A DNA stretch of 64,000 nucleotides, from NCBI GenBank assembly GCA_016714815.1, contig JADKBZ010000016.1, positions 116,609 through 180,608 of the forward strand. The letters run 5' to 3'. The DNA is from Holophagales bacterium. GTDB lineage: Bacteria > Acidobacteriota > Thermoanaerobaculia > UBA5066. Below are positions 1 to 64,000 of this stretch, in pieces. How positions within the stretch are numbered: the first letter of the stretch is position 1; every line of letters starts with the position of its first letter. The position numbers were made by a program, and so were the translations under genes. Under the pieces are notes generated by a model, which had not been told where the DNA came from, ran no database searches, and worked only from the letters and a program-made list of their open reading frames with translations.

Positions 1-182
1 CGGGTGATCGTGACGAGGTAGCCGATCACGCTCGTCAGCTCGAGGCGGTCGCGCGCGCTCCAGACGCGGACGAACGTCTCTGACGTGATGTCCTCAGCCG
101 TCGCCCGGTTCCCCGACAGCGACAGCGCGAAGCGGTAGACCGCGGGCGCGTGGAGGGCGTACAGCTCCTCGAAGCCGGTCAA
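1..182 (-). CDS. ECF (sigma-70 family) RNA polymerase sigma factor, N-terminal part only; the gene runs off the window start
   Basis: The reverse-complement translation reads LTGFEELYALHAPAVYRFALSLSGNRATAEDITSETFVRVWSARDRLELTSVIGYLVTITR. This matches sigma-70 region 2 of ECF sigma factors. A TTG at 182 overlaps the permease stop, but the start is uncertain. Confidence 0.5.
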   Translation of the reverse strand, partial: MTGFEELYALHAPAVYRFALSLSGNRATAEDITSETFVRVWSARDRLELTSVIGYLVTIT

Positions 183-846
183 ACGAAGCTCGTCTTCCGC
201 TTCTGAAGCGCCACGATCAGCCAGACGACGGCGGCGACCCCCGCGGCCTCGCAGGCGATGGTGACCGGGAGGGCCGGCTCGCCCTTCCCTAGCGCGCGCA
301 GGTAGGCGCCGAACCCGGGGAGAGCGGGGAGGAGCTGCAGGACGATGTTGCCCATGACGAACATCAAGCCGACGAGCGTCCCGATCGTCCACCCGACGGA
401 CTCGGTGACGATGGCGACCGCCAGGACGACCGAGAAGAAGAGGAGCCACCCGCCGAGGACGAGAGCATGGTAGGCGAGCATACCGAGCGCGTGGACCCAG
501 AGCGGGTCGTGCGACGCGGCCATCCGGGCCGGGATGTCGAAGGGGGTGGCCCATACGAGGGCCGTCGCGGCGGTCACTCCGGGCAGGAGGAAGAGCGTGA
601 AGGCGGATGTGAGCTTGGCCACGGCCACCTCCCCCGGGGTCACCGGGAGGCTGACGACGAACGCGAGCGTCCGGCGCTCCCGCTCGCCGAGCACGGGTCC
701 CAGCATGACGTGGAACGAGACACCGATCAGGACGTTGAGTGCCAGCGTGGAGCCGGCCGTCCGGCCGAAGCGGCCGCCGACGAGGGCGGTCAGCGCGAGG
801 CTCGCGAGAGCGACGAGGACCCAGGCAACGAGCGGAGCGCGCATGA
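179..846 (-). CDS. ABC-2 family transporter permease (about 222 aa). The real start is likely the ATG at 846 (MRAPLVAWVL...), not the 405-aa ORF start.
   Basis: The product is polytopic and hydrophobic, with six predicted TM segments, and lies directly downstream of the ABC ATPase. The upstream part of the 405-aa ORF is an Arg/Pro/Gly-rich high-GC read-through. Confidence 0.6.
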
Positions 847-888
847 GCGAGCAGTCCTTCCTGACCAGGCGGAGGACGGTCCGGGCGT

Positions 889-1614
889 TCACGCGGCCCT
901 CCCGTCGACGGCCTTGCCGACCCGTTCCAGAAACGCCTGCTCCAGCGTGCGCCCTCCTCCGAGGAGACGGACCGTCGGAGCGTGCTCGATCAGCCGCCCC
1001 TCGTGGACGAAGACGACGTCGTCGGCCAGGCTGGCGACGTCGTCGCCGATGTGCGAGGAGAAGAGGAGCGCCCGGCGTTCCCCCCGGGTCTCTTTCAGCA
1101 TCGAGACGATCTCGTGCCGGACGACGGGGTCGAGGCCCGCGGTCGGCTCGTCGAGGATCAGCACCTCGGTCCGGCGAGCCATCGCCAGGAGCAGGAGCGC
1201 CTTCACGTGCTGCCCCCGCGAAAGGCCGCGGATCTTCTGATCCGGGTCGAGCGAGAAACGTTCGAGGAGCTCCGTGGCGCGGCGCCCGTCCCACCCTCCG
1301 GCCAGGTCGCGCACGAGCCGCATGTGCCACGCGAGCGTCGCGTCCCCGTAGAGCGCCATGTCCTCCGACACGAAGCCGACCCGTCCCTTCACCCACGCTT
1401 CCTCGGCGGGCATCGGACGGCCGAGGACGGTGACGCGCCCGGCGTCCGCCCGGACGAGCCCCACCAGGATCCGGAGGAGGGTGGACTTGCCCGCCCCGTT
1501 GGGGCCGACGAGGCCGAGCACGCTGCCCGACGGGACGTCGAGGTCGACCCCCTGAAGGGCGAATCGGGGGTAGCTCTTTCGGATGCCTCTCAGCTCGATC
1601 GCGCGCTCGCTCAC
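889..1614 (-). CDS. ABC transporter ATP-binding protein (about 242 aa)
   Basis: Walker [10 protein letters not shown], signature LSRGQ, and Walker [16 protein letters not shown] start lies at 1614 ([10 protein letters not shown]...). The 622-aa ORF in the track is an upstream extension. Confidence 0.85.
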
Positions 1615-1743
1615 GGGGACCCTCCTCTTCCGGGCGTCGCGACGAAGAGCGAGGAGGGGGCGGAAAGTTACGGCGGGGGCGCGGTGGGGCGCCGTGGGGC
1701 GCGCTCGTCCCCGGGGGGATCGTGTCGTAAACTCCCGCGCCTT

Positions 1744-2157
1744 ATGGAAAAGACATTCGCGATCATCAAGCCCGACGCCGTCGAGGCCAAGAACGCCGGG
1801 AAGATCCTCGCCCGCATGGAGGCCGAGGGCTTCCGCGTCGTGGCGATGAAGTTTCACCGGATCACGAAGGGCGAGGCCGAGGGCTTCTACGGCGAGCACG
1901 CCGGCAAGGGCTTCTTCGGCTCCCTCGTCGCCTACATGACGTCGGGTCCGGTCTTCGTCGCCGTCCTCGAGCGGGAGAACGCCGTCGCCCACTGGCGCGC
2001 CGTCATGGGCGCAACGAACCCCGCCAACGCCGACGAGGGGACGATCCGCAAGGAGTTCGGCCAGTCGATCGAGCGCAACGCCTCGCACGGCTCGGCCAAT
2101 CTCGCCGACGCCGCCCGCGAGGTGACGTTCTTCTTCTCCCAGGCCGAGCTTTTCTAG
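1744..2157 (+). CDS. ndk: nucleoside diphosphate kinase
   Basis: [30 protein letters not shown]... is a full-length NDK with its conserved His-loop region. ATG at 1744 and TAG at 2155-2157. Confidence 0.95.
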
Positions 2158-3002
2158 TCCTGCCTCCGGCTCGTCTGCCAGCTCTTCAGGAGGGCCCGCG
2201 CATCCGCGCGGGCCTTTTCGTGCTCGACGAGCCACTTCGGGTCTGGAAGGTCCTCGACGACGCGCTCGGCGATCGCGATCGCTTCGTCCCGGCCCGAGAG
2301 GTCGAGGTCCCGGAGCGCCTCGGCGAGGAAGAGCCGGTTCACGAGGCTCGACGGCGCGACGGCCACGGCCTTCCGGAGGTGACGGATCGCCTCCGTTTTC
2401 GAGATCCAGCCGGTGATCAGCGGGATCGAGGGGGTCTTGTGGTGGAGCCTGCCGAGCATCCGGTCTCCCGCGGCGTCGTCGAGGGCGGGAGCGAGCCGGA
2501 TCACCGCTTCGGCGCAGTCGCGGATCCGGGCCGCGGCCCCCTCGCGGGCGGCCGCGAAGATCCCTTCCGCGAGGGCGTACATCCCCCACGCCACCCCGCC
2601 CCACTCGAAGGCCGAGGCGGCCTCGGGGTCTCCCGCGAACCGGGGCACGAGGTCCACGGGGGTGGCCCGCGAGAAGTCGCGCGAGGAGTCTTCCGTCGCC
2701 TTCATCCGCAGCTGCAGGAAGCAGTCGTCGGCGACGCGCGTCGCCTCCAGGAAGCACCCCTTCGCCTCGGCCGGCCCGGCCGAGGCGTACTCGCCCGCGA
2801 AGTAGAGCGCTCGCATGACTCTCCAGCGGGCCTCGATCGAATGAGGCTGCTCGGACAGCTCGGCACGCAGGAGCGAGAGGACCTTGCGGACGGGCGTGAC
2901 CCGGGCGCGTCCGCCGTGGCCTCCTTCGGCGCGTCCGGCCCAGGCGGCGTCCGCTTCCGCGACGAGAGGGGAAAGGGCGTGCGCGGTCGTTCTCCGGCTC
3001 AT
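2154..3002 (-). CDS. conserved hypothetical protein (about 282 aa, helical, possibly TPR-like)
   Basis: The ORF starts at [13 protein letters not shown]. It ends in a convergent 4-bp overlap with the ndk stop (CTAG). No diagnostic motif was recognised. Confidence 0.45.
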
Positions 3003-3099
3003 CCCCCTACGATACGCCGCATTGCAGCATGACGCACGTTCCGGGAGCCTCCTTCCCGGTCCCTGATGGGGCTCCCGCCCCGCCTGCGACAATCCAGCG

Positions 3100-4335
3100 G
3101 TGAGAGGACAGGCGCTGGCCATCGCCACGTTCCTGCTCGCGGCCCGCCTGGCCGCGGCGGGAGAGGAGCCCCGGCGCCTCGACGGCGGCTTTGGGCGGCC
3201 GGTTCCCACCCGCACACCGAGCCCCGGACCGATCGCCTCGCCTACGGCCGTCCGCACTCCGCCGCCGCCCCTCGTGCCGGCGCCCCGGGCGACCGCTGGG
3301 CCGTCCCCCCGGGCCACGGCTCCGCCGGCCGTCCGGGCGACCACCCTGCCGGCCCCCCCCGCACGGCCGGCTGCGCCCCTCGCGACTCGCCCGGCTGCGC
3401 CGACCGCCACCCGTCCGGCCGCGCCGCGGCCCGCGGCCACACCCCCGCGAAAGTCGGCCGACGTCTCCGTCGGCTACGTCCTCGTCCCGTTCGTCGTCAC
3501 CGACCGAAAAGGGCGCCCCGTCGGAGACCTGAGGGAGCAGGACGTCACCCTCCTGTCCGAGGGAGTCCCGGTCGCCTGGGACCTCTTCCAGAAGAGCGCG
3601 GACGCACCCGTTTCCTACGCCGTCCTCCTGGACGGCTCCGGCTCGATGGGCCTCGCCGGGAAGATGGAGGGGGCGATCGCCGCGCTCGAGACGCTCGCCG
3701 CCACCCGGATCCCGGGCGACGATTTCGCCCTTTTCGTCTTCGCCGAGGGGGAGCTGAAGGAGATCGTCGGATTCACGGAAGACGCAGAGAAGATCGTCGA
3801 GGCGGCCCGCCGGGTGAAACCGTGGGGGAAGACCGCCTTCCGCGACGCGCTCGTCCGGATGCCCGAGGAGAGCCTCCACGGGAGGAACGGGTCGAAGGCC
3901 ATCATCCTGCTCTCCGACGGCATCGACAACGATTCCCGGATCACCGAGCCCGAGCTGACGAAGCTGATGGAGGGGGTCGAGATCCCGGTTTATCCCCTCG
4001 GCCTCCGTTCCCCCGGGGGCCTGATGCGGCCTCTTCCCGGCACGACCGTTGAGTGGCTGCTCAATGTCGATGTCCTTTCCCACATCGCCCGGATCACGGG
4101 TGGACGGATGTCGCTGGTCGACGACCCGGCCCAGCTTCCCTCTCACGTCCTCTCCATTCAGAAAGACCTGCGGCATCAATACCTGATTGGCTTCTCTCCG
4201 GCGGGGAGCGGTCCGGTAAGATACCGGAGTCTCACGCTCAGGGTGGCCGGACCGGCCCGCCCCGTTCGCGCGAGGGCCGGATACCTCGGTTCCGACCCTC
4301 CCTCGCACGGGCCAGGTGGGCCCGGGACCCGGTAG
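3100..4335 (+). CDS. secreted VWA domain protein of the acidobacterial VWFA-related type, with a Pro/Ala-rich linker
   Basis: N-terminal signal peptide, then PAAP/TRPAAP low-complexity repeats over 3240-3460. The motif VGYVLVPFVVTDRKGRPVGDLREQDVTLLSEGVPV matches the VWFA-related acidobacterial domain as I recall it, and a DGSGSM MIDAS-like motif follows. Confidence 0.75.
   Translation: MRGQALAIATFLLAARLAAAGEEPRRLDGGFGRPVPTRTPSPGPIASPTAVRTPPPPLVPAPRATAGPSPRATAPPAVRATTLPAPPARPAAPLATRPAAPTATRPAAPRPAATPPRKSADVSVGYVLVPFVVTDRKGRPVGDLREQDVTLLSEGVPVAWDLFQKSADAPVSYAVLLDGSGSMGLAGKMEGAIAALETLAATRIPGDDFALFVFAEGELKEIVGFTEDAEKIVEAARRVKPWGKTAFRDALVRMPEESLHGRNGSKAIILLSDGIDNDSRITEPELTKLMEGVEIPVYPLGLRSPGGLMRPLPGTTVEWLLNVDVLSHIARITGGRMSLVDDPAQLPSHVLSIQKDLRHQYLIGFSPAGSGPVRYRSLTLRVAGPARPVRARAGYLGSDPPSHGPGGPGTR
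3240..3460 (+). repeat. Pro/Ala/Thr/Arg-rich low-complexity repeats (PAAP.TRPAAP units) inside the VWA gene
   Basis: Repeated ccggc(c/t)gcgcc... codon units encode APRATAGPSPRATAPPAVRATTLPAPPARPAAPLATRPAAPTATRPAAPRPAATPP. Confidence 0.6.
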
Positions 4336-4376
4336 GCGAACGGAGACCGTCCAAAGGACCTAATAGGAGGAACCTC

Positions 4377-5018
4377 ATGACGAAGCAGAACCGGATGGGT
4401 CTCGTGGGTGTCACCGTCCTCGTGGCGGGCGCCTTCGGGTGCGCCACGTCGACCCAGGTCGACGAGAAGATCGCCGCGGCCACGGCGAAGACCGACCAGA
4501 AGATCGAGACGGTCGAGACCCAGGTCGAGGACCTGCAGACGAAGCAGAAAGCGACCGAGGCGAAGCTCGACACCCAGGGGCAGGAGATCGCCAAGCTCTC
4601 CCAGTCCGCGCAGGAAGCCCTCAAGCGCGCCCAGGAGGCGGGGATCCTCGCCAAGGGGAAGGTCGTCTTCGAGCAGACCTTCAGCGAGGACCGGATCAAG
4701 TTCCGGAGCGGCTCCGCCGACCTGAACGACGACGCCCGGACCGCCCTCGACGAGTTCGCCGCGAAGGTGAAGGAGCTGAAGCGTCCCGTCTGGATGGAGA
4801 TCCAGGGTCACACCGACTCCACCGGCACCGCCGAGATCAACGACGCCCTCGGAGAGAAGCGGGCCGAGGCCGTCCGCCGCTACCTGGCGCGCAAGCACCA
4901 GCTCCCGATCCAGCGGATGGCGACGATCTCCTATGGCGACACGCTCCCGGCCGATCCGGGCAAGGGCAACAAGGCGCGCGCCGCGAACCGCCGCGTCGTC
5001 CTCGTCGTCCTCGAGTAG
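4377..5018 (+). CDS. OmpA-family peptidoglycan-binding protein with an N-terminal coiled-coil
   Basis: SD AGGAGG sits 7 nt upstream of the ATG at 4377. There is a signal/lipoprotein-like N-terminus (VLVAGAFGCAT). The C-terminal OmpA_C-like motifs are EIQGHTDSTGTAEINDALGEKRAEAVRRYL and NRRVVLVV. Confidence 0.85.
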   Translation: MTKQNRMGLVGVTVLVAGAFGCATSTQVDEKIAAATAKTDQKIETVETQVEDLQTKQKATEAKLDTQGQEIAKLSQSAQEALKRAQEAGILAKGKVVFEQTFSEDRIKFRSGSADLNDDARTALDEFAAKVKELKRPVWMEIQGHTDSTGTAEINDALGEKRAEAVRRYLARKHQLPIQRMATISYGDTLPADPGKGNKARAANRRVVLVVLE

Positions 5019-5038
5019 GCTTCCGCGATCCGTCGAAG

Positions 5039-5086
5039 GGCCGGGCGCTCCGGGGCTACCGGATCGGCCCGGCCTTCTTCTTTTCC
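5039..5086 (+). terminator. putative rho-independent terminator between the convergent OmpA-family and rluA-family genes
   Basis: An 8-bp stem ggccgggc (5039-5046) pairs with gcccggcc (5067-5074). It is followed by the T-rich tract ttcttcttttcc. Confidence 0.35.
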
Positions 5087-6018
5087 GGCGCCGCGGGGCG
5101 GGGCTTCGGAGGTGCCGGCCTCGCCTTGCTCCCGGCCTTGTCGCGGCGCTTGCGGAGGTCGGCGAGGAGCTCCTCGAAATCCTTCGGCGGCGGGGTCGTC
5201 ACCGACACCTTTCCGCCGTCGGGCTTCTCCCATCCGAGGTGCCCGGCGTGGAGCGCCTGCCGCTTGAACGGGATCGGGAACGGCGGCTTCTTCGCGTCGC
5301 GGTAGACCTGGTCGCCGACGAGCGGGTGGCCGGCGTGAGAGAAGTGGATCCGGATCTGGTGGGTCCGCCCGGTCCGGAGCCGCGCCTCGACGAGCGTCGC
5401 GATCCCGAACCTCTCGACGACCTTCCAGTCGGTGATCGCCTTGATCCCCGCCTCGCCCTCCCGGGCCACGCGCTTGCGCCGCTCGCCTTCTTCGAGGATC
5501 GGCCAGTCGAACGTCCCCTTCTCCCCTTCGAGGTTCCCCTCGACGACGGCCACGTAGCGGCGGTCCACGGTGTGCGCGCGCAGCTGCGCCTGCAGGCTCA
5601 CCAGCCCCTTGCGGGTCCGGGCGAAGACGAGGGCGCCGGACGTCTCCTTGTCGAGGCGGTGGACGATCCCGACGTACGCCCGCCCCTTGCTCGCCTTCGC
5701 CGCCCAGGTCGAGACGCGGGAGAGGAGCGAATCCTTCTCCTTCGCCTCGGTCGGGTGGGTCAGGAGCCCCGCGGGCTTCACGACGGCCACCGAGTCGTCG
5801 TCCTGGAAGAGGATCGTCAGCGACGTGTCGACCTTTCGCCGGATCTTCCGGTTCGGGTCGAAGTAGACGGCGGCCGTCAGCGGCACGAGCGCGCCGGGAT
5901 CGTCGACGACGGCGCCGCTCACCGTCACCTGTCCCTCGATCACCGCGCGCTTCAGGCGCGAGGCGGTCTCGGCGGGGTAGAGGGCCGCGAGGCGGCGGAC
6001 GATCCGGATCGTTTCCAT
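5056..6018 (-). CDS. RluA-family pseudouridine synthase
   Basis: METIRIVRRL... start. The catalytic HRLDKETSGALVFA motif and an S4-like N-terminus are present. The 371-aa ORF includes an upstream extension. Confidence 0.85.
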   Translation of the reverse strand: METIRIVRRLAALYPAETASRLKRAVIEGQVTVSGAVVDDPGALVPLTAAVYFDPNRKIRRKVDTSLTILFQDDDSVAVVKPAGLLTHPTEAKEKDSLLSRVSTWAAKASKGRAYVGIVHRLDKETSGALVFARTRKGLVSLQAQLRAHTVDRRYVAVVEGNLEGEKGTFDWPILEEGERRKRVAREGEAGIKAITDWKVVERFGIATLVEARLRTGRTHQIRIHFSHAGHPLVGDQVYRDAKKPPFPIPFKRQALHAGHLGWEKPDGGKVSVTTPPPKDFEELLADLRKRRDKAGSKARPAPPKPRPAAPEKKKAGPIR

Positions 6019-6082
6019 CGGGGGAATCGTCTCACGGGGCGGACGCGGCGCCTGGCGGCCGGGCGAAGGTAGACTTTCCGGC

Positions 6083-7441
6083 ATGGCGAACGCTTCCACC
6101 GACCTCTTCGCCCGCCGCCGCGAGCGCTTCTTCGACCGCGTGAAGGAAGGGGTGGCGATCCTCTTCGCCACGCCCGAGCAGCACCTGAGCTGGGACGGGG
6201 AGTACCGCTACCGGCCCGACCCTGATCTCTTCTACCTCACCGGTTTCGGCGAGCCGGAGACGGTCGCGGTCCTCGACGCCGGGGCTCGGGCGTTCTTCCT
6301 CTTCGTGCGGCCGAGGGACCGCGAGCGGGAGACGTGGACCGGGCGCCGGGCCGGGACGAAGGGAGCGGTGAAGGTCCACGGGGCGGACGCGGCGTGGGAC
6401 GTGGCCGAGCTGGAGAAGAAGCTCCCCGAGCTGATCCGCGGCTCGTCGAGCCTCCACTACGCCTTTGGCATCGACGAGAAGCGCGACCTCCTCGTCGCGT
6501 CGATCCTCGGCCGCTTCCGGCGAGAGGCGCGCAACCCGCAGCGGGGGCCGGTCGCCGTGAACGACGTGACGGACGTGATCCACGAGCTGCGCCTGCGCAA
6601 GGAGCCGGAGGAGATCGCCCTGATGGAGCGGGCCGCGGCGATCGCGGCGGCGGCGCACGACGAGGCGCGGGCGATCGCGCGGCCGGGGCGGATGGAGTAC
6701 GAGGTGGAGGCGGCGATCGGGGCGCACTTCCGGAGGGAAGGGGCGTCGGGGCCGTCGTACGAGACGATCGTCGCCTCCGGCCCGAACGCGACGACGCTCC
6801 ACTACGTCGAGAACGACCGGAAGATCGAGGAGGGCGACCTCGTCCTCGTCGACGCCGGTTGCGAGGTCGACGGGTACGCGTCCGACATCACGCGGACGTT
6901 CCCTGCCTCGGGGCGCTTCGCTCCGGAGCAGGAGGCGATCTACCGCGTCGTCCTCGCGGCCCAGCACGCGGCCATCGCGAAGGTGAGGCCGGGCGGGCCG
7001 TTCCAGGACGTCCACGACGCGGCGGTGGAGGTGCTCGTCGACGGCCTCCTCGAGCTGGGACTCCTCTCGGGGAAGCGGAAGAAGGTGATCGAGAAGGGGA
7101 TCTTCACCCGCTTCTACATGCACCGGACGTCGCACTGGCTCGGGATGGACGTCCACGACCGGGGCCGCTACCACGACGCGAAGGGGGAGTGGCGGCTGCT
7201 GGAGCCTGGGATGGTGCTGACGGTGGAGCCGGGGCTCTACATCCGCCCCGACGAGAAGAAGGTGCCGTCGGCGTTCCTCGGGATCGGCGTGAGGATCGAG
7301 GACGACGTCCTCGTCACGGCGGAAGGGCACCGGGTCCTGACGTCGGCCGCGCCGAAGTCGGTCGAGGCGATGTGCGCGCACGGGGAGAAGCGGGCGGTGC
7401 GGCCGGCGAAGGCGGCTCCAAAGGCGGCCCGGCCCAGGTAA
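6083..7441 (+). CDS. pepP: Xaa-Pro aminopeptidase (M24B, aminopeptidase P)
   Basis: A creatinase/AMP_N N-terminal domain is followed by an M24 catalytic domain. Motifs DLVLVDAGCEVDGYASDITRTF, HWLGMDVHD and VLTVEPGLY are present. Confidence 0.85.
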   Translation: MANASTDLFARRRERFFDRVKEGVAILFATPEQHLSWDGEYRYRPDPDLFYLTGFGEPETVAVLDAGARAFFLFVRPRDRERETWTGRRAGTKGAVKVHGADAAWDVAELEKKLPELIRGSSSLHYAFGIDEKRDLLVASILGRFRREARNPQRGPVAVNDVTDVIHELRLRKEPEEIALMERAAAIAAAAHDEARAIARPGRMEYEVEAAIGAHFRREGASGPSYETIVASGPNATTLHYVENDRKIEEGDLVLVDAGCEVDGYASDITRTFPASGRFAPEQEAIYRVVLAAQHAAIAKVRPGGPFQDVHDAAVEVLVDGLLELGLLSGKRKKVIEKGIFTRFYMHRTSHWLGMDVHDRGRYHDAKGEWRLLEPGMVLTVEPGLYIRPDEKKVPSAFLGIGVRIEDDVLVTAEGHRVLTSAAPKSVEAMCAHGEKRAVRPAKAAPKAARPR

Positions 7442-7466
7442 TCGGGGGCTCTTTCGGAGGGCCGGC

Positions 7467-8066
7467 CTACTCCAGCGAGAAGCCGCGGTCGAGGCAGTCG
7501 AGGGCCTCGTCGCCGAGCCGGGCGAGGTCCGCCTTGCCGTCGATGCTGAACCAGTGCCGCATCGTGGCGCGGATGACGCCGATCGCCGCGCCCGCGAAGA
7601 CCCGGGCCCGAAGCTCCGAGGCGTGGCCGGGGCCGGTTCGTTCCCGGAAGGCGCGCGCCATCGCGGCCTCCCAGTCCCGGTCGATCTCGCGCTCGCGGGC
7701 GAGGAGGTCGGGGGAGGTCTGGATCAGCTTCTGCTGGGCGACGAGCTGGGCGCGGTTCGCCATGTACTCGCGGGCGAAGACGGCCGAGGTGCGGCGCAGG
7801 GTCGCCAGCGGCCGCTCGTCCGGCGGGGCGTTCATGAGGAAGGCGACGAAGCGGTCGAGGCGTTCGTGCCGGTGCGGAAAGACGAGGGCTTCCTTGTTCG
7901 GGAAGTAGCGGAAGAACGTCCGCCGGCTGATGCCGACCTCCTCGCAGATCTCGTCGATCGTGGTGGCCTCGAACCCCTTCCGGTGAAAGAGCCGGTTGCC
8001 GATCTCGAGCAGAGCCCGCCGGGTGGCCTCCTTCTTCTTTTCACGAAGGGGCCTTGGCGTTTTCAC
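7467..8066 (-). CDS. TetR/AcrR family transcriptional regulator, divergent from the pfa operon
   Basis: GTG start at 8066 (VKTPRPLREKKKEATRRALLEIGNRLFHRKGFEATTIDEICEEVGISRRTFFRYFPNKEAL is the TetR HTH). The rest of the 772-aa ORF is an antisense shadow of pfaD. Confidence 0.85.
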   Translation of the reverse strand: MKTPRPLREKKKEATRRALLEIGNRLFHRKGFEATTIDEICEEVGISRRTFFRYFPNKEALVFPHRHERLDRFVAFLMNAPPDERPLATLRRTSAVFAREYMANRAQLVAQQKLIQTSPDLLAREREIDRDWEAAMARAFRERTGPGHASELRARVFAGAAIGVIRATMRHWFSIDGKADLARLGDEALDCLDRGFSLE

Positions 8067-8091
8067 ATGCGAAGGATATAACTGCGCCCAA

Positions 8092-8105
8092 GTGAAATAT
8101 GTCAC
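8092..8105. promoter_or_regulatory. imperfect 14-bp palindrome GTGAAATATGTCAC in the AT-rich tetR/pfaD divergent intergenic region; candidate TetR operator
   Basis: It has one mismatch and lies between the tetR start (8066) and the pfaD start (8136). A TATAAC -10-like hexamer sits at about 8076. Confidence 0.25.
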
Positions 8106-8135
8106 TCGGTGCCATTTTCTGAGGACCTCCGCAAC

Positions 8136-9752
8136 ATGAGCTCGACTTCCCTCTCGACCCGCTGGCGCTCGGACGGGCGCCCGCCCGCCTTCACGCCGGC
8201 CGAGATCGGGAGCGCCCTCGAGGAGGTCCGCTCGACGGCCCACGTCGTCCGCGAGGAGGGGGGCCGGATCGGCCTCGGCCTCGGGGGTGAGCTGGGGCCG
8301 CCGGCCGCGGACGCCGCGGGCACCTTCGCCCACCTGGCGTCGCTGCCGCCTCTCTACCCGGAGTGGCTCGGGGACAGGACCTTCTGCGAGACGCACGGCA
8401 CCCGCTTTCCCTACGTCACCGGCTCGATGGCGAACGGGATCGCCTCGGTGCGGCTCGTCTCCGAGATCGCCCGCACGGGCGGACTCGGCTTCTTCGGGGC
8501 GGCGGGCCTCTCGCCGGCGCGCGTCGAGGGGGCCCTGGACGAGCTGCGGCGGGAGCTGGGCGATGCGGGCCTTCCCTGGGGCGCGAACCTGATCCACAGC
8601 CCGAACGAGCCCGAGCTCGAGGAGGCCGTGACGGATCTCTACCTGCGCCGGGGCGTGACGCGGGTGGAGGCGTCGGCCTACATGGCGCTCACTCCGGCGG
8701 TCGTCCGATACGCGGCGACGGGTCTCACGACGGACCCCACGGGGCGGGTTCGAAGGAGGAACCATCTCTTCGCGAAGATCTCGCGCGAGGAAGTGGCGAT
8801 CCGGTTCCTCGAGCCTGCGCCGGCGGAGATCCTCCGGACGCTGGTGGAGAGGGGGCGGCTGACGGCTGCCGAGGCGCGGCTCGCCGAAACGCTGCCGCTC
8901 GCCGAGGACGTCACGGCAGAAGCCGACTCCGGCGGCCACACCGACAACCGGCCGCTGACCGCTCTCCTTCCGGCGATCCTCGGCCTGCGCGACCGGGTCG
9001 CCGCGGAACGCGGCTACGGGCAGGCGGTCCGCGTCGGGGCCGGCGGCGGACTCGGAACGCCCTCGTCGGTCGCGGCGGCGTTCGCCCTCGGCGCCTCCTA
9101 CGTCGTCACCGGCTCGGTGAACCAGGCCTGCGTCGAGAGCGGCCTCCACGAGAGCGGCCGCGCGCTGCTGGCGGAAGCCGGGATCGCCGACGTGATCATG
9201 GCGCCCGCGGCCGACATGTTCGAGCTCGGCGTCACGGTGCAGGTGCTGCGCCGGGGGACGATGTTCGCCGTCCGCGCGAAGAAGCTCTACGAGCTCTACC
9301 GCTCCTGGCCGTCGCTCGAGAGCATCCCGGCCGCCGAGAGGGAGAAGGTCGAGACGCAGCTCCTCCGGGCGACCTTCGCGGAGGCGTGGGAGACGACGCG
9401 CGCCTTCTGGGCCGCCCGTGACCCGCGCGAGGTGGCGAGGGCCGAGGCCGACCCGAAGCACCGGATGGCGCTCGTCTTCCGTTCGTACCTCGGCCTCTCG
9501 AGCCGCTGGGCCGTCGCCGGCGAACCGGGCCGCGGCACCGACTATCAGATCTGGTGCGGCCCGGCGATGGGCGCCTTCAACTCGTGGGTCCGCGGGAGCT
9601 TCCTGGAAAAGCCCGCGGACCGGTCCGCCGTCCAGGTCGCCCGCAACCTGATGGAGGGGGCCGCCGCCGTGACGCGCGCGCAGCAGCTGCGCGCCTCCGG
9701 CCTCGCCGTCCCTTCGTCCGCCTTCGACTTCCGCCCCCGTCCCCTCGCCTGA
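8136..9752 (+). CDS. pfaD: PfaD-family trans-acting enoyl reductase (nitronate monooxygenase-like FMN enzyme) of a PUFA/polyketide synthase
   Basis: Typical PfaD sequence: ...GLGFFGAAGLSPARVEGALDELRRELGDAGLPWGANLIHSPNEPELE... and ...GGGLGTPSSVAAAFALGASYVVTGSVNQACVESG. An alternative ATG lies at 8109. The gene is translationally linked to pfaA. Confidence 0.9.
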   Translation: MSSTSLSTRWRSDGRPPAFTPAEIGSALEEVRSTAHVVREEGGRIGLGLGGELGPPAADAAGTFAHLASLPPLYPEWLGDRTFCETHGTRFPYVTGSMANGIASVRLVSEIARTGGLGFFGAAGLSPARVEGALDELRRELGDAGLPWGANLIHSPNEPELEEAVTDLYLRRGVTRVEASAYMALTPAVVRYAATGLTTDPTGRVRRRNHLFAKISREEVAIRFLEPAPAEILRTLVERGRLTAAEARLAETLPLAEDVTAEADSGGHTDNRPLTALLPAILGLRDRVAAERGYGQAVRVGAGGGLGTPSSVAAAFALGASYVVTGSVNQACVESGLHESGRALLAEAGIADVIMAPAADMFELGVTVQVLRRGTMFAVRAKKLYELYRSWPSLESIPAAEREKVETQLLRATFAEAWETTRAFWAARDPREVARAEADPKHRMALVFRSYLGLSSRWAVAGEPGRGTDYQIWCGPAMGAFNSWVRGSFLEKPADRSAVQVARNLMEGAAAVTRAQQLRASGLAVPSSAFDFRPRPLA

Positions 9753-9787
9753 GCTTCTCCAGACGCCCGTCCGATGCCGAGGCACCT

Positions 9788-12700
9788 ATGACCCACGATC
9801 CCTCCCCGAGCCGTCAGCCCATCGCCGTCGTCGGCGTGAGCGCCCTCTTTCCCGGTTCCACGGACGCCACCGGCTTCTGGAAGGACATCCTCGCCGGGAC
9901 GGACCTGATCCGCGACGTTCCCCCGAGCCACTGGCTCGTCGAGGACTACTACGACCCGGACCCGACCGCGCCCGACAAGACCTACGCGAAGAGGGGCGCG
10001 TTCCTCGACCCGATCGACTTCGACGCGCTCGGCTGGGGCGTCCCCCCGTCGACGATCCCGGCGACGGACACGGCGCAGCTCCTCGCCCTCGTCGTCGCGC
10101 AGCAGGTGCTGCAGGACGCCCTTCGCGAGCAGTTCGAGACGGCGGACCGCTCCCGCGTCTCGGTGATCCTCGGCGTCACGAGCGCGCAGGAGCTCCTCTC
10201 CACGATGACGAGCCGGCTCCAGCGGCCGGTCTGGGTGAAGGCCCTTCGCGAGTCGGGCGTGCCGGAGGAAGAGGTGACGGCGATCTGTGACCGGATCGCC
10301 AGCCACTACGTCCCGTGGCAGGAGTCGACGTTCCCCGGCCTTCTCGGGAACGTCGTTGCCGGCCGCATTGCCAATCGCCTGAACCTGGGCGGGACGAACT
10401 GCGTCACCGACGCCGCCTGCGCATCGACGTTCAGCGCGCTTTCGATGGCCGTCGCCGAGCTGCAGCTGGGGCACAGCGACCTCGTCATCGCGGGCGGCGT
10501 CGACACGCTGAACGACATCTTCATGTTCATGTGCTTCTCCAAGACCCCGGCGCTCTCGCCGAGCGGCGACTGCCGGCCATTCAGCGACAGGGCCGACGGG
10601 ACGATGCTGGGCGAGGGGCTCGGGATGGTCGCCCTCAAGCGCCTCGACGACGCCGAGCGCGACGGCGACCGGATCTACGCCGTCGTGCGCGGCGTGGGGA
10701 CCTCCTCGGACGGCCGCTCCAAGAGCGTCTACGCCCCCGTCCCCGCGGGACAGGCGAAGGCGCTCGGGCGCGCCTACGACCTCGCGGGCTACGGCCCGGA
10801 GACGGTCGAGCTGGTGGAAGCCCACGGGACCGGGACCAAGGCCGGAGACGCTGCGGAGTTCGAGGGGCTCCGGATGGTCTTCGACGGCGCCGGGCGAAAG
10901 GAGCGCCAGTGGTGCGCGCTCGGCTCGGTGAAGAGCCAGATCGGCCACACGAAGGCGGCGGCGGGCGCGGCGGGCCTCTTCAAGGCGATCATGGCGCTCC
11001 ACCACGGAGTGCTGCCGCCGACGATCAAGGTCGACGCCCCGAACCCGAAGCTCGGCCTGCCGGAAAGCCCCTTCTACCTGAGCACGAAGGCGCGGCCGTG
11101 GGTGCGCGACGGCCGCCACCCGCGACGCGCCTCGGTGAGCGCGTTCGGCTTCGGCGGCTCCAACTTCCACGTGGCGCTCGAGGAATACCAGGGGCCGGCG
11201 CCCAAGGCCGAACGGATCCGGACTCTCGCCAGGGAGATGGTCGTCGTCTGCGGAGACGATCCGGCGCAGGTCGTGGCGCAGGCGCGGGAGATCGCGCGAG
11301 AGGCGGCGGGTGGGCCGGGCGGCGCGGGCGCCCGCCGGCTCGCGCGGCTCGCCCACGAAAGCCAGGAGGCCCATCGCCCGGGAGCGGCCGCGCGGCTCGC
11401 GGTTCTCGCGGCGGACGTGGCGAACCTCGCGCAGAAGCTCGCCGAGGCCGCGAAGCGGATCGAAGCCGCGCCGGGAGAGGCTTTCTCGCTGCCGGATGGA
11501 ACTGCCTACGGGGTGGGTCCGTGCGACGGCAAGGTCGCCTTCCTCTTCCCCGGGCAGGGGAGCCAGTACGTCGGGATGGGAGCGGGTCTCGCGATGGAGT
11601 TCCGCGCGGCGCTCGGCGTCTGGGACCACGCGGCGGCCCTCGACCTGGAGGCGGGCGCGACGCTGCACGAGACGGTCTTCCCGCGGCCGGGGTTCGGCGC
11701 CGAGAAGGAGAAGGGCGACCTCGCGAGGCTCACCGCGACGCAGTGGGCGCAGCCCGCCATCGCCTGCGTCTCGCTGTCGCAGCTCGCCCTCCTTCGGGAG
11801 ATCGGGATTGCCGCCGACCTGACCGGAGGGCACAGCCTCGGCGAGGTCGTTGCCCTTCGCGCGGCGGGCGTTCTTTCGAGCGACGCGGACCTCCTGACGG
11901 TGGCCCGTCGCCGCGGCGAGCTGATGGCCGAGGCGGCCGCGATCCCGGGGGCGATGACGGCGCTCAGCCTGCCGGTCGGGACGGTGCGCGAGCTTCTCGC
12001 GCGCCTCGCCCCGCGGGTCGTCGTCGCGAACCACAACGGCCCGACGCAGGTCGTCGTCTCGGGCGCGACGGAGGACGTCGCCGGGCTGGAGGCGAGCCTG
12101 AAGGGCGAGGGGATCTCCTTTCAGCGGCTCCCGGTCGCCACGGCGTTCCACTCCGGGCTCGTCTCGAGGGCCTGTGAGCCGTTCGCCCGCTTCCTCGCGG
12201 AGGTTCCGTTCGGGAGCCCCGCGATCCCGGTCTACTCGAACGCCCTCGCGGCCGAGCACGGCAGCGAGCCCGACGCCCTCCGCTCCGCCCTCGCGAGCCA
12301 GATCGCGAGCGAGGTCCGCTTCGTCGAGATGGTCGAGGCGATGTACGCGGCCGGGGCCCGCACGTTCCTCGAGGTCGGCCCCGGCGCGGTCCTCACGGGG
12401 CTCGTGGGGCGCGTCCTCGACGGGCGGCCTCACCTCGCCGTGAACCTCGACCGGAAGGGGAAGGACGGCGTCGAGTCGCTCCAGCTCGCGCTGACGCGGC
12501 TGGTGGCGGCGGGTGTCGCGATGTCGCCCGCCCGGCTCTTCGCGTCGGACCGTCTTCCGGAGCGGGAGGGCGCTTCTTCCGGCTCGAAGCTCGCCGTCTC
12601 GCTGAGCGGCAGCAACCACGGAAAGCTCTATCCCCCGCCGGGCGGCGCGGCGTCGCTTCCCGCCCCGAATCCTCCGCGACCCGTTCCGCCCGCGCTGCAG

Positions 12701-15700
12701 GCGGCCCCCGCTCCGGCGAGCCCCGCCGCCGCCCCCCTTCGAGAGGACCCGTTGAAGCACGAAACTGCGTTCCCTGCCGCCCCGCTTCCGCCGCCCGCCG
12801 CACCGGCACGTCCCGCGCTCCTGGCCGGATCCCCGTCGGACTGGGTCCTCGCGTTCCAGGAGACGCAGCGGCAGACCGCCGAGGCGCACGCCGTCTACCA
12901 GCGGGCGATGGCCGAGAGCCACTCCTCGTTCCTCCGCGTCGCCGAGTCGGGGATGCTCGGCCTCACCGCGATGGTGACGGGTTCGCCTCTCGCGGCCCCC
13001 GCGCCGCAGCTCTTCAGGGAGCCGGCTGCTCGTCACGTGGCGGAGCCGACGGTGCCGGCGTGGGCGCCGGCTCCGGCCGCGGCCGCGACGCAGGCTCCGA
13101 TGCTGCGCGAGGCCGAGGCCCCGAGTCCGTACCAGGCGCCGCTCCCGGCGCCGGCCGTTGATCGTCCCGCTCCCGCCGCGGCTCCCGTCGCGGCTGCCGT
13201 CGCGGTCCCCGCCGCGGCGCCCCGGGCCGTCGACCTGCAGGCGCTGATGCTCGCGGTCGTGGCGGAGAAGACGGGCTACCCGGCCGACATGCTGAACCTC
13301 GGCATGGACCTCGAGGGCGACCTCGGGATCGACTCGATCAAGAGGGTCGAGATTCTGTCGGCCGTGGCGGACCAGGCGCCCGAGCTCCGGTCGGTCGACA
13401 TGGGGCACATGGGGTCGCTCCGGACGCTCGGCGCGATCGTCGAGTACATGAAGGGGCTCGGACAGGAGGGCCTTTCGACGCCTTCGGCGGCGCCCGCCGC
13501 CAGGCCGCCCGCCGCCGTCGCGGCGCCCTTGGCCGTCGACCTGCAGGCGCTGATGCTGGCGGTCGTGGCCGAGAAGACGGGCTACCCGGCCGACATGCTC
13601 AACCTCGGCATGGACCTGGAGGGCGACCTCGGGATCGACTCGATCAAGCGGGTCGAGATCCTGTCGGCCGTGGCGGACCAGGCGCCGGAGCTGCGATCGG
13701 TCGACATGGGGCACATGGGGTCGCTGCGCACTCTCGGCGCCATCGTCGAGTACATGAAGGGGATCGGAGAGCCTGGGCTCGCCGCGTCCGCGGGTGCGCC
13801 CGCCGCGGCACTGCCCTCCGCCGCCCCGGTGGTTCCCGTGGCCGCGGCGAGCGACGCGAAGGCCGCGCCCCGTCTGGGCCGTTTCGTCCTCGAGCGAATC
13901 GTCGCGCCGACGACCGGGCTCGCGCAGCCCGGGCTTCTGGGAGGGGGCGAGGTCTGGATCACGGGCTCGGCCGAGCTGGACGAGCCGCTGGCCACGGAGC
14001 TGCGCGCGCGGGGCGTGAACGCGAAGGCGACGTCGAGCCTTCCCGCCGGGGCGACCGCCTGCGTCTACCTCGGCGGCCTTCGCGACGTCGCGGACGTCGA
14101 CGCGGCGATCGCCGTCAACCGCGAGGCGTTCGCCCTCGCGCGTACCCTTGCCGCCCGGCTCGAGAAGGAGCGTGGCCTCTTCGTGACGGTGCAGGACACG
14201 GGCGCCGCCTTCGGAACGTCGCCGATGGATCCGCGTCGCGCCTGGCTCGCGGGGCTTCCGGCTCTGGTGAAGACGGCCGCTCAGGAATGGCCCAGCGCGT
14301 CCCTGAAGGCCGTGGACCTCGAGCGGGGCGGCCGTGGGCCGGAGGCGCTGGCGAAGGCCCTGGCGACCGAGCTGCTCGAAGGGGGCGGCGAGGCGGAGGT
14401 CGCGCTCCCCGCGTCGGGCGGCCGGTTCACGCTTCGCAGCGTCGAGAGGTCCGTCGAGACGGGAGCGCCCGTGATCGTCCCCGGCGACGTCGTCGTCGTC
14501 TCGGGCGGCGCCCGGGGCGTCACGGCCGCGTGCGTCGAGGAGTGGGCCCGGGAGAGCCGCGCGCGCTTCGTCCTCCTCGGCCGGACGCCGCTCGCGCCGG
14601 AGCCCGCCTGCTGTGCGGGGGTCGCGGACGAGGCGGGCCTGAAGAAGGCGCTTCTCGCCGAGTCCCGGAGCCAGGGGCGGAGCCCCGCGCCGGCCGAGCT
14701 CGGCGCCGAGGTGCACGACGTCCTCTCGAATCGCGAGATCCGCCGGACCCTCGCGGCGATCGAGGCCGCGGGGGGCGAGGCGCGCTACGAGGCCGTGAGC
14801 GTCGGCGACGCCGCGGCGCTCTCCGGCGTTCTCGCGCGGGTCCGCTCCGAGTGGGGCCCCGTCGCCGGGCTGGTCCACGCCGCCGGGGTCCTGGCCGACC
14901 GGAACATCTCGCAGAAGACCGACGAGCAGTTCGACCGGGTCTTCGACACGAAGGTGGAGGGGCTCCGCGCGCTCCTCGCCGCGACCGCCGGCGACCCGCT
15001 GAAGCTCCTCTGCGTCTTCTCGTCGGTGTCGGCCCGCTGCGGCAACAACGGCCAGGCGGACTACTCCATGGCGAACGAGGTCCTCGCGAAGGTCGCCTGG
15101 GCCGAGTCCCGCCGCCGTCCGGAAACTCTCGTGAAGTCGTTCGGCTGGGGGCCCTGGGAAGGCGGAATGGTGACGCCCGCTCTCAAGGAGCGGTTCGCGG
15201 CACTCGGCGTTCCGATGATCCCGCTGGCCGTCGGTGCCCGGATGTTCGTCGACGAGCTCCGCGGCGCGCAGCCGGCGGAGGTGGAGCTCGTCCTCGGGGG
15301 AGAGCCGAAGGCGGAGGCGCTCCTCTTCGCGGGGGCCGAGGCCCGGGTCCAGGAGCTCGAGCTGAAGGTCCAGCGGGGGAGCCACGGCTACCTCGACGGG
15401 CATTCGATCAAGGGAACCCCCGTCGTCCCGGTCGTCCTCGCGGCCGAGTGGCTCTCGCGCGCGGCCCGCTCGTTCCGGCCCGGCCTCGTCCTCGCCGCCC
15501 TGCACGACCTCAGGGTCCTCAAGGGGATCCGGCTCGGAGGCTTCGACAACGGGGGCGACCGGTTCGTGATCCAGGCCCGTCCGCTTCCGAGCAGCCGGGG
15601 CGCAGAGCTGCAGCTCGACGTCCGCAGTTCGGCCGGGACCCTCCACTACAGCGCCCGGGCCGAGCTTCTTCCCGAGCTCGACGCCCACGGTCCGGCGCTT

Positions 15701-16150
15701 CCGGAGCTCGAGCTCGGGGAGTGGTCCGGAGAGCCGATCTACGGCGACCTCCTCTTCCACCGCGGGGCCTTCGAGCTGATCGAGGAGGTCGAAGGGATCT
15801 CCGACCACGGCGCCGGAGGCCGGGTCCGGGGCGTCGAGCGGGCCGGCTGGCCGAACGGCTCGGCCAACCCCTGGCAGCTCGACGTGGCGGCTCTCGACGG
15901 AGGGCTGCAGGTCGCAGTCCTCTACGCGCAGCGGATGCTCGGAAGGGACAACCTGCCGACGACGATCGCCCAGCTTCGCCCGTACCGGACCTCTCCCGCG
16001 CCGGGCGTCGTCAACGTGACGGCCTACCGCCGAAAGGTGGGGAGCCTCGGCGTGACGACCGACATCCACTTCACCGACGAGAAGGGGGTGCGGCTCGCGG
16101 CCCTCCTCGGCGTCGAGAACCACGCGTTGCCGGCCGGCAGCCAGGGCTGA
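9788..16150 (+). CDS. pfaA: PUFA synthase PfaA-like multidomain protein: KS, AT, 2 x ACP, KR and PKS-type DH
   Basis: The KS Cys is in TDAACASTFSAL and the AT motif is GGHSLGEV. Two tandem ACP domains each carry LGMDLEGDLGIDSIKRVEILS. The KR has VVVSGGARGVTAA and NGQADYSMANE. The C-terminal DH motif is HxxxGxxxxP (LDGHSIKGTPVVPVV). ATG at 9788, TGA at 16148-16150. Confidence 0.95.
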   Translation: MTHDPSPSRQPIAVVGVSALFPGSTDATGFWKDILAGTDLIRDVPPSHWLVEDYYDPDPTAPDKTYAKRGAFLDPIDFDALGWGVPPSTIPATDTAQLLALVVAQQVLQDALREQFETADRSRVSVILGVTSAQELLSTMTSRLQRPVWVKALRESGVPEEEVTAICDRIASHYVPWQESTFPGLLGNVVAGRIANRLNLGGTNCVTDAACASTFSALSMAVAELQLGHSDLVIAGGVDTLNDIFMFMCFSKTPALSPSGDCRPFSDRADGTMLGEGLGMVALKRLDDAERDGDRIYAVVRGVGTSSDGRSKSVYAPVPAGQAKALGRAYDLAGYGPETVELVEAHGTGTKAGDAAEFEGLRMVFDGAGRKERQWCALGSVKSQIGHTKAAAGAAGLFKAIMALHHGVLPPTIKVDAPNPKLGLPESPFYLSTKARPWVRDGRHPRRASVSAFGFGGSNFHVALEEYQGPAPKAERIRTLAREMVVVCGDDPAQVVAQAREIAREAAGGPGGAGARRLARLAHESQEAHRPGAAARLAVLAADVANLAQKLAEAAKRIEAAPGEAFSLPDGTAYGVGPCDGKVAFLFPGQGSQYVGMGAGLAMEFRAALGVWDHAAALDLEAGATLHETVFPRPGFGAEKEKGDLARLTATQWAQPAIACVSLSQLALLREIGIAADLTGGHSLGEVVALRAAGVLSSDADLLTVARRRGELMAEAAAIPGAMTALSLPVGTVRELLARLAPRVVVANHNGPTQVVVSGATEDVAGLEASLKGEGISFQRLPVATAFHSGLVSRACEPFARFLAEVPFGSPAIPVYSNALAAEHGSEPDALRSALASQIASEVRFVEMVEAMYAAGARTFLEVGPGAVLTGLVGRVLDGRPHLAVNLDRKGKDGVESLQLALTRLVAAGVAMSPARLFASDRLPEREGASSGSKLAVSLSGSNHGKLYPPPGGAASLPAPNPPRPVPPALQAAPAPASPAAAPLREDPLKHETAFPAAPLPPPAAPARPALLAGSPSDWVLAFQETQRQTAEAHAVYQRAMAESHSSFLRVAESGMLGLTAMVTGSPLAAPAPQLFREPAARHVAEPTVPAWAPAPAAAATQAPMLREAEAPSPYQAPLPAPAVDRPAPAAAPVAAAVAVPAAAPRAVDLQALMLAVVAEKTGYPADMLNLGMDLEGDLGIDSIKRVEILSAVADQAPELRSVDMGHMGSLRTLGAIVEYMKGLGQEGLSTPSAAPAARPPAAVAAPLAVDLQALMLAVVAEKTGYPADMLNLGMDLEGDLGIDSIKRVEILSAVADQAPELRSVDMGHMGSLRTLGAIVEYMKGIGEPGLAASAGAPAAALPSAAPVVPVAAASDAKAAPRLGRFVLERIVAPTTGLAQPGLLGGGEVWITGSAELDEPLATELRARGVNAKATSSLPAGATACVYLGGLRDVADVDAAIAVNREAFALARTLAARLEKERGLFVTVQDTGAAFGTSPMDPRRAWLAGLPALVKTAAQEWPSASLKAVDLERGGRGPEALAKALATELLEGGGEAEVALPASGGRFTLRSVERSVETGAPVIVPGDVVVVSGGARGVTAACVEEWARESRARFVLLGRTPLAPEPACCAGVADEAGLKKALLAESRSQGRSPAPAELGAEVHDVLSNREIRRTLAAIEAAGGEARYEAVSVGDAAALSGVLARVRSEWGPVAGLVHAAGVLADRNISQKTDEQFDRVFDTKVEGLRALLAATAGDPLKLLCVFSSVSARCGNNGQADYSMANEVLAKVAWAESRRRPETLVKSFGWGPWEGGMVTPALKERFAALGVPMIPLAVGARMFVDELRGAQPAEVELVLGGEPKAEALLFAGAEARVQELELKVQRGSHGYLDGHSIKGTPVVPVVLAAEWLSRAARSFRPGLVLAALHDLRVLKGIRLGGFDNGGDRFVIQARPLPSSRGAELQLDVRSSAGTLHYSARAELLPELDAHGPALPELELGEWSGEPIYGDLLFHRGAFELIEEVEGISDHGAGGRVRGVERAGWPNGSANPWQLDVAALDGGLQVAVLYAQRMLGRDNLPTTIAQLRPYRTSPAPGVVNVTAYRRKVGSLGVTTDIHFTDEKGVRLAALLGVENHALPAGSQG
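13229..13762 (+). repeat. two near-identical 228-bp tandem repeats (period 306 bp) encoding the tandem ACP domains of pfaA
   Basis: The block gtcgacctgcaggcgctgatgct...gagtacatgaagggg occurs at 13229-13456 and again at 13535-13762, with only a handful of substitutions. Confidence 0.9.
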
Positions 16151-16154
16151 CTTC

Positions 16155-19100
16155 ATGGCCTTCGCCCCGATCGCCATCGTTGGGCGGTCGTGCGTCCTTC
16201 CGGGCGCGCTCGACCCGTCCGCGCTCTGGGAGCTCGTCGCCGCGGGGCGCGACCTCGTCGGCCCGGCGCCGGAGGGGCGCTGGGGGCTCGACCGCGACCA
16301 GATCCTCCGGGACGCGGGCGGCCCGGCGCCGGACGCCGCCTGGTCCGACCGGGGCGGCTACGTCGAGGGCTTCGAGACGATCTGGAATCCGGAGGGGTTC
16401 GGCGTCGGCGCGAAGGAGCTCGACGGGCTCGACCAATTGGTTCCCTGGGTTCTCCACACGGCCCGCGAGGCGTTCCGGGACGCCGGGGACGAGAAGGCGG
16501 GTATCGCAGGCGCGACCGCCGCGGGCTCGGTGACCCGGCCGCGGACCGGCGCCATCTTCGGAAACCTCGGCTTCCCCTCGGAGGGGATGGCCGCTTACGC
16601 CCGGAGCGTCTGGACCGGCGGCGGCCTCGGCCCCGGGGGAATCGCCGTCGACCCGCGAAACCGCTTCATGAGCGGCGGCACCGCGGCCCTCCTCCGCCGC
16701 GCGCTGGGGCTCGGAGCGGGCGTGTTCTCCATCGACGCCGCCTGCGCGAGCGCCCTCTACGCCCTCAAGCTCGCCTGCGACCGCCTCCACGACGGCGACG
16801 CCGACGTGATGCTCGCGGGCGCCGTGCAGCGCGCCGACGACCTCTTCCTGCACGTCGGCTTCACCGCTCTCGGCGCCCTGAGCCGGAGCGGTCGCTCGCG
16901 CCCCTTTCACCGGGAGGCCGACGGCCTCGTCCCGGCTGAGGGGGCCGCCTTCGTTGTCCTGAAGCGCCTCGACGACGCGCGGCGCGACGGAAACACGATT
17001 CACGGCGTGATCCGGGGCGTCGGGCTCGCGAACGACGGGCGGGGAAAGGGGCTCCTCGCCCCGTCCGAGGAGGGCCAGGAGCGGGCGATCCGGGCCGCGT
17101 ACGAGGAGGCGGGGCTCGGCCCGGAGCGGGTCTCCCTGATCGAGGCGCACGCCACGGGAACGCCGGTCGGAGACGGTGCGGAAGTTCGCAGCACGGGCGC
17201 GGTCTACGCGGGGCTCTCCGGCGTGCCGCTCGGGTCGCTCAAGTCGAACCTGGGGCACCTGATTACCGTCGCCGGCGTGGCCGGGCTGCTGAAAGTGCTC
17301 GGAGCGATGAAGGCCGGAATGCGGCCGCCGACGCTCCACGCGGGGGAACCGCTCGACGCGCTCGCCGGCTCCCCCTTCCGGCTCGTCGAACGGCTCGAGC
17401 CGTGGCCGTCCGACGGGCCGAGGGTCGCCTCGGTCTCGGCCTTCGGCTTCGGCGGGAACAACGCGCACCTGATCGTCTCGGAGGACGACCCGGAGCTCGG
17501 CGGCTCGTCCGCTTCGCGTGCCGGGGCTTCGAGGGCTCCGCTCGCTCCCGCGCTCGCCGTCGTCGGGCTCGGCTGCGCCGTGTCGAGCGCCGCGGACCGG
17601 ACGCGGTTCGCGCAGGCGCTCTTCTCCAGCGAGAGCCTCCTCGACGGGCGGGGCGAGGGCCGGATGGGCCCCGTCGAGCTCGACCTCGACGGGCTCCGCT
17701 TTCCGCCGAGGGACCTCGGCCAGACGCTGCCGCAGCAGCTCGCGATCCTGCGGGCCGCCGGCGAGGCGCTCGACGGGTGCGGGGCGCTCCCGCGCGAGCG
17801 GACCGGGATCTTCGTCGGGATGGAGCCCGACCCCGAGGTCGCCCGCTGGGGGACGCGCTGGCGCCTCGCCCGGACGGCGCGCGAGGCCGGAGCGCCGCCG
17901 GAGTGGCTCGGGAAGGCGCGCGACGCGGTCGTTCCCGTTCTCGAGTCGGCCTCCGTCGTCGGGACGATGCCGAACATCCCGGCCAACCGGCTCAGCTCCC
18001 AGCTCGATCTCGGCGGCCGCGCCTTCACCGTGCAGGCGGGAGAAGCCTCGGGAACCGTCGCGCTGTCTCTCGCGATGAGGGCCCTTCGGAGAGGCGAGCT
18101 CGACGCGGCTCTCGTCGGCGCCGTCGACCTCTCCTCCGAGAGCGTCCAGAGGAGCGCGATCGGGTCCCTCGCCCCAGAGGGGAAGGCGATCCCGCCCGGA
18201 GACGCCGCGGTGCTCCTCATCGTCAAGCGGCTGGAGGACGCCGAGCGGGACGGCAACCGGGTGTACGCGTTGATCGACGAGGTCGAAGAAGAGACGGAGA
18301 GAAAGGCGAAGAAGGCGAAGGAAGCGGAAAAGAAGACGAAGCAGAAGGAAGAAGGGCCGGGAGGAGACGAAGCGCTCCTCGAGCTCGACGGCGAAGGGCC
18401 GATGAGCCTCGTCCCGCGTTTCGGGCACGCCTGGGCCGCGTCGGACCTCGTCCACGTCGCCGCGGCGGCGCTGAGCCTCCACCATCGCAGGCTTCCCGGC
18501 GGCAAGCCGTGGCTGCCGCAGGACCCGTCGGCCCGGGTCGCCGGCGTCGGGATGACGAACGGCCCGCGGATCCGGCTCACCGAGGCCGGTGGGCACGCCC
18601 GTCGCGCCGAGGACGATCCGCCGCGGCTGCACCTCTTCGCGGGAGCCGATCGCACGGAGGTGATGGACGCGCTCCGGACGGGGCGCGAGGGGACCGGCGA
18701 GGAGTCGGGAGCCCGCCTCGCGTTCGTGGCGACGGGCGGCTCCTTCGCGAACGTGCGGGCGCGCGCACTCTCGCACCTCGAGACGGGAGCCCCTGCCGGC
18801 CCGGGAATCCACTTCCGCGAGCGGCCGCTCGGCGGCGAGCTGGGGTTCATCTTTGCCGGCGCCGGAGCGGCCTATCGCGGCATGGGCCGCGACCTGCTCG
18901 AGCGGCTCCCCTCGCTCGCCGTCTCGCTCTCGCGCCGCAGCCGGAGGCTTCCCCGCGCGCTCGCCTGGTCCTTCGAGGACGACTCCCGCGAGCCGACCGT
19001 CCTGGAGCAGCTCTGGGGGGCCTCGGCCCTCTGTCAGCTCCACGCCGGGCTGACCCTGGGCCTCCTCGGGCTCACGCCGGATGCCTGGATGGGCTATTCC

Positions 19101-22100
19101 TCGGGCGAGACGAACGCGCTCCTGGCCTCGGGAACGTGGAACGACATCGACGCTCTCGTGGCGGAGGGCGAGAGCTCGGGCCTCTTCACCCGGGAGCTCG
19201 GCGGGAGCTTCGCGGCGGTCGAACGCGCATGGGGCGTTCCCGTTCGCTGGGCGTCGTGGACCGTCCTCGCGCCCGTCGCCGACGTGAAAGCCGCGCTCGC
19301 GGGCGAGGAGAGGGTCCACCTCGCGATCGTCCACGGCGACGACGAATGCGTCGTCTCCGGCGACGAGGAGGCCTGCGCCCGCGTCGTCGAGGCGCTGGGG
19401 CCGAGCCGGGGCGTGCGCCTCGGCTACCCGCTCGCCGTCCACGTTCCCGAGCTCGACGCGGTCCGCGAGGAGTGGCTTTCCCTGCACCGCCGGCCGACGA
19501 CGCCGCCTCCTCCGGCCGGGTCGAATCCGCCCGCCCGCTTCTACACGAACGCCACCGGCGTCCGCTACGTGCCGACGTCCGAGAGCTGCGCGCAGGCGAT
19601 CCTCGGCCAGGCGAACCGGACGCTCGACCTGCGCCCGACCATCCTCGCGGCCTGGGAGGACGGCGTCCGCGTCTTCGTCGAGCACGGGCCGCAGGCGGCC
19701 TGCGGCCGCTGGATCCGCGCGATCCTCGGCGAGCGCGAGGCGCTCGTCGTCAGCCTCGACCGGAAGGGGCAGGGCCTCGAGGCGACGCTCGACGCCGTCG
19801 CGGCGCTCGTCGCCGCGGGCGTGCCGATGCGCGCCGGCGCTCTCGGCGAGCTCGACGCGATGCTGCGCGCCGAACGGCCCTCTCCTCCGAGCGGCCGGAG
19901 CGTGACGTTCCCGGCGCACCTTCCCGAGATCTCCCTTCCGAAGGTCCCGGCACCTGGCCTCCCGTCCGGCCTCGCGGGTGCTCGCGTCATGGCCCCGGCT
20001 CCGGCCCTGCCCGCGGTCGTCGACGAAGACTGGGCTCCGCGGCGGCGCGACCCCGACGTCCCGGCCGCTCCGCCCGTTCCGCCCGCCGAGACCGTTCCCT
20101 TGCCCGTGCGCGCGGTGCACGCGGCCGTTTCGCCCTCGCCCGTCTCCGTCGCTTCTCCCGTCCTCGACGGCTTCCGCGCGCACGTCGCGCAGCTCTCGCA
20201 GATCCAGCAGGACTTCGTCCTGGCGCAGCAGGCGCTGCACGAGCGCTTCCTCTCGGGGCGCGGCGCGGCGATGGAGACGTTCCTTTACGCGGCCCGTCTG
20301 GCGGGAACGGCGGAGAGTGTTCCGGCGTCGCCGCCGGGTCCGACCGTTTCGACCTCCACGCCGGCGGACGTCCGTGTGATTCCGATGTCCCCGGCGGCCG
20401 CGGCGCGTCCGGCGGCTTCGCCGTCCGTCGAGGCCCCTCGCGCCGGTGGCGATCCCGTCGGCCCCCGCTTCGACCGCGGCCAGCTCGAGATTCACGCCGG
20501 AGGGCGGATCTCCGGGCTCTTCGGCCCGGAGTTCGCCGCGCAGGACCGCCACGTTCGGCAGGTCCGGATGCCGCTCCCGCCGCTTCTCCTCGCCGACCGC
20601 GTCGTCGGCCTCGCGGCCGAGCCGGCGAGCATGGGGAAGGGAACGATCTGGACCGAGACCGACGTGACGTGGGATTCCTGGTACCTGCACCAGGGGCACA
20701 TGCCGGCGGGCGTGATGATCGAGGCGGGGCAGGCCGACCTGATGCTCATCTCGTACCTCGGCGTCGACCTCCTGAACAGGGGAGAGCGGGTCTACAGGCT
20801 CCTCGGCTGCGAGCTGACGTACCACGGCGACCTGCCGCGGGCCGGCGACACGCTCCGCTTCGGGATCCACGTGGACGGCCACGCGGCGCAGGGCGCCGTG
20901 CGGCTCATGTTCTTCCACTACGACTGCGTCAACGGCGGCCGGCCGCAGCTGACGGTGCGCAAGGGCCAGGCGGGCTTCTTCACCGACGAGGAGCTCGCCG
21001 CCTCCGCCGGGTGCCTCTGGAGCCCGGAAGAGCAGCCGGTCGTTCCCGATCCGCGCCTGGCGTCCCCCGCGGCTCGCTCGGAGCGGAGCCGCTTCGAGAG
21101 GGAAGACCTCGACGCGTTCGCCCGTGGCGACGCGTTCGCCTGCTTCGGCCCGGGTTTCGAGAAGGCGCAGACCCACACCCGGAGCCCGCGGATCCAGGAA
21201 GGGCGGATGCTCCTGCAGGACCGCGTCACCGACCTCGACGTCGCGGGTGGAGCGTGGGGGCGCGGCTACCTGCGCGCGGAGCTCGACGTTCGCCCCGACC
21301 TCTGGTTCTTCGACGGCCACTTCAAGAACGACCCGTGCATGCCCGGGACGCTGATGTTCGAGGGGTGCCTGCAGGCGATGGCGTTCTACCTCGCGGCCCT
21401 CGGCTTCACGCTTCCCCGCGACGGCTGGCGGTTCCGGCCCGTCCCCGACCTGCCGTACCAGCTTCAGTGCCGAGGCCAGGTCACCCCCTCGTCGCACCGC
21501 CTCGTCACGGAGGTGTTCGTCGAGGAGGTCGTCGACGGACCGGTCCCGACTCTCTACGCCGACCTTCTCTGCACGGTCGACGGCCTGAAGGCGTTCCACG
21601 CGCGGCGCGTCGCGCTCGAGCTCGTCCCCGACTGGCCTCTCGAGGCGATGCCGGCCCTCCTCGCCGAGGCCGCGAGAGACACGCGGCCGACGGCCGAGTC
21701 CGGCGGCTTCCGCTTCGACCAGGCGAGCCTCCTGGCCTGCGCGTGGGGAAAGCCGTCGAAGGCCTTCGGGCCGATCTACACGCGCTTCGACGGGCCGGGG
21801 CGCGTCGCCCGCCTCCCGGGGCCGCCCTACCTCTTCATGAGCCGCGTGACCCGGGTCGACGGCCCGATCGGTGTGATGAAGCCGGGGGCGTCGGTGACGG
21901 TCGAGTACGACGTTCCGGCCGACGCCTGGTACTTCGGCGAGAACGGCTGCCGGACGATGCCGTTCGCCGTCCTCCTCGAGGCGGTGCTGCAGCCGTGCGG
22001 CTGGCTCTCGAGCTACGTCGGCTCGGCGCTCAGCGTCGACGAGGAGCTCGGCTTTCGCAACCTCGACGGGACGGGGACGCTCCTCGGCGAGGTCTTCCCC

Positions 22101-24857
22101 GGCACCGGCACGCTCACGACGCGCGTGAAGCTGAACACCGTCTCGGCGACCGGCGCGATGATCATCGAGTCGTTCGAGGTGACCTGCTCCGCGGGGGACA
22201 GGCCGGTCTACGAGATGAAGACCGTCTTCGGCTTCTTCCCGCCGGCCGCGCTCGCCAACCAGGCCGGTCTGCCGATCCCCGATGCCCACCGCGAGCTCCT
22301 CGAGAGGCCGAGCGACTTCCTCGTCGACCTCACCGCACGGCCGCCGGCATTCTTCGACCCGCGCCGGCCGCGGCTCGCCGGTCCGATGCTCCTGATGCTC
22401 GACCGCGTCGACGGCCTCTGGCCCGCCGCGGGGAAGGCGGGCCTCGGCCAGCTGCGGGCCGTGAAGGACGTCGACACGGACGAGTGGTTCTTCAAGGCCC
22501 ACTTCTTCCAGGACCCGGTGCAGCCCGGCTCCCTCGGGATCGAGGCGATGATCCAGGCGCTGCAGCTCTTCATGCTCCAGGCGGGGATGGACGACGGGAT
22601 CGCCGCGCCCCGCTTCGAGGCCATCGGCGTGGAAACGCCCCTGACCTGGAAGTACCGCGGGCAGGTTCTCCCGCACCACCGGACCGTTCACACCACGATC
22701 GAGATCACGGCGGCGGGGCGGGACGAGCGGGGTGCGTGGGCGACGTGCGACGCGAGCCTCTGGTCGGACGGGCGGCGGATCTACGAGGCGGCGAACCTCG
22801 GCATGCGGATCGTCGCGGGCGAGCCGGAATCCGGTGCCCGCGCAGGGGAGATCGTCCTCGACCCCGGCCACGACCTGTGGCTACAGGACCACCGTCCCAC
22901 CTGGACCGCGCCCGCCCTCCCGATGATGAGCATGGTCGACCTCCTCGCCCGCGGCTCCACGGGCGACGGTCCGGTGACCGGCCTCAGGGACCTGCGGGTG
23001 AGCGGCTGGTTCCTCGTGAGCGAGCCGCGGCGGCTCCGCTGTGAGCAGTGCGGCGAGAGCGTCCGGCTTCTCGCCGTCGAGCCGGACGGCGAGAAGGAGG
23101 TCGCGCGCGCGTCGGTGCGGCACGGGAAATACGCGCCCCGCCCCGATCCGCTTCCCGAGGCCCGTGGCGTGGAGGTCCCGCTCCCTTACGAAACGGGCGC
23201 GCTCTTCCACGGACCGGCATTCCAGGTCGTCGAGCGCCTCGTGATGGGGCGGGGAGAGTGCTCGAGCCTGCTTCGTGCTGCGAGCGGCGTCCCCGCGAGC
23301 CTTCTCAATCCGGGGCTTCTCGACGGCGCCACGCACGGCATTCCCCACGCGGACCTCCACTCGTGGGACGACGCTTCCGATCCGGGGAAGGTCGCCTTCC
23401 CCGCGTTCCTCCCCGAGATCGACTTTTTCGGGCCGACGCCGGTCACGGGGACCCTCCGCTGCGAGGTCCGCCAGCAGCCGTACTTCGGAAGCGCCGACTA
23501 CCCGGTCTTCCTCGTCCAGCTCATCGGGCCCGATGGCGTCTGGTGCCAGCTCCGGCTCGTCGAGTCGTCCTTTCCCAAGGGGCCGCTCGGCTCGGCGGAG
23601 CCGGCCGCGCGCCGCGAGTTTCTCCGCGACCGTTCCCCGGTCGAGGGGCTGCGCCTCTCGCGCGTCGAGGAGGGCGTCACGGTCCTGACGGACGCCCAGG
23701 TCGCGGCGACCGACTGGCTGGCCGGCACCGTCGCGGCCCTCTACGGCTCGCGCGAGACCGAGGCGATCGCCCGCGCCGAGCACGCCGCGGCCGCCCACGC
23801 GCTCCACCCGGGCCGGGTCTTCGCGCAGCTCCCGCTCACCCGCTTCGACCTCGAGGCCCGCCGCACGGGGGGTGAGGTGCGCGTCTCGGGCGACGGCCGG
23901 GGAACGCTCGATCTCTCGCCCCTCCGGAAGTTCTGGACGCGCTGGTTCGACCGCGGGCCGTGGCCCGTAGAGGACCTCTACTACGGCCTCGTCGGCCGCT
24001 TCGTCGACCGCGTCGTCGTCGAGGACCCGGCGGCCTACGCCGCGCTGCGGGGCCGGAGCGTCCTCTACCTCGCGAACCACCAGACGGGCGTCGAGTCGCT
24101 CCTCTTCTCGATCGTCGCGTCGGCGCTGAACGAGGTCCCGACGGTGACCCTCGCCAAGATCGAGCACAGGGAGACCTGGCTCGGGCGGCTCATCGCGCAC
24201 GCCTTCTCGTACCCGGGCGTCACCGACCCGCGCGTCATGACGTTCTTCGACCGGGAGGACAAGGCGAGCCTCGTCCGCGTCATCGGCGAGCTCGCCGCCG
24301 AGATGACGGGGCCGGGGCGCTCCGTCATGGTCCACGTGGAGGGAACGCGCGCCCTGAGCTGCCGCAGCCGGGTCGAGAAGATGAGCGGCGCCTTCCTCGA
24401 CCTGGCGATGAAGGTCGGTGCCCCCGTCGTCCCGGTGCGGTTCGTCGGCGGCCTCCCCGCGGACCCCCTCGAGACGCGCCTCGAGTTCCCCTTCGGGATG
24501 GGCCGCCAGGAGATCCACTTCGGTGCCCCCCTGATGCCCGAGCGCCTCGCCGCCCTTCACTACGGCGCCCGCAAGGAGCTCGTCCTCTCGGCGATCAACG
24601 GCCTCGGAATCCCGAATGCGAGGGAGCGGCCCTTCCCCGGCGACCCGGTGTTCGCGGGTCGCGTGAACGCCTGGCAGGCCGCGTGCGGCGTCGCTCACGA
24701 GCACGCGACGCTCCACGAGGTCCTCGCGGAGCTGGAGAACCCCGGAGACGAAATCCGCCGGCTCCTGGCGGCCCCGTCCGCGGCCGCGCTCGCGGGGGAC
24801 GAGAGCCCGGAGGGGCGGTGGCTCGCGGAGCTGGGCCGCAGACTGCTGGGAGGGTGA
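16155..24857 (+). CDS. pfa3: PUFA synthase Pfa3/PfaC-like protein: KS, CLF, AT, 2 x FabA-like DH (each with a pseudo-DH partner) and a C-terminal AGPAT (1-acylglycerol-3-phosphate acyltransferase) domain
   Basis: The KS Cys is in IDAACASALYAL and the CLF lacks a Cys. The AT has GYSSGE. FabA motifs are FFDGHFKNDPCMPGTLMFEG and FFKAHFFQDPVQPGSLGIEA. The C-terminal acyltransferase motifs are LANHQTGVES and HVEGTR. ATG at 16155 lies 4 nt after the pfaA stop. Confidence 0.95.
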   Translation: MAFAPIAIVGRSCVLPGALDPSALWELVAAGRDLVGPAPEGRWGLDRDQILRDAGGPAPDAAWSDRGGYVEGFETIWNPEGFGVGAKELDGLDQLVPWVLHTAREAFRDAGDEKAGIAGATAAGSVTRPRTGAIFGNLGFPSEGMAAYARSVWTGGGLGPGGIAVDPRNRFMSGGTAALLRRALGLGAGVFSIDAACASALYALKLACDRLHDGDADVMLAGAVQRADDLFLHVGFTALGALSRSGRSRPFHREADGLVPAEGAAFVVLKRLDDARRDGNTIHGVIRGVGLANDGRGKGLLAPSEEGQERAIRAAYEEAGLGPERVSLIEAHATGTPVGDGAEVRSTGAVYAGLSGVPLGSLKSNLGHLITVAGVAGLLKVLGAMKAGMRPPTLHAGEPLDALAGSPFRLVERLEPWPSDGPRVASVSAFGFGGNNAHLIVSEDDPELGGSSASRAGASRAPLAPALAVVGLGCAVSSAADRTRFAQALFSSESLLDGRGEGRMGPVELDLDGLRFPPRDLGQTLPQQLAILRAAGEALDGCGALPRERTGIFVGMEPDPEVARWGTRWRLARTAREAGAPPEWLGKARDAVVPVLESASVVGTMPNIPANRLSSQLDLGGRAFTVQAGEASGTVALSLAMRALRRGELDAALVGAVDLSSESVQRSAIGSLAPEGKAIPPGDAAVLLIVKRLEDAERDGNRVYALIDEVEEETERKAKKAKEAEKKTKQKEEGPGGDEALLELDGEGPMSLVPRFGHAWAASDLVHVAAAALSLHHRRLPGGKPWLPQDPSARVAGVGMTNGPRIRLTEAGGHARRAEDDPPRLHLFAGADRTEVMDALRTGREGTGEESGARLAFVATGGSFANVRARALSHLETGAPAGPGIHFRERPLGGELGFIFAGAGAAYRGMGRDLLERLPSLAVSLSRRSRRLPRALAWSFEDDSREPTVLEQLWGASALCQLHAGLTLGLLGLTPDAWMGYSSGETNALLASGTWNDIDALVAEGESSGLFTRELGGSFAAVERAWGVPVRWASWTVLAPVADVKAALAGEERVHLAIVHGDDECVVSGDEEACARVVEALGPSRGVRLGYPLAVHVPELDAVREEWLSLHRRPTTPPPPAGSNPPARFYTNATGVRYVPTSESCAQAILGQANRTLDLRPTILAAWEDGVRVFVEHGPQAACGRWIRAILGEREALVVSLDRKGQGLEATLDAVAALVAAGVPMRAGALGELDAMLRAERPSPPSGRSVTFPAHLPEISLPKVPAPGLPSGLAGARVMAPAPALPAVVDEDWAPRRRDPDVPAAPPVPPAETVPLPVRAVHAAVSPSPVSVASPVLDGFRAHVAQLSQIQQDFVLAQQALHERFLSGRGAAMETFLYAARLAGTAESVPASPPGPTVSTSTPADVRVIPMSPAAAARPAASPSVEAPRAGGDPVGPRFDRGQLEIHAGGRISGLFGPEFAAQDRHVRQVRMPLPPLLLADRVVGLAAEPASMGKGTIWTETDVTWDSWYLHQGHMPAGVMIEAGQADLMLISYLGVDLLNRGERVYRLLGCELTYHGDLPRAGDTLRFGIHVDGHAAQGAVRLMFFHYDCVNGGRPQLTVRKGQAGFFTDEELAASAGCLWSPEEQPVVPDPRLASPAARSERSRFEREDLDAFARGDAFACFGPGFEKAQTHTRSPRIQEGRMLLQDRVTDLDVAGGAWGRGYLRAELDVRPDLWFFDGHFKNDPCMPGTLMFEGCLQAMAFYLAALGFTLPRDGWRFRPVPDLPYQLQCRGQVTPSSHRLVTEVFVEEVVDGPVPTLYADLLCTVDGLKAFHARRVALELVPDWPLEAMPALLAEAARDTRPTAESGGFRFDQASLLACAWGKPSKAFGPIYTRFDGPGRVARLPGPPYLFMSRVTRVDGPIGVMKPGASVTVEYDVPADAWYFGENGCRTMPFAVLLEAVLQPCGWLSSYVGSALSVDEELGFRNLDGTGTLLGEVFPGTGTLTTRVKLNTVSATGAMIIESFEVTCSAGDRPVYEMKTVFGFFPPAALANQAGLPIPDAHRELLERPSDFLVDLTARPPAFFDPRRPRLAGPMLLMLDRVDGLWPAAGKAGLGQLRAVKDVDTDEWFFKAHFFQDPVQPGSLGIEAMIQALQLFMLQAGMDDGIAAPRFEAIGVETPLTWKYRGQVLPHHRTVHTTIEITAAGRDERGAWATCDASLWSDGRRIYEAANLGMRIVAGEPESGARAGEIVLDPGHDLWLQDHRPTWTAPALPMMSMVDLLARGSTGDGPVTGLRDLRVSGWFLVSEPRRLRCEQCGESVRLLAVEPDGEKEVARASVRHGKYAPRPDPLPEARGVEVPLPYETGALFHGPAFQVVERLVMGRGECSSLLRAASGVPASLLNPGLLDGATHGIPHADLHSWDDASDPGKVAFPAFLPEIDFFGPTPVTGTLRCEVRQQPYFGSADYPVFLVQLIGPDGVWCQLRLVESSFPKGPLGSAEPAARREFLRDRSPVEGLRLSRVEEGVTVLTDAQVAATDWLAGTVAALYGSRETEAIARAEHAAAAHALHPGRVFAQLPLTRFDLEARRTGGEVRVSGDGRGTLDLSPLRKFWTRWFDRGPWPVEDLYYGLVGRFVDRVVVEDPAAYAALRGRSVLYLANHQTGVESLLFSIVASALNEVPTVTLAKIEHRETWLGRLIAHAFSYPGVTDPRVMTFFDREDKASLVRVIGELAAEMTGPGRSVMVHVEGTRALSCRSRVEKMSGAFLDLAMKVGAPVVPVRFVGGLPADPLETRLEFPFGMGRQEIHFGAPLMPERLAALHYGARKELVLSAINGLGIPNARERPFPGDPVFAGRVNAWQAACGVAHEHATLHEVLAELENPGDEIRRLLAAPSAAALAGDESPEGRWLAELGRRLLGG

Positions 24858-24949
24858 GCGGGAAGGGCCGGACGGGGAACGGCTGCCCGCGGGGGCACGA
24901 GTCGGCCTTGCTTGCCCGCCCCGGCTGTCGGAGTCATCATGGCAGGTCG

Positions 24950-26482
24950 GTGAGAGGGTTCCGAAGTCTCCTGTCCGGCGCTCTGGCGCTGCTCGCCCTC
25001 CTGGGCGCCTCGTGCGGCCGAGAGCGCGACGCGGCCCCTGGTCGGGCGGAGCGGAGGCTCACGGTCGCGGTCCGCGCCGACATCACCGGGGTCTTCCCGG
25101 AGCCGCCGACGCAGAGAGAGTCGTTCACGATCGACCTCTTCTCGAACGTCCTCGAGGGGCCGTTCCGGCTCGACGAGAACCTCGCGGTGCAGCCGGCGCT
25201 CGTCTCGACCTGGACGAACCCGGACGATCGGACCTGGGTCTTCCGGCTGCGCGAGGGGATCCGGTTCTCGGACGGCACGCCCCTCACGTCCACGGACGTC
25301 GTCGCGTCGCTTCGGGCGGCGGTCGAGAAGCCGTTCCCTACGGGCGCGTTCCTCTCGGCGATCTCGAAGGTCGAGGCGAGCGGCCCGTTCGAGTTCCGGG
25401 TGACGACGCGGGAGCCGTCCGCGGTCCTTCCGTCCTATCTCACCGGCGCGTTCGTCATCTCGGCCCGGGCGCTCGCGATGAGCCCGATTCTCCCTGTGGG
25501 AACGGGGCCGTACGTCTACGCGGGCCGGGAGCCGGGGAAGGAGATCCGCCTCACCCGGAACCGGTTCCACGAACCAGCGGCTCCTTTCGACGAGGTGCTC
25601 CTCCGGGTCCTTCCCGATCCCGTCGAGAGGGTCGCCGCGCTCCTGGCGGGACGCGTCGACATCGCCGACGCCCTCCCCCTCGACGCGGTGGAGCGGCTCT
25701 CGCGCGAGAGCGGGCTGGTGGCCCTTACCCGCCCCGGAATCCGGGTCCTCTACCTCGCGCCGCGGGTCGACCGGCCGCCGTTCTCCGACCTGCGCGTCCG
25801 GGAGGCGCTCGACCTCGCGATCGATCGCGACGAGCTGAACGCCCGCGTCTACCACGGCCGTGGCACGCCCGCCTCGCAGCCGGTGCCGGTCGCCGTCGCC
25901 GGCTACGACGCCTCGATTCCCGTCGTCCGCGCCGACAGGACGCAGGCGCGCGCGCTCGTTCACGCGGCCTCGCGCGGCGCCGGGATCGACGTCGTCCTCG
26001 ACGCTCCGAGCGATCGCTACCTGAACGACGTGGCGCTCGCCCACGAGGCGAAGCGCCAGATGGAGCTCGCGGGCTTCCGCGTCACGGTGAGGGCGAGGCC
26101 GAAGGCGGAGTTCTTCCCCTCCCTCGCGAGGGGGGAGGCGCAGCTCTACCTCTTCGGCTGGGGGTGCGACACGCTCGAAGCGGGCGACATCCTGAACGGC
26201 GCCTTCCGTTCGCGCGCCACCTCGGGGGCGCGGAACGACAACTACCAGGGCCTCGCCGACTCCGTCGTCGACGGTGCCACCGACGCGGCGACCCGGGCGA
26301 CGGAGGCGGAGCAGAGGCTAGAACACCTGCACGCGGCGATGAACCGGCTTCGCGAGCTCCGGGCGACGATTCCGCTCGTCGTCATGCCCGAGACGATCGC
26401 GTACTCGAAACGGATCTCCTGGACGCCTCCCCCGACGTTCGTCCTGAGGCTTCACGAGGTCGGCCTGGCCCCGCCGCGCTGA
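24950..26482 (+). CDS. ABC transporter substrate-binding protein, family 5 (peptide/nickel type); orphan, probably a lipoprotein
   Basis: GTG at 24950 gives VRGFRSLLSGALALLALLGASCGRE, a signal peptide with a Cys. The rest has SBP_bac_5-like architecture. An upstream ATG at 24939 hits an in-frame TGA after 4 codons. Confidence 0.75.
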   Translation: MRGFRSLLSGALALLALLGASCGRERDAAPGRAERRLTVAVRADITGVFPEPPTQRESFTIDLFSNVLEGPFRLDENLAVQPALVSTWTNPDDRTWVFRLREGIRFSDGTPLTSTDVVASLRAAVEKPFPTGAFLSAISKVEASGPFEFRVTTREPSAVLPSYLTGAFVISARALAMSPILPVGTGPYVYAGREPGKEIRLTRNRFHEPAAPFDEVLLRVLPDPVERVAALLAGRVDIADALPLDAVERLSRESGLVALTRPGIRVLYLAPRVDRPPFSDLRVREALDLAIDRDELNARVYHGRGTPASQPVPVAVAGYDASIPVVRADRTQARALVHAASRGAGIDVVLDAPSDRYLNDVALAHEAKRQMELAGFRVTVRARPKAEFFPSLARGEAQLYLFGWGCDTLEAGDILNGAFRSRATSGARNDNYQGLADSVVDGATDAATRATEAEQRLEHLHAAMNRLRELRATIPLVVMPETIAYSKRISWTPPPTFVLRLHEVGLAPPR

Positions 26483-26528
26483 CAGCGGACGGAGGCCCGC
26501 CGCGCGGGTCGCGGAGGACCGGGGTACC

Positions 26529-27662
26529 ATGGGCGCGGCCATGATCGTCCTCGTCGATTCGTCGCTCGCGGAGGACTCGGAGGAACGGAGGCTGACCCTC
26601 GAGAGCCTCACGAACCTTCCGGGGATCGAGGTCCGCGTCCACACCATCCGGGGGGCCCGGCAGACCCTCACCGAGATCTACCTGATCGGCGACACCGCCC
26701 GCCTCTCCGTCGAGGAAATCTCCGCCCTGCCGGGCGTGGAGCGGGTCGTCCGCGTCTCGGAGGAGTACCGGATCCTCGGGCGGCACAAGGACGACAGCCG
26801 GGCCGCCGGCTTCACGTACAACGGCGTCTCCTTCACCGAGGACAACCTCAACGTCTTCGCCGGCCTCTGCGCCGTCGACACGAAAGAGAGCGTCGAGGAG
26901 ATGTTCCGGGCGCTTCGGCAGCACGGTCAGGTCTGCAGCCGGATGGGGGCCTACAAGCCGCGTTCGAGCCCGTACTCGTTCCAGGGGCACGGCAAGGCGT
27001 GCCTGCCGTGGGTCTTCGAGCTCGCGGGCAAGTACGGGATCAGGGTGATCGCCATGGAGATCACGCACGAGAGCCACGTGGACGAGGTGGCCGAGAGCCT
27101 GGAGCGGACCGGGCACCCGACGGGCGTGATGCTCCAGATCGGCACGCGCAACATCCAGAACTTCGAGCTCCTCAAGGTCGTCGGCCGGCAGCGGGAGTTC
27201 CCCATCCTCGTCAAGAGGGGCTTCGGCATCTCGCTGAGCGAATCGCTCAACGCCGCCGAGTACCTCGCGAGCGAAGGGAAGACGGAGATCGTCTTCTGTC
27301 TCCGGGGCGTGAAGACGAACCTGGGCGACCCGCACAGGAACCTCGTCGACTTCTCCCACGTGCCGGTCGTCAAGCGGCTGACGCGGATGCCGGTCTGCGT
27401 CGACCCGTCGCACTCCGTTGGCTCGCGCGAGCGCGCGCCCGACCGGATGCTCGACCTGATGCACGTGACGGCGCAGGGAGTCGTGGCCGGGGCCGACATG
27501 GTCCTCGTCGACTTCCACCCCGCGCCGGCGAAGGCTCTCGTGGACGGGCCGCAGGCCCTGCTTCTCAAGGAGCTGCCGTGGTTCCTCGAGGACGTCGCCC
27601 TCGCCCGGGAATGCTACGAGAAGCGCCGCGCGCTGGTCGGGCGTCACGCGGCGGCGTCTTAG
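26529..27662 (+). CDS. 3-deoxy-7-phosphoheptulonate (DAHP) synthase, type I-beta, with an N-terminal regulatory domain
   Basis: GAYKPRSSPYSFQG matches the KPRTSPYSFQG motif of I-beta DAHPS/KDO8PS. Motifs LQIGTRNIQN and VDPSHS are present, with an extra domain of about 110 aa at the N-terminus. Confidence 0.85.
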   Translation: MGAAMIVLVDSSLAEDSEERRLTLESLTNLPGIEVRVHTIRGARQTLTEIYLIGDTARLSVEEISALPGVERVVRVSEEYRILGRHKDDSRAAGFTYNGVSFTEDNLNVFAGLCAVDTKESVEEMFRALRQHGQVCSRMGAYKPRSSPYSFQGHGKACLPWVFELAGKYGIRVIAMEITHESHVDEVAESLERTGHPTGVMLQIGTRNIQNFELLKVVGRQREFPILVKRGFGISLSESLNAAEYLASEGKTEIVFCLRGVKTNLGDPHRNLVDFSHVPVVKRLTRMPVCVDPSHSVGSRERAPDRMLDLMHVTAQGVVAGADMVLVDFHPAPAKALVDGPQALLLKELPWFLEDVALARECYEKRRALVGRHAAAS

Positions 27663-27698
27663 GGCGAAGCTTTCCACTCGTAGCCCCGGAGGAACGCC

Positions 27699-29549
27699 AT
27701 GAGGACTCGATCGCTGATCGGAATTCTCGCCGTGCTCTGCGTGGGCTGGCTCTTCGTGCTCGGGCCGGCCCTGCTCGCGTACGCGCGCATCCTCCGGAAC
27801 GCCGACGGCTATCGGCCGGCGGAGCTCGTCGTCACGGGGCAGAACTGCATCGGGGGGACGAGGGATTCGAAGGGGAGGAGCTCGCCCCGGTTCTGCTTCC
27901 TCGAGGGCAAGGTCGTGGAGGGAGAGGGGCCGGGCATCGAAGAGGAGATGTCTGTCGGCTCGGAGCTTCCCGCAGACAGGCCGGTCGGGACACGCGTCGC
28001 CGTCCACTACAACCCGGCCCTGCCGCCCTTCGGGATGAACTACTTCAACCTGAGAGTCCTGCCCCGGGAAGACGTCGGCCCCGCGACGATGGCCCGCCGA
28101 CGGCTGCTGAGGGCGACCCGCATCATCCAGCTCTCGCTCGGGCTCGCCCTCCTGGTTCACCTGCTCCTGCGCTGGGGGCGCCGCCGATTCACCAGGGAAT
28201 CGCCCGATTTCTCGGTGGACCTGGGCGGCGGCCATCCCGTGGGGGGCACGCTCCTCCTCAGCCAGGGGCTCGTGTTCCTGCTGGGGCAGGGCCGGAGCCC
28301 CGCTGTCGCCGGGATCATCCTGGGCCTCCTCCTGGTTCTGGCGGGAGTGCCGCTTCTCCTCCGCCGATACGCCGTCTTCTCGCGAGACCTCGGGGCCGTG
28401 ACCCGCGGACGGCAGTTTCTCGGGGTGAGCCTCGGTTCGACACCTTCCCCGTGGCCCGAGCCCCGGAACGTCGTTCTCGGAGTCGACGCGGGGCGCCTCA
28501 CGATCTCGATCTTCGGCTCGGATTCGACCGAGGTGATTCCGGGCCGCGAGACCTACGCCCGGAGCCGGGACCTCGCCGCGCGCCTGGCCGGGTACTTCAG
28601 GGTCGATCTGGAGGACCGGGCCGAGGCCCACCAGGAGCTCCTCAGGCAGGCGGACTGGCTCTCCGCGCCGCAGATCGTCCGCGCGCTGGGCCGGTGGGGC
28701 GTCGTCCTCGGCGGCGTCGTGCTGATTCTCGGAGGCGCGGCGCTCGCCGTCGATCGCGTCCCGAGCCTTCGCATGCCGGTCGTGAAGGAGATCCTCGACC
28801 CCTCGGGGCGCCTGAGGCACACGGCATCCCTGCGCGGCTGGGCGCTCTCCCGCCTCGAGCGGGATCCGTCGGACGAGGCCCTGCTCGAGCTGATGAAGGT
28901 CCTGAACACGGTCGACGCCGGCTCCTTCCCCGACGTCGCGGAGGACGTCGCTGCGGCGGCCCTGCGAAAGTCGGGACTTCCGCCCCTTCAGGGGGAAGGC
29001 CGCGACGGCCGCATTCTCCGGATCAACGCCTGGGCGTCCGTTCGACTCGGCCGTCCCCTCGACGACGGCGGCGGCCTGCTCGGCTGGTTCCCGGTCGACC
29101 CGCGATTCGCCCTCGAGGTCGAGAAGATCGCGGGCACGGACCTCCGGGAAGCCTGGTCGACCTGGAGCTTCATCGGCGCCGGCCAGCTGACGACCCCCGA
29201 GCAGTTTCTCTTCGCCCTCGGTGCGGCCCTCGGAGACCGGCGTCCCGTCCATTTCGCCATCCGGAAGGGGAGCTTTTTCCAGATCCCCGGGAGCGAACTC
29301 CCGTTCGAGGGGCAGCCGGAGCCGATCGAGGAGCATCCCGAAGCGATCGTTCGGACCGTGGGGGATGCGATCGCCATCCGCCTCTGGACGATGCAGGGCG
29401 TCGGCGACGAAAAGTTCCCCGAGGACTTCCTCGCCTGGTGGAGGGAGTGGGCGCGCGCCCGCCGGATACCGGTCGCAGGTCCGGCGATGGCTCCTCCGGG
29501 CGACGGGGCCGCGCCTTCGTCCGGTGGCGCCTCGGGGGCGATTCGTTGA
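27699..29549 (+). CDS. hypothetical polytopic membrane protein (616 aa)
   Basis: Several hydrophobic helices (ILAVLCVGWLFVLGPALLAYA, IIQLSLGLALLVHLLL, GIILGLLLVLAGVPLLL, VVLGGVVLILGGAALAV). No recognisable catalytic motif. Confidence 0.5.
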   Translation: MRTRSLIGILAVLCVGWLFVLGPALLAYARILRNADGYRPAELVVTGQNCIGGTRDSKGRSSPRFCFLEGKVVEGEGPGIEEEMSVGSELPADRPVGTRVAVHYNPALPPFGMNYFNLRVLPREDVGPATMARRRLLRATRIIQLSLGLALLVHLLLRWGRRRFTRESPDFSVDLGGGHPVGGTLLLSQGLVFLLGQGRSPAVAGIILGLLLVLAGVPLLLRRYAVFSRDLGAVTRGRQFLGVSLGSTPSPWPEPRNVVLGVDAGRLTISIFGSDSTEVIPGRETYARSRDLAARLAGYFRVDLEDRAEAHQELLRQADWLSAPQIVRALGRWGVVLGGVVLILGGAALAVDRVPSLRMPVVKEILDPSGRLRHTASLRGWALSRLERDPSDEALLELMKVLNTVDAGSFPDVAEDVAAAALRKSGLPPLQGEGRDGRILRINAWASVRLGRPLDDGGGLLGWFPVDPRFALEVEKIAGTDLREAWSTWSFIGAGQLTTPEQFLFALGAALGDRRPVHFAIRKGSFFQIPGSELPFEGQPEPIEEHPEAIVRTVGDAIAIRLWTMQGVGDEKFPEDFLAWWREWARARRIPVAGPAMAPPGDGAAPSSGGASGAIR

Positions 29550-29655
29550 CCCGCGAACGGCGCGGTGAGCGCGGTGGCGTGGTCAAGCACGCCAGGGGGA
29601 TGGGATTTTGGGAGTCGGCGGGAAGGGGCGGGGGAAACGCAGGCCGCTCCCCACG

Positions 29656-30600
29656 TCACGGGCGGGACGTCGCCGCCCGCGAGGGAAGGGCGTTGGCAAG
29701 GGCCTCCTTGAGCGTCGCGCGGACGAAGCGGCCCCCGGCGCTCTCCTCCGTCCTCCGGTGCCCGTAGAGGTGGACCTCGATCGGGGCGATCTCGAGCGGA
29801 GGAGGGAAGACGCGGAGATCGAGCGGGCGGAGCTGAACCGGGGCGAGCCGCCGCGGCATCGTGAGGAGGAGGTCTGAGGTTGCGGCCACCAGGCAGGCCG
29901 TCTCGTACCGCTGGCAGCGGACGGCGACGCGCCGCCGGAGCCCCTGGGCGCCGAAGCGGAAATCCTCCAGGGTCGGGCCCGTGCGGCGCGAGGAGACCGC
30001 GACGTGGCCCGCCGCGAGATAGCCGTCGCGGTCCAGCTTGCGCCGGCCCTTCGCCGCGACGACGCAGAAGTCGTCCTCGAAGACCCGCTCGTGGACGAGG
30101 TCGTCCTCCGTCGGCCGGGCGACGTCGAAGGCGGCGTCGATCCGGCCCGCGGCGAGGTCCGCGCGCAGCTGCGCCCGGTCGAGGCGGACCGCCGAGAGCT
30201 CGAGGTTCGGGGCGGCTTCGCGGAAGCGCCGGACGATCGGGGGGACGAAGAGCGCCTCGAGCTCCTCCGGGAGGGCGAGGGTGAGGCGGGCGAGGTCCCG
30301 GCCCGGGTCGAAGCCCCGCCGGTCGACGAGGGCCTGCTCGACCGCGGCGAGGGCCTCGCGGACGGCCGGCGCGAGCCGGGACGCCATCGGCGTCGGGACG
30401 ATCCCGCGTCCCTGCCGGACGAAGAGGGGATCGCCGAGGTGGTCGCGAAGGCGGGCCACCGCGTGGCTGACCGCGGACGGGGAAAGGAAGAGCTCCTCCG
30501 CGGCGCGCCCCAGGCTCCGCTCCCGGTAGACGACGTCGAAGACGCGGACGAGGTTCAGGTCGAGGCGCTTCAGGCCAGGTGCGTCATGCACGGTGTTCAT
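29656..30600 (-). CDS. LysR family transcriptional regulator, divergent from the SDR/WS-DGAT operon
   Basis: N-terminal HTH LVRVFDVVYRERSLGRAAEELFLSPSAVSHAVARLRDHLGDPLFVR, plus a LysR substrate-binding domain. Confidence 0.9.
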   Translation of the reverse strand: MNTVHDAPGLKRLDLNLVRVFDVVYRERSLGRAAEELFLSPSAVSHAVARLRDHLGDPLFVRQGRGIVPTPMASRLAPAVREALAAVEQALVDRRGFDPGRDLARLTLALPEELEALFVPPIVRRFREAAPNLELSAVRLDRAQLRADLAAGRIDAAFDVARPTEDDLVHERVFEDDFCVVAAKGRRKLDRDGYLAAGHVAVSSRRTGPTLEDFRFGAQGLRRRVAVRCQRYETACLVAATSDLLLTMPRRLAPVQLRPLDLRVFPPPLEIAPIEVHLYGHRRTEESAGGRFVRATLKEALANALPSRAATSRP

Positions 30601-30658
30601 CTCGACTCATGCGAAGGATTCACTGGATTCATGATATCGCTGCGCCTACGCTTCGCCC

Positions 30659-31525
30659 GTGGCGCGACACGAGAGGCCCGGAGACGGGCCGGCGGGCGGG
30701 AAGAGGATCTTCGTCACCGGCGGCGCGTCGGGCCTCGGCCGCGCGCTCGCCGAGCGCTACGCCCGCGAGGGGTGGCGCGTCTGCATCGGCGACCTCGACG
30801 AGGCGCGGGGCGAGGCCGCTCTCGCCGGCCTCGCGGCGGGCGCAGAGCGCCGCTTCCTTCGCTGTGACGTGACGCACGAGGAAGACCTCGCCGCCGCGGC
30901 GCGCTGGCTCGAGGAGACGTGGGGCGGCGTCGACGTCGTCGTCAACAACGCGGGGGTGGCGGTGAGCGGGGGGATCGCCGAGACGCCGCTCGCCGACTGG
31001 CAGTGGATCGTCGACGTGAATCTTCTCGGAGTCGTCCGCGGCTGCAAGGTCTTCACGCCGCTCTTCCGGAGGATCGGGGGCGGCCACCTCGTGAACATCG
31101 CCTCCATGGCGGGGCTCGTCCACCCCCCGATGATGTCCGCCTACGCCGCCACGAAGGCGGCCGTGGTGGCGCTCTCCGAGGCGCTCCGGATCGAGCTCGC
31201 GCCGGACCGGATCGCCGTGACGGTCGTCTGCCCGGGCTTCTTCCGGACGAGCCTTGCCGACTCGGCGCGGGCCGCGAGCCCCGAGATCGACGGCGTGACG
31301 CGGGCTCTCGTCGTCCGGGCGCGCCGGACGGCTCCCGAGATGGCGGAGCTGATCTACCGGGGGGTGGAGCGGGGCGACTTCCTGGTCCTGACGCACCGCG
31401 ACGGGAAGCTCTCCTTCCTGCTGAAGAGGCTCCTGCCGTTCCCGCTCTACTCCCGGATCCTCGCGCGGGGCGCCCGGAAGATGCTCTCGCGGCGTCCGGA
31501 GCCGCGCCCGGCGAGCCCATCGTGA
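30659..31525 (+). CDS. SDR-family oxidoreductase
   Basis: Rossmann motif VTGGASGLG, NNAG, and catalytic S...YAATK. The likely start is the GTG at 30659. The stop overlaps the next gene's start in a GTGA. Confidence 0.8.
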   Translation: MARHERPGDGPAGGKRIFVTGGASGLGRALAERYAREGWRVCIGDLDEARGEAALAGLAAGAERRFLRCDVTHEEDLAAAARWLEETWGGVDVVVNNAGVAVSGGIAETPLADWQWIVDVNLLGVVRGCKVFTPLFRRIGGGHLVNIASMAGLVHPPMMSAYAATKAAVVALSEALRIELAPDRIAVTVVCPGFFRTSLADSARAASPEIDGVTRALVVRARRTAPEMAELIYRGVERGDFLVLTHRDGKLSFLLKRLLPFPLYSRILARGARKMLSRRPEPRPASPS

Positions 31526-33000
31526 CCACGAGCCCGGAGAGCTGGTCCGAGCGGCTGAGCGCTCTCGACGCGGGGTTCCTCGACCTCGAGGCGCCGAACG
31601 CCCCGATGCACGTCGGCTCGGTCTCGATCTTTTCCGGGAAGGTGCCCTCGCAGCGCGAGATGGCGGACCTCATCGCCTCGCGCCTCGACCGCGTCCCGCG
31701 CTACGCCCAGAAGCTCGCGTCCGTACCCTTCGGCCTGGGGCGTCCCGTCTGGGTGGACGACCCGGACTTCGACCTCGACCGGCACGTCCTCGCCACGTCG
31801 CTTCCTCGCCCCGGCCTTCCGGAGCTCCGGCGGTTCGTGGCCGACCTCTTCGCCCGCCCTCTCGACCGCGACCGGCCCCTCTGGGAATACTGGCTCCTCG
31901 GCGGCCTCGGGCGGGGCCGTTTCGCCGTCGTCACGAAGACCCACCACTGCATGATCGACGGCGTCTCCGGCGTGGACCTCGCCTCGACCCTGATGGAGAT
32001 CGACAGGCGGGCGCGGCGCACGGGTCCTCCGGTCTCTCTCGCGCCGCGCCCGGCACCCGGCGCGATCGAGCGCGTGAAGGACGCGCTCGGCGACCAGCTC
32101 TCGCGCCCGTTCGGCCTCGCGTTCGAGGCGATCAGGCCCGATACCCTGGGGCGGAGGGCGCTCGGAGAGATCGCGGGCGGGTTCGGCCCGCTGCTGGGCA
32201 TCGGGAAGCTGGGGCCCGCTCCCGCCTCCTCCCTCAACCGCACCGTCGGCCTCTCCCGCCGCTGGGAGATGGTCTCGCTCGACCTCGCGGAGGTGAAAGA
32301 GGTCCGCGGGGCGCTCGGCGGAACGGTCAACGACGTCGTCCTGGCGGTCGTCGCCGGCGGCCTCCGGAAACTCCTCCTCTCTCGCAGGGAGACGATCGGC
32401 GCTCCCCTCCGCGTCCTCGTCCCGGTCAGCGTCCGGGCTCCGGAGGAGCGGAGTGCCCTCGGCAACAGGGTGGCGGCCCTCTTCTGTCCCCTGCCGGTCG
32501 ACGAGCCCGATCCCCTTTCGCGGCTGCGCCTCGTCTCGGCCGCGACGAAGGGGCTGAAGGAGAGCCGGCAGGCGGTTGGCGCGATGGCGCTGACGCGCCT
32601 CGGCGACTTCGCCCCGCCGACGCTGGCCGCTCTCGCGACCCGCCTCCAGGCGATGGCTCCGTGGTTCAACGTCGTCGTCACGAACGTCCCCGGGCCCCAG
32701 CTGCCGCTCTACCTCCTCGGCCGCCGCCTCCTCGCCTGCCACCCGGCCGTGCCGCTCACCGTCGCGACGACGATCTCGGTCGCGCTCCTCAGCTACGACG
32801 GGTCGATAGACCTCGGACTCCTCGGGGACGGAGAGCAGGCGGCCGACCTGGCGGTCCTGGCGCGCGCCGTCAGGACGTCGCTCGCCGAGCTCGTCGGCCT
32901 GGCCAGAGCGACCGGAGGAGCCGGAGAGTCCAGAAAGTCCAGAGACGCCAGAGAAGGCGGAGAAGCCAGGGAAGCCGGAGACAGGTCGAACTCGAGATGA
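31522..33000 (+). CDS. wax ester synthase/acyl-CoA:diacylglycerol acyltransferase (WS/DGAT)
   Basis: The catalytic HHCMIDGVSG (HHxxxDG) motif is present, with typical WS/DGAT N- and C-terminal regions. The GTG start at 31522 overlaps the SDR stop. Confidence 0.9.
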   Translation: MTTSPESWSERLSALDAGFLDLEAPNAPMHVGSVSIFSGKVPSQREMADLIASRLDRVPRYAQKLASVPFGLGRPVWVDDPDFDLDRHVLATSLPRPGLPELRRFVADLFARPLDRDRPLWEYWLLGGLGRGRFAVVTKTHHCMIDGVSGVDLASTLMEIDRRARRTGPPVSLAPRPAPGAIERVKDALGDQLSRPFGLAFEAIRPDTLGRRALGEIAGGFGPLLGIGKLGPAPASSLNRTVGLSRRWEMVSLDLAEVKEVRGALGGTVNDVVLAVVAGGLRKLLLSRRETIGAPLRVLVPVSVRAPEERSALGNRVAALFCPLPVDEPDPLSRLRLVSAATKGLKESRQAVGAMALTRLGDFAPPTLAALATRLQAMAPWFNVVVTNVPGPQLPLYLLGRRLLACHPAVPLTVATTISVALLSYDGSIDLGLLGDGEQAADLAVLARAVRTSLAELVGLARATGGAGESRKSRDAREGGEAREAGDRSNSR

Positions 33001-33836
33001 CATACGTCCCGCGCGGAAAGCACACGATCTTCTACGACGTCACGGGCCCCGACGACGCCCCTCCTCTTCTCCTGGTGATGGGGATGGGCTTCTCCTCGCG
33101 TGCCTGGGCCTCGCTGCCGCAGCGCCTCTCCGAGCACTTTCGCGTGATCGCCTTCGACAACCGCGGAACCGGGAGGTCGAGCGGGTCGGGGATCGTCTTT
33201 CGCGTGCGGGACATGGCCGAGGACGCGGCCGCGGTCCTCGACGCGGCGAACGCCAAAGAAGCTCTCGTCTTCGGGATCTCGATGGGGGGAATGGTGGCGC
33301 TCGAGCTGGCGCTCTGCCACCCGGAGCGCGTCCGCAAGCTCGCTCTCGGAGCGACCTTCGCCGGCTGGCTGCAGAGCCGCAAGCCCTCGCCCTCGACGGT
33401 GGGCGGGGTCCTTCTAGGAGGGGTCCTCTCGCGCGTCGGGGCGCACCGGGTCCTCGGCGAGATCCTCGTCTCCACCGGCTTCGCGGGCCGGGACTACGAC
33501 AAGCTCTCGACCTGGATCGTGAACGGGGAGCGGGTCCGTCCGCACGTCCTGGTCCAGCAGATGACGGCGGTGACGCTCCACGGCACGACCTCGCGCCTCG
33601 GCTCGCTGAGCGTCCCCACGCTCGTCCTGACGGGCGACAGCGACCGGCTCGTCCCCGAGGAGAACTCGAGGCGCCTCGCGGGGCTGATCCCCGGCGCCCG
33701 TCTCGAGGTTCTGCCCGGCGCCGGGCACTGCTTCCCCCTCGAACAGCCGGACGCGACCCTCGCGCAGCTGCTCCGGTTCTTCGGCGAGAGGGTCCCGGCC
33801 GGGAAGGTCGAGGAGACGAAAGCGAGACGGAGGTAG
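32997..33836 (+). CDS. alpha/beta-fold hydrolase
   Basis: The ATG at 32997 overlaps the WS/DGAT stop (ATGA). The nucleophile elbow is GISMGG (GxSxG), and the C-terminus has GAGHCFPLEQPD (His of the triad). Confidence 0.85.
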   Translation: MTYVPRGKHTIFYDVTGPDDAPPLLLVMGMGFSSRAWASLPQRLSEHFRVIAFDNRGTGRSSGSGIVFRVRDMAEDAAAVLDAANAKEALVFGISMGGMVALELALCHPERVRKLALGATFAGWLQSRKPSPSTVGGVLLGGVLSRVGAHRVLGEILVSTGFAGRDYDKLSTWIVNGERVRPHVLVQQMTAVTLHGTTSRLGSLSVPTLVLTGDSDRLVPEENSRRLAGLIPGARLEVLPGAGHCFPLEQPDATLAQLLRFFGERVPAGKVEETKARRR

Positions 33837-33838
33837 GG

Positions 33839-35044
33839 ATGGACTTTTCGGAATCGGCAAAGGTGCGGACGATCCGCCAGGTGGTGCGGGACTTCATGGA
33901 GGCCGAGGTTTTCCCTCTCGAGCAGGCCTTCCTCCACGACGGGTTCGTCGCGATCCTCCCGGTCCTGAAGGAAAAGCGCGAGCGGGCCCGGCAGACCGGT
34001 CTCTTCGCGGCGCACGTCCCGGAAGCGTGGGGCGGGGCGGGGCTCTCGCTTCCCGAGTTCGCGAACATGAGCGAGGAGCTCGGCAGGAGCCCGCTCGGGC
34101 ACTACGTCTTCAACGTCCAGGCGCCCGACGTCGGGAACATGGAAGTCCTGATGGAGCACGGCACGCCGGAGCAGAAGGAGCGGTTCCTCGTCCCTCTCGT
34201 CCGGGGCGAGATCCGGAGCTGCTTCACGATGACGGAGCCGGAGTTCGCCGGCTCGAACCCGGTCCACATGGGGACGACGGCCCGCAGAGACGGAGGGGAG
34301 TGGGTCCTCCGCGGGCACAAGTGGTTCGCGTCGTCGGCGGACGGCGCGGCGTTCGCGGTCTGCATGGCAATCACCGACCCCGACGCGGCCGAGCCCCACC
34401 GGAGGGCGAGCACGATCCTCGTCCCGACGGACACGCCGGGCTTCGAGCTGATCGGAAACCTCTCCGTGATGGGGCACCGCGGCGGCGACTGGGCGAGCCA
34501 CGGCGAGGTCAGCTACCAGGACGCCCGCGTCCCGCTCGGAAACCTCCTCGGCAAGGAAGGGGAGGGCTTCGTCATCGCGCAGGAGAGGCTCGGGCCGGGA
34601 CGGATCCACCACTGCATGCGCTGGATCGGGGTCTGCGAGCGGGCGCACGAGATCCTCTGCCGGCACGCGGCGACGCGGGAGCTCTCGCCGGGAAGGCCGC
34701 TCGGGTCGAAGCAGATCGTGCAGCAGTGGATCGCCGAGAGCCGCGCCGAGATCCACGCGGCGCGCCTGATGGTTCTGCACGCCGCGTGGAAGATCGAGAA
34801 CGAGGGGGCCCGCGCCGCGCGCGAGGAGATCTCCCTCATCAAGTTCACCGTGGCCCGGACGCTCCAGCGCGTCCTGGACAGGGCGATCCAGGCCCTGGGC
34901 GGCCTCGGGATGACCGACGACACGCCGCTCGCCTTCTGGTACGCGCACGAGCGGGCCGCGCGAATCTACGACGGGGCCGACGAGGTCCACGTCGAGTCGG
35001 TGGCGCGCCGGATCCTCGGCCGCTACGGAATGCGCGCGCGGTGA
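33839..35044 (+). CDS. acyl-CoA dehydrogenase
   Basis: ACAD N-terminal, middle and C-terminal domains (FTMTEPEFAGSNP, GEGFVIAQERLGPGRIHHCMRWIG, YDGADEVH). The start is 2 nt after the hydrolase stop. Confidence 0.9.
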   Translation: MDFSESAKVRTIRQVVRDFMEAEVFPLEQAFLHDGFVAILPVLKEKRERARQTGLFAAHVPEAWGGAGLSLPEFANMSEELGRSPLGHYVFNVQAPDVGNMEVLMEHGTPEQKERFLVPLVRGEIRSCFTMTEPEFAGSNPVHMGTTARRDGGEWVLRGHKWFASSADGAAFAVCMAITDPDAAEPHRRASTILVPTDTPGFELIGNLSVMGHRGGDWASHGEVSYQDARVPLGNLLGKEGEGFVIAQERLGPGRIHHCMRWIGVCERAHEILCRHAATRELSPGRPLGSKQIVQQWIAESRAEIHAARLMVLHAAWKIENEGARAAREEISLIKFTVARTLQRVLDRAIQALGGLGMTDDTPLAFWYAHERAARIYDGADEVHVESVARRILGRYGMRAR

Positions 35045-36165
35045 AAGGCGCCGAAGCGGGAGCGGTCCGCGCCGCCGAGGACGGGGGAGCGCGCGGCGCG
35101 GGGGCCGTCCGGCGTGGCGAGGAGCTGGACCTCGCCGCCGTCGACGCCTTCCTCAAGCCGCGCGTCCCGGGCCTGGCGGGGAGCCCGCGCGTCACGCAGT
35201 ACGCGGGCGGGGCGTCGAACTGGACCTACCGGCTGGAGTACCCGTCGCACGACCTCGTCCTCCGGCGGCCCCCCGCCGGCACGAAGGCGAAGTCGGCGCA
35301 CGACATGGGGCGCGAGTTCCGCGTCCAGGCCGCACTCGGCCCCTTCTTTCCGTACGTCCCCGAGATGGTCGCGTTCTGCGACGACCCTTCGGTCCTGGGC
35401 TGCGAGTTCTACGTCATGCGGCGCATCGCGGGGGTCATCCCCCGCGCGAACCTGCCGAAGGGGATCGTCCTGACGCCCGACGAGGCGCGCCGGATGTGCC
35501 TCTCGGTCCTCGACCGGCTCGTCGACCTCCACCGCGTCGACGCGAACGCGGCGGGCCTGGCGGCCCTTGGCAAGGGCGCCGGCTACTGCCGGAGACAGGT
35601 GGACGGCTGGACGGATCGATACGCGAAGGCCCGGACGTGGAACGTCCCGCGATTCGCCCGCGTCACCAATTGGCTGAAGGCGAACACCCCCGACGACGTC
35701 GCCACCTGCGTCATCCACAACGACTTCCGGCTCGACAACGTCGTCCTCGACCCGGACGACGCGACGCGCGTCGTCGGCATCCTCGACTGGGAGATGGCGA
35801 CGCTCGGCGACCCGCTGATGGATCTCGGCAACAGCCTGGCGTACTGGGTAGAGGCGGGGGACGACTTCGTGATCCGCTCGATGCGGCGCCAGCCGACGCA
35901 CCTCCCCGGCATGCTCACGCGGCGGGAGGTCGTGGCCGCCTACTTCGAGCGGTCGGGCCTCCCCGCGCGGGACGTCACCTTCTACGAGGTCTACGGCCTC
36001 TTCCGCCTCGCCGTGATCGCCCAGCAGATCTACTTCCGCTACCACCGGGGCGAGACGAGGAACCCGGCCTTCAGGCGGTTCTGGATCCTGGCGCACTACC
36101 TCCAGTGGCGGTGCGGGCGATTGATCCGCTCATTCACTGATCCATTGATCCGCAACCGAGAGTAG
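35041..36165 (+). CDS. APH-like phosphotransferase family protein (the ACAD10/11-associated kinase type)
   Basis: The GTG at 35041 overlaps the ACAD stop (GTGA). Brenner motif IHNDFRLDNVVL and ILDWEMATLGDP are present. Confidence 0.8.
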   Translation: MKGAEAGAVRAAEDGGARGAGAVRRGEELDLAAVDAFLKPRVPGLAGSPRVTQYAGGASNWTYRLEYPSHDLVLRRPPAGTKAKSAHDMGREFRVQAALGPFFPYVPEMVAFCDDPSVLGCEFYVMRRIAGVIPRANLPKGIVLTPDEARRMCLSVLDRLVDLHRVDANAAGLAALGKGAGYCRRQVDGWTDRYAKARTWNVPRFARVTNWLKANTPDDVATCVIHNDFRLDNVVLDPDDATRVVGILDWEMATLGDPLMDLGNSLAYWVEAGDDFVIRSMRRQPTHLPGMLTRREVVAAYFERSGLPARDVTFYEVYGLFRLAVIAQQIYFRYHRGETRNPAFRRFWILAHYLQWRCGRLIRSFTDPLIRNRE

Positions 36166-36289
36166 GGACAGGAGGCCGCGGCGAGGGGGCTCGGCCCCAA
36201 TGCTGGACGAGTTCGACGCGCTGCCACCCTCAGGGATGGGAAGTCGATCTCGGGCGGCAGTGCGGCCGATCGGCGGGTTGGGCTTCGAC

Positions 36290-36400
36290 GGGCCCAGGGA
36301 CCTCGGGCGGTTCCTCGAGGGCGTGGCGCTGGCACGGGAGTGCTACGATGGATTTCGCGCGCTAACGCAGCGGCAAGCGGCCGCGTCAGCGGCTTCGCCC
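36290..36400 (+). pseudogene. diverged copy of the DAHP synthase 3' end (last ~30 codons) without a stop codon, in frame with the downstream Vgb-like gene
   Basis: At the DNA level, ggttcctcgagggcgtggcgctggcacgggagtgctacga... aligns with ggttcctcgaggacgtcgccctcgcccgggaatgctacga... at 27583-27662 (about 75-80% identity). At the protein level, FLEGVALARECYDGFRALTQRQAAAS aligns with FLEDVALARECYEKRRALVGRHAAAS. Confidence 0.45.
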
Positions 36401-36442
36401 CGCGGTGGGACAAGGCTGGTCCGAAAGAGAAGGAGGGTGGCG

Positions 36443-37450
36443 ATGATGGCGACCGGACGATTCCCCTCGAGTTGTCGCGACCTGCCCCTCCTCGTCCTCG
36501 CAGCGCTCGCGCTCCTGGCAGCCCCGGCCTCGGCCGTGGTTGTGACGAACGAGTTCGCGGTCCCGACGGTGGACGGCGCGCCCAACGGCATCACCACCGG
36601 CCCCGACGGCAACCTCTGGTTCACGGAGTACAACGGCAACCGGATCGGCCGGATCACGCCTTCGGGAGTCGTCACGGAGTTCACGGTCCCGACGGCGTAC
36701 GGCGCTCCGTCCAGCATCACCACCGGCCCCGACGGCAACCTCTGGTTCACGGAGAGCACCGGTAACCGGATCGGCCGGATCACGACGGCCGGAGCCGTCA
36801 CGGAGTTCGCCGCGGGTGGCGGCCCCTCCGGCATCGTGGCCGGCCCCGACGGAAACCTCTGGTTCACGGAGGTTTCCGGCAACAGGATCGGCCGGATCAC
36901 GACAGCCGGAGCCGTCACGGAGTTCACGCTCCCGACCGCGGACAGCTACCCTCATCAGATCACTTCCGGTCCCGACGGGAACCTCTGGTTCACGGAGTAC
37001 GGCGGCAACAGGATCGGACGGATCACGACCGCGGGAGTGATCACGGAGTTCACGGTCCCGACGGCGAGAGCCGCTCTCACCGGCATCACCTCCGGTCCGG
37101 ATGGCAACCTCTGGTTCACGGAGTACCTCGGCAACAGGATCGGTCGGATCACGCCTTCGGGAGTCGTCACGGAGTTCGCGATCCCGACGGAGGAAAGCGC
37201 TCCCTTCGGCATCACGACCGGCCCCGATGGTGCTCTCTGGTTTACGGAGAGCAATGGCAACCGGATCGGCCGGATCACCACCTCGGGAGTCGTCACGGAG
37301 TTCGGGATCCCGACAGCGGCCAGCTGCCCTCATCGGATCACGACCGGCCCCGACGGCGCCCTCTGGTTCACGGAGAACGGCGTCCACAAGATCGGTCGGC
37401 TCGTCGCATCCCCGGCGCCGGTGGAAGTGGTGTCGATCGGCGTGGACTGA
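36443..37450 (+). CDS. secreted Vgb-family (streptogramin-B-lyase-like) seven-bladed beta-propeller protein
   Basis: SD AGGAGGG lies upstream of the ATG at 36443. After a signal peptide (MMATGRFPSSCRDLPLLVLAALALLAAPASA) come seven regular ~42-aa repeats ITTGPDGNLWFTE..GNRIGRIT..G.VTEF.VPT. Confidence 0.75.
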   Translation: MMATGRFPSSCRDLPLLVLAALALLAAPASAVVVTNEFAVPTVDGAPNGITTGPDGNLWFTEYNGNRIGRITPSGVVTEFTVPTAYGAPSSITTGPDGNLWFTESTGNRIGRITTAGAVTEFAAGGGPSGIVAGPDGNLWFTEVSGNRIGRITTAGAVTEFTLPTADSYPHQITSGPDGNLWFTEYGGNRIGRITTAGVITEFTVPTARAALTGITSGPDGNLWFTEYLGNRIGRITPSGVVTEFAIPTEESAPFGITTGPDGALWFTESNGNRIGRITTSGVVTEFGIPTAASCPHRITTGPDGALWFTENGVHKIGRLVASPAPVEVVSIGVD

Positions 37451-37484
37451 AACCGGCGGCCGGGGCAAGCCGACGCGATTCGTG

Positions 37485-38276
37485 TCAGCGCGAGCGCAGG
37501 CGGGCGTGGGCGGCGAGGACGAGGAGCGAGAGCCCGTACGCGATCAGCCCGACGGCGACGAGCCCGAGGAGGACTGGTCCCGATCCGGAGTGCCTGAGCG
37601 TACGGAGCGCGGTTCCCGTCCCGCCGAGGGCCCGCGCGTTCTCTTCGAGCGCCGCGCGGCAGATCGAGTACCCGATGATCGCAGCGACGATGCCGTGCGC
37701 GAACATTCCGAGCCGCGCGAGCACCGAGGTCCACTTCCTTTGCACGCGGGCCATGATGGCGGCCGTGAAGTCGGCCGGAAGCCTCCCGAGCACGGCCCGC
37801 ACCGCCTCCACCCCTCCGATCACGATGGCGATCACGCCTCCGAGCCCCAGCCCGAGGCGGCCCCAGTCGTGGGAGAGGAGGCGGGCGGCCAGGTCACGGA
37901 GCCCCGCCTCGTCGGCTCCCGAGCGGAACTGCAGGAGAACGCGCACGGCCGCGATCGCGAGGACGAGCCCGCCCAGCCCGCTCGTGAAGTAGAAGATCCG
38001 TGAGAGGGGCCGGCGCGTGCGCACGCCCTGCAGGACGCGAAAGAGCACGAACGCGAAAAGGCCGGCCACCACGATCCAGAGAAGGAGCCTCCCGCCCGAC
38101 CCGGTGAGGATCCTGGCGAGCGCGCCCGCCGGCCCGGTGGCACTCCCGCGCTGGAGGATCGCGACACGCGCGGCGATGCCGCCGATCAGGACGTAGACGA
38201 TCCCGCGCGAGAGAAACCCGAAGCGCGCGAGCGCCCCCGGCACGGCCTGCTCCTCGGCTTGCCCTCCCGCGGTCAT
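37485..38276 (-). CDS. DUF1206-type membrane protein
   Basis: Repeated hydrophobic helices in a DUF1206-like arrangement. No catalytic motifs. Confidence 0.55.
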   Translation of the reverse strand: MTAGGQAEEQAVPGALARFGFLSRGIVYVLIGGIAARVAILQRGSATGPAGALARILTGSGGRLLLWIVVAGLFAFVLFRVLQGVRTRRPLSRIFYFTSGLGGLVLAIAAVRVLLQFRSGADEAGLRDLAARLLSHDWGRLGLGLGGVIAIVIGGVEAVRAVLGRLPADFTAAIMARVQRKWTSVLARLGMFAHGIVAAIIGYSICRAALEENARALGGTGTALRTLRHSGSGPVLLGLVAVGLIAYGLSLLVLAAHARLRSR

Positions 38277-38306
38277 GGAACGCCGCGGATCACCAGGCGG
38301 CCTTCG

Positions 38307-38879
38307 TCATCGGAGATCCTCGCCGGGCCGGGGGGCGAAGCGGCGCTCGAGGCGCGGCGCCAGGACGAGGATCAGCATGATGAAGGCCGTGGTCGCGGAA
38401 ATGATCACCCACGAGCCGCAGACCGCGACGATCCCGAGCGCGGCCGTGACCCAGAGAGCCGCGGCCGAGGTCAGGCCGTGCACGCGACCCGTGCCGCCCG
38501 GATCGCGAAAGATCTCGCCGGCGCCGAGGAAGCCGACGCCCGTCGCCACTCCCTGGATCACGCGCGAAAGCGAGTCCCCGCCAAGTGGAAGGCTCGTCTG
38601 GACCGGGATGGCGACGAAGAGGGCCGAGCCGAGGGCGACGAGCGCGTGCGTCCCGACCCCCGCGGGCTTTCCGTTGCGAAAGCGGTTCCAGCCGATCGCG
38701 GCGCCCGCGAGCGCTGCGAACAGGAGGCGGAGAAGAAGGACGGGCTCGCCTGCGTGAGAGGCGAGATCAAGGCCGGAACCCACGACGGCACCTCCGGAAA
38801 GCTGGGCGTCTCGCGACCACTCTAGCGCAGCGGCCGCATAGGAGCCGGGCGGCACGCAATCCGGACGACACCGAGGCAC
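38307..38879 (-). CDS. MgtC/SapB family membrane protein (the real start is probably internal, giving about 165 aa)
   Basis: LLRLLFAALAGAAIGWNRFRNGKPAGVGTHALVALGSALFVAI matches the MgtC N-terminal domain. Confidence 0.6.
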   Translation of the reverse strand: MPRCRPDCVPPGSYAAAALEWSRDAQLSGGAVVGSGLDLASHAGEPVLLLRLLFAALAGAAIGWNRFRNGKPAGVGTHALVALGSALFVAIPVQTSLPLGGDSLSRVIQGVATGVGFLGAGEIFRDPGGTGRVHGLTSAAALWVTAALGIVAVCGSWVIISATTAFIMLILVLAPRLERRFAPRPGEDLR

Positions 38880-39011
38880 CGAAAAGTGGGCCTTCCTCTA
38901 CGATCCTTCAACGTCCAAACGTCTGCGCCCTCCGCCCGTCGCCCCGAAGGTGCTCGGGCAGGTCCGGAGCGACTTCGGGCCCTGCCGTGAGCGCACGTAG
39001 AATCGCCCTCC

Positions 39012-39938
39012 GTGCAGATCGCCGTCCTCGCGCTCGCGTTGCTCCTCGCCGCCCCCGGCCTCTCGTTCGCACAGCCCCCGGGCTCGCGCGTCGTACTCGA
39101 CGTACCGCCGCGCTACACCGCGGCCACGCGTTTTTCCGGTTATCTCGACGAGCCGCGGGGCATCTCGATCGTGATCGCCGAGCTGCCGGGCGTGGCCTTC
39201 GACCAGATTGCCACGGGCATGACGCCCGGGGCGCTGGCCACCCAGAAGATGACGCAGTCCAAACGGGGCACGCTGGCGCGCACCGGCGACTACGTTTATC
39301 TCACCGCGGAGCAGACTCAGGCCGGTACCACCTACGGCAAGTTCCTGCTGGTCACGCGCGAGAACGACGTGACGGCAATCGTGACAGTGAACGTGCCGAA
39401 GGAGCGCCTCACGGCTGGGGACGCCACGGCGGCGGAGTTCGAGGCGATTCTGGCCTCGGCGCGCGTGGCCGGCACCGCCGCAGCCGAGAAGCCGCTCTTC
39501 ACGCTGGGCTACCTCGGGCCGTTCAAGCGGGCCGGTTCGTTCGGCGGTTCCGCCACGCTCTACACGCCCGACGGGGTGATCACGCCGGCCACGCCCGAAC
39601 CGGGGCGGCCCATGTTCCTGGTGGCGCCGTCGATCGACGAGCGGCCGGTCGGCGACCTCGAGGCGTTCGCGCGCCGGGCGCTCGAGGGCACGCGTGGCTT
39701 CTCGGATCTCACCGTGACGGCGACGCGCCCGCTCACCATTGGCGCCCTGCGCGCGGTGGAGCTGACGGCCACGGCCAGTGAAGCGAGCCAGCACACCGAC
39801 GTGGCCATCGTGCAGACCGTGGTCGTCTTGTCCGGCGGCGGCTACGTGCGGATGATGGGGCAGTCTTCGGCCGCCGACTGGGCGCGCCTGCTGCCGGAAT
39901 TCCGCAGGATGGCCGAGAGCTTCACGCCCGCGCCCTGA
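39012..39938 (+). CDS. secreted hypothetical protein
   Basis: Signal peptide MQIAVLALALLLAAPGLSFA. No recognised domain. Confidence 0.45.
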   Translation: MQIAVLALALLLAAPGLSFAQPPGSRVVLDVPPRYTAATRFSGYLDEPRGISIVIAELPGVAFDQIATGMTPGALATQKMTQSKRGTLARTGDYVYLTAEQTQAGTTYGKFLLVTRENDVTAIVTVNVPKERLTAGDATAAEFEAILASARVAGTAAAEKPLFTLGYLGPFKRAGSFGGSATLYTPDGVITPATPEPGRPMFLVAPSIDERPVGDLEAFARRALEGTRGFSDLTVTATRPLTIGALRAVELTATASEASQHTDVAIVQTVVVLSGGGYVRMMGQSSAADWARLLPEFRRMAESFTPAP

Positions 39939-40387
39939 CGCGCCGGTCGCGGCGGCTATCGGCGGGGGGCAGGCCATGCCTGCGCCAGGGTCGGCACCTC
40001 GGCCGCGGCGCCCGCGCGGCGCGCCGCCGCGAGACGCTGCTGCACGACTCGCAGGTGGGCCAAAGAGGGGGACGCCGACGCAGGCGGCGGCGGATGATGA
40101 ACGTCCGGCCCCGGGGTCCAGCGGCTCTGCCTGCTGGACCTGGCTCTGAGCCCGGCGTCCATCGCAGGCGGGCGAGGCTGACGGGGCTCTGCAGGCGATA
40201 GCGGGCGAGAGCCTCGAGTGCCCACCATCAGCTCTCGGACGGTCTGCCAGGCGGCGGAGCAGAGAGGGCCCGGCGGCCCCCGGTGGATGACCTGATAGCG
40301 CTGGAGGCGTCGGGTCCGTTAGCGCCGCGGCATCAAGGGGATCGATGACGACGACGAAATCGGTCTGCGCTGACAGGACTGCCTGTC

Positions 40388-40590
40388 GCTCAGGGCTCGG
40401 CGCCTCCGTACCTGGCAGGTCGAACGCGGCATCTCTCACGAGCACGCGACGCTCCGCGAGGTCCTGGCGGAGCTGGAGAATCCCGGGGCCGAGGTCCGTC
40501 GGCTCCCGCCGGCTCCATCCGCCGCCGCCCTCGCCGGGGACGAGACCCCGAAAGGGCGGCGGCTTCCGGAAATGGCCCGGAGGGCGCTCG
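40388..40590 (+). pseudogene. diverged copy of the pfa3 3' end (last ~55 codons) without a stop codon, abutting the 3' end of the truncated flotillin copy
   Basis: Translation ISHEHATLREVLAELENPGAEVRRLPPAPSAAALAGDETPKGRRLPEMARRALGGG aligns with the pfa3 C-terminus VAHEHATLHEVLAELENPGDEIRRLLAAPSAAALAGDESPEGRWLAELGRRLLGG. The DNA aligns with 24661-24857. Confidence 0.5.
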
Positions 40591-41758
40591 GCGGCGGACC
40601 CCTTCTTCAGCTCCCCGTCGTCGTCTTCTCCGCCGGCGCCCCGAGCCTCGCGACGACCTTCGCGAGGTCGACGCCAAACGCCGTCTTCACCTGCTCGACG
40701 AGCTGGATTCCCTGCGTTACGCGGGCAGAGGCGGGCAGGTAGGAGATCCGGTCGACCCTGACGCTCTGGATCGTCTCGACGAGAGACGACATGACGGTCT
40801 GGAGCTTCTGCATCAGGAAGATGTCGCGGGCGTTGGGGCCGGCGGCCTTCCAGGTTTCGATCATCTGCGTCAGGACGGCGGCGGTCGCGCGGCCGTCCTC
40901 GACGATCTTGGCGGCCTTGCCGCGCGCCTCGGCCTGCCTCTTCTCCATGTCGGCGCGGGCGGGGGCGACGACGTCGGCGTCGAGCTGGAGGCGGACCTGC
41001 TCGATGCGCGCCTGCTGCACCTTCAGCTCGGCCTCGGCCTTGGCGATGGCGGTGGTGACCTTGCCGACCGCCTCGGCGACCATCGCCTCGCGGCCGGTCT
41101 CGCACTGCATGATCCGCTTGTCGGCTTCCGCGCGGGCGATGGCGCCGTCGGCGTCGATCAGGGCGAGGCGCGACGCGAGGCCGTTCTCGGCTTCCCGCAT
41201 GGTGGCCTCGGCGTGGGCCTGCGCCTCGGCGATCCGGGCGCTCTTGTCGAGGGCGGCCGACTGCTTGCGGCCGAGGGAGTTGAGGTAGCCGACGTCGTCG
41301 GAGACGTTCTGGACCTTCAGGACGTCGAGCGTCAGGCCGAGGCGGGAGAGGTCGTGCTCGGCCTCCTCGAGGAGCTTCTCGGCGAAGCGGAGCTTGTCCT
41401 GGTTGACTTCTTCGGGGGTGAGCTGGGAGAGGACGCCGCGCAGATTCCCCTCGAGGGTGTCCTTGGCGACCTGGATGATCTGCGGACGACCCTTCCCGAG
41501 ATGCCGTTCGAGCGCGTTGTTGAGGAGCGGCTGGTGGCCCGCGACCTTCAGGTTGGCGACGCCGGCGACGGTGAGCGGGATGCCGCCCTTGGAGTAGGCG
41601 TTTCTCACGGCGACGTCGACGGTCATGTTGGTGATGTCCATCCGGTCGACCCGCTCCAGGAGCGGCGTGCGAAGGGAGCTGTCTCCCTTGACGATCCGGT
41701 AGCCGACGGGGCGGCCGTCGACCGTCGACTTGCCGCCGGAGAAGACGAGGACCTCGTT
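40571..41758. repeat. left copy of a ~1.2-kb direct repeat (flotillin gene body); its partner is 45917-47116
   Basis: The central ~620 bp is virtually identical between copies, with more substitutions toward both edges. Similarity ends abruptly after gaggacctcgtt (41758 in this copy, 47116 in the other). Confidence 0.85.
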
Positions 41759-41785
41759 CTTCTCTCCCTCACTCCCTGCCGGCAC
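40607..41785 (-). pseudogene. 5'-truncated flotillin/SPFH (YqiK-like) paralog lacking the N-terminal membrane anchor
   Basis: The product is identical over most of its length to the flotillin at 45966-47213. Its N-terminus (MPAGSEGEKNEVLVFSGG) replaces the MIGDLGSVVGVAIGVVLFFGVAALFVVKRLF anchor. Homology ends at the island junction. Confidence 0.5.
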
Positions 41786-42175
41786 TCGGCTGGCTGACCC
41801 CGAAAGAAATTCTCAGAGACCTGTTGTAAAAAGCCGGGCCTCGCGCAGCTTAGCTATAGCGGACAAAGGCTGAGTCCGCCTTTTCCTCCTCGATCAGGAG
41901 GCAGAGGAGGCTGTGAGGAGTGTGAACAGAAAACTCTCTTCCTCGACCGGGTGCCAGCGGCGGTCCGTCCCGGCAGGGCCAAGGGGAAGTGAATGGATGC
42001 CGAAGTCGTCGACCGGACTCTCCGGCTGTCGCGAAACGCCAGGCGTGTACTCGCGGCCCTTACGCCACGCGCGGGCGCCACCTAATAGTCGAACCGCCAG
42101 CCACTCTGCAGGTAAGGGCGCACGCAAGCGGCGTCCGCAAGCTGCGACGGCGTCCGGAAGCAAGAAGGAGTAGAG

Positions 42176-44983
42176 TTGAAGTCCCCTAAGTCATTCTGCC
42201 CGCGACCAATGATCACTATGGCGGTTCTCTCTTCGTTTATCCTGTCCTTACCGACTCCGGCCGCTGAGCCCGGGAAAGATGCTCTCGCCGGGACGCTGGT
42301 CATCCGCTCCGGAAAGTCCCCTGTCGAGGCGGTCCTCAAGGACACCCCGGAACTGGTGGGGATAGAACAGTACTGCCAGAACGGCCAGTGTATCGTCCTC
42401 CCTCGAAGCGGAGCCGAGTTGGAAGCGCTCAGGGCCTTGGAGAAGGCTGGGGAGGTCGAACTGGAGCCGTTCCCCGACGCGAGAAGGATTTACTTCGCCA
42501 AGGCCACCTACGATGCGGACGCAGGCGCTTTCGACGCCCAGTTCCATGGCAGCGCAGAGGTCGGCGGTCCCTCGGCCCTGGGCCAGTGGGCGGTCATCCT
42601 AAAGGCCTTCTTGAGCCCAGCCTGGCAGAAAGACTTCGAGAACGCCGGGTTCTTCCTGGGAGATTCCCTGGGACCGGTCGCCTACCAGCTATTCGGCCCG
42701 ACGGAGGCACTCCAAGCTCTCCTTACAAGAGTGCCGTATATCGCAGCGACCGTTCCAATCCCCCACGGGATCAAGCGCTTTCGTGTCGACGAGCCACTTC
42801 CAGGGGATGAGGACGGCGCCTCAGCCCCGACAACGGTTGCGATCTTCGCCTTGGAGGAGTCGCCGGCTCGAACGCTTCTTGAGAGGCGGGAAGGGTTACC
42901 GCTTTCGGTCGTCTACACGTCGAAGAAGACCGTCGCCTATCGCGCATCTCTGACCCGGGACGAGGCGCTCTATCTCAGCACCTTCCCCGATGTCGTCGCC
43001 GTCATGCGAGAGACGGCTACGGCGAGTCCGTCGGATGAACGCAGCAACCGGATCATCGCGGGAGCATTTCAGGACCCGTCCTCATCGTGGCCACTGTCTC
43101 TCACACCGAACACGAGCCCTCCGTTCTGGAACGGCTACCTCGCGTCTCTGGCCAGCATCGGCATTCACCCTGAGAATCAGACAATCGGCTTTCTCGACAG
43201 TGGCGTGGGGCTCTCGCCGATGCTCACCTGCCCTCCGGCCCTCGTTGATCCGACTAGCGGCAAGTGCAGCCTCACTCTCTATGACAACGGCGGCGTCGAC
43301 CTGAGGAGCATCGCGGACGTCGTCGAGGAGTTCGGCGATCCGGCGCTTCGGGGAAACGACTACCTTAGCCATGGAACTCTGACGACGGCGATCGCCGCCG
43401 GCTTTGCTACTCTTGTCAGAAGCCGGGATGACGAACAGTACTCCATGAGCCAGGGGGTCGCGCCGGGGGCCAAGATAGCGATGAGCCGAACGCTGGTGGG
43501 GCTCGGGCTGAGCTGCATCCCGGACTCCACGCCCCCTCAATTCAAGTCCTATCGGAGATTCCCGAACATGCCTGGGGGCGGATATCTGTTCTACGATGAT
43601 CTGAAGGTCCGTTACTCTCTTGCAGTTCTAAGTCAGCCGGTAAACCCAGACATCCTGGCGCCAGATGGTGTCATGGGGGCAGGCGCAACGCTTTTCAATC
43701 ACAGCTGGAACTTGCCCTCTATTTCGGACTACGGCCCGGTGGATATCATTCTGGACAAGAGCGCGCGGACGCTCTCGTCGGTTACGTTCGATTTCGGGCC
43801 GGATCACGATCACCCCAACGTTCTCACCGGGCCGGCGGTTCCGGCGACGCATGTGGTCTCGGCAGGCAATACGGACACGTCTTCCAACCCAACGATGGTC
43901 ACTTCTCCTGGGACGGCCAAGAACGTGATCACCGTAGGAGCGACGGAAAGCTACAACCAGCTGCCCCCGACCTCGTACCCTGTCGGCTGTCGAGCGGGAG
44001 AACTGGCCGATGCCGACAACCCGCGCCAGATTGCGATTCTGAGCCGGTTCGGGTATCCGAACAACCGCCTGAAACCCGACATCGTGGCGCCGGGGACGCG
44101 CGTCTTCGCACCCTTTAGTGAAGCGTATAACACGAGCGAATCCTGCATAGGGAAGCTGGCGTGCTATTCGGCTGTGGGCACTGTGAAGCGGCCGCACATC
44201 ATCACTTCCGGCACGAGCTTCGCCGCGCCGGCCGTCACTGGCGTTGTAGCGCTGCTTCGCGAGTGGTTTGGCGTCCTTGGAAAACCAGTGCCGAGCCCGG
44301 CCATGATACGAGCTACCTTGATCGTCGGCGCTCAGAACCTCGTCGAATTCCGAAGTGCCTGGGGCGCCTGCCACGACGCCAATGGCGGCCAGTGGTGGTG
44401 CGGCGACATGAGGCCTGCTCCCGATCAGTACCAGGGATGGGGGGGCGTGTCGCTTGCCCGCTACTTCAGCCCCGCGTCGAACTACTTCTTCCATGACCAG
44501 GAGAACGACACGATTCTGTGCCAAGACTGCTCAGGTCCCGGAAGCCAACCCTGGACGACCACGCTGACCATAAACGATTCTTCGAAGGTGGTTCGACTCG
44601 CGGTGGCCTGGACCGACGCGGCGGGGACGGAGGTCCTCGCGCCGTTCGACAACCTCAAGAACGATCTCGATCTGGAGGTCCGCGCAACCGGGAGCGACGG
44701 AATCCCACACGTCTGGTACGGAAACGTCTTCTATTCGAATCGGGACGATCTGGCGCGAACCGAGAACTCGCTCCGGGATCCGGCCTCCCCGGTCTCGAGG
44801 GATCGAAAGAACAACCAGGAGAAAGCTGCGATCGCCCCGGTGGGGCAGCCGAATGGCCTCCCGGCCGGTGCGACGACACTCACGATCACAGTCAGGGCCT
44901 TCAACCTCACCGAGAACGGCCTCATTCCCGACGACCCGGCAAGGAGACAAGACTTTGCCATAGCAGTGGAGAACGCACATTGA
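42176..44983 (+). CDS. secreted subtilisin-like serine peptidase (S8 family), 935 aa, in a lower-GC island
   Basis: SD AAGGAG lies 5 nt before the TTG at 42176 (alternative ATG at 42209). Signal peptide present. Catalytic triad motifs are FLDSGVG (Asp), HGTLTTAIAAG (His) and GTSFAAPAVTGVVALL (Ser). There is a long C-terminal extension. Confidence 0.85.
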   Translation: MKSPKSFCPRPMITMAVLSSFILSLPTPAAEPGKDALAGTLVIRSGKSPVEAVLKDTPELVGIEQYCQNGQCIVLPRSGAELEALRALEKAGEVELEPFPDARRIYFAKATYDADAGAFDAQFHGSAEVGGPSALGQWAVILKAFLSPAWQKDFENAGFFLGDSLGPVAYQLFGPTEALQALLTRVPYIAATVPIPHGIKRFRVDEPLPGDEDGASAPTTVAIFALEESPARTLLERREGLPLSVVYTSKKTVAYRASLTRDEALYLSTFPDVVAVMRETATASPSDERSNRIIAGAFQDPSSSWPLSLTPNTSPPFWNGYLASLASIGIHPENQTIGFLDSGVGLSPMLTCPPALVDPTSGKCSLTLYDNGGVDLRSIADVVEEFGDPALRGNDYLSHGTLTTAIAAGFATLVRSRDDEQYSMSQGVAPGAKIAMSRTLVGLGLSCIPDSTPPQFKSYRRFPNMPGGGYLFYDDLKVRYSLAVLSQPVNPDILAPDGVMGAGATLFNHSWNLPSISDYGPVDIILDKSARTLSSVTFDFGPDHDHPNVLTGPAVPATHVVSAGNTDTSSNPTMVTSPGTAKNVITVGATESYNQLPPTSYPVGCRAGELADADNPRQIAILSRFGYPNNRLKPDIVAPGTRVFAPFSEAYNTSESCIGKLACYSAVGTVKRPHIITSGTSFAAPAVTGVVALLREWFGVLGKPVPSPAMIRATLIVGAQNLVEFRSAWGACHDANGGQWWCGDMRPAPDQYQGWGGVSLARYFSPASNYFFHDQENDTILCQDCSGPGSQPWTTTLTINDSSKVVRLAVAWTDAAGTEVLAPFDNLKNDLDLEVRATGSDGIPHVWYGNVFYSNRDDLARTENSLRDPASPVSRDRKNNQEKAAIAPVGQPNGLPAGATTLTITVRAFNLTENGLIPDDPARRQDFAIAVENAH

Positions 44984-45891
44984 AGAAGCTTCTTCTCGTC
45001 GTCACTCTCGGCGTCGCTGCGACCGCTCTTCCCGCGGCGGAACAGAAGCGTTACTACGTCCCGCTCATTCATGCCCAGACGGGGTTGGAGATCATTCCGG
45101 GTGCGACTCCGGAAGATACTCAAGTGATTCAAACGCTGTGGATGGGGAATATCTCAGCGTTCAATTCGAGCAACGTAACGGCTTCGATCACACCCACGGC
45201 CGTATACGGAGGGTTCGTTTTCAGGCCGGGCAGCCACTCGATAGGTCTCGAAGCGGGAACAGGCGATCAGTTCGTCCGGTGGCCGTATGCGGGATTTGCA
45301 GGACCCAGTATCGGTCCGGTCGGCTTCGCCGAGCTGATGGCGGACACCGGGATGGTCGTGAACGCGGGGGTCGAGAAGGCTCAATACTGCGCGGGATGCC
45401 CCATACCGGATCGGGTCGATCAAGCGGCCCTGGTCTCGCAGGGGCGCTCGGCGATTCCCGTGTTCGAGGAGCTGTTCCCGGCAGGCCGATCGGTCATCTG
45501 CGGCGAAGTCAACCTCGGGGCGCCCCGCCAAATCTGCGGGAAGCCGGCGAATCAGCAGTACCCGCGACGCGTGAACGTGACGCTCTTCAACGCCGGAAGC
45601 GCCCCCGCGACGTTCAAGGTCGAGGCGATTCCGCTCTACACGGACCCCGACCCGATCTTCTCGCAGACGGTCACCGTGGCGGCGAAGGACGTGATCCAGC
45701 TGAACGACGTGCCGATTCCGCGGATCGAGAACGGGCACATGACGGTCGACTTCGACGTCTACGTCTGGATCCGGATCCACTGCGACCAGCCCTTCCTGGC
45801 GTACGCCAGCTCGATCTTCGAGGGTGGGGCGACGGGGTCGATGCCCTTCGAAGTCTTCACGCCACGGCTGGCCGCCGAGACCGGGCCGTGA
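44980..45891 (+). CDS. secreted hypothetical protein (about 303 aa) downstream of the S8 peptidase
   Basis: The TTG start overlaps the peptidase stop. Signal peptide LKKLLLVVTLGVAATALPAAE. Cys-containing, with no recognised domain. Confidence 0.45.
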   Translation: MKKLLLVVTLGVAATALPAAEQKRYYVPLIHAQTGLEIIPGATPEDTQVIQTLWMGNISAFNSSNVTASITPTAVYGGFVFRPGSHSIGLEAGTGDQFVRWPYAGFAGPSIGPVGFAELMADTGMVVNAGVEKAQYCAGCPIPDRVDQAALVSQGRSAIPVFEELFPAGRSVICGEVNLGAPRQICGKPANQQYPRRVNVTLFNAGSAPATFKVEAIPLYTDPDPIFSQTVTVAAKDVIQLNDVPIPRIENGHMTVDFDVYVWIRIHCDQPFLAYASSIFEGGATGSMPFEVFTPRLAAETGP

Positions 45892-45916
45892 GAAATAGCT
45901 AGGTCAGTTCCCGGAT

Positions 45917-47116
45917 GGAGGGGCGCCGCCGGAGGCGGCGGCGCCTACCCCTTCTCCGCCGGTGCCTACCCCTTCTCTTCCGGCGCCCCGAGCCGCGCGA
46001 CGACCTTCGCCAGGTCGACGCCGAAGGCGGTCTTGACCTGCTCGACGAGCTGGATCCCCTGCGTCACGCGCGCGTCCGCCGGGAGGTAGGAGATCCGGTC
46101 GACCCTGACGCTCTGGATCGTCTCGACGAGAGACGACATGACGGTCTGGAGCTTCTGCATCAGGAAGATGTCGCGGGCGTTGGGGCCGGCGGCCTTCCAG
46201 GTTTCGATCATCTGCGTCAGGACGGCGGCGGTCGCGCGGCCGTCCTCGACGATCTTGGCGGCCTTGCCGCGCGCCTCGGCCTGCCTCTTCTCCATGTCGG
46301 CGCGGGCGGGGGCGACGACGTCGGCGTCGAGCTGGAGGCGGACCTGCTCGATGCGCGCCTGCTGGACCTTCAGCTCGGCCTCGGCCTTGGCGATGGCGGT
46401 GGTGACCTTTCCGACCGCTTCGGCGACCATCGCCTCGCGGCCGGTCTCGCACTGCATGATCCGCTTGTCGGCTTCGGCGCGGGCGATCGCGCCGTCGGCG
46501 TCGATCAGGGCGAGGCGCGACGCGAGGCCGTTCTCGGCTTCCCGCATGGTGGCCTCGGCGTGGGCCTGCGCCTCGGCGATCCGGGCGCTCTTGTCGAGGG
46601 CGGCCGACTGCTTGCGGCCGAGGGAGTTGAGGTAGCCGACGTCGTCGGAGACGTTCTGGACCTTCAGGACGTCGAGCGTCAGGCCGAGGCGGGAGAGGTC
46701 GTGCTCGGCCTCCTCGAGGAGCTTCTCGGCGAAGCGGAGCTTGTCCTGGTTGACCTCCTCGGGGGTGAGCTGGGAGAGAACGCCGCGGAGGTTGCCTTCG
46801 AGGGTGTCCTTGGCGACCTGGATGATCTGCGGGCGGCCTTTGCCGAGGAGGCGCTCGAGGGCGTTGTTGAGGAGCGGCTGGTGGCCGGCGACCTTGAGGT
46901 TGGCGACGCCGGCGACGGTGAGCGGGATGCCTCCCTTGGAGTAGGCGTTGCTCACGGCGACGTCGACGGTCATGTTGGTGATGTCCATCCGGTCGACGCG
47001 CTCCAGGAGCGGAGTACGCAGGGAGCTGCCCCCCTTGACGATCCGGTAGCCGACGGCGCGGCCGTCGACGGTCGACTTGCCGCCGGAGAAGACGAGGACC
47101 TCGTTCGGGCTGCAGA
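45917..47116. repeat. right copy of the ~1.2-kb flotillin direct repeat
   Basis: See 40571-41758. The 3' flank of this copy (45917-45960) also carries a ~35-bp remnant resembling the extreme pfa3 tail. Confidence 0.85.
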
Positions 47117-47213
47117 TGTGGAAGAGGCGCTTGACGACGAAGAGCGCCGCCACGCCGAAAAAGAGGACGACGCCGATGGCGACGCCGACGACGGAACCGA
47201 GATCGCCGATCAT
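45966..47213 (-). CDS. flotillin family (SPFH/band-7, YqiK-like) protein, full length
   Basis: N-terminal TM anchor, an SPFH domain and a long Ala/Glu-rich coiled-coil (AEAQAHAEATMREAENGLASRLALIDADGAIARAEAD...). Confidence 0.9.
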   Translation of the reverse strand: MIGDLGSVVGVAIGVVLFFGVAALFVVKRLFHICSPNEVLVFSGGKSTVDGRAVGYRIVKGGSSLRTPLLERVDRMDITNMTVDVAVSNAYSKGGIPLTVAGVANLKVAGHQPLLNNALERLLGKGRPQIIQVAKDTLEGNLRGVLSQLTPEEVNQDKLRFAEKLLEEAEHDLSRLGLTLDVLKVQNVSDDVGYLNSLGRKQSAALDKSARIAEAQAHAEATMREAENGLASRLALIDADGAIARAEADKRIMQCETGREAMVAEAVGKVTTAIAKAEAELKVQQARIEQVRLQLDADVVAPARADMEKRQAEARGKAAKIVEDGRATAAVLTQMIETWKAAGPNARDIFLMQKLQTVMSSLVETIQSVRVDRISYLPADARVTQGIQLVEQVKTAFGVDLAKVVARLGAPEEKG

Positions 47214-48484
47214 CGCGCCACCTCCGGCCGGACCGGCGAGAGGAGCGCGACGACGTCGACCCCCGTCGTCCGGCTCACCTCGGCCAGGACGCTGCGCACC
47301 GCCGCCGGGTAGGAAGCGACGTACGTCGCGAGAGCCGAGCCGTCGCCGTTGTCGAGGAGGTGGGTCTCGCCGATCTCCATCGCCTTCACCCGCTCGACGA
47401 CCGTCCGGAGGATCTGCTCGAGGTTGTGGATCAGGAAGATGTCCTTCGCGTCGGGACCGGCGCTCGCCCAGGCCGCGGTCATCAGCTTCAGCACCTCGGC
47501 GAGGGCCCAGCCGTTCTCCTCGATCGTCGCGGCGTCCCCGCGTGCCGCGAGCGCGGCCGCCTGCTGCGCGGCCTGCGCGGGGAGGACCATCTCGGCCTGC
47601 AGGCGCGTCTCTTCCAGCGTCTTTCGGATGGCCTGGAGCTTCTGCTCGGCCTCGGCGCGGGCCTGGAGGGCCGCCTGGATGGCCGTCTCCTCGGCGGCCT
47701 TCGCCTTCGCCTCGAGCTGCGCCTTCAGGGTCTTCAGCTCGTTCTCCTTCTGGGCGATGGTCGTTCCCGCCTGCTGGTTGGCGACCTCGCCGGCGCGCCG
47801 CGACGCGGCCTCTCCCTGCGAGGCTTCAGACCGGGCGAGGGATTCGGCCATCTCCGCGTCGCGCAGGACCATGGCGATCCGCGCGCGGCCGATGGAGGCG
47901 AGGTAGTTCGCCTCGTCGGAGACGTTCTGGATCTTCAGCGTGTCGAGCGTGAGCCCGAGCTTGCGGAAGTCCCCCTCGGCTTCGTCGACGAGGCCGGTGG
48001 CGAACTTGAGGCGGTCCTCGTTGACCTCCTCGGGGGTGAGGTTCGCGAGGACGCCGCGCAGGTGTCCCTCGAGGCTCTCCTTGGCGACTCGGGCGATCTC
48101 CGCCGGATCGCGGCCGAGGAAGCGCTCGATGGCGTTCCCGACGACCTTCGGGTCGGAGGCGATCTTCACGTTCGCGATGGCGTGGACCTTCAGCGGAATG
48201 CCGCCCTTCGAGTAGGCGTTCGACACCTTCAGGTCGATCGGGATCGACAGGAGGCTCATCCGGTCGACCTGCTCGAGGAGCGGGATTCGCACGGACCGGC
48301 CTCCCAGGACGACGCGGTAGCCCACCTGGCTTCCGTCGGCGAGCTTGCGCTTGCGGCCGGAGAAGATGACGACCTGGTTCGGCGGGCAGATGACGACGAT
48401 CGAGCGGGCGAGGGCCGAGAGGATGCCGAGCGCCACGGCGCCTGCAATGACCCCGGCCCCGATACCGGCGAGAGAGTCGAGCAC
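47210..48484 (-). CDS. second, divergent flotillin-family (SPFH) protein
   Basis: N-terminal TM helix, an SPFH domain and a coiled-coil region, about 40% identical to the downstream flotillin. A 4-bp start/stop overlap links it to the same operon. Confidence 0.85.
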   Translation of the reverse strand: MLDSLAGIGAGVIAGAVALGILSALARSIVVICPPNQVVIFSGRKRKLADGSQVGYRVVLGGRSVRIPLLEQVDRMSLLSIPIDLKVSNAYSKGGIPLKVHAIANVKIASDPKVVGNAIERFLGRDPAEIARVAKESLEGHLRGVLANLTPEEVNEDRLKFATGLVDEAEGDFRKLGLTLDTLKIQNVSDEANYLASIGRARIAMVLRDAEMAESLARSEASQGEAASRRAGEVANQQAGTTIAQKENELKTLKAQLEAKAKAAEETAIQAALQARAEAEQKLQAIRKTLEETRLQAEMVLPAQAAQQAAALAARGDAATIEENGWALAEVLKLMTAAWASAGPDAKDIFLIHNLEQILRTVVERVKAMEIGETHLLDNGDGSALATYVASYPAAVRSVLAEVSRTTGVDVVALLSPVRPEVAR

Positions 48485-48513
48485 GAATTACCTCCAGCGA
48501 CAGACGGTGTGGG

Positions 48514-49062
48514 CTATTCCTTCCAGGGAGCGGGCTCGACCTCGGCAATCCCTTCCCGGAAGCGGACGACGACGACGCGTTCGCGGATCTCGATGGGGAC
48601 CCCTCCCGTGCGGGCCGGGACCTCGACGTCCTGGTCGCCGACGTGGAGGCGGATCTTGCCGAGGCCGTCGGGAAGGAGAGGAAGGACGACTTCCCCTTCC
48701 GAGCCGAGGAAGGCCTCCGTCGAGGCCGGGCCGGTCGCCGAGCCGCTCCCGAGGGAGCGGAAGAGGGCCGCCACGCCCCCTCCGACGACGAAGCCGAGGA
48801 CGATGGCGGCCGGGACGTGGAGACCGGCGCTGACCCCGAGGAGGGAAAGGGCGGTGCCGGCCATGCCGAAGGCGCCGAGAGCGTAGGTCCAGAAACGGAG
48901 TGAGAGGAGGTTGGTGAGAAAGGCGCCGTGGTCGGCGTCGCCGTGTCCGGCCCCGTGGTCGTCGCCCGTTCCCGTGTCGTGCCCGCCGCCGTCTCCCTGG
49001 AAGACGGACGCGCCGATGAGGACGAGGCCGAAGGCCAGCGCCGCGAGGTAGACGGTCAGCAT
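48514..49062 (-). CDS. NfeD/YqiJ-like membrane protein, first gene of the nfeD-floT-floT operon
   Basis: Two TM helices with a His/Asp/Gly-rich loop, then a C-terminal OB-fold-like soluble domain (EGEVVLPLLPDGLGKIRLHVGDQDVEVPART). Confidence 0.7.
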   Translation of the reverse strand: MLTVYLAALAFGLVLIGASVFQGDGGGHDTGTGDDHGAGHGDADHGAFLTNLLSLRFWTYALGAFGMAGTALSLLGVSAGLHVPAAIVLGFVVGGGVAALFRSLGSGSATGPASTEAFLGSEGEVVLPLLPDGLGKIRLHVGDQDVEVPARTGGVPIEIRERVVVVRFREGIAEVEPAPWKE

Positions 49063-49177
49063 GGTGGGGACAATTTACACCGTGCGGGGCGCGGTGGGGG
49101 CTGCAAGGAGACCACCCGGCCCGTGGACCCGGCTTCCCGGGCTGCCTCGTTTTCGGGAGGTGGCACTAAACTCCAGC

Positions 49178-50827
49178 GCCGTGAGTGGAGACGTGGATCG
49201 CGTCCGGAAGGAGCTGGAGGTCGGCGAGGCCTCCGCGACGGCCTCCCTCCTCGACCCCCACGCGATCCTCGAGTCGATTCCCGAGCCGGTCGGCCTCGTC
49301 GACAGGCAGGGGCGCATCCTCGCGTTCAACGGCGCCGCGCGACGGGTCGTCCACGCCGCGGCGCCGACCAAGGTCGTGGCGCTCGGAGACGACTTCTACA
49401 CCTTCATCTCGCCTCACAACCACCCGGGGGTGAGGGAGAGCCTCGAGCGGGCGTTCGCCGGCGAGGCGAACACCCACAGGACGGAGGCGGGGGGGTATCA
49501 CTTCGAGACGGTCTACTCGCCCGTTCGCGGCCCGGACGGCTCGGTGGTCGCGGTCTCGACGCGAGTGGCCGACGTCACCGCCCGCGAGAACGCCCTGGCC
49601 GAGCTCGCCGCCCTGAACGCGTCCCTCGAGGAGAGGGTCGCCGAGCGCTCGGTCGAGCTCGAGCGGGTGAACGCGGAGCTGGAAAGGGCGGCGCGCGCCA
49701 AGGACGCCTTCCTCGCGAGCATGAGCCACGAGCTCAGGACGCCCCTCACGGGGATCCTCGGGGCCGCCGAGCTGCTCCGGGAGGGGGCCCACGGGCCCCT
49801 CAACGACCGCCAGCTCCGGAGCCTCGGATTCCTCGAGGAGGCGGGGCGGCACCTCCTCTCGCTCCTCTCCGACATCCTCGACCTCGCCCGGATCGGCGCC
49901 GAGAGGCTTTCGCTCTCCCTGGACTCCTGCTCCCTCGGCGAGGTCTGCGAGTCGGCGCTCGGCATCGTGCGCGAAGAGGCGAGGCGGAAGGGGATCGCCC
50001 TGGGTTTCCGGGGGCCGGCCGTGCCGGTCCGGTTCGTCGGGGACGCCCGCCGGGTCTGCCAGATCCTCGTCAACCTCCTCTCCAACGCGGTCAAGTTCAC
50101 GCCGCCGGGCGGCTCCGTGGAGCTCTCGGCGTCGGGCGACGAGGAAACGGGGGAGGTTCTCCTCGAGGTCCGCGACACGGGGCCGGGAATCGCGTCCGAG
50201 GACATCCCGAAGCTCTTTCTCCCGTTCACGCAGCTCGACACGAGGCTCGCCCGCGAGCACGCCGGCACGGGGCTCGGCCTCGCCCTCGTCCGGAGCCTCT
50301 CCGAGCTGCACGGCGGCCGGGCGGGCGTCGAGAGCGAGCCCGGAAGGGGAAGCCGGTTCCGCGTGACCCTGCCGTGGCGCCGGCCGGAGCCGCGAGGCGG
50401 CGGAGCCGGCGAGGTCGCGCGCGCGGACCCCGAGCCGGCGGCGCCCCGCGAGACCAGGCCCCGGATCCTCCTCGTCGAGGACGACGACGCGAACCGGACG
50501 ATCCTCGGGGAGTTCTTCCGGATGCGTGGCTTCTCCGTCGAGGAGGCCGCGAGCGGGCCCGAGGCGCTCTCGCTGGCGTCGTCGTCCCCGCACGACCTCA
50601 TCGTCCTCGACATCCAGCTCCCCGGCATGGACGGCCTGGAGGTCCTCGCCCGGCTCCGGGCCACGGGACGGGCGATTCCCCCGGTCCTCGCCCTCACCGC
50701 CCTCGCGATGGAAGGGGACCGGGAGCGGATCCTCGCCGCGGGTGCGGACGCCTACCTCTCCAAGCCCGCACCCCTCGCCGTCCTCGGGAAAGAGATCGAC
50801 CGGCTGCTGACGACCAGGCGGGGCTGA
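49178..50827 (+). CDS. hybrid sensor histidine kinase/response regulator (PAS, HisKA, HATPase_c, REC)
   Basis: H-box SMSHELRTPLTGILGAAELL, N/G boxes (LVNLLSNAVKFT, DTGPGI, GTGLGLAL), and a C-terminal receiver (ILLVEDDDANR...LDIQLPGMDG...ALTALA...KP). The ORF opens at 49061, but that overlaps the nfeD start, so the GTG at 49178 is preferred. Confidence 0.8.
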   Translation, partial: AVSGDVDRVRKELEVGEASATASLLDPHAILESIPEPVGLVDRQGRILAFNGAARRVVHAAAPTKVVALGDDFYTFISPHNHPGVRESLERAFAGEANTHRTEAGGYHFETVYSPVRGPDGSVVAVSTRVADVTARENALAELAALNASLEERVAERSVELERVNAELERAARAKDAFLASMSHELRTPLTGILGAAELLREGAHGPLNDRQLRSLGFLEEAGRHLLSLLSDILDLARIGAERLSLSLDSCSLGEVCESALGIVREEARRKGIALGFRGPAVPVRFVGDARRVCQILVNLLSNAVKFTPPGGSVELSASGDEETGEVLLEVRDTGPGIASEDIPKLFLPFTQLDTRLAREHAGTGLGLALVRSLSELHGGRAGVESEPGRGSRFRVTLPWRRPEPRGGGAGEVARADPEPAAPRETRPRILLVEDDDANRTILGEFFRMRGFSVEEAASGPEALSLASSSPHDLIVLDIQLPGMDGLEVLARLRATGRAIPPVLALTALAMEGDRERILAAGADAYLSKPAPLAVLGKEIDRLLTTRRG

Positions 50828-50859
50828 GGCCCGCCGGCCGCCGGGGAGAAAGGGTGGAG

Positions 50860-51975
50860 ATGAAGACGACGCTGGTTCCCTTCGCGCTCCTCGTCTCCCT
50901 GGCGCAGGGCGCGACCGTCGTGCCGCCGAGCCTCGAAGAGGTCCGGAAGGAGATGGCGATCCCGTCTGCCGGAGAGATCCGCGGCCAGCTCGACGGGGTC
51001 GGCTTCGCCACGACCGCCGGGCAGATGAAGAAGGTCTTCGAGCTCTCCGCGGCTCCTCCGTCGCCCGGGCGGCTCGGCGAGGCCCCGCCGCCGGGCGTGG
51101 CCGGGGCGATCTGCCCGCACGACGACTACCTCTACGCCGGGCGGGTCTACCGTGGCGTCCTGCCGCTGGTGACGGCGAAGACGGTCGTCGTCGTCGGAGT
51201 CTTCCACCGCTTTCGGAAGTTCGACGCGAAGGAGGTCCTCGTCTTCGACACCTACCGGGCGTGGCGCGCGCCCGACGGCGAGGTCCCGGTCTCGGCCCTT
51301 CGCGGGGAGATTCTCGCGCGCCTCCCGAAGGGGGATGCGATCGCCGACGCGGCGATGCACGACTCCGAGCACTCGGTCGAGGCGCTCGTCCACTGGCTGA
51401 AGCACCTCCGGAAGGACGTCGAGATCGTCCCGGTGATCGTCCCGTCGATGGGGTGGGAGCGGCTCTCCGGGCTCGGCGAGCACCTCGGCGCGGCGATCGC
51501 GGAAGCGGCGAAGGCGCGGGGACTCGTCCTCGGCCGGGACCTCGCGATCGTCGTCTCGTCCGACGCGGTCCACTACGGGCCCGACTTCAGGCACGTGCCG
51601 TTCGGGGACGGCGGGATCGACGCCTATGCGAAGGCGACGGCACGGGACGAGGGGATGCTCCGTGCCCTCGGCGGACCTCTCGAGTCCGCGAAGGCCCGGG
51701 CGTTCCTCGAGACGTGCGTCGACCCGGCCAGCCCCTCGGACTATCGCGTCACCTGGTGCGGCCGCTACTCGATTCCCCTCGGCCTCGTGGCGCTCGCGCG
51801 GCTCGGGCGCGATCTCGGGACTCCGCTCGAGGTACGGCCGCTCGCGTACGCGACGTCGGTCGGCGCGCCCGAGCTCCCGGTTCGCGGCGACGGCCTCGGC
51901 GAGACCGCGCCTGCGAACCTCTACCACTTCGTCGGATACCCCTCTCTGGCGGTCGTCGGATCCGCGCCAGAATAG
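50860..51975 (+). CDS. MEMO1-family protein (AmmeMemoRadiSam system protein B-like) with an apparent signal peptide
   Basis: ICPHDDYLYAG...AMHDSEHSVEALVHWLKH...SSDAVHYGPDF matches the Memo-like His-rich site. The N-terminus MKTTLVPFALLVSLAQGATVVP looks like a signal peptide. Confidence 0.7.
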   Translation: MKTTLVPFALLVSLAQGATVVPPSLEEVRKEMAIPSAGEIRGQLDGVGFATTAGQMKKVFELSAAPPSPGRLGEAPPPGVAGAICPHDDYLYAGRVYRGVLPLVTAKTVVVVGVFHRFRKFDAKEVLVFDTYRAWRAPDGEVPVSALRGEILARLPKGDAIADAAMHDSEHSVEALVHWLKHLRKDVEIVPVIVPSMGWERLSGLGEHLGAAIAEAAKARGLVLGRDLAIVVSSDAVHYGPDFRHVPFGDGGIDAYAKATARDEGMLRALGGPLESAKARAFLETCVDPASPSDYRVTWCGRYSIPLGLVALARLGRDLGTPLEVRPLAYATSVGAPELPVRGDGLGETAPANLYHFVGYPSLAVVGSAPE

Positions 51976-51979
51976 AAAA

Positions 51980-52834
51980 TCAAGACCTGACCCCGGGGCC
52001 CGCGAAGGCGTCCGCCACGAGGTCGGTGAAGTAGCGGACGGGGATCGCGAATTTCGTCCGGTATCTCCGGTTGACCGAGCTCTGCCCGGTTCCGAGGTTG
52101 CGAAGGCAGCCGGGGCAGACGGTGGCGATCACGTCGGCCCCCTGGTCGGCGGCGCTTCGGAGGATCCGGTGCTGGAGCGAGGTGGCGACCTCCTCGCTCG
52201 CCGTCGCGGCGCGGCCGCCGCAGCAGTGGGCCTTGAGCGGAAGGTCGACGACCTCGGCGCCGAGCGCCGAGAGGATCTCCTCGAGCCGGCCGGGAGGGCC
52301 CGGGGTTTCCCGGAGCGGTCCGGAGAGCCAGAGGGGGCCGTCGAGACATCCGTAGTAGGGGGCGACGCGCAGGTGCCCGAGAGGGCGGGTCACGCGCTGG
52401 CGGATCGCTCCGGCCCCGGCGTCCTCGTAGAGGACGTCGAGGAGGTGGCGGACGCGCACCGATCCGGGGGCGGGCAGGGAGAGACCCGTGGCGGCGAGTT
52501 CCTCGGCCACCCTGTCCCGCAGGTCGGCGTGCGTCTCGAGGGAGGCGCTCGCGCGCGAGAGGTTCAGGAAGCAGTCGCTGCACGGCGTGACGACGGAAGG
52601 CGGGACGGCGGTGTCGTCCTGCGCCGAGAGCTGGCGGGCCGCGAGAGTCAGCAGCCGCCCCACCCGGGCGTAGGCCGGGATGGCGTTCATCGCGAGGCCC
52701 TCGGTGCCGCAGCCACCGGGCTCGTCGATCTCCTCGAGCGTCAGGCCGAGGGTGCGCGCGACCGCCAGAACGGCGGCCTCGCCCGAACCGCTGCCGGGCA
52801 GCCGCCAGCAGCCCGGGTCGTAGCCGTATCGCAC
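51980..52834 (-). CDS. HdrB-like (CCG-domain) cysteine-rich iron-sulfur protein
   Basis: Two CCG-type motifs (YGYDPGCW...EPGGCGTEG and PYYGCLDGP...KAHCCGGRAA...VCPGCLRNL). GTG start at 52834. The upstream 1 kb of the 635-aa ORF is antisense to the kinase gene. Confidence 0.6.
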   Translation of the reverse strand: MRYGYDPGCWRLPGSGSGEAAVLAVARTLGLTLEEIDEPGGCGTEGLAMNAIPAYARVGRLLTLAARQLSAQDDTAVPPSVVTPCSDCFLNLSRASASLETHADLRDRVAEELAATGLSLPAPGSVRVRHLLDVLYEDAGAGAIRQRVTRPLGHLRVAPYYGCLDGPLWLSGPLRETPGPPGRLEEILSALGAEVVDLPLKAHCCGGRAATASEEVATSLQHRILRSAADQGADVIATVCPGCLRNLGTGQSSVNRRYRTKFAIPVRYFTDLVADAFAGPGVRS

Positions 52835-53044
52835 TTTCCCTGAAAGCTCTCCTCGCTCGCCGATGATTCGCCGCCGGCGCGAATCGTTCCATGATCCGCA
52901 CGCATCATTTCGGCTCCTCGTTCCGTGTCGCCGGGCGGGACGGGGGCGGCGCGAAGGCCGAAAGCTATACTGAAGCCCGGTTTCCCGACGGGAAGAAGAC
53001 GACGGGCCGGGCGTTGTTCTCGCCGGGCGATCCGGGAGGCGTAC

Positions 53045-53893
53045 GTGGCGGTTCTGGGGACGGGAACGCTCCTCGGCCGATACCAGCTCGAAGAGCGGAT
53101 CGGGGCGGGAGGGATGGCGGAGGTCTGGCGCGCGCTCGACCTCGGCCTCGAGAGACACGTCGCCGTGAAGGTGATGTCGATCGACGCCGGCTCGACGGAC
53201 GCCTCCTTCGTCTCCCGCTTCCTCAGGGAGGCGAAGCTCTCGGCGCGCCTCGAGCACCCCCACATCCTCCCGATCTACGACTTCGGCCAGGTGGACGAGC
53301 TCCTCTTCCTCGTCATGCCGCTCCTGCCCGGCGGGACTCTCCGGGACCGGGCGCGGGGCGGCGTTTCGGGGATCCTCGCGATGGAGTGGCTCCGGGCGCT
53401 CGCCTCCGCCCTCGACCACGCGCACGCCGAGGGGATCGTCCACCGCGACGTCAAGCCGGCCAACGTCCTCTTCGACAAGACGGGGCGCCTCTTTCTCGCC
53501 GACTTCGGCCTCGCCCGGGAGGCGCGGAGCGAGAACCTCACGGTGGCCGGGACGGTTCTCGGAACGCCCGTCTACATGTCCCCCGAGCAGGTGCGGGGCG
53601 ATCAGGCCGGACCGCGTTCCGACCAGTACGCCCTCGGCGTCCTCGCCTACTACCTGCTGGCGGGGACCCCGCCGTTCGAGGCGAACTCGGTCTTCGTCGT
53701 CATGGAGAAGACCCTGCGCGAGGAGCCGGCGCTCCCGTCCGCGATGAACCCCGTCCTCCACCGCTCGGTCGACTACGTCCTCCTGAAGGTCCTCGAGAAG
53801 CGGCCCACGGAGCGGTTCGAATCGTGCGGAGCCTTCGTCGAAGCGCTCGAGCGCGCCTCGCGGCGCGGGACCGACCCGGGCGGGCACCCGTAG
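53045..53893 (+). CDS. minimal Hanks-type Ser/Thr protein kinase (kinase domain only)
   Basis: Gly-loop IGAGGMAEVW, VAVK, HRDVKPANVLF, DFGLA and GTPVYMSPE. GTG start at 53045; the ORF opens at 52925. Confidence 0.8.
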   Translation: MAVLGTGTLLGRYQLEERIGAGGMAEVWRALDLGLERHVAVKVMSIDAGSTDASFVSRFLREAKLSARLEHPHILPIYDFGQVDELLFLVMPLLPGGTLRDRARGGVSGILAMEWLRALASALDHAHAEGIVHRDVKPANVLFDKTGRLFLADFGLAREARSENLTVAGTVLGTPVYMSPEQVRGDQAGPRSDQYALGVLAYYLLAGTPPFEANSVFVVMEKTLREEPALPSAMNPVLHRSVDYVLLKVLEKRPTERFESCGAFVEALERASRRGTDPGGHP

Positions 53894-53998
53894 ACCCTCG
53901 CGCAGGCGATCCCCCGAACCGCTCTCGGAGCGCTCGAGTGGAGGGGAAGCGCCGTCAGGCGCCGCGGGGAGGCTCGTGGCGAGCCTCCCCGATCCATT

Positions 53999-54436
53999 TC
54001 AGCTTCGACCGTAGATGTACCCGGTCAGGTACTCGACCTGCTGGTGATCGGCGTCGGCGCGGAACGCGTTGAGGTCGCCGATCGAGAGAACGCCGAGAAG
54101 GCCATGGTCCCCGGCGACGGGAACGTGGCGGATCCGGTGCTCCTTCAGGATCGTCTCGATCTCGTCGATCTCCCGATCGGGGCGGACGACGATGACGTCG
54201 ACCGTCATCACGTCTCGTACGGCGGTCGTCGCGGCATCCTTCCCCTGGGCCACGACGCGCCAGAGGACGTCGCGCTCGGTGAAGATGCCCTTGAGGGTTT
54301 CTCCCTCCGCGACGACGAGCGAGCCGATGCCGTGGTCATACATGAGGCGGGCGGCGTCCTTCACTGTGGCGTCCGGCGAGACGGTGATCACGCCGCCGGA
54401 CTTCTTCTGGGAGAGGAGGTCTCGTGCGGTCGGCAT
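53999..54436 (-). CDS. CBS-pair domain protein
   Basis: Two CBS motifs (VITVSPDATVKDAARLMYDHGIGSLVV and VMTVDVIVVRPDREIDEIETILKEHRIRHVPV). Confidence 0.85.
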   Translation of the reverse strand: MPTARDLLSQKKSGGVITVSPDATVKDAARLMYDHGIGSLVVAEGETLKGIFTERDVLWRVVAQGKDAATTAVRDVMTVDVIVVRPDREIDEIETILKEHRIRHVPVAGDHGLLGVLSIGDLNAFRADADHQQVEYLTGYIYGRS

Positions 54437-54513
54437 GGGGCCCTTCTATACGGCCCGGTGCCGCCGCGTCAACGCTGTGGCGCAGCGAAAGCCGCTTGCT
54501 ATCCTGCCCGGCG

Positions 54514-54996
54514 ATGCCCGACGCCGCTCTCTGGATCCTCGCCCTCCTCCTCGTCCTCGCCGGGATCGCGGGGGCGGTCCTCCCGGTAATCCCGGGCGCC
54601 CCGCTCGTCTTCGGGGGCCTCCTCCTCGCGGCGTTCGTCGACCATTTCGAGAAGGTGGGGTGGTTCCCGCTCGTCGTGATCGGGTTCCTGATGGTCCTCA
54701 CGTTCGTCGTCGACGTCGTGGCGACGGCGCTCGGCGCGAAGAAGGCCGGGGCGAGCCCGCTCGCCCTCGTGGGCGCGGGCGTCGGGACGGTCGCCGGCCT
54801 CTTCTTCGGCTTCGTCGGGGTGATCGTGGGGCCGTTCGTGGGGGCGGCGCTCGGGGAGTACGCCGCCCGCAGGGACCTGCGTCAGGCGGGGCGCGCCGGA
54901 TTCGGGACGTGGATCGGCATCCTCCTCGGGAGCGCGGCGAAGATCGCCCTGATGCTCGGAATGGTCGGCGTCTTCGCCGTGGCGTGGGTCTTCTGA
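54514..54996 (+). CDS. DUF456 family membrane protein
   Basis: Four TM helices with a Gly-rich DUF456-like pattern. ATG at 54514. Confidence 0.65.
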   Translation: MPDAALWILALLLVLAGIAGAVLPVIPGAPLVFGGLLLAAFVDHFEKVGWFPLVVIGFLMVLTFVVDVVATALGAKKAGASPLALVGAGVGTVAGLFFGFVGVIVGPFVGAALGEYAARRDLRQAGRAGFGTWIGILLGSAAKIALMLGMVGVFAVAWVF

Positions 54997-55754
54997 GCGC
55001 CCTCTCCTGGCCCGAAGGAGGGGGAGCCCTCTTCTCCGGTCTTCCCGAAGGGGTCTCGGCCGGCTTCACGACCCTCGCCCTCGTCCCGGACGACCTCGAC
55101 GCGGACGCGGGGGCTCGGCGCTTCGCCGGTCTCCTCGGCGAGCCCTGTGCTCCCGTCGCGCGGCTGAAGCAGGTTCACGGGGCCGTGGTCGTGGAGCCGG
55201 GAATCGTCCCTCCTCGAGAGGTCGTCGTCGCGGGCGCCGGAGACGCCCTCGTCACGACGGAGCGGGGGCTCGTCCTGGCGATCGCCACCGCCGACTGCGT
55301 TCCGGTCGTTCTCGTCGACGCCGAGGCGGGCGCGCTCGCGGTGGTCCACGCCGGCTGGCGCGGGACGGCGGCGCGCATCGTCGACGCCGCGCTCGACGCC
55401 CTCGTGGTGCGCGGAGCGCGGATCGACCGCATCCAGGCCCTTTTCGGGCCGTCCATCTCGGGAGCCGTCTACGAGGTGGGGCCGGAGGTCCTGGCGGCGC
55501 TCGACGGGACTCTGCCGGCCGCGGCGGTGGCGCCGGGGCGTGGAGACCGGAGCTGGCTCGACGTGGCGGCGTGCAACGAGGCGGCGCTCCGGGCGCGCGG
55601 GGTCGGGGCGGACCGGATCTTCCGGCCGCGGCTCTGCACGTTCCTCGAGAAGGGGCGGTTCTCGTCCTTCCGGAGGGACGGCGCGAACGCGGGGAGGATC
55701 TATACCGGGGCGGTGCTCCGGGAACGGCCCACGGCTCCCGCGGCGCTTTCCTGA
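54984..55754 (+). CDS. pgeF: YfiH/PgeF family (laccase-domain, purine nucleoside phosphorylase-like) protein
   Basis: The conserved ADCVPVVL and HAGWRGT motifs are present. The start is uncertain; the GTG at 54984 overlaps the DUF456 gene by 13 bp. Confidence 0.8.
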   Translation: MGLLSALSWPEGGGALFSGLPEGVSAGFTTLALVPDDLDADAGARRFAGLLGEPCAPVARLKQVHGAVVVEPGIVPPREVVVAGAGDALVTTERGLVLAIATADCVPVVLVDAEAGALAVVHAGWRGTAARIVDAALDALVVRGARIDRIQALFGPSISGAVYEVGPEVLAALDGTLPAAAVAPGRGDRSWLDVAACNEAALRARGVGADRIFRPRLCTFLEKGRFSSFRRDGANAGRIYTGAVLRERPTAPAALS

Positions 55755-55781
55755 GGCCGGGCGACCTCCCGGGCGCGGCCG

Positions 55782-57611
55782 CTACTTCTTCTTCCAGGCG
55801 CCGCTTCGGGGTGGGGCCGGCTTGTCTCGCACCACGACCCGGCCCTTTCCCTCGGCCTTCGCGTCGTAGAGCGCCGCGTCGGCCGTGGCGAGGACGCCGA
55901 GGGGGTCGTGGTGCCCCGACACGACCGCGACGCCGACGCTCGCGCCGACCCGGGGGCCGTCGTAGCCCTCGGGGAGCGGGACCGCGGCCGCCCGCTCGCA
56001 GATCCTCTCGGCCGCGGCGCGGGCCTCCTCTGCGTTCGTCCCTTCGAGGAGGACGACGAACTCGTCTCCCCCGATCCGTCCGACGAGGTCCCCGGGACGG
56101 ACGGCGTCGAGGAAGATCTGCGCGAAGGCGCGCAGGAGGTCGTCCCCGGCCGCGTGCCCGGACCGGTCGTTGACCTCCTTGAAGTTGTCGAGGTCGATCA
56201 GGAGGAGGGACGAGGGGAGCCCGCGCTCGGCCCGGGCGACGAGCCGGGCGAGGTTCTCCTCGACGACGCGGCGGTTCGGGAGGTCGGTGAGAGGGTCGTG
56301 CCGCGCCAGGTGGACGATGGTCTCCTCGATGCGCTTGCGCTCGGTGACGTCGCGCTTGACGGCGACGAAGTGGGCGATCTCGCCCTTCCCGTCCCTCACG
56401 GGGGTGATCGTCTGGTCCTCGACGTAGAGCGAGCCGTCCTTGCGGCGGTTCGTGACCTCGCCCTCCCAGGTCCTGCCGGCGAGGATCGTCTTCCAGAGCT
56501 CCTCGAAGAAGGGAGGGGAGTGAAGGCCCGACTTCAGGAGGGCCGGGGTCCTCCCGACCGCTTCCTCCCGCGTGTAGCCGGTCAGGGTGGTGAACGCCGG
56601 GTTGACCCACTCGATCAGCCCGTCGCGGGCCGTGATGACGACGGAGTGCCTCACGCCGTCGAGGGCGAGCGACTGGAGCTCGATCTCGGTCAGTCCGGCG
56701 GCGTGGTCGAGAGAGAGCGAGACCTGCTGCGTCAGGCGGCGCACGAGGTCGACCGTCCTCGGGTCGAAGGCGTCGGCGCGCCGGGCGTGGACCGTGAGGG
56801 CACCGAGGACGGTGCCCCGGGCGGTGAGCGGGAGGGCGATGGAGGCGCCGATCTCCCGGCCCGCGTCGCGGTTCCTCCAGGAGAGGCCGAACGAGGAGTC
56901 GCGCTCGGCCTCGACCCTCTGGACGGTCCCCGTCCGGATCGCCGCCCCGGTGATCCCGCCTTCCGTGGACGGGACGTCCCAGCGGACCTCCTGAGCGTTC
57001 GCGCACGGCGCGTTCGGCCCGGCGATGCCGCTCAGCCGGACGGTTCCGTCGGCCTGGCGCTGGCCGATGGAGACGAGCGCGAAACGGAAGATGCCGGCGA
57101 CGCGGTGGCAGATGAAGGAGTGAATCGAGTCGAGGGGCTCGCGCTGGAGGAGCCGGCTGTTCACCTCGGCCAGCAGGGCGAGGACCTCCTCGTTGCGCCT
57201 CGCTTCCGTCCGGTCGACGCCGACGGCCCAGGCGTCCCAGCCGTCCACCGGGTAGGTCAGGGAGAGGCTCGACCACGAGACGGTCTTCACCGTCCCGTGT
57301 TTCGTCGTCAGCTCGGTCTCGACGTTGCGGAAGGCCCGTCCGTGGTGCTGCCGCAGCTCGCTCATCCGGGCGCGCTGCAGCGGGTCGGGATAGAGCAGGT
57401 GGAACACGTTCGCGTTCCCGAGGACTTCCTGGGATGTGTAGCCCGTGACCCGTTCGCACTCGTGGTTCCAGAAGGCGAACAGCCCGTCCCTGTCCACGGC
57501 GCTCACCAGAACGGGGAGCCCGTTCAGGACGAGCCGCAGCTCGGACAGCTCCGCCCAGAGCGTCTGAAGCTCGGGGACGTGGTCGAAGCTGAGACTCTCT
57601 GGGAGCTTCAT
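55782..57611 (-). CDS. PAS-GAF-PAS-GGDEF diguanylate cyclase
   Basis: C-terminal GGDEF domain ([21 protein letters not shown]...RIGGDEFVV). Upstream are PAS-like ([43 protein letters not shown]) and GAF-like segments. Confidence 0.85.
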
Positions 57612-57768
57612 GGACCTCCGGGGGGAAGGAACGTGGAGACGGACTCTCTACAGGGGGCGCTGCGGGCAAATGATCGGGAATCCGGTGGCGCCCCGTCAAG
57701 GTTTTCTTTTCCCGGTCCGAATCGGGCCGGCCCGGGCGCCGGCCGGCGGTTCCCGTAGACTCCGGCGC

Positions 57769-58480
57769 GTGCCGAAAAGAGCTGATCTGAAGTCGATCCT
57801 GGTCCTCGGTTCCGGGCCGATCATCATCGGCCAGGCGTGCGAGTTCGACTACTCGGGGACCCTGCCTGCGTCCTGCGCAAGGAAGGGTTCCGGGTCGTTC
57901 TCGTCAACTCGAACCCGGCGACGATCATGACCGACCCGGACTTCGCCGACGCGACCTACATCGAGCCGCTCGACGTCGCGACCGTGGAGAAGGTCATCGC
58001 GAGGGAGCGCCCCGACGCCCTCCTCCCGACGGTCGGCGGGCAGACGGCGCTGAACCTCGCGGTCGCCCTCGACAAGGCCGGTGTCCTCGCCCGGTACGGC
58101 GTGGAGCTCCTCGGCGCCTCGGCGCACTCGGTGGAGCTGGGGGAGGACCGTCTCCTCTTCAAGGAGGCGATGCAGAAGGCGGGGCGTCGACGTCCTGCGC
58201 TCCGGCATGGCCCGGACCGTCGACGAGGGCGCGAGATCGCGCACCCGTTCGGCTTCCCGGTCGTCGTCCGCCCCTCCTACACGCTCGGCGGCACGGGAGG
58301 CGGGATCGCTTTCAACGCCGACGACTTCCAGGCGATCGTCAAGCGCGGCCTCCTCCTCTCGCCCGTCAATGAGATGCGTCACGCGGCCGAGCGTCTCTGC
58401 AAAGGCGTCCCATCGCCCGAACGGCTTCCGCGAATCGTCCCGAGTCAAATATCAGGAAGCCTCAGTAACCACCAACCGCG
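57769..58480 (+). pseudogene. carB: carB (carbamoyl-phosphate synthase large subunit) remnant: first ~200 codons only, with at least three frameshifts, truncated at an island boundary
   Basis: [31 protein letters not shown] then shifts frame to ...[36 protein letters not shown]... The GVDVLRSGMARTVDEGA segment is again out of frame. Homology to CarB fades after GLLLSP (about 58.37 kb), and the remaining ~2.5 kb of the gene is absent. Confidence 0.7.
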
Positions 58481-58550
58481 GGTAAACGTGGCCTGCCACT
58501 CGTAAGACGTCAATTCCCTCGACGCGAGGGAACCCTCGGAGGCAATCGTC

Positions 58551-59183
58551 GTGGGACCAGAGCAGCACCTTCATCTGGGAGCGGTCGAGACGTTTCTGCG
58601 CCAGATAGGGACAGTTCGTCGGCAACCCCCATCCGGAGATTCTGGAATTCGCCTACCTGCATTCAAATCAGGTGACATCTGGGCCGCCGCTCAGGTCGTC
58701 GTTGCTCATCGCCACCTGACCAGTCGCCGCCGCAGAATCGCTTTGGTACCTGATGAGCCAGCAGCAGGCCCCGGGCCTGAAACCACGGTCGCTGGCTTCC
58801 CTCGAGCAGGCGCAAGGAAGCGATTCGACGTGTCGAGCGGGCTCCGCCAGGCTCTCGGTCTCGATGGCGGCGTCGAGTATCCGGTGCAACTCAAGGCCAT
58901 CGATCTTGCCGACGAGAGCCGGCCACAGATCATTGTGCCTCTGACACCCCTCGAGAACCTCGACCAGCTAGAGACTCTTAAGAAGACGCTAGGCCGTAGC
59001 AGCCCGGGCGAGCTATTCCCGCATGAGCTGACGCGCTCGGATCTCGTCAGGTCGGGGCGGTGGTCGATGGCTATCCTGAAGGAACTGGGTAAGAAACGTT
59101 TCGATCATGCCAGGATGCCCGGCCTTGGCGGCTCTTTGCAACCAACGATGCTGCGCAATCACCTCGTGGGAGGCGTCATTTAG
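58551..59183 (+). CDS. hypothetical protein (lower-GC island)
   Basis: An ORF with no recognised motifs. It may be a gene fragment. Confidence 0.3.
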   Translation: MGPEQHLHLGAVETFLRQIGTVRRQPPSGDSGIRLPAFKSGDIWAAAQVVVAHRHLTSRRRRIALVPDEPAAGPGPETTVAGFPRAGARKRFDVSSGLRQALGLDGGVEYPVQLKAIDLADESRPQIIVPLTPLENLDQLETLKKTLGRSSPGELFPHELTRSDLVRSGRWSMAILKELGKKRFDHARMPGLGGSLQPTMLRNHLVGGVI

Positions 59184-59982
59184 GCGGCAGTCTGCGACAA
59201 CCGAGACATCGAGCGCCACCCGCACCCGTTGTCGCAGACTGGCCAAGGCCTTCAAGTCACTGTCAAGATCAGCCTTCTACTCGACGGAAGTCAACTCCCA
59301 GCCGTTCCAGATCGCTGCCGACGCGTTCGAGCCCTATGTCTCAAGCAAAGGAGAGGCGGAACGGCTGGCTGTGCTTCGCCCATATCTTCTGGATAGCGGC
59401 CTAGATGCTCTCCCTCCGGCTACAGGCCTGTTCTGGGTGAAGGAAGCGTGCAGAGAGTTCGGCGCGCTTCTGGAGGTGCGCTCCGGACCCTTCGTGCTGG
59501 TTTGGGATTTCGCCGACGAGCCACACCAGAACCGTCCGAGAGTATTTAGCAGGATCAAGGCATGGTCTACCCGGCCGGTGTCACTCTATCCACTTTCTGG
59601 AGTGCAGGTTGCGGTCCGGATTCCCCTTACGCAAACGCAGAAGCGTTCGACCAACGCGCTTACGAAGGCCCTAAGCAGCGACCGAGCGCCGTCAGTGGTG
59701 CTACGGCCGGGTCTAGATGATGACGGGCCGGGCAGCTCGTCGCCGGATGACGAACAGGGACACCGCCTGCTCTCGGTCAGGGACAAGATAACCGCCATCG
59801 GCATCGCGCAGGGCCGTCTAAAGAGCGACGTTTCCCGTCTCATCGCGATTGACATTCTCGGCCTAAGACTGGACACCAAGGTCATGTATGTTCTGGGTGC
59901 GGAGATACTTTCGCGACGCCAAAGCCGGGCGGATGAACCTGGTGCTGCTCAATGCAGACTCGCTATTGGTGCACAAGACTGA
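59107..59982 (+). CDS. hypothetical protein (lower-GC island); it overlaps its neighbours in other frames and may be degraded
   Basis: An ORF with no recognised motifs. Confidence 0.25.
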   Translation: MPGCPALAALCNQRCCAITSWEASFRRQSATTETSSATRTRCRRLAKAFKSLSRSAFYSTEVNSQPFQIAADAFEPYVSSKGEAERLAVLRPYLLDSGLDALPPATGLFWVKEACREFGALLEVRSGPFVLVWDFADEPHQNRPRVFSRIKAWSTRPVSLYPLSGVQVAVRIPLTQTQKRSTNALTKALSSDRAPSVVLRPGLDDDGPGSSSPDDEQGHRLLSVRDKITAIGIAQGRLKSDVSRLIAIDILGLRLDTKVMYVLGAEILSRRQSRADEPGAAQCRLAIGAQD

Positions 59983-62900
59983 GTTTGAGCGCTTGGTACG
60001 CGAGGGCCGCGAGGAGGCGAACGGACCTCGATGCTCGGGTGTCATCGCGTTTGACAGTGGGGGCGGGGTCCACTTTTTAGGGTTGGGCTCCGATGCAGAG
60101 AACGCACTGCTTCAAGCCTTGGAGGCGGAACCGACGGATCAAGTGGAGACCCTGCTGACTCTGGAGACTAGGTATCCGGAAGTGATGCCGCTACTCGGAG
60201 ACGACCTCGCCAACCGGCGTCTTCGGTTGGCGGTTGACAAAGAGACGGTTCTTAGGGCGGCGCAAGACACAGCATCGGCACTCCTGAAAGCCTGGTTGCA
60301 GCACGAGAAGAGCCCAGCGGCCTATTGCGATCGTTGGTTCTTGCTCCCCTCCCGTTCGTATTCCTCAGGATTCTTTGAAGTTAGACAACTCTTGCTTCAC
60401 TCGGGTGCCTCGACGGCCTTCCGAGTCTGGTTGACTGCAGAGCTACGACGATACTCTCCGACGGCCATTGTGACGCTGGGTCGGGTGGCGACGGACCTAC
60501 TCCGGGACGCCTGGCCGGACGGCGAAGGGGCGCCAAGAAGGATCTCGATTCCGGATCCGCATGAACCCATGGCTTTGTCGCGGGTGTCGGAGATACCGAG
60601 GAACAGCCGGGTCGCCTTCTTTTCCGACGTGATCGGAAGCGGAAGGACCATAGCGGCCGCAATTGGCCGCGTGCCTCAGGGTGCATCGGCGGTTGTGCTA
60701 ACGGTCGTGGACGCTCGCACGGAAGAGGATTCCCCCGAGGAGGGCGCGACGCATCAGAGTGGCGTGGAAGTCCGGTCGATCCTGCGTCGTCCCCTCGTTC
60801 TTCGAGCCCGCCTCGAATCGAAGGACAGGGCGGAGGCGTGGGAGATCGATCCAGACACGCACGCGCCCCTCTCTTCAGAGGGCCGTCGCCCGGAGGCCAT
60901 CAGGGGAGATTTCGGCGCATTCTTGAATGCGTGTGAGGGCCTTCCGGGGGTTCTGCGATCTGGGCACTTCACTTCAGGTGGGAATCACCTCAGCTACCTG
61001 TTCGACTTCGGCGCATACCTAGAGAGCGGTGACTCGCTCGGTTTGGTGGAGTTGCTTCGGTCAGAGTACGCGAAAGCGCTCGAGGGAGGCACGCCGGACG
61101 CGATCCTGTACCCCACCGACTCCCCCGGAATGCGCCAGTTGGCAGAGACGTTGGCCAAGCCCCTCCTGATCCCAGCGGTTGTGGGAATCGAGAAAGAACA
61201 CCTCGAGAAGAGGAGAGCGCGAGCGAGAGCAGAGCGGTCCCTTGTGAGGGCTCTCGTTCTAGATGATGCCGCGGGGAGTGGAATCACGATCCGTGCATTC
61301 GTGGATCTTGCGGCCCGTTGGGGGGCTGAGCGGATCGTTGTAATCGTTCTCCTGAACCGTTGTTCTGACCGGGACGCGAGAGGTCTTGAGGGAATGAGGA
61401 GGTACGGCGGCGCCGCCGTAGACTTGCGCTTCGTGTTCGACGCGAACATCCCCGTCTATAGGAGCTCCGACTGTCCCCTTTGCGCTATTGACGCGCGCCT
61501 GAGGGCCATCGAGATGGATGCCCGCCGGGAGGGGTTTCAGGTGCTTGTGGAGCACATTCAGGCGAGGCGTATGCGGAACAGTCCTCAGTTGGTGGCGGGC
61601 AGGGAGATCGGAGGAGTGAAGGCGACGGGCTGGACGACGCTCGCACGAGAGTTGGAGCTTCGTAGACAGCTTGAACGGGCTCGCGTGAACCATGTCGACC
61701 GAGAAGAACTCGTGGACCTCATTTCGCGAACGAGCCCTTTCGACAGTCACTTCTTTGCGCTCATGACAGTCCTTGGGCGAGAGGCGGGGGCGGTCCTGCC
61801 AGCGCAGGAGGGGTTCCGAGACAGTTCCCAGAGTTCGTTAGCCGATGCAGTCTTCGAGCGAGGTCTCGCACTTCTGGGGAGAGAAGACGAGTTGGCGGAC
61901 GCGGAGCTTGAAATAGTGGTGCGCGCGCTTCGAACCGTGTGGCCCGAGCGGTTCCTGGTCGAGTGGAGGGCGTTTCGAAGGGCGGGCGCGCGAGTCACGA
62001 GAGACTGCATCTTCGCCACGGAGGTGCTGCTGGCGATGCAGGCGGAAGGAGAAAGGGAGAGGTTCGGCAGGGTGGCGGAGGCCTTCCGAGGGATCGGTGA
62101 GGGGCAACCGGCGCTATGGGTGCCGGATGCGCCGAGGCCACCCGTGCCGGATCTCGTCAGAAGCGTTCTAAAACACCTCAGGCACGGATTCGTTGGAAGG
62201 GTGACGTGGTTGCGAACCCTGGTCGGGAGGATCAAGAAGAGCGCCAAGGACGCGGCGAAGGAACGAGAAGCGCGAGAGACGTTGGAGCTGTACTGGGATG
62301 GAACCCTAGCGGAGATCGAGCGAGAGCTGATTGTCCGAGCGGTGGATCTGTATCAGGAAGTCTCGGAGCTGCCGGGACTTGCGGTGAGCGCCCGCGACAT
62401 TCGGCAGGGCACCGTTGAGCTTATGGCGGCGTTGGAGGATTGTCGGCGGCGCCGCGCGGGGCTTTCCCGCGGATCGGATGCGAACGAGTGGCTGCTCGAA
62501 GCGCTCGACAACGATCTGGAGCGAGTCTGCAGCTTTGTTGAGAGCTCAAGGCGGGGCCTTCTCTACCGGGGCACGCGCGCGCTGGTCAGCGATGTCGCGG
62601 CGGCGATTAGGAGGGTGGATGAGGAACCACGGTACCAGGAGATGGTCCGGAACCTCGGTATACAGCTGGCAACCCAGGGCGCCGAGAGGGGCACTCGGCT
62701 CTACGGATTGGTCCCGGCCAGTGAGCTCGACGAGCTGCTCGAGATCCTCGTGTCAAACTGGACGCATGCGTTTGAGGGGGCGCCGATGAGAGGACGGCGA
62801 GCGCGCGTGGTCTTGATCGAGGAAGCCGACATCCTGACGCTGCGAGTCCAGATCATGGACAACGGCCGACTCGACGAGACCCGGGAGTCGGGGTTGGGAC

Positions 62901-63031
62901 TAGAGAAGGCCCGGCGTATCGTGCAGGCGCTCAATGGGGAGTGGCAAAAACCGGCTGTTCGGGAGATAGAGGGGGAGCGGTGGACGGTTGGCTGGATTTA
63001 TGGGTGCCGTTCGGTGCAACGTCGCATGTGA
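59888..63031 (+). CDS. 1047-aa protein with two degenerate phosphoribosyltransferase (PRTase)-like domains and a C-terminal GHKL/HATPase_c domain; putative sensor kinase of a Detocs-like defence module
   Basis: PRTase-like PRPP-loop patterns: RVAFFSDVIGSGRTIAAAIGRVPQGASAVVLTVVD and RALVLDDAAGSGITIRAFVDLAARWGAERIVVIVLLNR. The C-terminus has an N box LLEILVSNWTHAF, a G1 box IMDNGRLDE and a G2 box GLGLEKARRIVQALNG. No clear H box was identified. An alternative start is the ATG at 59933. Confidence 0.55.
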   Translation: MFWVRRYFRDAKAGRMNLVLLNADSLLVHKTEFERLVREGREEANGPRCSGVIAFDSGGGVHFLGLGSDAENALLQALEAEPTDQVETLLTLETRYPEVMPLLGDDLANRRLRLAVDKETVLRAAQDTASALLKAWLQHEKSPAAYCDRWFLLPSRSYSSGFFEVRQLLLHSGASTAFRVWLTAELRRYSPTAIVTLGRVATDLLRDAWPDGEGAPRRISIPDPHEPMALSRVSEIPRNSRVAFFSDVIGSGRTIAAAIGRVPQGASAVVLTVVDARTEEDSPEEGATHQSGVEVRSILRRPLVLRARLESKDRAEAWEIDPDTHAPLSSEGRRPEAIRGDFGAFLNACEGLPGVLRSGHFTSGGNHLSYLFDFGAYLESGDSLGLVELLRSEYAKALEGGTPDAILYPTDSPGMRQLAETLAKPLLIPAVVGIEKEHLEKRRARARAERSLVRALVLDDAAGSGITIRAFVDLAARWGAERIVVIVLLNRCSDRDARGLEGMRRYGGAAVDLRFVFDANIPVYRSSDCPLCAIDARLRAIEMDARREGFQVLVEHIQARRMRNSPQLVAGREIGGVKATGWTTLARELELRRQLERARVNHVDREELVDLISRTSPFDSHFFALMTVLGREAGAVLPAQEGFRDSSQSSLADAVFERGLALLGREDELADAELEIVVRALRTVWPERFLVEWRAFRRAGARVTRDCIFATEVLLAMQAEGERERFGRVAEAFRGIGEGQPALWVPDAPRPPVPDLVRSVLKHLRHGFVGRVTWLRTLVGRIKKSAKDAAKEREARETLELYWDGTLAEIERELIVRAVDLYQEVSELPGLAVSARDIRQGTVELMAALEDCRRRRAGLSRGSDANEWLLEALDNDLERVCSFVESSRRGLLYRGTRALVSDVAAAIRRVDEEPRYQEMVRNLGIQLATQGAERGTRLYGLVPASELDELLEILVSNWTHAFEGAPMRGRRARVVLIEEADILTLRVQIMDNGRLDETRESGLGLEKARRIVQALNGEWQKPAVREIEGERWTVGWIYGCRSVQRRM

Positions 63032-63051
63032 CCTCGACTAGGAGGCGATTG

Positions 63052-63576
63052 ATGACAGAGCCCGAGATCCTCATAGTGGTTGACGATCGCCCCATGGACG
63101 TGAAGGCACTCAAGGACGCGCTAAAGTACGAGGGCCTCAGCGACGAGTTCAGCGTCATCGCTGTCGTGCCCGAGGAAGAGCACAAATATGTGGAGGGATC
63201 GGTACGACAGATTTCGCTCGGGCTCGCGGAACACGGACCGAGGGTTGCGGCCATCCTACTGGACTTGTCCTTTGAGGAACCGACGAGCCGAGACGGCGGA
63301 CTCTGGGGTGGCCTTAGGATTGCCAAGAAGCTGCGCGCTGGTAGGCCGACAGTTCCGATCATCGCGTTTACCGCGCTTCCGGCAAGCTCTCTGGATCTGA
63401 GGGAGTTGACGTTCTCTGACGCGCTTGATGGAGTGCTGCCAAAGCGGTGGGTGTTGGGAGAGGAATTCACCGCCGATGAATTCAGGAGATGCATCCGAAT
63501 GGCGAGAGAGAGAAGGGGCGAGCTACCTCCCAGAGACGAGACGAGCGCGTCCAGTCGGGTCGGCTACACGGGATAG
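63052..63576 (+). CDS. stand-alone receiver (REC) domain protein with a ~50-aa C-terminal tail
   Basis: SD AGGAGG sits before the ATG at 63052. The acidic pocket (ILIVVDD) and a phospho-acceptor Asp (AILLDLSF) are present, along with T (IIAFTAL) and K (VLPK). Confidence 0.75.
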   Translation: MTEPEILIVVDDRPMDVKALKDALKYEGLSDEFSVIAVVPEEEHKYVEGSVRQISLGLAEHGPRVAAILLDLSFEEPTSRDGGLWGGLRIAKKLRAGRPTVPIIAFTALPASSLDLRELTFSDALDGVLPKRWVLGEEFTADEFRRCIRMARERRGELPPRDETSASSRVGYTG

Positions 63577-63597
63577 TGGTAGCCGCAGCGTGAGCAG

Positions 63598-64000
63598 ATG
63601 GAGCTATCGACGCTTGAGAGAGAGCTGGGAACGGAGGACAGGTGGGAGGAGCAGGGCGGCATGACCTGGAGGTTGGGGACCTTGAGAGGGCAGCGTGTTG
63701 CTCTGCTGGCAGCGGGTGAGATGGGCCTTGTCGCAGGGGCTAAGCTGGCAAGCGCCGGCGTGCGTCTGTTTGATGCGAAGACGTTGGTGCTCGTCGGGAC
63801 GTGCGCTGGAAGGGCGGCGAAGGGCGTGAAGTGCGGAGATGTTGCCATTCCGGCAGCTTGCTTCAACTACCAGTTCGGGGAGTTCAAGGAGGGTCGATTT
63901 CTTCGACGGCTTGCGATGGAACGAGTGTTTGCAATACCGCTTCACCGCGGCGGTCGTGTCATTGTTGGGCCGGACCGGCTCCTCGGGGCATGCTTCCAAC
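63598..64000 (+). CDS. PNP/MTAN-family nucleoside phosphorylase-like protein, 5' part only (truncated by the window end); candidate effector
   Basis: GGMTWRLGTLRGQRVALLAAGEMGLVAGAKLASAGVRLFDAKTLVLVGTCAGRAAKGVKCGDVAIPAACFNYQF aligns with the MTAN core ([51 protein letters not shown]...VGDIVVS). It is in the same frame as the REC gene, after TAG-TGG-TAG. Confidence 0.55.
   Translation, partial: MELSTLERELGTEDRWEEQGGMTWRLGTLRGQRVALLAAGEMGLVAGAKLASAGVRLFDAKTLVLVGTCAGRAAKGVKCGDVAIPAACFNYQFGEFKEGRFLRRLAMERVFAIPLHRGGRVIVGPDRLLGACFQ

Follow-up and report, generated by a model that had tools for sequence, protein, structure and literature searches.

An AGPAT-terminated PUFA-type synthase operon in a Thermoanaerobaculia (Acidobacteriota) genome and its relatives across bacterial phyla

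Within the 64-kb stretch of DNA that we analysed (the window), positions 7467–24857 hold a tetR gene on the minus strand followed by divergently oriented pfaD, pfaA-like and pfa3-like genes, all on the plus strand. The pfaA-like gene encodes KS-AT-2xACP-KR-DH, and the pfa3-like gene encodes KS-CLF-AT-[DH'-FabA]x2-DH4-AGPAT. A preliminary description had proposed these genes and domains from the letters, and searches with Pfam and TIGR models recovered all of them in position with very strong scores, including the AGPAT, FabA-DH and CLF stretches that it had singled out for a domain check; both the gene order Pfa1/Pfa2/Pfa3 and an AGPAT at the C-terminus were thereby borne out. Strict translational coupling, which it had also claimed, did not hold, as 35 nt separate the pfaD stop from the pfaA ATG and 4 nt separate the pfaA stop from the pfa3 ATG, with zero overlaps. 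The features are listed below, with residues (aa) numbered within each protein.

7467–8066, minus strand: tetR-family regulator, 199 aa (Pfam TetR_N 1.2e-15, TetR_C_14 4.4e-11)
8074–8114, no strand: conserved tetR-pfaD intergenic element (11-locus alignment)
8136–9752, plus strand: pfaD/pfa1, trans-acting enoyl reductase, 538 aa (TIGR02814 pfaD_fam, 1.5e-186, 620 bits)
9788–16150, plus strand: pfaA/pfa2-like, 2120 aa, KS-AT-ACP-ACP-KR-DH (TIGR02813 omega_3_PfaA, 1429 bits)
9815–11296, plus strand: PfaA KS, aa 10–503 (ketoacyl-synt 4e-57, Ketoacyl-synt_C 2e-39, KAsynt_C_assoc; Cys in DAACAS, aa 208–213)
11540–12502, plus strand: PfaA malonyl/acyl transferase, aa 585–905 (Acyl_transf_1 6e-44; GHSLGE, aa 681–686)
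13250–13447, plus strand: ACP 1, aa 1155–1220 (PP-binding 5e-08; LGIDS Ser motif, aa 1179–1184; copy one of a 306-bp repeat)
13556–13753, plus strand: ACP 2, aa 1257–1322 (PP-binding 7e-08; LGIDS, aa 1281–1286; copy two of the 306-bp repeat, 88% matches)
14492–15160, plus strand: PfaA KR, aa 1569–1791 (Pfam KR 1.9e-32; GGARGV, YSMAN)
15365–16138, plus strand: PfaA PKS-type DH, aa 1860–2117 (PS-DH, PKS_DH_N just under threshold; HxxxGxxxxP = HSIKGTPVVP; within the TIGR02813 match)
16155–24857, plus strand: pfa3-like, 2900 aa, KS-CLF-AT-DH'-DH(FabA)-DH'-DH(FabA)-DH4-AGPAT-helical tail (Pfam; 85% identical full-length homologues)
16167–17489, plus strand: Pfa3 KS, aa 5–445 (ketoacyl-synt 6e-43, Ketoacyl-synt_C 5e-32; DAACAS, aa 194–199)
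17679–18149, plus strand: KS-like chain-length factor, aa 509–665 matched (ketoacyl-synt 8.8e-22)
18846–19715, plus strand: PfaB-like Pfa3 AT, aa 898–1187 (Acyl_transf_1 7e-13; GYSSGE, aa 980–985)
20571–21602, plus strand: pseudo-DH 1 (aa 1473–1575) and FabA-like dehydratase/isomerase (aa 1683–1816) (FabA 1.2e-05 and 1.5e-37; FFDGHF, aa 1718–1723)
21813–22790, plus strand: pseudo-DH 2 (aa 1887–2021) and FabA-like dehydratase/isomerase (aa 2075–2212) (FabA 3.6e-06 and 7.4e-40; FFKAHF, aa 2112–2117)
22845–23594, plus strand: DH4, PKS-type double-hotdog dehydratase, about aa 2231–2480 (fold in structure model)
24051–24443, plus strand: AGPAT/PlsC-like acyltransferase core, aa 2633–2763 (Pfam Acyltransferase PF01553)
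24645–24854, plus strand: Pfa3 C-terminal helical tail, aa 2831–2900 (five high-confidence helices in model)
40395–40595, plus strand: pfa3 3'-end relic, pseudogene fragment (69% aa identity over 67 codons, 82% nt over 172 bp)

The scores for PfaD and PfaA compare with model cut-offs of 449 bits (TIGR02814) and 1010 bits (TIGR02813). PfaD, whose ATG at 8136 is preceded by GAGGA at 8121–8125, also matches Pfam NMO and FabD_helical_ins. The catalytic motifs of PfaA comprise DAACAS, HGTGT, GHSLGE, GGARGV and YSMAN, together with HSIKGTPVVP as read from the translation. The protein contains exactly two ACPs, as had been proposed, with two LGIDS motifs and the 306-bp tandem repeat present in 2.0 copies; Pfam detected no PP-binding domain in the linker segments flanking them. 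Among the scanned window ORFs we found no PPTase (pfaE), so ACP activation would rely on a gene elsewhere; in the myxobacteria and Acanthopleuribacter, too, the cognate PPTase is encoded away from the cluster (PMC8436480, PMC8841776).

In Pfa3, the FabA model matched four stretches, of which two are weak pseudo-DH domains and two are strong FabA domains. The chain-length factor has no active-site Cys, the position reading AGEASG with Glu in its place, and the AT matched TIGR02816 pfaB_fam at 2.6e-19, under the model cut-off. A domain absent from the earlier domain list, DH4, sits between the second FabA and the AGPAT and, as in the Minicystis-type Pfa3, is a PKS-type dehydratase with its catalytic His; the structure model spanning DH4 and AGPAT reached a pLDDT of 93.4. 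The AGPAT retains the acyltransferase fold and motifs II–IV (FxxR, EGTR and a proline-containing motif IV), while its motif I is NHQTGVE, HX4E rather than the canonical H(X)4D. Both the His and the Glu are invariant in 23 family members, and the Glu may be a functional substitute for Asp. The helical tail that ends the protein is conserved in the family, with conserved columns at W2889, L2890, E2892, L2893 and L2897. Throughout the operon all catalytic motifs are intact, and alignments found them invariant across diverse homologues.

We read the start of tetR as GTG 8066, and the gene is also called as 199 aa in near-identical contigs; its orthologues (52–88% identity) adjoin pfaD in 10 related loci. 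The element between tetR and pfaD contains a GGATATAAC box at 8074–8082 and a palindrome, TGTCAC-TCG-GTGCCA, at 8100–8114. Across 11 aligned loci from several phyla, the TATA core does not vary, nor do the TG.CAC/GTG.CA half-sites, and the 64-kb window contains the palindrome pattern a single time where 0.03 would be expected. A sigma-70 consensus scan gave no match in the element at 8074–8114, and scans of the whole cluster for sigma-70 promoters and intrinsic terminators returned nothing above chance. From this conservation, the box is a candidate −10 region and the palindrome a candidate TetR operator, the latter a conserved putative site before pfaD that is new here. The divergently encoded TetR is probably the repressor of pfaD-pfaA-pfa3, acting at the palindrome at 8100–8114, and it may respond to an acyl ligand. 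The conserved TetR and candidate operator offer a testable handle on the regulation of such clusters.

The locus combines a PfaD-family enoyl reductase at the 5' end of the operon, directly before pfaA, with a PfaA homologue of KS-AT-tandem ACP-KR-DH composition, a fused PfaB/C protein (KS, Cys-less CLF, AT and two pairs of pseudo-DH and FabA-like DH/isomerase) and an AGPAT domain at the Pfa3 C-terminus. The operon is of Shulse & Allen Type L, equivalent to the myxobacterial Pfa1/Pfa2/Pfa3. The host is assigned to Acidobacteriota, class Thermoanaerobaculia, on the basis of the flanking genes, the VWFA signature, the closest pfa homologues and synteny with the Thermoanaerobaculia MAG STL-ACI12, in agreement with the acidobacterial background first suggested. 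A protein with 100% identity to the flanking aminopeptidase P (AmpP) is encoded on GCA_964268905.1 and on wastewater contigs, the STL-ACI12 protein is 90% identical to it, and most of its named matches, including the best, are in Thermoanaerobaculia; the nearby VWA protein passes the acidobacterial VWFA model TIGR03436 with 120 bits against a cut-off of 81. The closest pfa homologues, at 66–85% identity, form about 20 distinct 90%-identity clusters, several named Thermoanaerobaculia, and the closest Pfa3 relatives are Thermoanaerobaculia MAGs; an exact-match look-up with the Pfa3 protein itself returned nothing. Overall, we put at about 85% the probability that the genes form an intact operon for a PUFA-type ('secondary lipid') synthase, inherited with the chromosome and belonging to the pfaD-first, pfaB/C-fused kind, in a member of the Thermoanaerobaculia (Acidobacteriota) from wastewater-type metagenomes.

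Compared by published architecture, the arachidonic/docosatetraenoic acid (AA/DTA) synthase of Minicystis rosea (Gemperlein et al. 2019, PMC6731297) shares with the window the order ER, then KS-AT-ACPn-KR-DH, then KS-CLF-AT-DH2-DH3-DH4-AGPAT; in both, the AGPAT is preceded by an additional PKS-type domain, DH4, whose active-site His is conserved. The Minicystis PPTase is encoded elsewhere; the two systems differ in host phylum, and the window has in addition a dedicated divergent TetR. The Pfa1/Pfa2/Pfa3 systems of Aetherobacter and Sorangium (PMC4882568) also place pfaD first in the operon, have pfaB/C fused into one gene and carry an AGPAT at the C-terminus, but Aetherobacter Pfa3 has no DH4 and Sorangium Pfa3 no AT, whereas the window has both. 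Type L as defined by Shulse & Allen (2011) resembles the window in its 5' pfaD homologue and fused pfaBC [KS-CLF-DH2-AT], and the window Pfa3 has an internal AT and DH4 in addition; the type was already recorded in more than one phylum (Streptomyces, Nakamurella, Plesiocystis), and in that survey the Acidobacteria were represented solely by Type R, which consists of one pfaA-like gene and a PPTase (PMC3098273). EPA-producing Acidobacteria that carry pfaD-A-B/C, Acanthopleuribacter pedis and Sulfidibacter corallicola, were published in 2022, with pfaE elsewhere and a cluster that the authors likened to that of Sorangium; no pfa genes were reported in the other acidobacterial genomes examined there (PMC8841776). 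These two share the phylum and the order pfaD, pfaA, fused pfaB/C with the window but belong to another class (Holophagae-related, marine and animal-associated), and their genomes fall outside the 80 best loci and therefore lie farther from the window than members of its own clade do. The tetR-pfaD-pfaA-pfa3 clusters of the Xanthomonadales type (Tahibacter aquaticus DSM 21667; Rhodanobacteraceae and Lysobacterales MAGs), which form the Pfa3 sister clade, share the TetR (58–71% identity), the intergenic TATA box and the palindrome and have 2–4 ACPs; their Pfa3, however, stops after the second FabA, with neither DH4 nor AGPAT.

We determined how widely this architecture is distributed and found AGPAT-fused Pfa3 in 41 of the 80 best related GTDB loci, spread over Acidobacteriota, Planctomycetota, Actinomycetota (Acidimicrobiia), Desulfobacterota, Pseudomonadota (alpha, beta, gamma), Bacteroidota, Bdellovibrionota and Myxococcota; the AGPAT domain alone was present in 396 representative clusters at E ≤ 1e-30. 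The label of a specifically myxobacterial architecture given in the preliminary description is thus too narrow, and the genome survey contradicts the repeated statement that only terrestrial myxobacteria possess the AGPAT fusion (PMC4882568, PMC8436480): a design long called a myxobacterial speciality is common in many bacterial phyla. Two ACPs, previously thought unusual and a hint of another product, are the modal count (27 AGPAT-type clusters); the published range runs from two to over ten, and the published effect is on yield, not product (PMC4882568). From this census of clusters, we rejected the idea that two ACPs mark a distinct product class. In the Pfa3 tree, which does not include the characterised Sorangium, Aetherobacter, Minicystis and Acanthopleuribacter synthases, the sister clade of the window is gammaproteobacterial (Xanthomonadales-type) with 100% NJ bootstrap, a relationship that is also new here. 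Five Acidobacteriota loci (L005, L012, L015, L020 and L040) fall outside the window's 100%-supported clade, and such phylum-level incongruence indicates ancient transfers.

Working from published homologues, we infer the iterative chemistry, the off-loading by AGPAT and the effect of DH4 on the product. The PfaA AT would load malonyl units onto the two tandem ACPs, and the chain would be extended iteratively by the KS of PfaA and the KS-CLF pair of Pfa3. In each cycle, the fate of the cis double bond would be set by the KR, by the PKS-type dehydratases of PfaA (DH) and Pfa3 (DH4), by the two FabA-like dehydratase/isomerases and by PfaD acting in trans. The finished acyl chain would then be unloaded from the ACP by the AT of PfaB type, by the PlsC-like AGPAT at the C-terminus or by both, and its direct esterification to lysophosphatidic acid would yield phosphatidic acid. 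In the published systems, PfaB is a terminal long-chain acyltransferase (PMC12895367), while the presumed role of AGPAT is acylation of 1-acylglycerol-3-phosphate at sn-2, and DH4 shifts the product spectrum (PMC6731297). The predicted product is most likely a long-chain unsaturated fatty acid (C18 or C20–22; n-3 or n-6).

More broadly, the AGPAT-terminated, DH4-containing synthase may be a widespread multi-phylum module that feeds polyunsaturated chains directly into phosphatidic acid, with a Thermoanaerobaculia/Xanthomonadales-type/some Myxococcota subclade under its own TetR switch and conserved operator, a proposal that we advance tentatively and at slightly under even odds. If it is true, uncultured wastewater and soil Thermoanaerobaculia would be unrecognised non-marine makers of long-chain PUFA phospholipids. 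The findings extend the myxobacterial Pfa1-3 type, well studied and used in biotechnology, to an uncultured acidobacterial class, and they widen the pool of natural variants available for engineering, which differ in the number of ACPs and in whether DH4 and AGPAT are present; the understanding of how Pfa synthases work is unchanged.

An LC-PUFA product is not assured, because for many clusters of this broad type, those of Streptomyces among them, no PUFA product has been demonstrated (PMC3098273) and Sorangium, with a related cluster, yields linoleic acid only (PMC4882568). The synthase might instead make another secondary lipid, such as an acid with a shorter chain or fewer double bonds, as in Sorangium, or an olefin or wax ester precursor, which we regard as plausible though on balance somewhat improbable. 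Most non-marine pfa types have no product assigned to them, and hydrocarbon synthesis can draw on Pfa synthases (PMC3098273); in addition, a LysR-controlled operon encoding an SDR, a WS/DGAT, a hydrolase, an acyl-CoA dehydrogenase and a kinase lies 6 kb 3' of the cluster. That operon, however, is unlinked to the cluster in STL-ACI12, no ole genes were found among the scanned window ORFs, and the two-ACP argument carries no weight given the census above. Moreover, Pfa3 retains the AT; in Sorangium, the missing AT has been put forward as the reason why EPA and DHA are not made (PMC4882568). The window protein also carries the two FabA-type DH/isomerases together with a DH4 resembling that of the Minicystis rosea AA/DTA synthase.

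We also considered that the cluster is decaying or non-functional, or that the window is an assembly mosaic, and judge this highly improbable beside an intact operon. GCA_964268905.1, from the same population, is 100% identical up to about 10.8 kb and then only 83–92%, with many indels, its pfaA being diverged, frameshifted and split into five gene calls; the population's short contigs stop near 9.7–9.9 kb, and Pfa3 is called as 1892 + 1008 aa on a JGI contig. The stretch at 9.9–16.5 kb was not covered by any independent near-identical assembly among those retrieved, whereas two independent assemblies confirm 16525–37664 at 99.7–99.8% identity. The frameshifts elsewhere could equally well be sequencing or consensus errors, and in the window both giant ORFs are unbroken (2120 and 2900 codons) with GC3 of 0.91–0.92, typical of coding sequence, every catalytic motif is intact, and gene and domain order are identical to STL-ACI12.

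The intact operon appears to have been inherited within its lineage. On a 1.5-Mb contig of STL-ACI12, the syntenic locus reads NDK, VWA, OmpA, pseudouridine synthase, AmpP, an extra MutS_V gene, tetR, pfaD and pfaA, and identities to the window are 91% for PfaD, 91% for the PfaA KS and 74–89% for the Pfa3 domains, comparable to AmpP, the flanking housekeeping gene. The cluster has a GC content of 0.72–0.75 against 0.69–0.73 in the flanks, with no anomaly in GC3. This shared upstream neighbourhood and normal composition point to vertical inheritance rather than recent transfer, so that, of the two options first offered, horizontal transfer or an under-described clade, the latter fares better and the former, as a recent event, does not. 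A recent acquisition from Myxococcota, despite the phylum-level incongruence, the five outlying acidobacterial loci, the absence of synteny with STL-ACI12 within 10 kb 3' of pfa3 and the relic of the pfa3 3' end 15.7 kb away, is very improbable indeed, since the nearest relatives are Thermoanaerobaculia/Acidobacteria (80–85%) and the myxobacterial-labelled best matches (Nannocystaceae, Enhygromyxa, Polyangiaceae, Myxococcota MAGs) are only 47–57% identical, with the top ones at about 53–57%, the sister clade is not myxobacterial, and mobile-element genes are absent beside the cluster. The present data thus lean against such a transfer.

In the 64-kb window as a whole, we detected no tRNA or rRNA genes and no Rfam families. 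The Pfa3-tail match at 40.4 kb was rejected as a stand-alone small gene, as it has no start codon and its frame runs beyond the Pfa3 terminus. The ORF that follows pfa3 (25012–26544) matched nothing in Pfam or NCBIfam; the same ORF in near-identical contigs carries the precomputed annotation SBP_bac_5.

Four genes occupy window positions 7467–24857; G+C across the window is ~72%, and real genes are recognisable by a GC3 near 0.9:

7467–8066, minus strand: tetR; GTG start at 8066, TetR_N and MftR-like C-terminal domains
8136–9752, plus strand: pfaD; TIGR02814, 620 bits; GAGGA box ahead of the ATG
9788–16150, plus strand: pfaA-like gene; 2120 aa; TIGR02813, 1429 bits
16155–24857, plus strand: pfa3-like gene; 2900 aa

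While tetR and pfaD lie 69 bp apart on opposite strands, pfaD, pfaA and pfa3 are closely packed without overlap, with 35 nt between the pfaD stop and the pfaA start and 4 nt between the pfaA stop and the pfa3 start. Given this tight packing, the three genes would surely be co-transcribed; "translationally coupled", as the preliminary description put it, is too strong because the genes do not overlap. As an observation, that description stood with two corrections, and its interpretation of the cluster was supported in part.

A tetR gene accompanies pfaD in ten related loci (52–88% identity). The tetR–pfaD intergenic regions have two elements in common: a TATA core, invariant across the loci, within GGATATAAC (window 8074–8082), and a palindrome, TG(T/C)CAC-N3-GTG(C/G)CA (8100–8114), whose pattern occurs once in the 64 kb against 0.03 occurrences expected. 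A generic sigma-70 promoter scan found nothing. We propose the TATA element as a candidate −10 region and the palindrome as a candidate TetR operator of the pfa operon.

The two large proteins comprise the following domains:

PfaA aa 10–503: ketosynthase (KS)
PfaA aa 585–905: acyltransferase (AT)
PfaA aa 1155–1220: ACP 1, LGIDS at 1179
PfaA aa 1257–1322: ACP 2, LGIDS at 1281
PfaA aa 1569–1791: ketoreductase
PfaA aa 1860–2117: PKS-type dehydratase (DH)
Pfa3 aa 5–445: KS
Pfa3, after the KS: KS-like chain-length factor (CLF), Glu in place of the active-site Cys
Pfa3 aa 898–1187: PfaB-like AT (AT2), GYSSGE
Pfa3 aa 1473–1575 and 1683–1816: first pseudo-DH and FabA-DH
Pfa3 aa 1887–2021 and 2075–2212: second pseudo-DH and FabA-DH
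Pfa3, region of ~360 residues ahead of the acyltransferase: Pfam PS-DH, sub-threshold score only
Pfa3 aa 2633–2763: Acyltransferase PF01553, the PlsC-like AGPAT
Pfa3, last 70 residues: C-terminal helical tail

PfaA contains exactly two phosphopantetheine sites, within a tandem repeat (306-bp unit, 2.0 copies), and the linkers beside both ACPs yielded no further PP-binding match; the claim of only two ACPs thus held. That this number is low did not. Counting the window's own, 27 AGPAT-type clusters had a complete pfaA; of these, 6 have one ACP, 11 two, 5 three, 2 four and 3 five, and tblastn counts agree; two ACPs are therefore the norm for the AGPAT type. In the literature, ACP number runs from two to more than ten and is tied to productivity (PMC4882568).

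In Pfa3, the KS, CLF, AT, two FabA-DH and AGPAT domains were all present as first listed, but a further dehydratase had been left out. The first half of the ~360-residue region corresponds to DH4, the PKS-type dehydratase of Minicystis rosea Pfa3, because it carries an invariant His2246, an FHGPAF motif and D2390xxxH; mutating the active-site His of the Minicystis DH4 makes the product spectrum revert (PMC6731297). The cluster's catalytic motifs are intact apart from AGPAT motif I, NHQTGVE, which is HX4E rather than HX4D, its Glu being invariant across the family; motifs II–IV are canonical.

The cluster most likely encodes an iterative type I FAS/PKS-like synthase. Following published work on homologues, the two ACPs would carry a growing long unsaturated acyl chain, PfaD would carry out enoyl reduction in trans, the double-bond pattern would be determined by the FabA-like domains together with the two PKS-type DHs, and release onto lysophosphatidic acid would fall to the PfaB-like AT and/or the AGPAT. 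The 64-kb window lacks the required PPTase. The product is not readable from sequence; our best guess, held at slightly better than even odds, is a C20–22 PUFA, since the domain set, with both AT2 and DH4, is closest to that of the Minicystis AA/DTA-type enzyme.

Reviews confine the AGPAT fusion to myxobacterial clusters (PMC4882568, PMC8436480), and the architecture had been called myxobacterial. We found the AGPAT region in 41 of the 80 best genome loci, labelled Acidobacteriota (Thermoanaerobaculia, Terriglobia), Planctomycetota, Acidimicrobiia, Desulfobacterales, Rhodocyclaceae, Rhodoferax, Methylobacter, Azospirillum, Caulobacteraceae, Flavobacterium, Oligoflexia, Bradymonadales and Myxococcota; most are MAGs whose individual labels may be wrong, though several lie on 0.2–1.5 Mb contigs. 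With the AGPAT-plus-tail region as query, a full HMMER scan matched 396 representative clusters at E ≤ 1e-30, almost always C-terminally in a large protein. This is evidence that AGPAT-type synthases are widespread beyond Myxococcota, which, with the candidate TetR operator, is the most useful by-product of the analysis. Acidobacteria making 6–12% EPA and carrying a pfaD-A-B/C cluster are already published (PMC8841776) but belong to a different class from the window's host; full-text searches found no literature on Thermoanaerobaculia PUFA synthases.

The acidobacterial host was confirmed. The aminopeptidase P (AmpP) gene adjoining tetR encodes a product 100% identical to a protein of GCA_964268905.1 and of wastewater-metagenome contigs and 90% identical to that of the Thermoanaerobaculia MAG STL-ACI12, its named matches being mostly Thermoanaerobaculia or Acidobacteria; the VWA protein scores above the cut-off of TIGR03436, the acidobacterial VWFA model. 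The nearest Pfa3 homologues form ~20 clusters at 66–85% identity, several named Thermoanaerobaculia, and the top GTDB loci are STL-ACI12 and "Acidobacteria RA.bin138" (80% each).

Horizontal transfer of a myxobacterial-type cluster was one initial suggestion; a recent transfer fits the comparison with STL-ACI12 poorly. STL-ACI12 keeps the order NDK, RMD1-like gene, VWA, OmpA, pseudouridine synthase, AmpP, tetR, pfaD, pfaA; its PfaD (91%), PfaA KS (91%) and Pfa3 domains (74–89%) match AmpP (90%) in identity; and the cluster has no compositional anomaly. These comparisons indicate that the cluster is vertically inherited within the Thermoanaerobaculia lineage of the window and STL-ACI12. Synteny with STL-ACI12 is not kept 3′ of pfa3. 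STL-ACI12 also has a 555-aa MutS_V (domain V) gene between AmpP and tetR (11290–12957 in L089), absent in the window.

In a neighbor-joining tree of Pfa3 residues 1–2225 (68 loci, 50 bootstrap replicates), the window grouped with STL-ACI12 (L001) and a second related locus, L017, at 100%. Their sister group, also at 100%, was the Xanthomonadales-type clusters (Tahibacter, Rhodanobacteraceae, Lysobacterales); this clade next joined mixed MAGs, Myxococcales among them, and five further Acidobacteriota loci fell outside the window's clade. Deep nodes of this distance-based tree, built without characterised references, need caution. The closest non-acidobacterial relatives are gammaproteobacterial, not myxobacterial, and inter-phylum transfer in ancient times is likely, as the deep tree is patchy across taxa. 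The Xanthomonadales-type loci (L004, L008, L011, L018, L021, L045, L052; tetR in 6 of 7) share the window's tetR, pfaD, pfaA, pfa3 layout and intergenic motif, but their Pfa3 ends after the second FabA domain, without the DH4 and AGPAT of the window, which implies that this lineage may have lost the off-loading end or uses a separate release enzyme.

Compared with the window, L081 (GCA_964268905.1, CAXWMI010000025.1) is 100% identical from 1 to ~10.8 kb and 83–92% identical over ~10800–17447, with many indels and pfaA split into five gene calls; same-population short contigs stop at 9.7–9.9 kb, and a JGI contig starts near 10.7 kb. The divergence may reflect strain-level mosaicism, a recombination event within pfaA, or an assembly/consensus artefact.

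The ORF right after pfa3 (25012–26544) had no match in Pfam and NCBIfam scans; its counterpart in near-identical contigs spans 509–554 aa with a precomputed PF00496 (SBP_bac_5) assignment, start codon and family being uncertain. A relic of the 3′ end of pfa3, ~200 bp long, sits 15.7 kb beyond that gene (40395–40595, plus strand), with an unknown gene on one side and an SPFH gene on the other. This relic matches the last 67 codons of pfa3 (69% aa, 82% nt identity), has no start codon, and its frame continues beyond the Pfa3 terminus. A weaker pfa3-end fragment occurs in a Planctomycetota locus, L025 (23388–23582, 4.7 kb downstream of pfa3).

Three SPFH/Band-7 paralogues (40607–41785, ~45966–47213 and 47210–48487, minus strand) flank a 62% GC block (~42000–46000) that codes for an S8 subtilase (42116–44983) and an unknown ORF and may be an insertion into the paralogue array. 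GC again falls to ~62% from 58 kb to the window end (64000). A 239-aa ORF (57786–58505) appears truncated, as it matches only the N-terminal part of carbamoyl-phosphate synthase large chain; a 1054-aa ORF without a confident family follows it.

Positions 29656–36165 encode a LysR regulator and, divergently from it, a compact operon with genes for an SDR, a wax-ester/diacylglycerol acyltransferase (WS/DGAT; TIGR02946, 418 bits), an alpha/beta hydrolase, an acyl-CoA dehydrogenase and an APH-family kinase. Located 6 kb past pfa3, this operon is a neutral-lipid module; it is unlinked to the pfa cluster in STL-ACI12, and several actinobacterial pfa loci have nearby WS/DGAT genes at 26–30% identity.

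Follow-up and report, generated by a model that had tools for sequence, protein, structure and literature searches.

A LysR-divergent five-gene operon of a Holophagales bacterium joins a predicted ACAD10/ACAD11-type gene set to a WS/DGAT-hydrolase pair

Which metabolic task is served by an operon that places a WS/DGAT acyltransferase and an alpha/beta-hydrolase between an SDR and an acyl-CoA dehydrogenase (ACAD) with its adjoining kinase? The question is raised by a stretch of 64,000 nucleotides, called the window throughout the paper, from a Holophagales MAG (Acidobacteriota). GC3 frame plots of this 72% GC DNA revealed one coding frame on the minus strand (29656-30600), followed by five on the plus strand with switches of frame at about 31520, 32990, 33838 and 35040. 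The five same-strand genes, g1 to g5, span positions 30659-36165, and the LysR gene at 29656-30600 is divergent from them. Reading the junctions directly, 4-nt overlaps were found between g1 and g2 (atcGTGAcc, 31522-31525), g2 and g3 (gagATGAca, 32997-33000) and g4 and g5 (cggGTGAaa, 35041-35044), and a 2-nt gap between g3 and g4 (TAGggATG). The GTG starts of g2 and g5 were assigned from the coupling and from homologues. Terminator-like sites inside the operon did not exceed the shuffled expectation. Independent gene calls for the related locus L001 gave the identical order with a 4-nt overlap, a 12-nt gap, a 2-nt gap and a 4-nt overlap, and the five-gene order was also kept in locus L009; the arrangement is thus not a product of chance open reading frame geometry in GC-rich DNA. 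Frame plot, junctions and conserved order bear out the single LysR-divergent operon described in an earlier note on this DNA, and all of its family assignments hold. The next plus-strand gene, coding for a Vgb-lyase-like propeller, most likely starts at a signal peptide about 280 nt past the kinase stop, and lies outside the operon.

The two distal genes are predicted to be the bacterial split form of ACAD10/ACAD11 (LvaC/LvaA type). For g4 (33839-35044, plus strand, 401 residues), an ACAD10/11-LvaC-type acyl-CoA dehydrogenase homologue, the top PDB match was mouse ACAD11 (8v3u) with 289 bits, whereas classical ACADs did not exceed 163 bits, a margin of more than 120 bits. Using the phosphate-binding and catalytic residues of ACAD11 as defined in PMC12440821, the R...HHCMR motif of g4, RLGPGRIHHCMR (residues 250-261), aligned to R626/H634/R637, and Asp379 in IYDGADEV to the catalytic D753. 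From these residues g4 is predicted to eliminate phosphate from 4-phosphoacyl-CoA. The g5 product (35041-36165, plus strand, 374 residues), an APH-fold kinase of the ACAD10/11-LvaA type, matched the ACAD10 kinase domain of Caldalkalibacillus thermarum (9o56) with 280 bits over 326 residues and the ACAD11 kinase domain with 184 bits; together with the PF01636 match this agrees with the ACAD10/11-type kinase proposed before. HNDFRLDN (residues 226-233), DWE (249-251), VLRR, REF and RRQV are conserved, and the catalytic and CoA-contacting residues, HxDxxxxN and DWE among them, align with those of solved kinase relatives. An ACAD gene was located directly upstream of the kinase in 44 of 48 evaluable kinase-seeded metagenome loci, where every ACAD reading frame that extended over the regions in question contained HH[CA]MR or the catalytic Asp.

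The combination of kinase and phosphate-eliminating ACAD chemistry was shown for mouse and human ACAD10/11, for Pseudomonas putida LvaA/LvaC and for split Burkholderia pseudomallei proteins (PMC12440821, PMC11342911). With the mammalian enzymes and the split B. pseudomallei orthologues the window shares ACAD11 as a leading solved relative of both g4 and g5, and HxDxxxxN and DWE of the kinase as well as R...HCMR and the catalytic Asp of the ACAD are common to them (PMC12440821, PMC11342911). The adjacent, translationally coupled g4 and g5 are a split equivalent of the mammalian fusion. In contrast to the latter, there are two polypeptides in the window, ACAD then kinase, with no HAD domain, g4 falls into a sub-clade of its own that has IYDGADEV instead of L/IADGPDEV, and the operon embeds a WS/DGAT and an esterase. 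The levulinate operon lvaABCDE of P. putida (Rand et al. 2017, cited in PMC12440821) likewise unites an LvaA-like kinase, an LvaC-like ACAD and an SDR, and runs via a 4-phosphoacyl-CoA intermediate. Unlike lvaABCDE, the window operon is devoid of LvaB and of the acyl-CoA synthetase LvaE, and its regulator is of the LysR family. The lvaABCDE regulator is of the sigma-54 type. LvaA shares only 29% identity with the ACAD10 kinase (PMC11342911), whereas g5 falls into a closer, "ACAD10-type" bacterial group. Acyl-CoA synthetase, hydratase and thiolase genes were not found among the operon genes, so that the locus does not encode the whole of a catabolic route.

The first gene, g1 (30659-31525, plus strand, 288 residues), codes for a classical SDR which scored 343 bits with NF004196/PRK05650 at an equivalog cutoff of 297 bits. 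It contains TGGASGLG, NNAG and YAATK, and the Asp at the end of beta2 (GDLD) suggests NAD(H) as cofactor. The same model was passed, with 333-367 bits, by SDRs that lie within the ACAD-SDR-kinase clusters of unrelated bacteria. Such an SDR was embedded within an ACAD/kinase cluster in at least nine loci, five of which had the typical layout, a LysR gene divergent from ACAD-SDR-kinase-His_Phos-SDR2. The LysR-family regulator of the window (29656-30600, minus strand, 314 residues; PF00126 and PF03466) has orthologues of 62-66% identity at the equivalent position in L001 and L009, and LysR genes of 36-42% identity diverge from the ACAD-SDR-kinase clusters of L108, L110, L131 and L135. The start codons of LysR and SDR are separated by 58 nt (30601-30658), which contain the conserved block ATTCACTGGATTCATGATA; its core TTCAyTkGwTTCATsATA was kept in the alignment of the intergenic regions from the window, L001 and L009. 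A putative LysR box and putative promoters are assigned to this region, and no sigma-70 consensus match was found in the 58 nt.

The two central genes form a pair that is conserved separately. For g2 (31522-33000, plus strand, 492 residues) the WS/DGAT assignment was confirmed by PF03007 (203 bits), PF06974 (110 bits) and TIGR02946 (418 bits, cutoff 310 bits), and the HHxxxDG catalytic context, on which the earlier note had made its proposal depend, is present as HHCMIDG at residues 141-147. PDB matches were the WS/DGAT of Marinobacter, Ma2 (6chj), and AtfA/WSD1 of Acinetobacter baylyi (7nxg). With these g2 shares two domains, HHxxxDG, an ND motif and a score above the TIGR02946 cutoff, but it is a distant homologue (165-173 bits) from a Myxococcota/Acidobacteriota clade that is characteristically accompanied by an alpha/beta-hydrolase, located directly behind the acyltransferase in 13 of 17 evaluable loci. 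In the window this is g3 (32997-33836, plus strand, 279 residues; Abhydrolase_1/6, Hydrolase_4), a carboxylesterase-like protein with GISMG (Ser95), GDSD and GH, whose best solved relatives are the esterases Est1 (8v16) and 6eb3.

Two gene sets, each conserved independently of the other, make up the mosaic operon: set A (g1, g4, g5 and LysR) and set B (g2 and g3). None of the 26 kinase-seeded loci for which 4.5 kb or more of sequence was available upstream contained a WS/DGAT gene, and the WS/DGAT-hydrolase pair occurred without set A in L003-L005, L008, L014, L015 and L017-L020. A GlpD-like gene adjoins the pair in L004. Besides the window, only L001 and L009 carried the full block; L010 and L090 had parts of it, and the sets are joined only in this small acidobacterial clade. 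The canonical order is ACAD-SDR-kinase, but in the window the SDR comes first and ACAD and kinase come last, so that the sets were not joined by simple insertion.

Taken together, we assign a probability of roughly 0.6 to a LysR-controlled, coupled mosaic of an ACAD10/11 set and an ester set, with an SDR that is not a wax-ester reductase and without membership in the pfa locus. The function is most likely neutral-lipid ester turnover combined with entry of 4-hydroxyacyl-CoA into beta-oxidation; its substrates and direction of flux we infer from family and residue membership. The g5 kinase would phosphorylate the 4-hydroxyl of 4-hydroxyacyl-CoA, and the atypical ACAD g4 would next eliminate the phosphate, yielding 2-enoyl-CoA for beta-oxidation. 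The probably NAD-dependent g1 may interconvert 4-oxo- and 4-hydroxyacyl-CoA, as LvaD, or oxidize a 3-hydroxyacyl-CoA side product. Set B would make and hydrolyse neutral-lipid esters, e.g., TAG or wax esters.

The in vivo substrate of such kinases is contested, because a 2026 preprint (PMC13596139) shows in vitro phosphorylation of 1-O-alkyl- and 1-O-acylglycerols, stimulated by CoA, for several prokaryotic kinase domains of the ACAD10 type, among them 9o56, which it describes as a 1-O-alkylglycerol kinase. Acylglycerol or ether-lipid salvage would accordingly be conceivable: the esterase would free monoacyl- or alkylglycerol, g5 would convert it to lyso-PA or alkyl-G3P for phospholipid synthesis, and the WS/DGAT, as MGAT/DGAT, would form the opposing branch. 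This would predict the physical insertion of WS/DGAT and esterase beside the kinase and fits the GlpD-like neighbour in L004, the rank of 9o56 as best solved relative of g5 with common catalytic residues, and the alignment numbering D214/K216/N219/D234, which agrees with the preprint. However, 9o56 has HYDYK where g5 has HNDFR, and g5 is coupled to a predicted intact phosphate-eliminating ACAD; that all residues assigned to 4-phosphoacyl-CoA binding and elimination are retained there is not explained by salvage. The kinase also keeps the residues that PMC12440821 models in contact with the CoA moiety of acyl-CoA substrates, such kinase loci are rarely associated with WS/DGAT, and glycerol kinase activity was reported in vitro and in a preprint only. 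We consider salvage rather unlikely.

The neutral-lipid route of the earlier note, in which the SDR forms the alcohol by reduction of acyl-CoA or aldehyde, the WS/DGAT esterifies it, the ester is remodelled by the remaining three enzymes and PUFA come from the pfa synthase, appears quite improbable. In its favour are the genuine WS/DGAT with intact motif, and a GTGA overlap of SDR and WS/DGAT conserved in L001 and L009, i.e., coupling in three genomes, which could reflect a genuine biochemical link. SDR-family acyl-CoA reductases such as Acr1 of Acinetobacter exist. Nevertheless, SDR plus WS/DGAT as the minimal wax-ester route is not supported: g1 lacks a fatty-acyl-reductase (FAR) domain in the domain search and fails PRK06181, the model marking the SDRs beside WS/DGAT paralogues in Binatia. 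Its PRK05650 membership, in a group that travels with ACAD10/11-type genes, and the absence of this SDR type from the WS/DGAT-hydrolase pairs of other loci speak against g1 as wax-ester reductase. The pfa1-3 cluster (8109-24857), of a type described for myxobacteria, is a lipid-related neighbour on the same strand, and the C-terminal acyltransferase domain of its AGPAT-fused pfa3 sits 6.7 kb upstream of g2. The operon is, however, a separate transcription unit and not part of the pfa locus, with three unrelated genes and a convergent LysR in between. Channelling of the pfa product into the lipids of the operon failed in three synteny comparisons: no pfa gene lies within 10 kb of the block in L001, L009 or L010, the 10 kb downstream of pfa3 in L168, L169 and L170 do not contain the block, and the operon sits on a segment of about 15.6 kb between two 172-bp direct repeats of 82% identity. 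The left copy (24670-24841, plus strand) is the true 3' end of pfa3, the right one (40411-40582, plus strand) a non-coding remnant of it abutting a Band_7 gene (40607-41785). In the close relative L168 the segment is absent at this site and a Band_7 3' fragment directly follows the pfa3 stop, with 11499-11809 colinear to 40411-40739 of the window. The adjacency goes back to a recent, lineage-specific rearrangement, a repeat-bracketed indel.

Very unlikely is a role in esters or gamma-lactones of 4-hydroxy fatty acids as a storage or detoxified form, acylated by g2 or cleaved by g3, with kinase and ACAD processing the freed 4-hydroxyacyl chains: all five genes would then share a substrate class, g3 scored best among the NCBIfam models with enol-lactonases (PcaD, 140-149 bits, below cutoff), and lactonase-like beta-propellers adjoin the block in the window and L010, but the closest solved g3 relatives are ordinary carboxylesterases, the propellers stem from different families, one with signal peptide and neither conserved with the block, and an acyl-CoA ligase to activate the freed hydroxy acid is missing.

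For the mosaic of ACAD10/11 and ester set, a physiological reason for the joining can be proposed. 4-Hydroxylated acyl chains are beyond ordinary beta-oxidation and would, in the model, be cleared by set A; with set B placed between SDR and ACAD, one regulator may govern ester turnover together with the removal of such chains.

Because of the GC content of 72%, raw ORF lists for the window were noisy. The codon-position GC plot cleanly resolved the region into one minus-strand gene for a LysR regulator (29656-30600), followed by five plus-strand genes with frame switches at approximately 31520, 32990, 33838 and 35040. They encode an SDR (30659-31525), a WS/DGAT (31522-33000), an alpha/beta hydrolase (32997-33836), an ACAD (33839-35044) and an APH-fold kinase (35041-36165). 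Direct reading of the junctions on the plus strand proved the coordinates of the earlier note to be exact: SDR and WS/DGAT genes meet at GTGA (31522-31525), WS/DGAT and hydrolase genes at ATGA (32997-33000), hydrolase and ACAD genes at TAG-gg-ATG, and ACAD and kinase genes at a 4-nt GTGA overlap (35041-35044), with inferred start codons for the WS/DGAT and the kinase. The five genes form the coupled run divergent from LysR that had been described, and no terminator-like site stood out inside it. The one site detected by consensus scan lies within the kinase gene, and this number is below the shuffled expectation for this high-GC genome; promoters scored zero with a consensus method that is uninformative at such GC content. 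All six proteins belong to known families already named by automated annotation, each family call was confirmed by Pfam/NCBIfam, and the nearest loci to the operon stem from Thermoanaerobaculia/Acidobacteriota. A myxobacterial origin, considered in view of the AGPAT-fused pfa3, was rejected on the strength of these loci and of identical proteins deposited from Holophagales MAGs; the host is an acidobacterium.

The regulator matched PF00126 (HTH_1, 74.8) and PF03466 (LysR_substrate, 80.3) in the Pfam profile search. With 58 nt between the divergent LysR and SDR start codons, it shows the domains, orientation and short intergenic region of a LysR-type regulator with a divergent target operon. 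Within these 58 nt the core TTCAyTkGwTTCATsATA is kept in three genomes (window 30620-30640; comparison loci L001 and L009 at ~9100-9120) and is a candidate for the LysR operator and a promoter element. A Vgb-lyase-like plus-strand gene (36200-37450) was considered as sixth operon member and rejected: it has a weaker codon bias and no conserved place next to the block, and its probable start, marked by a signal peptide, lies ~280 nt past the kinase stop (~36443), so that we place the operon end at 36165. Six-bladed lactonase-like beta-propellers adjoin the block in two genomes, namely this one (Vgb_lyase/SGL with signal peptide) and L010 (Str_synth/SGL, 8215-9282, upstream of a His_Phos-WS/DGAT arrangement). 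The two propellers differ in family, and neither is conserved with the block. A connection with the chemistry of gamma-lactones or 4-hydroxy acids may exist but is unsupported.

The strongest functional signal came from the last two genes. The ACAD carries three ACAD domains, and its best solved relative is mouse ACAD11 (8v3u, 289 bits), followed by a M. abscessus protein (4hr3, 280 bits), with classical ACADs (FadE3, SCAD) reaching at most 163 bits. The signature of ACAD10, ACAD11 and LvaC, the ACAD of the Pseudomonas putida levulinate operon, consists of the catalytic Asp D753 and the R626...H634-C-M-R637 helix (Rashan et al., PMC12440821). In the window protein RLGPGRIHHCMR (aa 250-261) aligns to mouse ACAD11 R626/H634/R637, and Asp379 of IYDGADEV aligns to D753, so that the catalytic Asp replaces the canonical Glu and the Arg...HCMR helix is there as well; the gene directly adjoins that of its cognate APH-fold kinase. 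The kinase (PF01636, 168 bits) had been called ACAD10/11-type, in agreement with its best solved relatives, 9o56 (280 bits) and the ACAD11 kinase domain (184 bits). Its HNDFRLDN, DWE, VLRR and REF align to D214/N219/D234/R61/E78 of 9o56 and to D220/N225 of ACAD11, so that the HxDxxxxN motif, the DWE that binds metal and the pairing of a beta3 Arg with an alphaC Glu are all present. Moreover, GREF aligns to DREF and CRRQV to CKRQV of ACAD11. REF and RRQV would correspond to the modelled CoA contacts R86 and R176, where the match of number to position is our reading of PMC12440821. Judged by these residues, the two genes encode ACAD10/ACAD11 in split form. Split orthologues from Burkholderia can stand in for the ACAD10 domains, converting 4-hydroxyhexanoyl-CoA via a 4-phospho intermediate to the 2-enoyl-CoA (Paquay et al., PMC11342911). 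The operon differs from the P. putida lva operon, whose full lvaA-E set also encodes a small protein, LvaB, and an acyl-CoA synthetase, LvaE; the window operon consists solely of SDR, WS/DGAT, hydrolase, ACAD and kinase genes, and no AMP-binding ligase or small LvaB-like gene was found between 30659 and 36165.

A kinase-seeded metagenome scan yielded 80 loci, which were analyzed by tblastn and ORF clustering. An ACAD gene was found directly upstream of the kinase gene in 44 of 48 evaluable loci, and all ACAD ORFs long enough for the relevant regions carried the HH[CA]MR motif or the catalytic Asp. They fall into two sub-clades, one with IYDGADEV as in the window and one with L/IADGPDEV as in mammals. 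At least nine loci have, within the cluster, an SDR resembling that of the operon (45-66% identity). The full pattern of a LysR gene divergent from ACAD-SDR-kinase-His_Phos_1-SDR2 was observed in five (L108 6878-12573; L131, L135, L163 and L167). In the L108-like cluster the SDR between ACAD and kinase is of the PRK05650 type and SDR2 of the PRK08251 type. A histidine phosphatase gene was present in 14 of 57 evaluable loci; the enzyme can be seen as a counterpart of the HAD phosphatase domain that mammalian ACAD10 carries as a fusion. The L108-type cluster is recurrent and apparently uncharacterised. For subtype-A ACAD-kinase pairs of other metagenome loci the flanking genes varied and added nothing to the functional picture.

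The SDR of the operon belongs to this setting. It is a classical SDR (TGGASGLG, NNAG, YAATK) which passes the PRK05650 equivalog model (NF004196) with 343.4 bits at a cutoff of 297, as do the SDRs of L108, L131, L093 and L147 (333-367 bits). The idea that SDR and WS/DGAT form a minimal wax-ester route demands a fatty acyl-CoA reductase, recognizable by a FAR domain or by membership in a WS/DGAT-associated SDR group. The Pfam search returned only adh_short, adh_short_C2, KR and Epimerase and no FAR-type domain (NAD_binding_4/Sterile), and with 149.8 bits the protein fails the cutoff of 215 for PRK06181, the type adjoining WS/DGAT genes in L049, L054 and L076. The wax-ester route is thus not supported; SDR and LysR are assigned, by family and gene context, to the ACAD-kinase pair and not to the WS/DGAT. 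The three PRK06181-type loci are from Binatia, where distant WS/DGAT paralogues (40-43% identity to the window WS/DGAT) are followed by this SDR (L049 10001-13571, L054 10001-13590, L076 4895-7278). This SDR is also similar to the C-terminal SDR half of PRK07201 reductases, and it is followed in L049 and L054 by a protein of 361-373 aa without NCBIfam match at E<=1e-40. These Binatia genes may represent a genuine synthase-plus-reductase pairing, distinct from that of the window.

The WS/DGAT assignment itself withstood both proposed checks. PF03007 (202.8, cutoff 23.6), PF06974 (109.7, cutoff 20.7) and TIGR02946 (418.1, curated cutoff 309.95) were all exceeded, the active-site motif HHxxxDG is present as HHCMIDG (aa 141-147, nt 31942-31962), and the solved relatives are the Marinobacter and Acinetobacter WS/DGATs. 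For the hydrolase, carboxylesterases were the closest solved relatives. A genome scan seeded with the WS/DGAT, combined with annotated contexts and tblastn, covered a clade of at least 52% identity with members from Myxococcota and Acidobacteriota. A similar hydrolase follows the WS/DGAT in 13 of 17 evaluable loci, usually without SDR, ACAD or kinase genes, which marks the two as a gene pair of its own. In a Polyangiaceae MAG (L004 8265-12194) a gene for a GlpD-like glycerol-3-phosphate dehydrogenase (DAO plus DAO_C) divergently adjoins the pair, which hints at an action on glycerolipids.

Comparisons drew on contigs from MAGs and metagenomes, which were often short; of the kinase-seeded loci, 26 had 4.5 kb or more of sequence upstream, and none of these contained a WS/DGAT gene. 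The complete LysR-SDR-WS/DGAT-hydrolase-ACAD-kinase block was found only in the window, L001 and L009, with His_Phos-WS/DGAT-hydrolase-ACAD-kinase in L010 and hydrolase-ACAD-kinase at a contig end in L090; L001, L009 and L010 were found through the WS/DGAT and hence give no frequency estimate. Canonical partners flank the block, with His_Phos upstream and a long ACAD downstream in L001 and L009, and SDR2 downstream in L009. As the pair and the ACAD-kinase cluster are distributed separately, the operon is a mosaic, which we read as a WS/DGAT-hydrolase pair embedded in an ACAD10/11-type cluster within one acidobacterial clade.

The proximity of the PUFA-synthase genes pfa1-3 (8109-24857), of which pfa3 ends in an acyltransferase domain, had suggested that their product is channelled via this operon into wax esters or TAG, a tempting inference which is unsupported and was removed here. 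pfa3 is separated from LysR by an SBP_bac_5 gene, a DAHP synthase gene and the gene of a 616-aa protein without family, which is convergent with LysR. No pfa1-3 was found within 10 kb of the block in three block-bearing relatives, and no operon genes within 10 kb downstream of the pfa3 C-terminus in L168 (87% nucleotide identity across pfa2/3), L169 and L170 (both ~60% amino-acid identity). In L168 the pfa3 stop is directly followed by a Band_7 3' fragment, and 17293-20442 of this locus aligns with window 45973-49107 at 93%. In the window, the final 172 bp of pfa3 (24670-24841) reappear as a direct repeat of 82% identity at 40411-40582, the first copy being the coding pfa3 3' end and the second a non-coding remnant adjoining a Band_7 gene. 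Thus, the repeats bracket a ~15.6-kb segment (24842-40410) of 13 genes including the operon, absent at this site in the close relative L168. These comparisons speak against a conserved linkage of the operon with pfa1-3. The adjacency is, on this comparison, a lineage-specific indel at a variable hotspot, by insertion in the window lineage or deletion in L168.

Several further features were recorded around the hotspot. The SBP_bac_5 gene (24818-26482) overlaps the pfa3 end by 40 nt (24818-24857), running inside the pfa3 repeat to its right edge (24841) plus 16 nt beyond; because of this overlap its true start may lie further downstream. A direct repeat of 1135 bp (40625-41759 and 45972-47106, 95.6% identity) represents duplicated Band_7/SPFH genes, with Band_7 genes at 40607-41785, 45966-47213 and 47210-48484, and Band_7 3'-end fragments were also seen in L168 (11692-11808 and 12698-13060). 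Between the copies, a stretch of 62% GC in surroundings of 72% encodes a 935-aa subtilase (42176-44983) and appears to be a second, nested insertion into this hotspot. Another 62%-GC stretch with strong positive GC skew (58000-64000) holds a 1047-aa ORF (59888-63031) and two smaller ORFs, all without Pfam match. As Rfam and tRNA scans of the whole window were empty, these stretches are not rRNA. The coding regions of the 616-aa (27699-29549) and a 308-aa protein (39012-39938) are well supported by GC3, with no Pfam match.

For the operon we propose that the kinase would phosphorylate 4-hydroxyacyl-CoA and the ACAD would eliminate phosphate from 4-phosphoacyl-CoA to yield 2-enoyl-CoA, the best-supported steps, deduced from residue-level identity to orthologues with demonstrated chemistry. 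An Asp at the end of beta2 generally goes with NAD preference in SDRs. Such an Asp ends beta2 here, and the SDR probably uses NAD; most likely it would interconvert 4-oxo- and 4-hydroxyacyl-CoA, as LvaD does, or oxidise a 3-hydroxyacyl-CoA side product. WS/DGAT and hydrolase are predicted to synthesise and hydrolyse neutral-lipid esters, respectively. One LysR over both gene sets suggests that ester turnover and the removal of 4-hydroxylated chains may be coordinated.

The main competing explanation for the kinase comes from a 2026 preprint (PMC13596139), in which ACAD10-type kinase domains, including several prokaryotic ones, phosphorylate 1-O-alkyl- and 1-O-acylglycerols in vitro. One prokaryotic homologue assayed there is the protein crystallised as 9o56, whose residue numbering in our kinase alignment matches the preprint, and its authors consider the relation of the glycerol-lipid to the 4-hydroxy-acid activity unclear. 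This model would lead one to expect a WS/DGAT-esterase pair inside the cluster. As a general explanation, however, it is disfavoured both by the intact phosphate-eliminating ACAD and by how rarely a WS/DGAT accompanies the cluster. That the Cupriavidus necator beta-oxidation operon H16_A1526-A1531 contains a related phosphotransferase found no support in the literature checked, and the lead was dropped. A functional integration of WS/DGAT and esterase with the kinase and the ACAD, beyond mere co-transcription, we consider unlikely, with a probability of roughly 0.15; one example would be a kinase working in vivo on lipid alcohols that WS/DGAT and hydrolase release or consume, such as monoacyl- or alkylglycerols or hydroxy-acyl esters.

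Functions were assigned to ACAD10 and ACAD11 only in 2024-2025 and are contested by the ether-lipid/acylglycerol kinase activity proposed in the 2026 preprint, and the gene neighbourhoods of their split bacterial orthologues are essentially undescribed. On 4-hydroxyacyl-CoA or lactone pathways in bacteria, the literature searched gave nothing beyond the ACAD10/11 work, and it held no paper joining 'wax ester' and 'ACAD1*'. The ACAD10/11-type cluster that recurs in bacteria together with an SDR, a histidine phosphatase and LysR appears undescribed, as does its rare Acidobacteriota variant with the embedded WS/DGAT-esterase pair. With five genes, this variant is compact enough to be expressed as a system for probing the lipid substrates of the kinase and the role of the conserved SDR. 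If functional integration holds true, the operon would naturally tie the metabolism of neutral-lipid esters to ACAD10/11 chemistry at the genetic level, and could help to decide the present debate on ACAD10-type kinases, between a role in 4-hydroxy-acid catabolism and one in (ether) glycerolipid salvage.

Follow-up and report, generated by a model that had tools for sequence, protein, structure and literature searches.

Elements of the e14 and phage 21 type insert into the 3' end of a coding gene, icd in E. coli, and supply it with a substitute end. Their integrase lies beside the att site, and an exact core sequence is shared. The intact end of the gene is then the one provided by the element, and at the far side lies a second version of this end, displaced and slightly different.

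Gene ends can also be duplicated by homologous recombination. In E. coli, circular molecules carrying part of the lacZ end integrate by single crossovers, duplicating 109-950 bp of it (PMC3240628). These single crossovers are commoner at lacZ than true homology-facilitated illegitimate recombination (PMC3240628). Such Campbell-type integration, documented in lacZ conjugation, leaves an intact gene, foreign DNA, and a 5'-truncated direct duplicate of the gene end, and a site-specific recombinase is unnecessary (PMC3240628). For T6SS effector/immunity arrays and Rhs loci, one-sided homologous insertion displacing the old 3' ends has been proposed (PMC5361080). In these Rhs, CDI, and T6SS loci, a conserved upstream part of a gene acts as the homologous anchor: new DNA is inserted after it and shifts the old 3' end downstream. 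Stacked remnants accumulate over repeated rounds, and the process has been attributed to homology-facilitated illegitimate recombination (PMC5361080).

The window analysed here is a 64,000-nucleotide stretch of the genome of a Holophagales bacterium. An intact gene, a block of other genes, and a 5'-truncated, same-strand copy of the gene's tail succeed each other three times in 30 kb of this window, once in a nested fashion, at the DAHP synthase (DAHPS), PKS, and flotillin genes. The left part of the locus reads PKS / SBP5, DAHPS / membrane protein, LysR, five lipid genes. The right part continues with DAHPS', the displaced DAHPS tail, followed by Vgb-like, DUF1206, MgtC, a 308-aa ORF / PKS', flot-1 / S8 peptidase, a 184-aa ORF / flotillin. 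We consider it probable, though far from certain, that DAHPS' is a non-functional fossil of a former junction between DAHPS and the Vgb-like gene, produced by a homology-anchored additive insertion (insertion-duplication, or C-terminal displacement) analogous to the recombination events above. The features are as follows.

16155..24857, + strand: PUFA-synthase-like PKS gene encoding 2900 aa; PKS' has the gene's tail, 24670-24841, as its template
26529..27662, + strand: DAHP synthase gene (DAHPS), intact, 377 aa (ORF and translation; 70-87% identical homologues)
27663..36286, no strand: block C, 8.6 kb, between DAHPS and DAHPS' (gene calls and Pfam)
27699-29549: 616-aa membrane protein of block C, no Pfam hit
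29656-30600, - strand: LysR of block C
30659-36165: SDR, WS/DGAT, alpha/beta hydrolase, acyl-CoA dehydrogenase (ACAD), and APH-type kinase of block C, then 121 nt of spacer
36287..36391, + strand: DAHPS' relic, corresponding to the last ~30 DAHPS codons, decayed, in frame, and without a stop (blastn/tblastn, shuffles, HMM, repeat search)
36443..37450, + strand: Vgb-lyase-like beta-propeller gene, 335 aa (PF24684, E 2e-118; 335 aa in other assemblies)
40411..40600, + strand: PKS' relic, stop-less, the last ~60 PKS codons, 15.7 kb downstream, abutting the flot-1 3' end
40607..41785, - strand: flot-1, a 5'-truncated flotillin copy (copied part 40625-41759)
41786..45965: block B, 4.2 kb, between the flotillin copies, with an S8 peptidase (42176-44983) and a 184-aa ORF (Pfam)
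45966..47213, - strand: flot-2, full-length flotillin, 415 aa (collinearity with the right flank shared by the related contigs L188, L190, and L191)

The resident DAHPS is of type I-beta, with an N-terminal ferredoxin-like domain (Pfam PF18152, DAHP_snth_FXD, and PF00793, DAHP_synth_1), and its C-terminal residues are ...ELPWFLEDVALARECYEKRRALVGRHAAAS before the stop. The final ~83-117 nt of this gene are the template of DAHPS', which sits in the 277-nt spacer between the stop of the APH-type kinase gene (36165) and the start of the Vgb-like gene (36443). Read in the frame of the ORF at 36200-37450, this region translates as ...DGPRDLGRFLEGVALARECYDGFRALTQRQAAASAAS... The secure core of DAHPS' spans 36296-36391, and positions 36287-36295 (Asp-Gly-Pro) are alignable only if a 15-nt deletion is assumed. 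Blastn aligns 27580-27619 with 36309-36348 (85% over 40 nt, E 2.7e-7), and an independent repeat search pairs 27566-27619 with 36295-36348 (78% over 54 nt, at a spacing of 8729), so that a self-comparison of the window, suggested along with the original prediction, recovers the DAHPS tail pair by two methods. At the protein level, tblastn matches DAHPS residues 339-377 to 36287-36388 (59% identity over 39 aa, E 6e-6). The gapped local alignment of 27580-27658 with 36309-36387 scores 54, ~11 standard deviations above 1000 dinucleotide shuffles (mean 22, sd 2.7, max 33), a comparison that had been chosen beforehand and that the similarity withstands. The highest alignment score among 888 other tiles of the window, taken as a control, is 33. 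A family HMM (119 DAHPS homologues) aligns with DAHPS' only through profile positions 344-372 of 374 (E 1e-5), hence DAHPS' retains only the last ~30 codons. By blastn, tblastn, HMM, and repeat search alike, the displaced, stop-less DAHPS 3' end proposed to lie before the Vgb-like gene is real.

Between DAHPS and DAHPS', 24 of the 81 aligned bases (27 codons) differ, a divergence of ~30%. Their longest exact match is the 12-nt GGTTCCTCGAGG, located in the conserved Phe-Leu-Glu codons. The TAG of DAHPS is aligned with a GCG in DAHPS', and the frame is open onward into the Vgb-like gene. A longer DAHPS relic 5' of 36296 was sought without success, the family HMM recognizing the tail only in the six frames of 36000-36500. 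A Met-Leu-Asp resemblance at 36200 is likewise unsupported as a further DAHPS remnant.

The Vgb-like gene has its start at the ATG at 36443, downstream of an AAGGAGG, and begins with a signal peptide. DAHPS' was placed upstream of this gene and in frame with it by the original prediction, correctly in both respects, but the distance of ~100 bp given there is too large, as DAHPS' ends 51 nt before the start. Nor does the shared frame have a coding meaning: with a Shine-Dalgarno sequence and a signal peptide of the gene's own at 36443, and with 335-aa proteins called in other assemblies, the in-frame position of DAHPS' is a coincidence. A search for homologues of the 416-aa ORF was flooded by long multi-repeat Vgb-like proteins and returned no orthologue. 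In the spacer, no Rfam hit and no consensus match to an RNA element, promoter, or terminator were found. In annotation, a 416-aa protein should not be predicted from the ORF at 36200-37450, and pseudogene remnants are to be recorded at 36287-36391 and 40411-40600. The Vgb-like gene itself contains 126-nt (42-aa) tandem repeats at 36531-37430, 71-82% identical to each other. In contig L001, an indel near the equivalent of 36826 breaks the call of this gene.

The region has been assembled repeatedly. Positions 36100-36460 (361 nt) are 100% identical in 10 contigs from at least seven assemblies (JGI, ENA, Logan, and NCBI), which rules out the misassembly at 36.2-36.4 kb that had been raised as a caveat. 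The junction between DAHPS and the membrane protein gene is present in eight contigs, and the PKS' and flotillin junctions are likewise reproduced in independent assemblies. The 10 contigs all belong to one species, a wastewater Thermoanaerobaculia/Holophagales MAG. Within this species, the fragment is carried, in identical form, by all 10 contigs that cover the spacer; being from one species, they are uninformative on polymorphism between species.

Block C does not look foreign. Its GC content is 0.717 and its tetranucleotide usage correlates with that of the flanks at 0.993 (0.974-0.993 for native 8.6-kb chunks); a foreign composition is thus rejected, and a native one is as expected if the donor was closely related. 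At its right end (36100-36165), the APH-type kinase terminates in ...RLIRSFTDPLIRNRE before the stop, and its closest relatives (L107, L108) in ...RLIRAGGG. A 10-nt direct repeat, ATTGATCCGC, occurs at 36120 and 36144 in an unusually AT-rich patch at this APH 3' end; block C may have an old junction here, or a small duplication.

Searches for an empty site of block C were conducted from both sides. On the DAHPS side, 80 genome loci (69-80% identity) and metagenomic DAHPS genes (79-87%) all have different neighbours. On the side of the lipid operon, 80 metagenome loci with the acyl-CoA dehydrogenase as anchor provide no empty site. The closest of them, L105-L108, keep SDR, ACAD, and APH, with unrelated genes after APH. 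Among the loci examined, no relative has DAHPS followed directly by the Vgb-like gene, or by the 616-aa membrane protein gene. Several relatives have pheA upstream of DAHPS; DAHPS follows pheA in the nearest relatives and an SBP_bac_5 gene here. This type of DAHPS is 70-80% identical across Acidobacteriota, Gammaproteobacteria (Competibacter, Gallionella, and Nitrosomonas), Myxococcota, and others (L009-L088). These observations suggest frequent transfer or relocation of the gene. The top-scoring DAHPS hit, protein P0001 (ENA, 628 aa), has internally duplicated segments, more suggestive of a chimeric assembly than of a genuine fusion.

The relationship of DAHPS' to the resident gene has been assessed over 57 nt of the conserved last helix. 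DAHPS' matches the resident gene at 42/57 positions and the closest DAHPS orthologue compared (L094, 87% amino-acid identity) at 42/57 as well. Matches to other Thermoanaerobaculia and one Myxococcota gene amount to 35-40/57, and the resident gene matches its orthologues at 43-51. By these counts, DAHPS' is a long branch with no special closeness to the resident gene. At the position of a Pro in the resident clade it carries Gly (ELGW, as in the wider family), and its tail, ...QRQAAAS, is of the Thermoanaerobaculia type. The matching counts and the Gly would also suit a remnant derived from another DAHPS lineage. All of its amino-acid changes (8/8) lead away from the family consensus, as is expected of a copy without selection. 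Third codon positions account for 14 of the 24 differences (P = 0.010 against a uniform distribution, P = 0.11 if the synonymous drift of the intact gene is allowed for). The similarity of the resident DAHPS to L094 is even along the gene (81-93%), a profile that rejects a foreign 3' end, and no break that could mark a crossover was found along it.

The PKS and flotillin copies are less diverged. The PKS tail at 24670-24841 aligns in frame with 40411-40582 (82% over 172 nt, E 1.6e-42 by blastn), and PKS' is also recognized by tblastn (69% over 67 aa, E 1e-15) and in a three-way alignment with L188. In this pair, 15 of the 31 differences fall at third positions (P 0.059). An 85% direct repeat of ~360 nt (13178-13535 and 13487-13844), inside the large PKS-type ORF at 9422-16147, probably corresponds to tandem carrier-protein or linker domains. 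The flotillin copies are 95.6% identical over 1135 nt (40625-41759 in flot-1 and 45972-47106 in flot-2), with 98.4% amino-acid identity. Their central ~600 nt are 97-100% identical and the flanks 86-93%, a profile that indicates a gene-conversion patch. Of their 50 differences, 43 are at third codon positions, which implies that the two copies diverged as functional alleles, in keeping with an anchor-gene copy that came in on the inserted DNA. Because of this third-position bias, flot-1 may still be expressed, from the GTG at 41785, as far as its sequence tells. Of the three blocks, block B alone has a foreign-looking composition, its GC content being 0.624 against 0.68-0.73 elsewhere.

Further evidence on how these arrangements arose is provided by L188, a 173-kb ENA contig among the much closer relatives to which a search for homologues of the flotillin copy at 40607-41785 led, and 85-94% identical to the window at the nucleotide level, albeit a single error-prone assembly with fragmented gene calls. 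L188 is collinear with the window from 56105 to 45966 and then continues directly with 24853-14968. It lacks window positions 24858-45965 (~21 kb), block B included, and thus represents the empty state. L188 has a single flotillin gene there, convergent with the PKS gene, and the stops of the two overlap in the palindrome GGCTAGCC (L188 ~11900-11925). As the stops overlap, any insertion between the two genes must rebuild both gene ends. The DNA downstream of flot-1 matches L188, the DNA downstream of flot-2 does not, and therefore PKS'/flot-1 is a fossil of the ancestral convergent junction. This fossil is stranded in the middle of the insert, and the working PKS and flotillin genes lie at its outer edges. 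The insertion reading of the PKS and flotillin copies is hence backed by an empty-site genome. A simple tandem duplication was rejected as the origin of PKS'/flot-1, since each truncated copy would then be paired with a full-length partner, an arrangement that is not observed. In L189 and L191, yet other genes lie 3' of the flotillin gene, and this spot is consequently a variable junction.

How, then, did the DAHPS tail come to lie beyond block C? The arrangement was initially read as the trace of a site-specific element that integrates into a gene's 3' end, like attL and attR at tRNA genes. In such a model, an integrative element of the island or prophage type, like e14 in icd, would have entered the DAHPS 3' end, brought a replacement end, and later lost its integrase. 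A gene with a complete end, a block, and a displaced tail are indeed what such elements leave, and the nucleotide homology of DAHPS' starts abruptly at the 12-nt identity. This origin is nevertheless improbable. As the original prediction had stated, no integrase is present: Pfam recognizes no recombinase or transposase among the seven genes of block C or in the two sister blocks (the 616-aa and 308-aa proteins have no hits). The window has no tRNA gene, and an exact core repeat is absent, the 12-nt identity lying in codons conserved in all DAHPS, although age could have erased a core. No att-like motif is common to the six block junctions. The native composition of block C also speaks against an integrative element, and three target genes within 30 kb would require three independent integrase losses. 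What stands of the initial interpretation is the layout as a real insertion signature, seen three times and with an empty outer site in L188; the site-specific mechanism, with neither integrase, tRNA, exact core, nor shared junction motif, is unsupported. Compared with e14 and phage 21, the locus shares the intact end, the block, and the slightly different displaced copy, but neither the integrase beside att nor the exact core.

Alternatively, a second DAHPS gene, paralogous or acquired, might once have stood between APH and the Vgb-like gene and been deleted from its 5' side, independently of block C. That the relic is as distant from the resident gene as from other genera's orthologues, and that it has Gly in place of Pro, would suit such a history, as would the excess of synonymous-site changes, which suggests that part of the divergence arose under coding constraint. 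We still regard it as fairly unlikely, given that about 170 related loci include no case of two DAHPS copies or of DAHPS adjoining APH or a Vgb-like gene, that a second tail is absent from the 80 genome and 80 metagenome loci, and that the HMM detects no other part of the gene. A lost second gene would, in addition, leave unexplained both the intact same-strand DAHPS exactly one block upstream and the recurrence of the layout at PKS and flotillin, where L188 reveals a displaced junction and not a lost paralogue. Chance similarity, an assembly artefact, or a translated N-terminal extension of the Vgb-like protein are very improbable indeed. The extension could draw on the shared frame and on the ATG at 36200 that opens it, yet the translation signals at 36443 and the 335-aa calls contradict it. 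The shuffling score and the family HMM argue against chance, and the identity of the spacer between assemblies against an artefact.

The homology-anchored insertion favoured above would have proceeded from an ancestral state in which DAHPS was directly followed by the Vgb-like gene, its former downstream neighbour. The donor would have been a close relative with DAHPS followed by the membrane protein, LysR, and lipid genes, whose DNA recombined with the chromosome with the shared DAHPS sequence as the sole homologous anchor. A circularised fragment could have entered by a single crossover (Campbell-type insertion-duplication), or a homologous crossover at one end could have been combined with an illegitimate join at the other. 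Either route would result in an intact DAHPS, the 8.6-kb block, and a 5'-truncated DAHPS tail still joined to the Vgb-like gene. Without a start codon or a function, this tail would then have decayed, accumulating its 24 differences in 81 bases, losing its stop, and possibly undergoing a 15-nt deletion. The same process would have taken place at least twice more nearby, at PKS and flotillin, stacking DNA between originally convergent genes. The threefold layout and the empty site of L188 for the outer pair make the addition of block C between DAHPS and the Vgb-like gene plausible. As no syntenic relative was found for it, the DAHPS case rests on analogy and on its layout, and both its origin in common with the other two and the route of recombination are inferences. 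The excess of third-position differences fits copies that were already diverged alleles at the time of insertion, at least for flotillin. Copy divergence is 30% for DAHPS, 18% for PKS, and 4.4% for flotillin, and this ranking suggests that the DAHPS event, with the highest value, may be the oldest of the three.

The window resembles the products of Campbell-type integration at lacZ in its intact genes, intervening DNA, and 5'-truncated direct duplicates of gene ends, and in doing without a site-specific recombinase. The duplications measure roughly 90-105, 172-190, and 1135 nt here, against the 109-950 bp of E. coli. Unlike in the lacZ experiments, the events are natural, old (5-30% copy divergence), and brought 4-15 kb of cargo. 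With Rhs, CDI, and T6SS loci, the window shares the anchoring upstream gene part, the new DNA placed after it, the old 3' end pushed downstream, and the stacking of remnants. Those loci, however, encode toxins and immunity proteins under diversifying selection, and their displaced ends are often still usable (PMC5361080), whereas the anchoring genes here encode a biosynthetic enzyme, a PKS, and a flotillin, the inserted genes have metabolic and regulatory roles, and DAHPS' and PKS' are simply decaying. The locus is a clear natural example of a known process, threefold and nested, in an uncultured lineage, and not a new kind of system.

Fossils of gene tails make the order of gene gains readable from a single genome. 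Those described here indicate that DAHPS was once the neighbour of the Vgb-like gene and that PKS and flotillin were once convergent, the latter being confirmed by a relative. They also indicate that ~21 kb, with a wax-ester/lipid gene set among the additions, accumulated stepwise, with no visible mobile element. A bolder view, which we put forward as a long shot, is that this lineage undergoes recurrent, recombinase-independent growth of its chromosome, with blocks stacked at gene 3' ends in one hotspot. If so, the hotspot would lie between originally convergent genes with overlapping stops, and each event would regenerate a gene end and leave a fossil behind. A dedicated or strongly biased process, e.g., transformation-driven one-sided recombination, would then be at work rather than three unrelated accidents, and it would be one of the main ways in which uncultured Acidobacteriota acquire genes.

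Follow-up and report, generated by a model that had tools for sequence, protein, structure and literature searches.

A displaced pfa3 gene end as the probable relic of an ancestral pfa3-flotillin junction in an uncultured acidobacterium

Why would a genome carry a second, stop-less copy of the last codons of a gene many kilobases beyond the intact original? The question is raised by a 64,000-nucleotide stretch of a Holophagales contig, referred to here in its entirety as the window. The 3' end of pfa3, which encodes a PUFA-synthase subunit with a C-terminal AGPAT domain, recurs within it as the second arm of a direct repeat that flanks 15.5 kb, with the intact gene first and a 5'-truncated fragment downstream in the same orientation (Table 1). 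Self-BLAST of the window aligns the two copies plus/plus over 184 ungapped bp with 148 identities (80.4%; E = 4.9e-40). A sequence-only reading of the same DNA had described the copy as the last ~55 codons of pfa3 at ~85% identity; the copy is real, and its dimensions are corrected here to 61 codons and the lower identity. As that reading had stated, the copy has lost its stop: the reading frame is retained (WQVERGISHEHATLREVLAELENPG...), and GGA stands where pfa3 has TGA. Also as described, the 3' end of a truncated flotillin gene, floTa', adjoins it on the opposite strand, its stop lying 12 nt past the last aligned base of the relic. The window has a GC content of 70%, and GC3 frame analysis yields a clear gene map.

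Table 1. Features of the pfa3-flotillin region (positions in the window; strand; basis of assignment).
Feature	Position	Strand	Basis
pfa3, intact PUFA-synthase subunit (KS-CLF-AT-4xFabA/DH-AGPAT)	16155..24857	+	Pfam; 2900-aa ORF; GC3 0.92
Functional pfa3 tail, last 61 codons, repeat copy A	24670..24853	+	Self-BLAST, alignment; conserved among homologs
Composite cargo I1, 15.5 kb	24858..40410	.	Pfam, NCBIfam, PHROGs; absent from L004/L016/L018
Functional DAHP synthase (DAHPS) 3' end, repeat copy	27566..27658	+	Gene 26529..27662; self-BLAST
Displaced stop-less DAHPS 3' relic	36295..36387	+	In frame with 5' part of ORF 36200..37450
Displaced pfa3 3' relic, 61 codons, stop replaced by GGA	40411..40594	+	Self-BLAST, empty-site colinearity
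Remodelled ancestral junction, 12-nt spacer	40595..40606	.	Alignments with empty-site genomes
floTa', 5'-truncated flotillin (Band_7)	40607..41785	-	Pfam, self-BLAST
Cargo I2, 4.2 kb, 62% GC	41760..45935	.	Composition, Pfam/NCBIfam/PHROGs
S8 peptidase (I2)	42176..44983	+	Pfam
Secreted 303-aa protein (I2)	44980..45891	+	ORF
Intact floTa, 415 aa	45966..47213	-	ORF, Band_7/flotillin
floTb	47210..48484	-	Flotillin operon; synteny with L004, L005, L012, L016, L018
nfeD-like gene	48514..49062	-	Flotillin operon; synteny with L004, L005, L012, L016, L018

The answer begins with relatives in which nothing separates the two genes. The reference genomes nearest to the pfa3 C-terminus are MAGs of Holophagales/Thermoanaerobaculia (Acidobacteriota), with 83-89% amino acid identity, followed at 59-70% by Myxobacteria. 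Two genomes that are separate GTDB species representatives (L016 and L018) carry floTa-floTb-nfeD on the opposite strand within about 10 nt of pfa3, and the histidine kinase that comes next is also that of the window. A metagenome contig whose pfa3 C-terminus is 94% identical (L004) has the same empty-site layout. In all three, the overlapping stops of pfa3 and floTa form a CTAG palindrome. Single-base details of the junctions in L004 and L005 are unreliable, because these two assemblies are error-prone and contain frameshifts, but L016 and L018 agree on the overlap. Window positions 40411-41759 are colinear with L004 10891-12222 in a single block (91.3% over 1350 bp) that runs from the pfa3 tail straight into floTa. 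The window junction differs from the empty sites by an 18-nt indel, which accounts for the missing pfa3 stop of the relic and for a new C-terminus of floTa'. Because of the colinearity with L004, the CTAG empty sites and the junction indel, the relic together with floTa' very probably represents the preserved ancestral pfa3/floTa junction. The proposal that pfa3 and the nfeD-floT-floT operon were once directly convergent is thereby upheld, and the comparative check suggested with it finds the genes adjacent in L004, L016 and L018.

The flotillin side of the junction shows a duplication of its own. Self-BLAST matches 40589-41759 to 45936-47106 with 94.5% identity over 1173 bp, and the homology breaks off abruptly at 41759/47106; floTa' therefore lacks the first 36 codons, including a hydrophobic N-terminal segment. 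The two genes differ by 43 synonymous and 7 non-synonymous changes (dN/dS 0.05). The branch leading to floTa' carries 10 synonymous and 4 non-synonymous changes of its own, another 23 sites at which the two genes differ are also polymorphic among relatives, and blocks of differences alternate with identical tracts. On one reading of the low dN/dS, floTa' may still be a selected gene. What may be the simpler reading of these patterns is that floTa and floTa' are alleles from separate lineages, where each diverged while functional; they would then have been combined and later have acquired patches of gene conversion. Between the two copies lies I2, which is compositionally foreign at 62% GC and has distant homologs (about 35-36% amino acid identity) at the same site in L017 and L019.

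A further remnant of the pfa3 tail, ~35 bp long, had been reported beside the intact flotillin copy at 45.92 kb. This claim does not hold: when the 74-nt flank (45892-45965) is compared with the real pfa3 tail, 233 of 1000 shuffles reach the score. Against the relic copy the match is marginal (29 of 1000 shuffles) and rests mostly on ACCCCTTCT in the flotillin-side spacer. The same flank contains a GC hairpin with a 9-bp stem (45922-45945), and the 3' end of floTa itself is duplicated in tandem over 21 nt (45943-45963 and 45964-45984).

The DNA between pfa3 and its relic is a composite. I1 encodes, in its first part, SBP_bac_5, DAHP synthase, a multi-TM 616-aa protein, LysR, SDR and WS/DGAT, and in the rest an alpha/beta hydrolase, an acyl-CoA dehydrogenase, an APH-family kinase, a Vgb-lyase-like propeller, DUF1206, MgtC and a secreted 308-aa protein. 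Within it, the DAHPS 3' end is duplicated in the same manner as that of pfa3, as the sequence-only reading had noted; the paired protein segments read FLEDVALARECYEKRRALVGRHAAAS and FLEGVALARECYDGFRALTQRQAAAS. That reading had also treated 24858-40390 as DNA inserted later. Its absence from L004, L016 and L018 supports later arrival, but not as one insertion, as at least three layers can be told apart: DUF1206-MgtC, an SBP-DAHPS-Vgb block that sits between pfa3 and DUF1206, and an 8.6-kb block nested in the DAHPS 3' end. The DUF1206-MgtC layer is common to the window and L020, L005 and L013, with 88% nucleotide identity to L020.

Searches with Pfam, NCBIfam and PHROGs find no integrase, transposase, recombinase or phage genes among the cargo ORFs of the window, and Pfam finds no recombinase in the cargo of L012, L013, L014, L015 and L020. 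The three unannotated ORFs (unk616, unk308 and unk303) were considered as a possible hiding place for an integrase and rejected: they have zero Pfam, NCBIfam or PHROGs matches, and all three look secreted or membrane-bound. One of them, unk308, was also queried against PDB sequences and has no match there. Neither terminal inverted nor direct repeats rise above shuffle level at the ends of the three inserts. A transposon or IS insertion is not indicated: there are no TIRs and no transposase, and the repeats measure 93-1359 bp instead of forming a short, fixed TSD.

Across 12 related genomes, the interval between pfa3 and floTa ranges from 0 to 21 kb and holds differing cargo. For example, L005 and L013 carry DUF1206 and a 2-hydroxyacid dehydrogenase, L012 and L014 a 2-hydroxyacid dehydrogenase with other genes, L020 DUF1206-MgtC and 6 kb that include a Calx-beta protein, and L011 a Vgb-like gene and a second floTa. 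By tblastn, the window has no homolog of the L005 dehydrogenase. Displaced 3' fragments accompany the cargo in the window and in several of these relatives. In the window, the order of intact gene, cargo and relic is seen for pfa3, floTa and DAHPS. In L011, a 1359-bp repeat (99.85%) that spans floTa and the last ~126 bp of floTb flanks ~4 kb. L017 has floTa relics of 70 and 230 nt directly past the pfa3 stop, then S8-like cargo and then intact floTa; L020 retains a 67-nt floTa relic, and L005 and L013 a 27-nt relic of the pfa3 tail just upstream of the dehydrogenase gene. The gene-end repeats accordingly vary in length (93, 184, 1135 and 1359 bp). Of the two explanations offered earlier for such repeated signatures, a mechanism targeting gene 3' ends or a recombination hotspot, the hotspot fits the varied cargo and recurring relics, and 3'-end targeting is not needed.

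These features can be joined in one scenario. In the ancestor, pfa3 and floTa would have been convergent and abutting, with their stops overlapping in CTAG, and DNA, about 21 kb in total in the window, would then have been added on both sides of this junction by homology-anchored recombination. An incoming molecule consisting of a pfa3 3' fragment and foreign downstream genes would recombine within pfa3; pfa3 would thereby retain a complete 3' end with the cargo behind it, and its former 3' end would be displaced downstream, still joined to floTa. On the other side, a floTa 3' fragment with the S8-peptidase cargo would have entered in the same way, with the 5'-truncated floTa' left next to the pfa3 relic. 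A direct repeat flanking the cargo is the expected product of a single crossover with a circularised fragment (Campbell-type insertion-duplication), and homology-facilitated illegitimate recombination (HFIR) involving a sister chromosome would have the same outcome. Homology would cease where the neighbourhoods of donor and recipient diverge, and for this reason the relic would seem to end at the stop codon. Apparent 3'-end targeting would likewise be a by-product, since homology runs out at the gene end and an event that disrupted the anchor gene would not survive.

This overall explanation, a relic of the ancestral junction combined with homology-anchored insertion, is probably correct. The specific recombination route, anchored in homology and independent of a recombinase, is inferred and is favoured only slightly; it agrees better than an integrase or a transposon with the varied repeat lengths, the abrupt inner boundaries, the lack of a recombinase, the involvement of three anchor genes and the allele-like floTa copies. 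We infer that the cargo originated in other genomes. No donor genome came to light in which the SBP-DAHPS cargo follows pfa3. Two expected traces of a donor were also sought and set aside. Sliding identity against L004, L005 and L006 shows no breakpoint between a donor tail and a resident body of pfa3, only a fast-evolving tail. Some sites hinted that the relic is nearer to the empty-site alleles than to the window's tail, but an NJ tree with 13 relatives places it with the tail.

The rival that fares best is a purely in-situ rearrangement with no imported anchor, in which a staggered or long-gapped break with fill-in, or a tandem duplication followed by deletions or template switching, would have produced copies that then diverged. 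In the NJ tree, the relic forms a sister pair with the pfa3 tail of the window itself, on the longer branch, and the two have ELENPG in common; this position is equally compatible with in-situ duplication. The lack of a visible breakpoint in pfa3 also speaks for this rival, and the near-identity of the L011 repeat is what would be expected soon after duplication. However, had there been a simple tandem duplication, the cargo should be duplicated or the junction should look different, and neither is the case. A floTa' that had arisen in situ and evolved neutrally should have about three quarters of its branch changes non-synonymous, against the 4N:10S observed and the additional differences at polymorphic sites. 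The foreign composition of I2 also argues against a local origin, and outside entry of DNA is indicated because the cargo is wholly different between close relatives. An in-situ origin is on balance unlikely.

Somewhat less probable still is site-specific integration of an island into the pfa3 3' end, by which the element would have supplied a replacement 3' end within its attachment site and its integrase would since have been lost. Integrase islands produce the same topology, with an intact gene, the island and a comparably long displaced 3' fragment (about 55-60 codons), and the pfa3 repeat contains a 21-nt exact identity (CTCACGAGCACGCGACGCTCC) that could be a core. That identity, the longest in the repeat, nevertheless coincides with the conserved HEHATL codons, and there is one long pfa3-side event for comparison. 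Another metagenome offers an Xer-like N-terminus fused to a pfa3 3' fragment (P0070 on L010), but L010 is a 1.36-kb contig of low coverage and may be chimeric. Tyrosine or serine recombinases, excisionases, phage genes and conjugation genes are all lacking from I1, I2, the nested block and the cargo of the five relatives named above. The cargo consists instead of ordinary metabolic and secreted-protein genes layered by several events, and the signature occurs in three genes with very different repeat lengths.

Might the relic have been kept because it is useful? As a functional element under selection, it could be a small protein gene, a regulatory RNA, or a 3' UTR or terminator for floTa'. 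Its frame is open over 122 codons (40374-40742) at a GC3 of 0.85, it is 100% identical across five assemblies, and a 27-nt core of the tail is retained upstream of the dehydrogenase gene in L005 and L013. Against this, an open frame of 61 codons has an estimated chance probability of about 0.3 at 70% GC, and the identity over 184 bp is uninformative because the five assemblies are ~99.9% identical overall. An in-frame TGA lies upstream at ~40371, the relic frame contains no ATG, GTG or TTG before 40572, and a canonical start codon is thus absent upstream of the homologous part. The relic matches nothing in Pfam or NCBIfam. There are no tRNA genes in the window, no Rfam families in the 24.5-47.5 kb span and no terminator or promoter consensus in 39.8-42.3 kb, the regions around the relic included. 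As a separate matter, the 27-nt core (CCCTCGCCGGGGACGAGA) was considered as a dispersed repeat or regulatory motif and rejected, as it is found in tails and relics only.

The substitutions of the relic point the same way. When changes are polarised with eight outgroups, the relic branch carries 19 derived changes, 12 non-synonymous and 7 synonymous, which fits the neutral expectation (P = 0.25); the branch of the functional tail carries 10. The pfa3 tails of homologs end in GRWLxELGRRLLG, a motif that is near-invariant across orthologs and reads GRRLPEMARRALG in the relic. Five of its 13 residues are lost in the relic alone, together with the Trp that is invariant in a wider alignment, and GC3 has fallen to 0.85 from about 0.92-0.95. 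This neutral-like pattern, which wipes out invariant residues, makes a selected function very improbable. Judged by these changes, the relic is a decaying, non-functional pseudogene fragment in neutral evolution.

The structure has also been recovered repeatedly. L001 (contig JAHZTR010018770.1, GCA_020054605.1) matches 35899-46751 at 99.9%, and among ENA and Logan metagenome contigs L092 matches 29012-40863, L095 and L096 extend to 40766 at 100%, and L091 covers 22536-25768, including the left junction; four other assemblies have the relic at 100% identity. Short-read assemblers could be led into a chimeric join by repeats of 184 bp and 1.17 kb, yet the copies of these repeats are divergent enough (80% and 94.5% identical) to be resolved, and misassembly, which the sequence-only reading had named as evidence that would count against it, is excluded beyond any practical doubt by the concurrence of at least five independent assemblies from different samples (L001, L092, L095 and L096, with L091 for the left junction only).

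With homology-anchored insertion as the preferred explanation, the locus provides a clean and well-controlled example of accessory DNA building up between a pair of conserved operons in the absence of mobile-element machinery. Empty and occupied sites are available, as are relics of several ages, at 99.85%, 95%, 80% and 70% identity and down to 27-nt scraps. Gene-end relics of this kind can be used to trace ancestral gene order and to date insertions, and they call for caution in annotation, as stop-less gene-end fragments and the 5'-truncated flotillin need care before gene calling. More tentatively, and with the balance of probability against it, the pfa3-flotillin interval of this Holophagales-type clade could act as a recombinase-independent cassette site, from which RecA would excise a circle of repeat and cargo that reinserts into relatives through the conserved gene. 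If this were true, C-terminal displacement would be a general route by which housekeeping genes such as those for PUFA synthase, flotillin and DAHP synthase seed and enlarge genomic islands.

Displaced gene ends are familiar from several systems, and each resembles the window in part. Prophage e14 and phage 21 integrate within the 3' part of the housekeeping gene icd in E. coli; the insert supplies a similar version of the last ~50-55 codons, and beyond its far end the displaced icd 3' end persists as a pseudogene fragment. The window would likewise combine integration in the 3' part of a gene with a replacement tail and a displaced original end. In contrast to e14 and phage 21, which have a phage integrase, a defined att core and a prophage as the insert, no integrase, phage genes or defined core are found in the window.

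HFIR offers a second comparison. Its classical form, with linear DNA, usually deletes or replaces the recipient DNA beyond the anchor. In the window, by contrast, the recipient 3' end is kept as a duplicate, and a circular intermediate or a second chromosome copy would therefore be needed. What the proposed history of the window would have in common with HFIR is a one-sided homologous anchor (here pfa3 or floTa) that brings in foreign DNA, an abrupt and putatively illegitimate joint at the other end and no need of mobile-element genes. The process is described in natural transformation (de Vries and Wackernagel, 2002; Prudhomme et al., 2002; Meier and Wackernagel, 2003; as cited in PMC5361080) and in E. 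coli conjugation (PMC3240628).

The closest structural parallels come from polymorphic toxins. For the displacement of rhs C-termini, the published model is a single homologous crossover that involves a circular intermediate (Jackson et al., 2009, PMC2935791). Effector-immunity arrays of CDI and T6SS loci also contain orphan 3' regions, for which HFIR has been put forward (Kirchberger et al., 2017, PMC5361080). These arrays and the window have the same arrangement: an intact gene, new DNA and the old, 5'-truncated 3' end silent downstream, in nested or serial order and with no integrase. The genes themselves differ, as those of the window encode a PUFA synthase, a flotillin and a DAHP synthase. 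Pfam finds no toxin or immunity domains at the window locus, which, unlike rhs-type loci, lacks immunity genes and any sign of selected tip diversity. New and old tips are homologous in the window (80-95%), whereas rhs-type tips are alternative toxin domains. Moreover, the window cargo sits after the gene, whereas an rhs-type insert replaces the functional tip. The scar is not the mark of a new molecular system; scars of this kind are known, and it is the setting that is unusual, a PUFA-synthase/flotillin hotspot in an uncultured member of the Acidobacteriota.

In L011, one of the relatives that carry cargo between the PUFA synthase gene pfa3 and the intact flotillin gene floTa, a near-perfect direct repeat encloses ~4 kb of unannotated cargo. 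This repeat is very young and represents a recent, independent event of the same type as that in the window. In L017, another cargo-bearing relative, an internally deleted relic of floTa matches the intact gene over 70 nt at 100% and over 230 nt at 92% identity. The relic is followed by homologs of the S8 peptidase and the secreted 303-aa protein found between the two flotillin copies of the window, which are just ~36% identical to their window counterparts. Together, the relic and these divergent homologs suggest that one cassette replaced another between two flotillin anchors. The coordinates of these and the following features are collected below.

Features of the window and of related loci
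Feature	Source	Position	Remark
pfa1-pfa2-pfa3 PUFA synthase cluster	window	8109-24857	complete, myxobacterial-type
Displaced 3' relic of the DAHP synthase gene	window	36295-36387	in frame with 5' part of Vgb-lyase-like ORF 36200..37450
Low-GC block	window	41760-45935	encodes 935-aa S8 peptidase and secreted 303-aa protein
Perfect hairpin, 9-bp GC stem (GGCGCCGCC-GGAGGC-GGCGGCGCC), with adjoining 21-nt tandem duplication	window	45922-45984 region	downstream of intact floTa
Convergent pfa3/floTa stop overlap in palindrome CTAG	L004; L016; L018	~11075-11085; ~3160-3178; ~10895-10912	
pfa3-tail core, 25-27 nt (CCGCCCTCGCCGGGGACGAGAGCCC)	L005; L013	11874-11900; 6899-6923	
Direct repeat, 1359 bp, 99.85% identical	L011	12494-13852 and 17926-19284	spans floTa and floTb 3' end
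floTa relic, internally deleted	L017	4488-4775	directly after pfa3 stop
P0070 ORF	L010 (ENA ERZ781243 NODE_34013, 1359 bp)		

At the pfa3-floTa junction of the three empty-site genomes (L004, L016 and L018), there is zero intergenic space, and a terminator cannot fit. In the window, the hairpin beside intact floTa is followed by a tandem duplication of 21 nt of the floTa 3' end, with a second CTA stop triplet. The adjoining block that encodes the S8 peptidase has 62% GC against ~70-73% in the blocks that flank it, a composition that suggests a recent foreign origin.

Displaced gene ends also occur within or beside other genes. In L005 and L013, a core of the pfa3 tail, 96% identical to the displaced pfa3 3' relic of the window, lies beyond an inserted DUF1206 gene and ~45 nt upstream of a 2-hydroxyacid dehydrogenase start; it may have been kept as part of the upstream region of that gene. 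Similarly, the N-terminus of the Vgb-lyase-like protein may incorporate a scrap of the DAHP synthase gene end, unless the true start is further downstream; the product is called as 335 aa in other assemblies. Separately, window positions 36531-37402 consist of ~126-bp tandem repeats, 75-80% identical, that correspond to the blades of a Vgb-lyase/NHL-type propeller, and L011 has the same array.

In L010, P0070 is an in-frame fusion of ~65 aa of a XerC/D-like integrase N-terminus, assigned by a weak PF02899 match, with the C-terminal ~190 aa of a pfa3 homolog. The fusion reflects either a chimeric, low-coverage contig or a displaced pfa3 3' fragment beside a recombinase gene in another organism. 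The long contigs L004 and L005 (ENA ERZ25039503 and ERZ25039527) appear to come from error-prone long-read assemblies, because frameshifts split their pfa3 into many short gene calls. The proteins P0016 and P0017 do not represent genuine variants; both are frame-shifted C-termini.

The pfa3 product of the window carries an AGPAT domain at its C-terminus. For the pfa3 C-terminus, the nearest reference genomes are Holophagales/Thermoanaerobaculia (Acidobacteriota) MAGs, at 83-89% amino acid identity, whereas Sorangium and Enhygromyxa reach only 59-70%.
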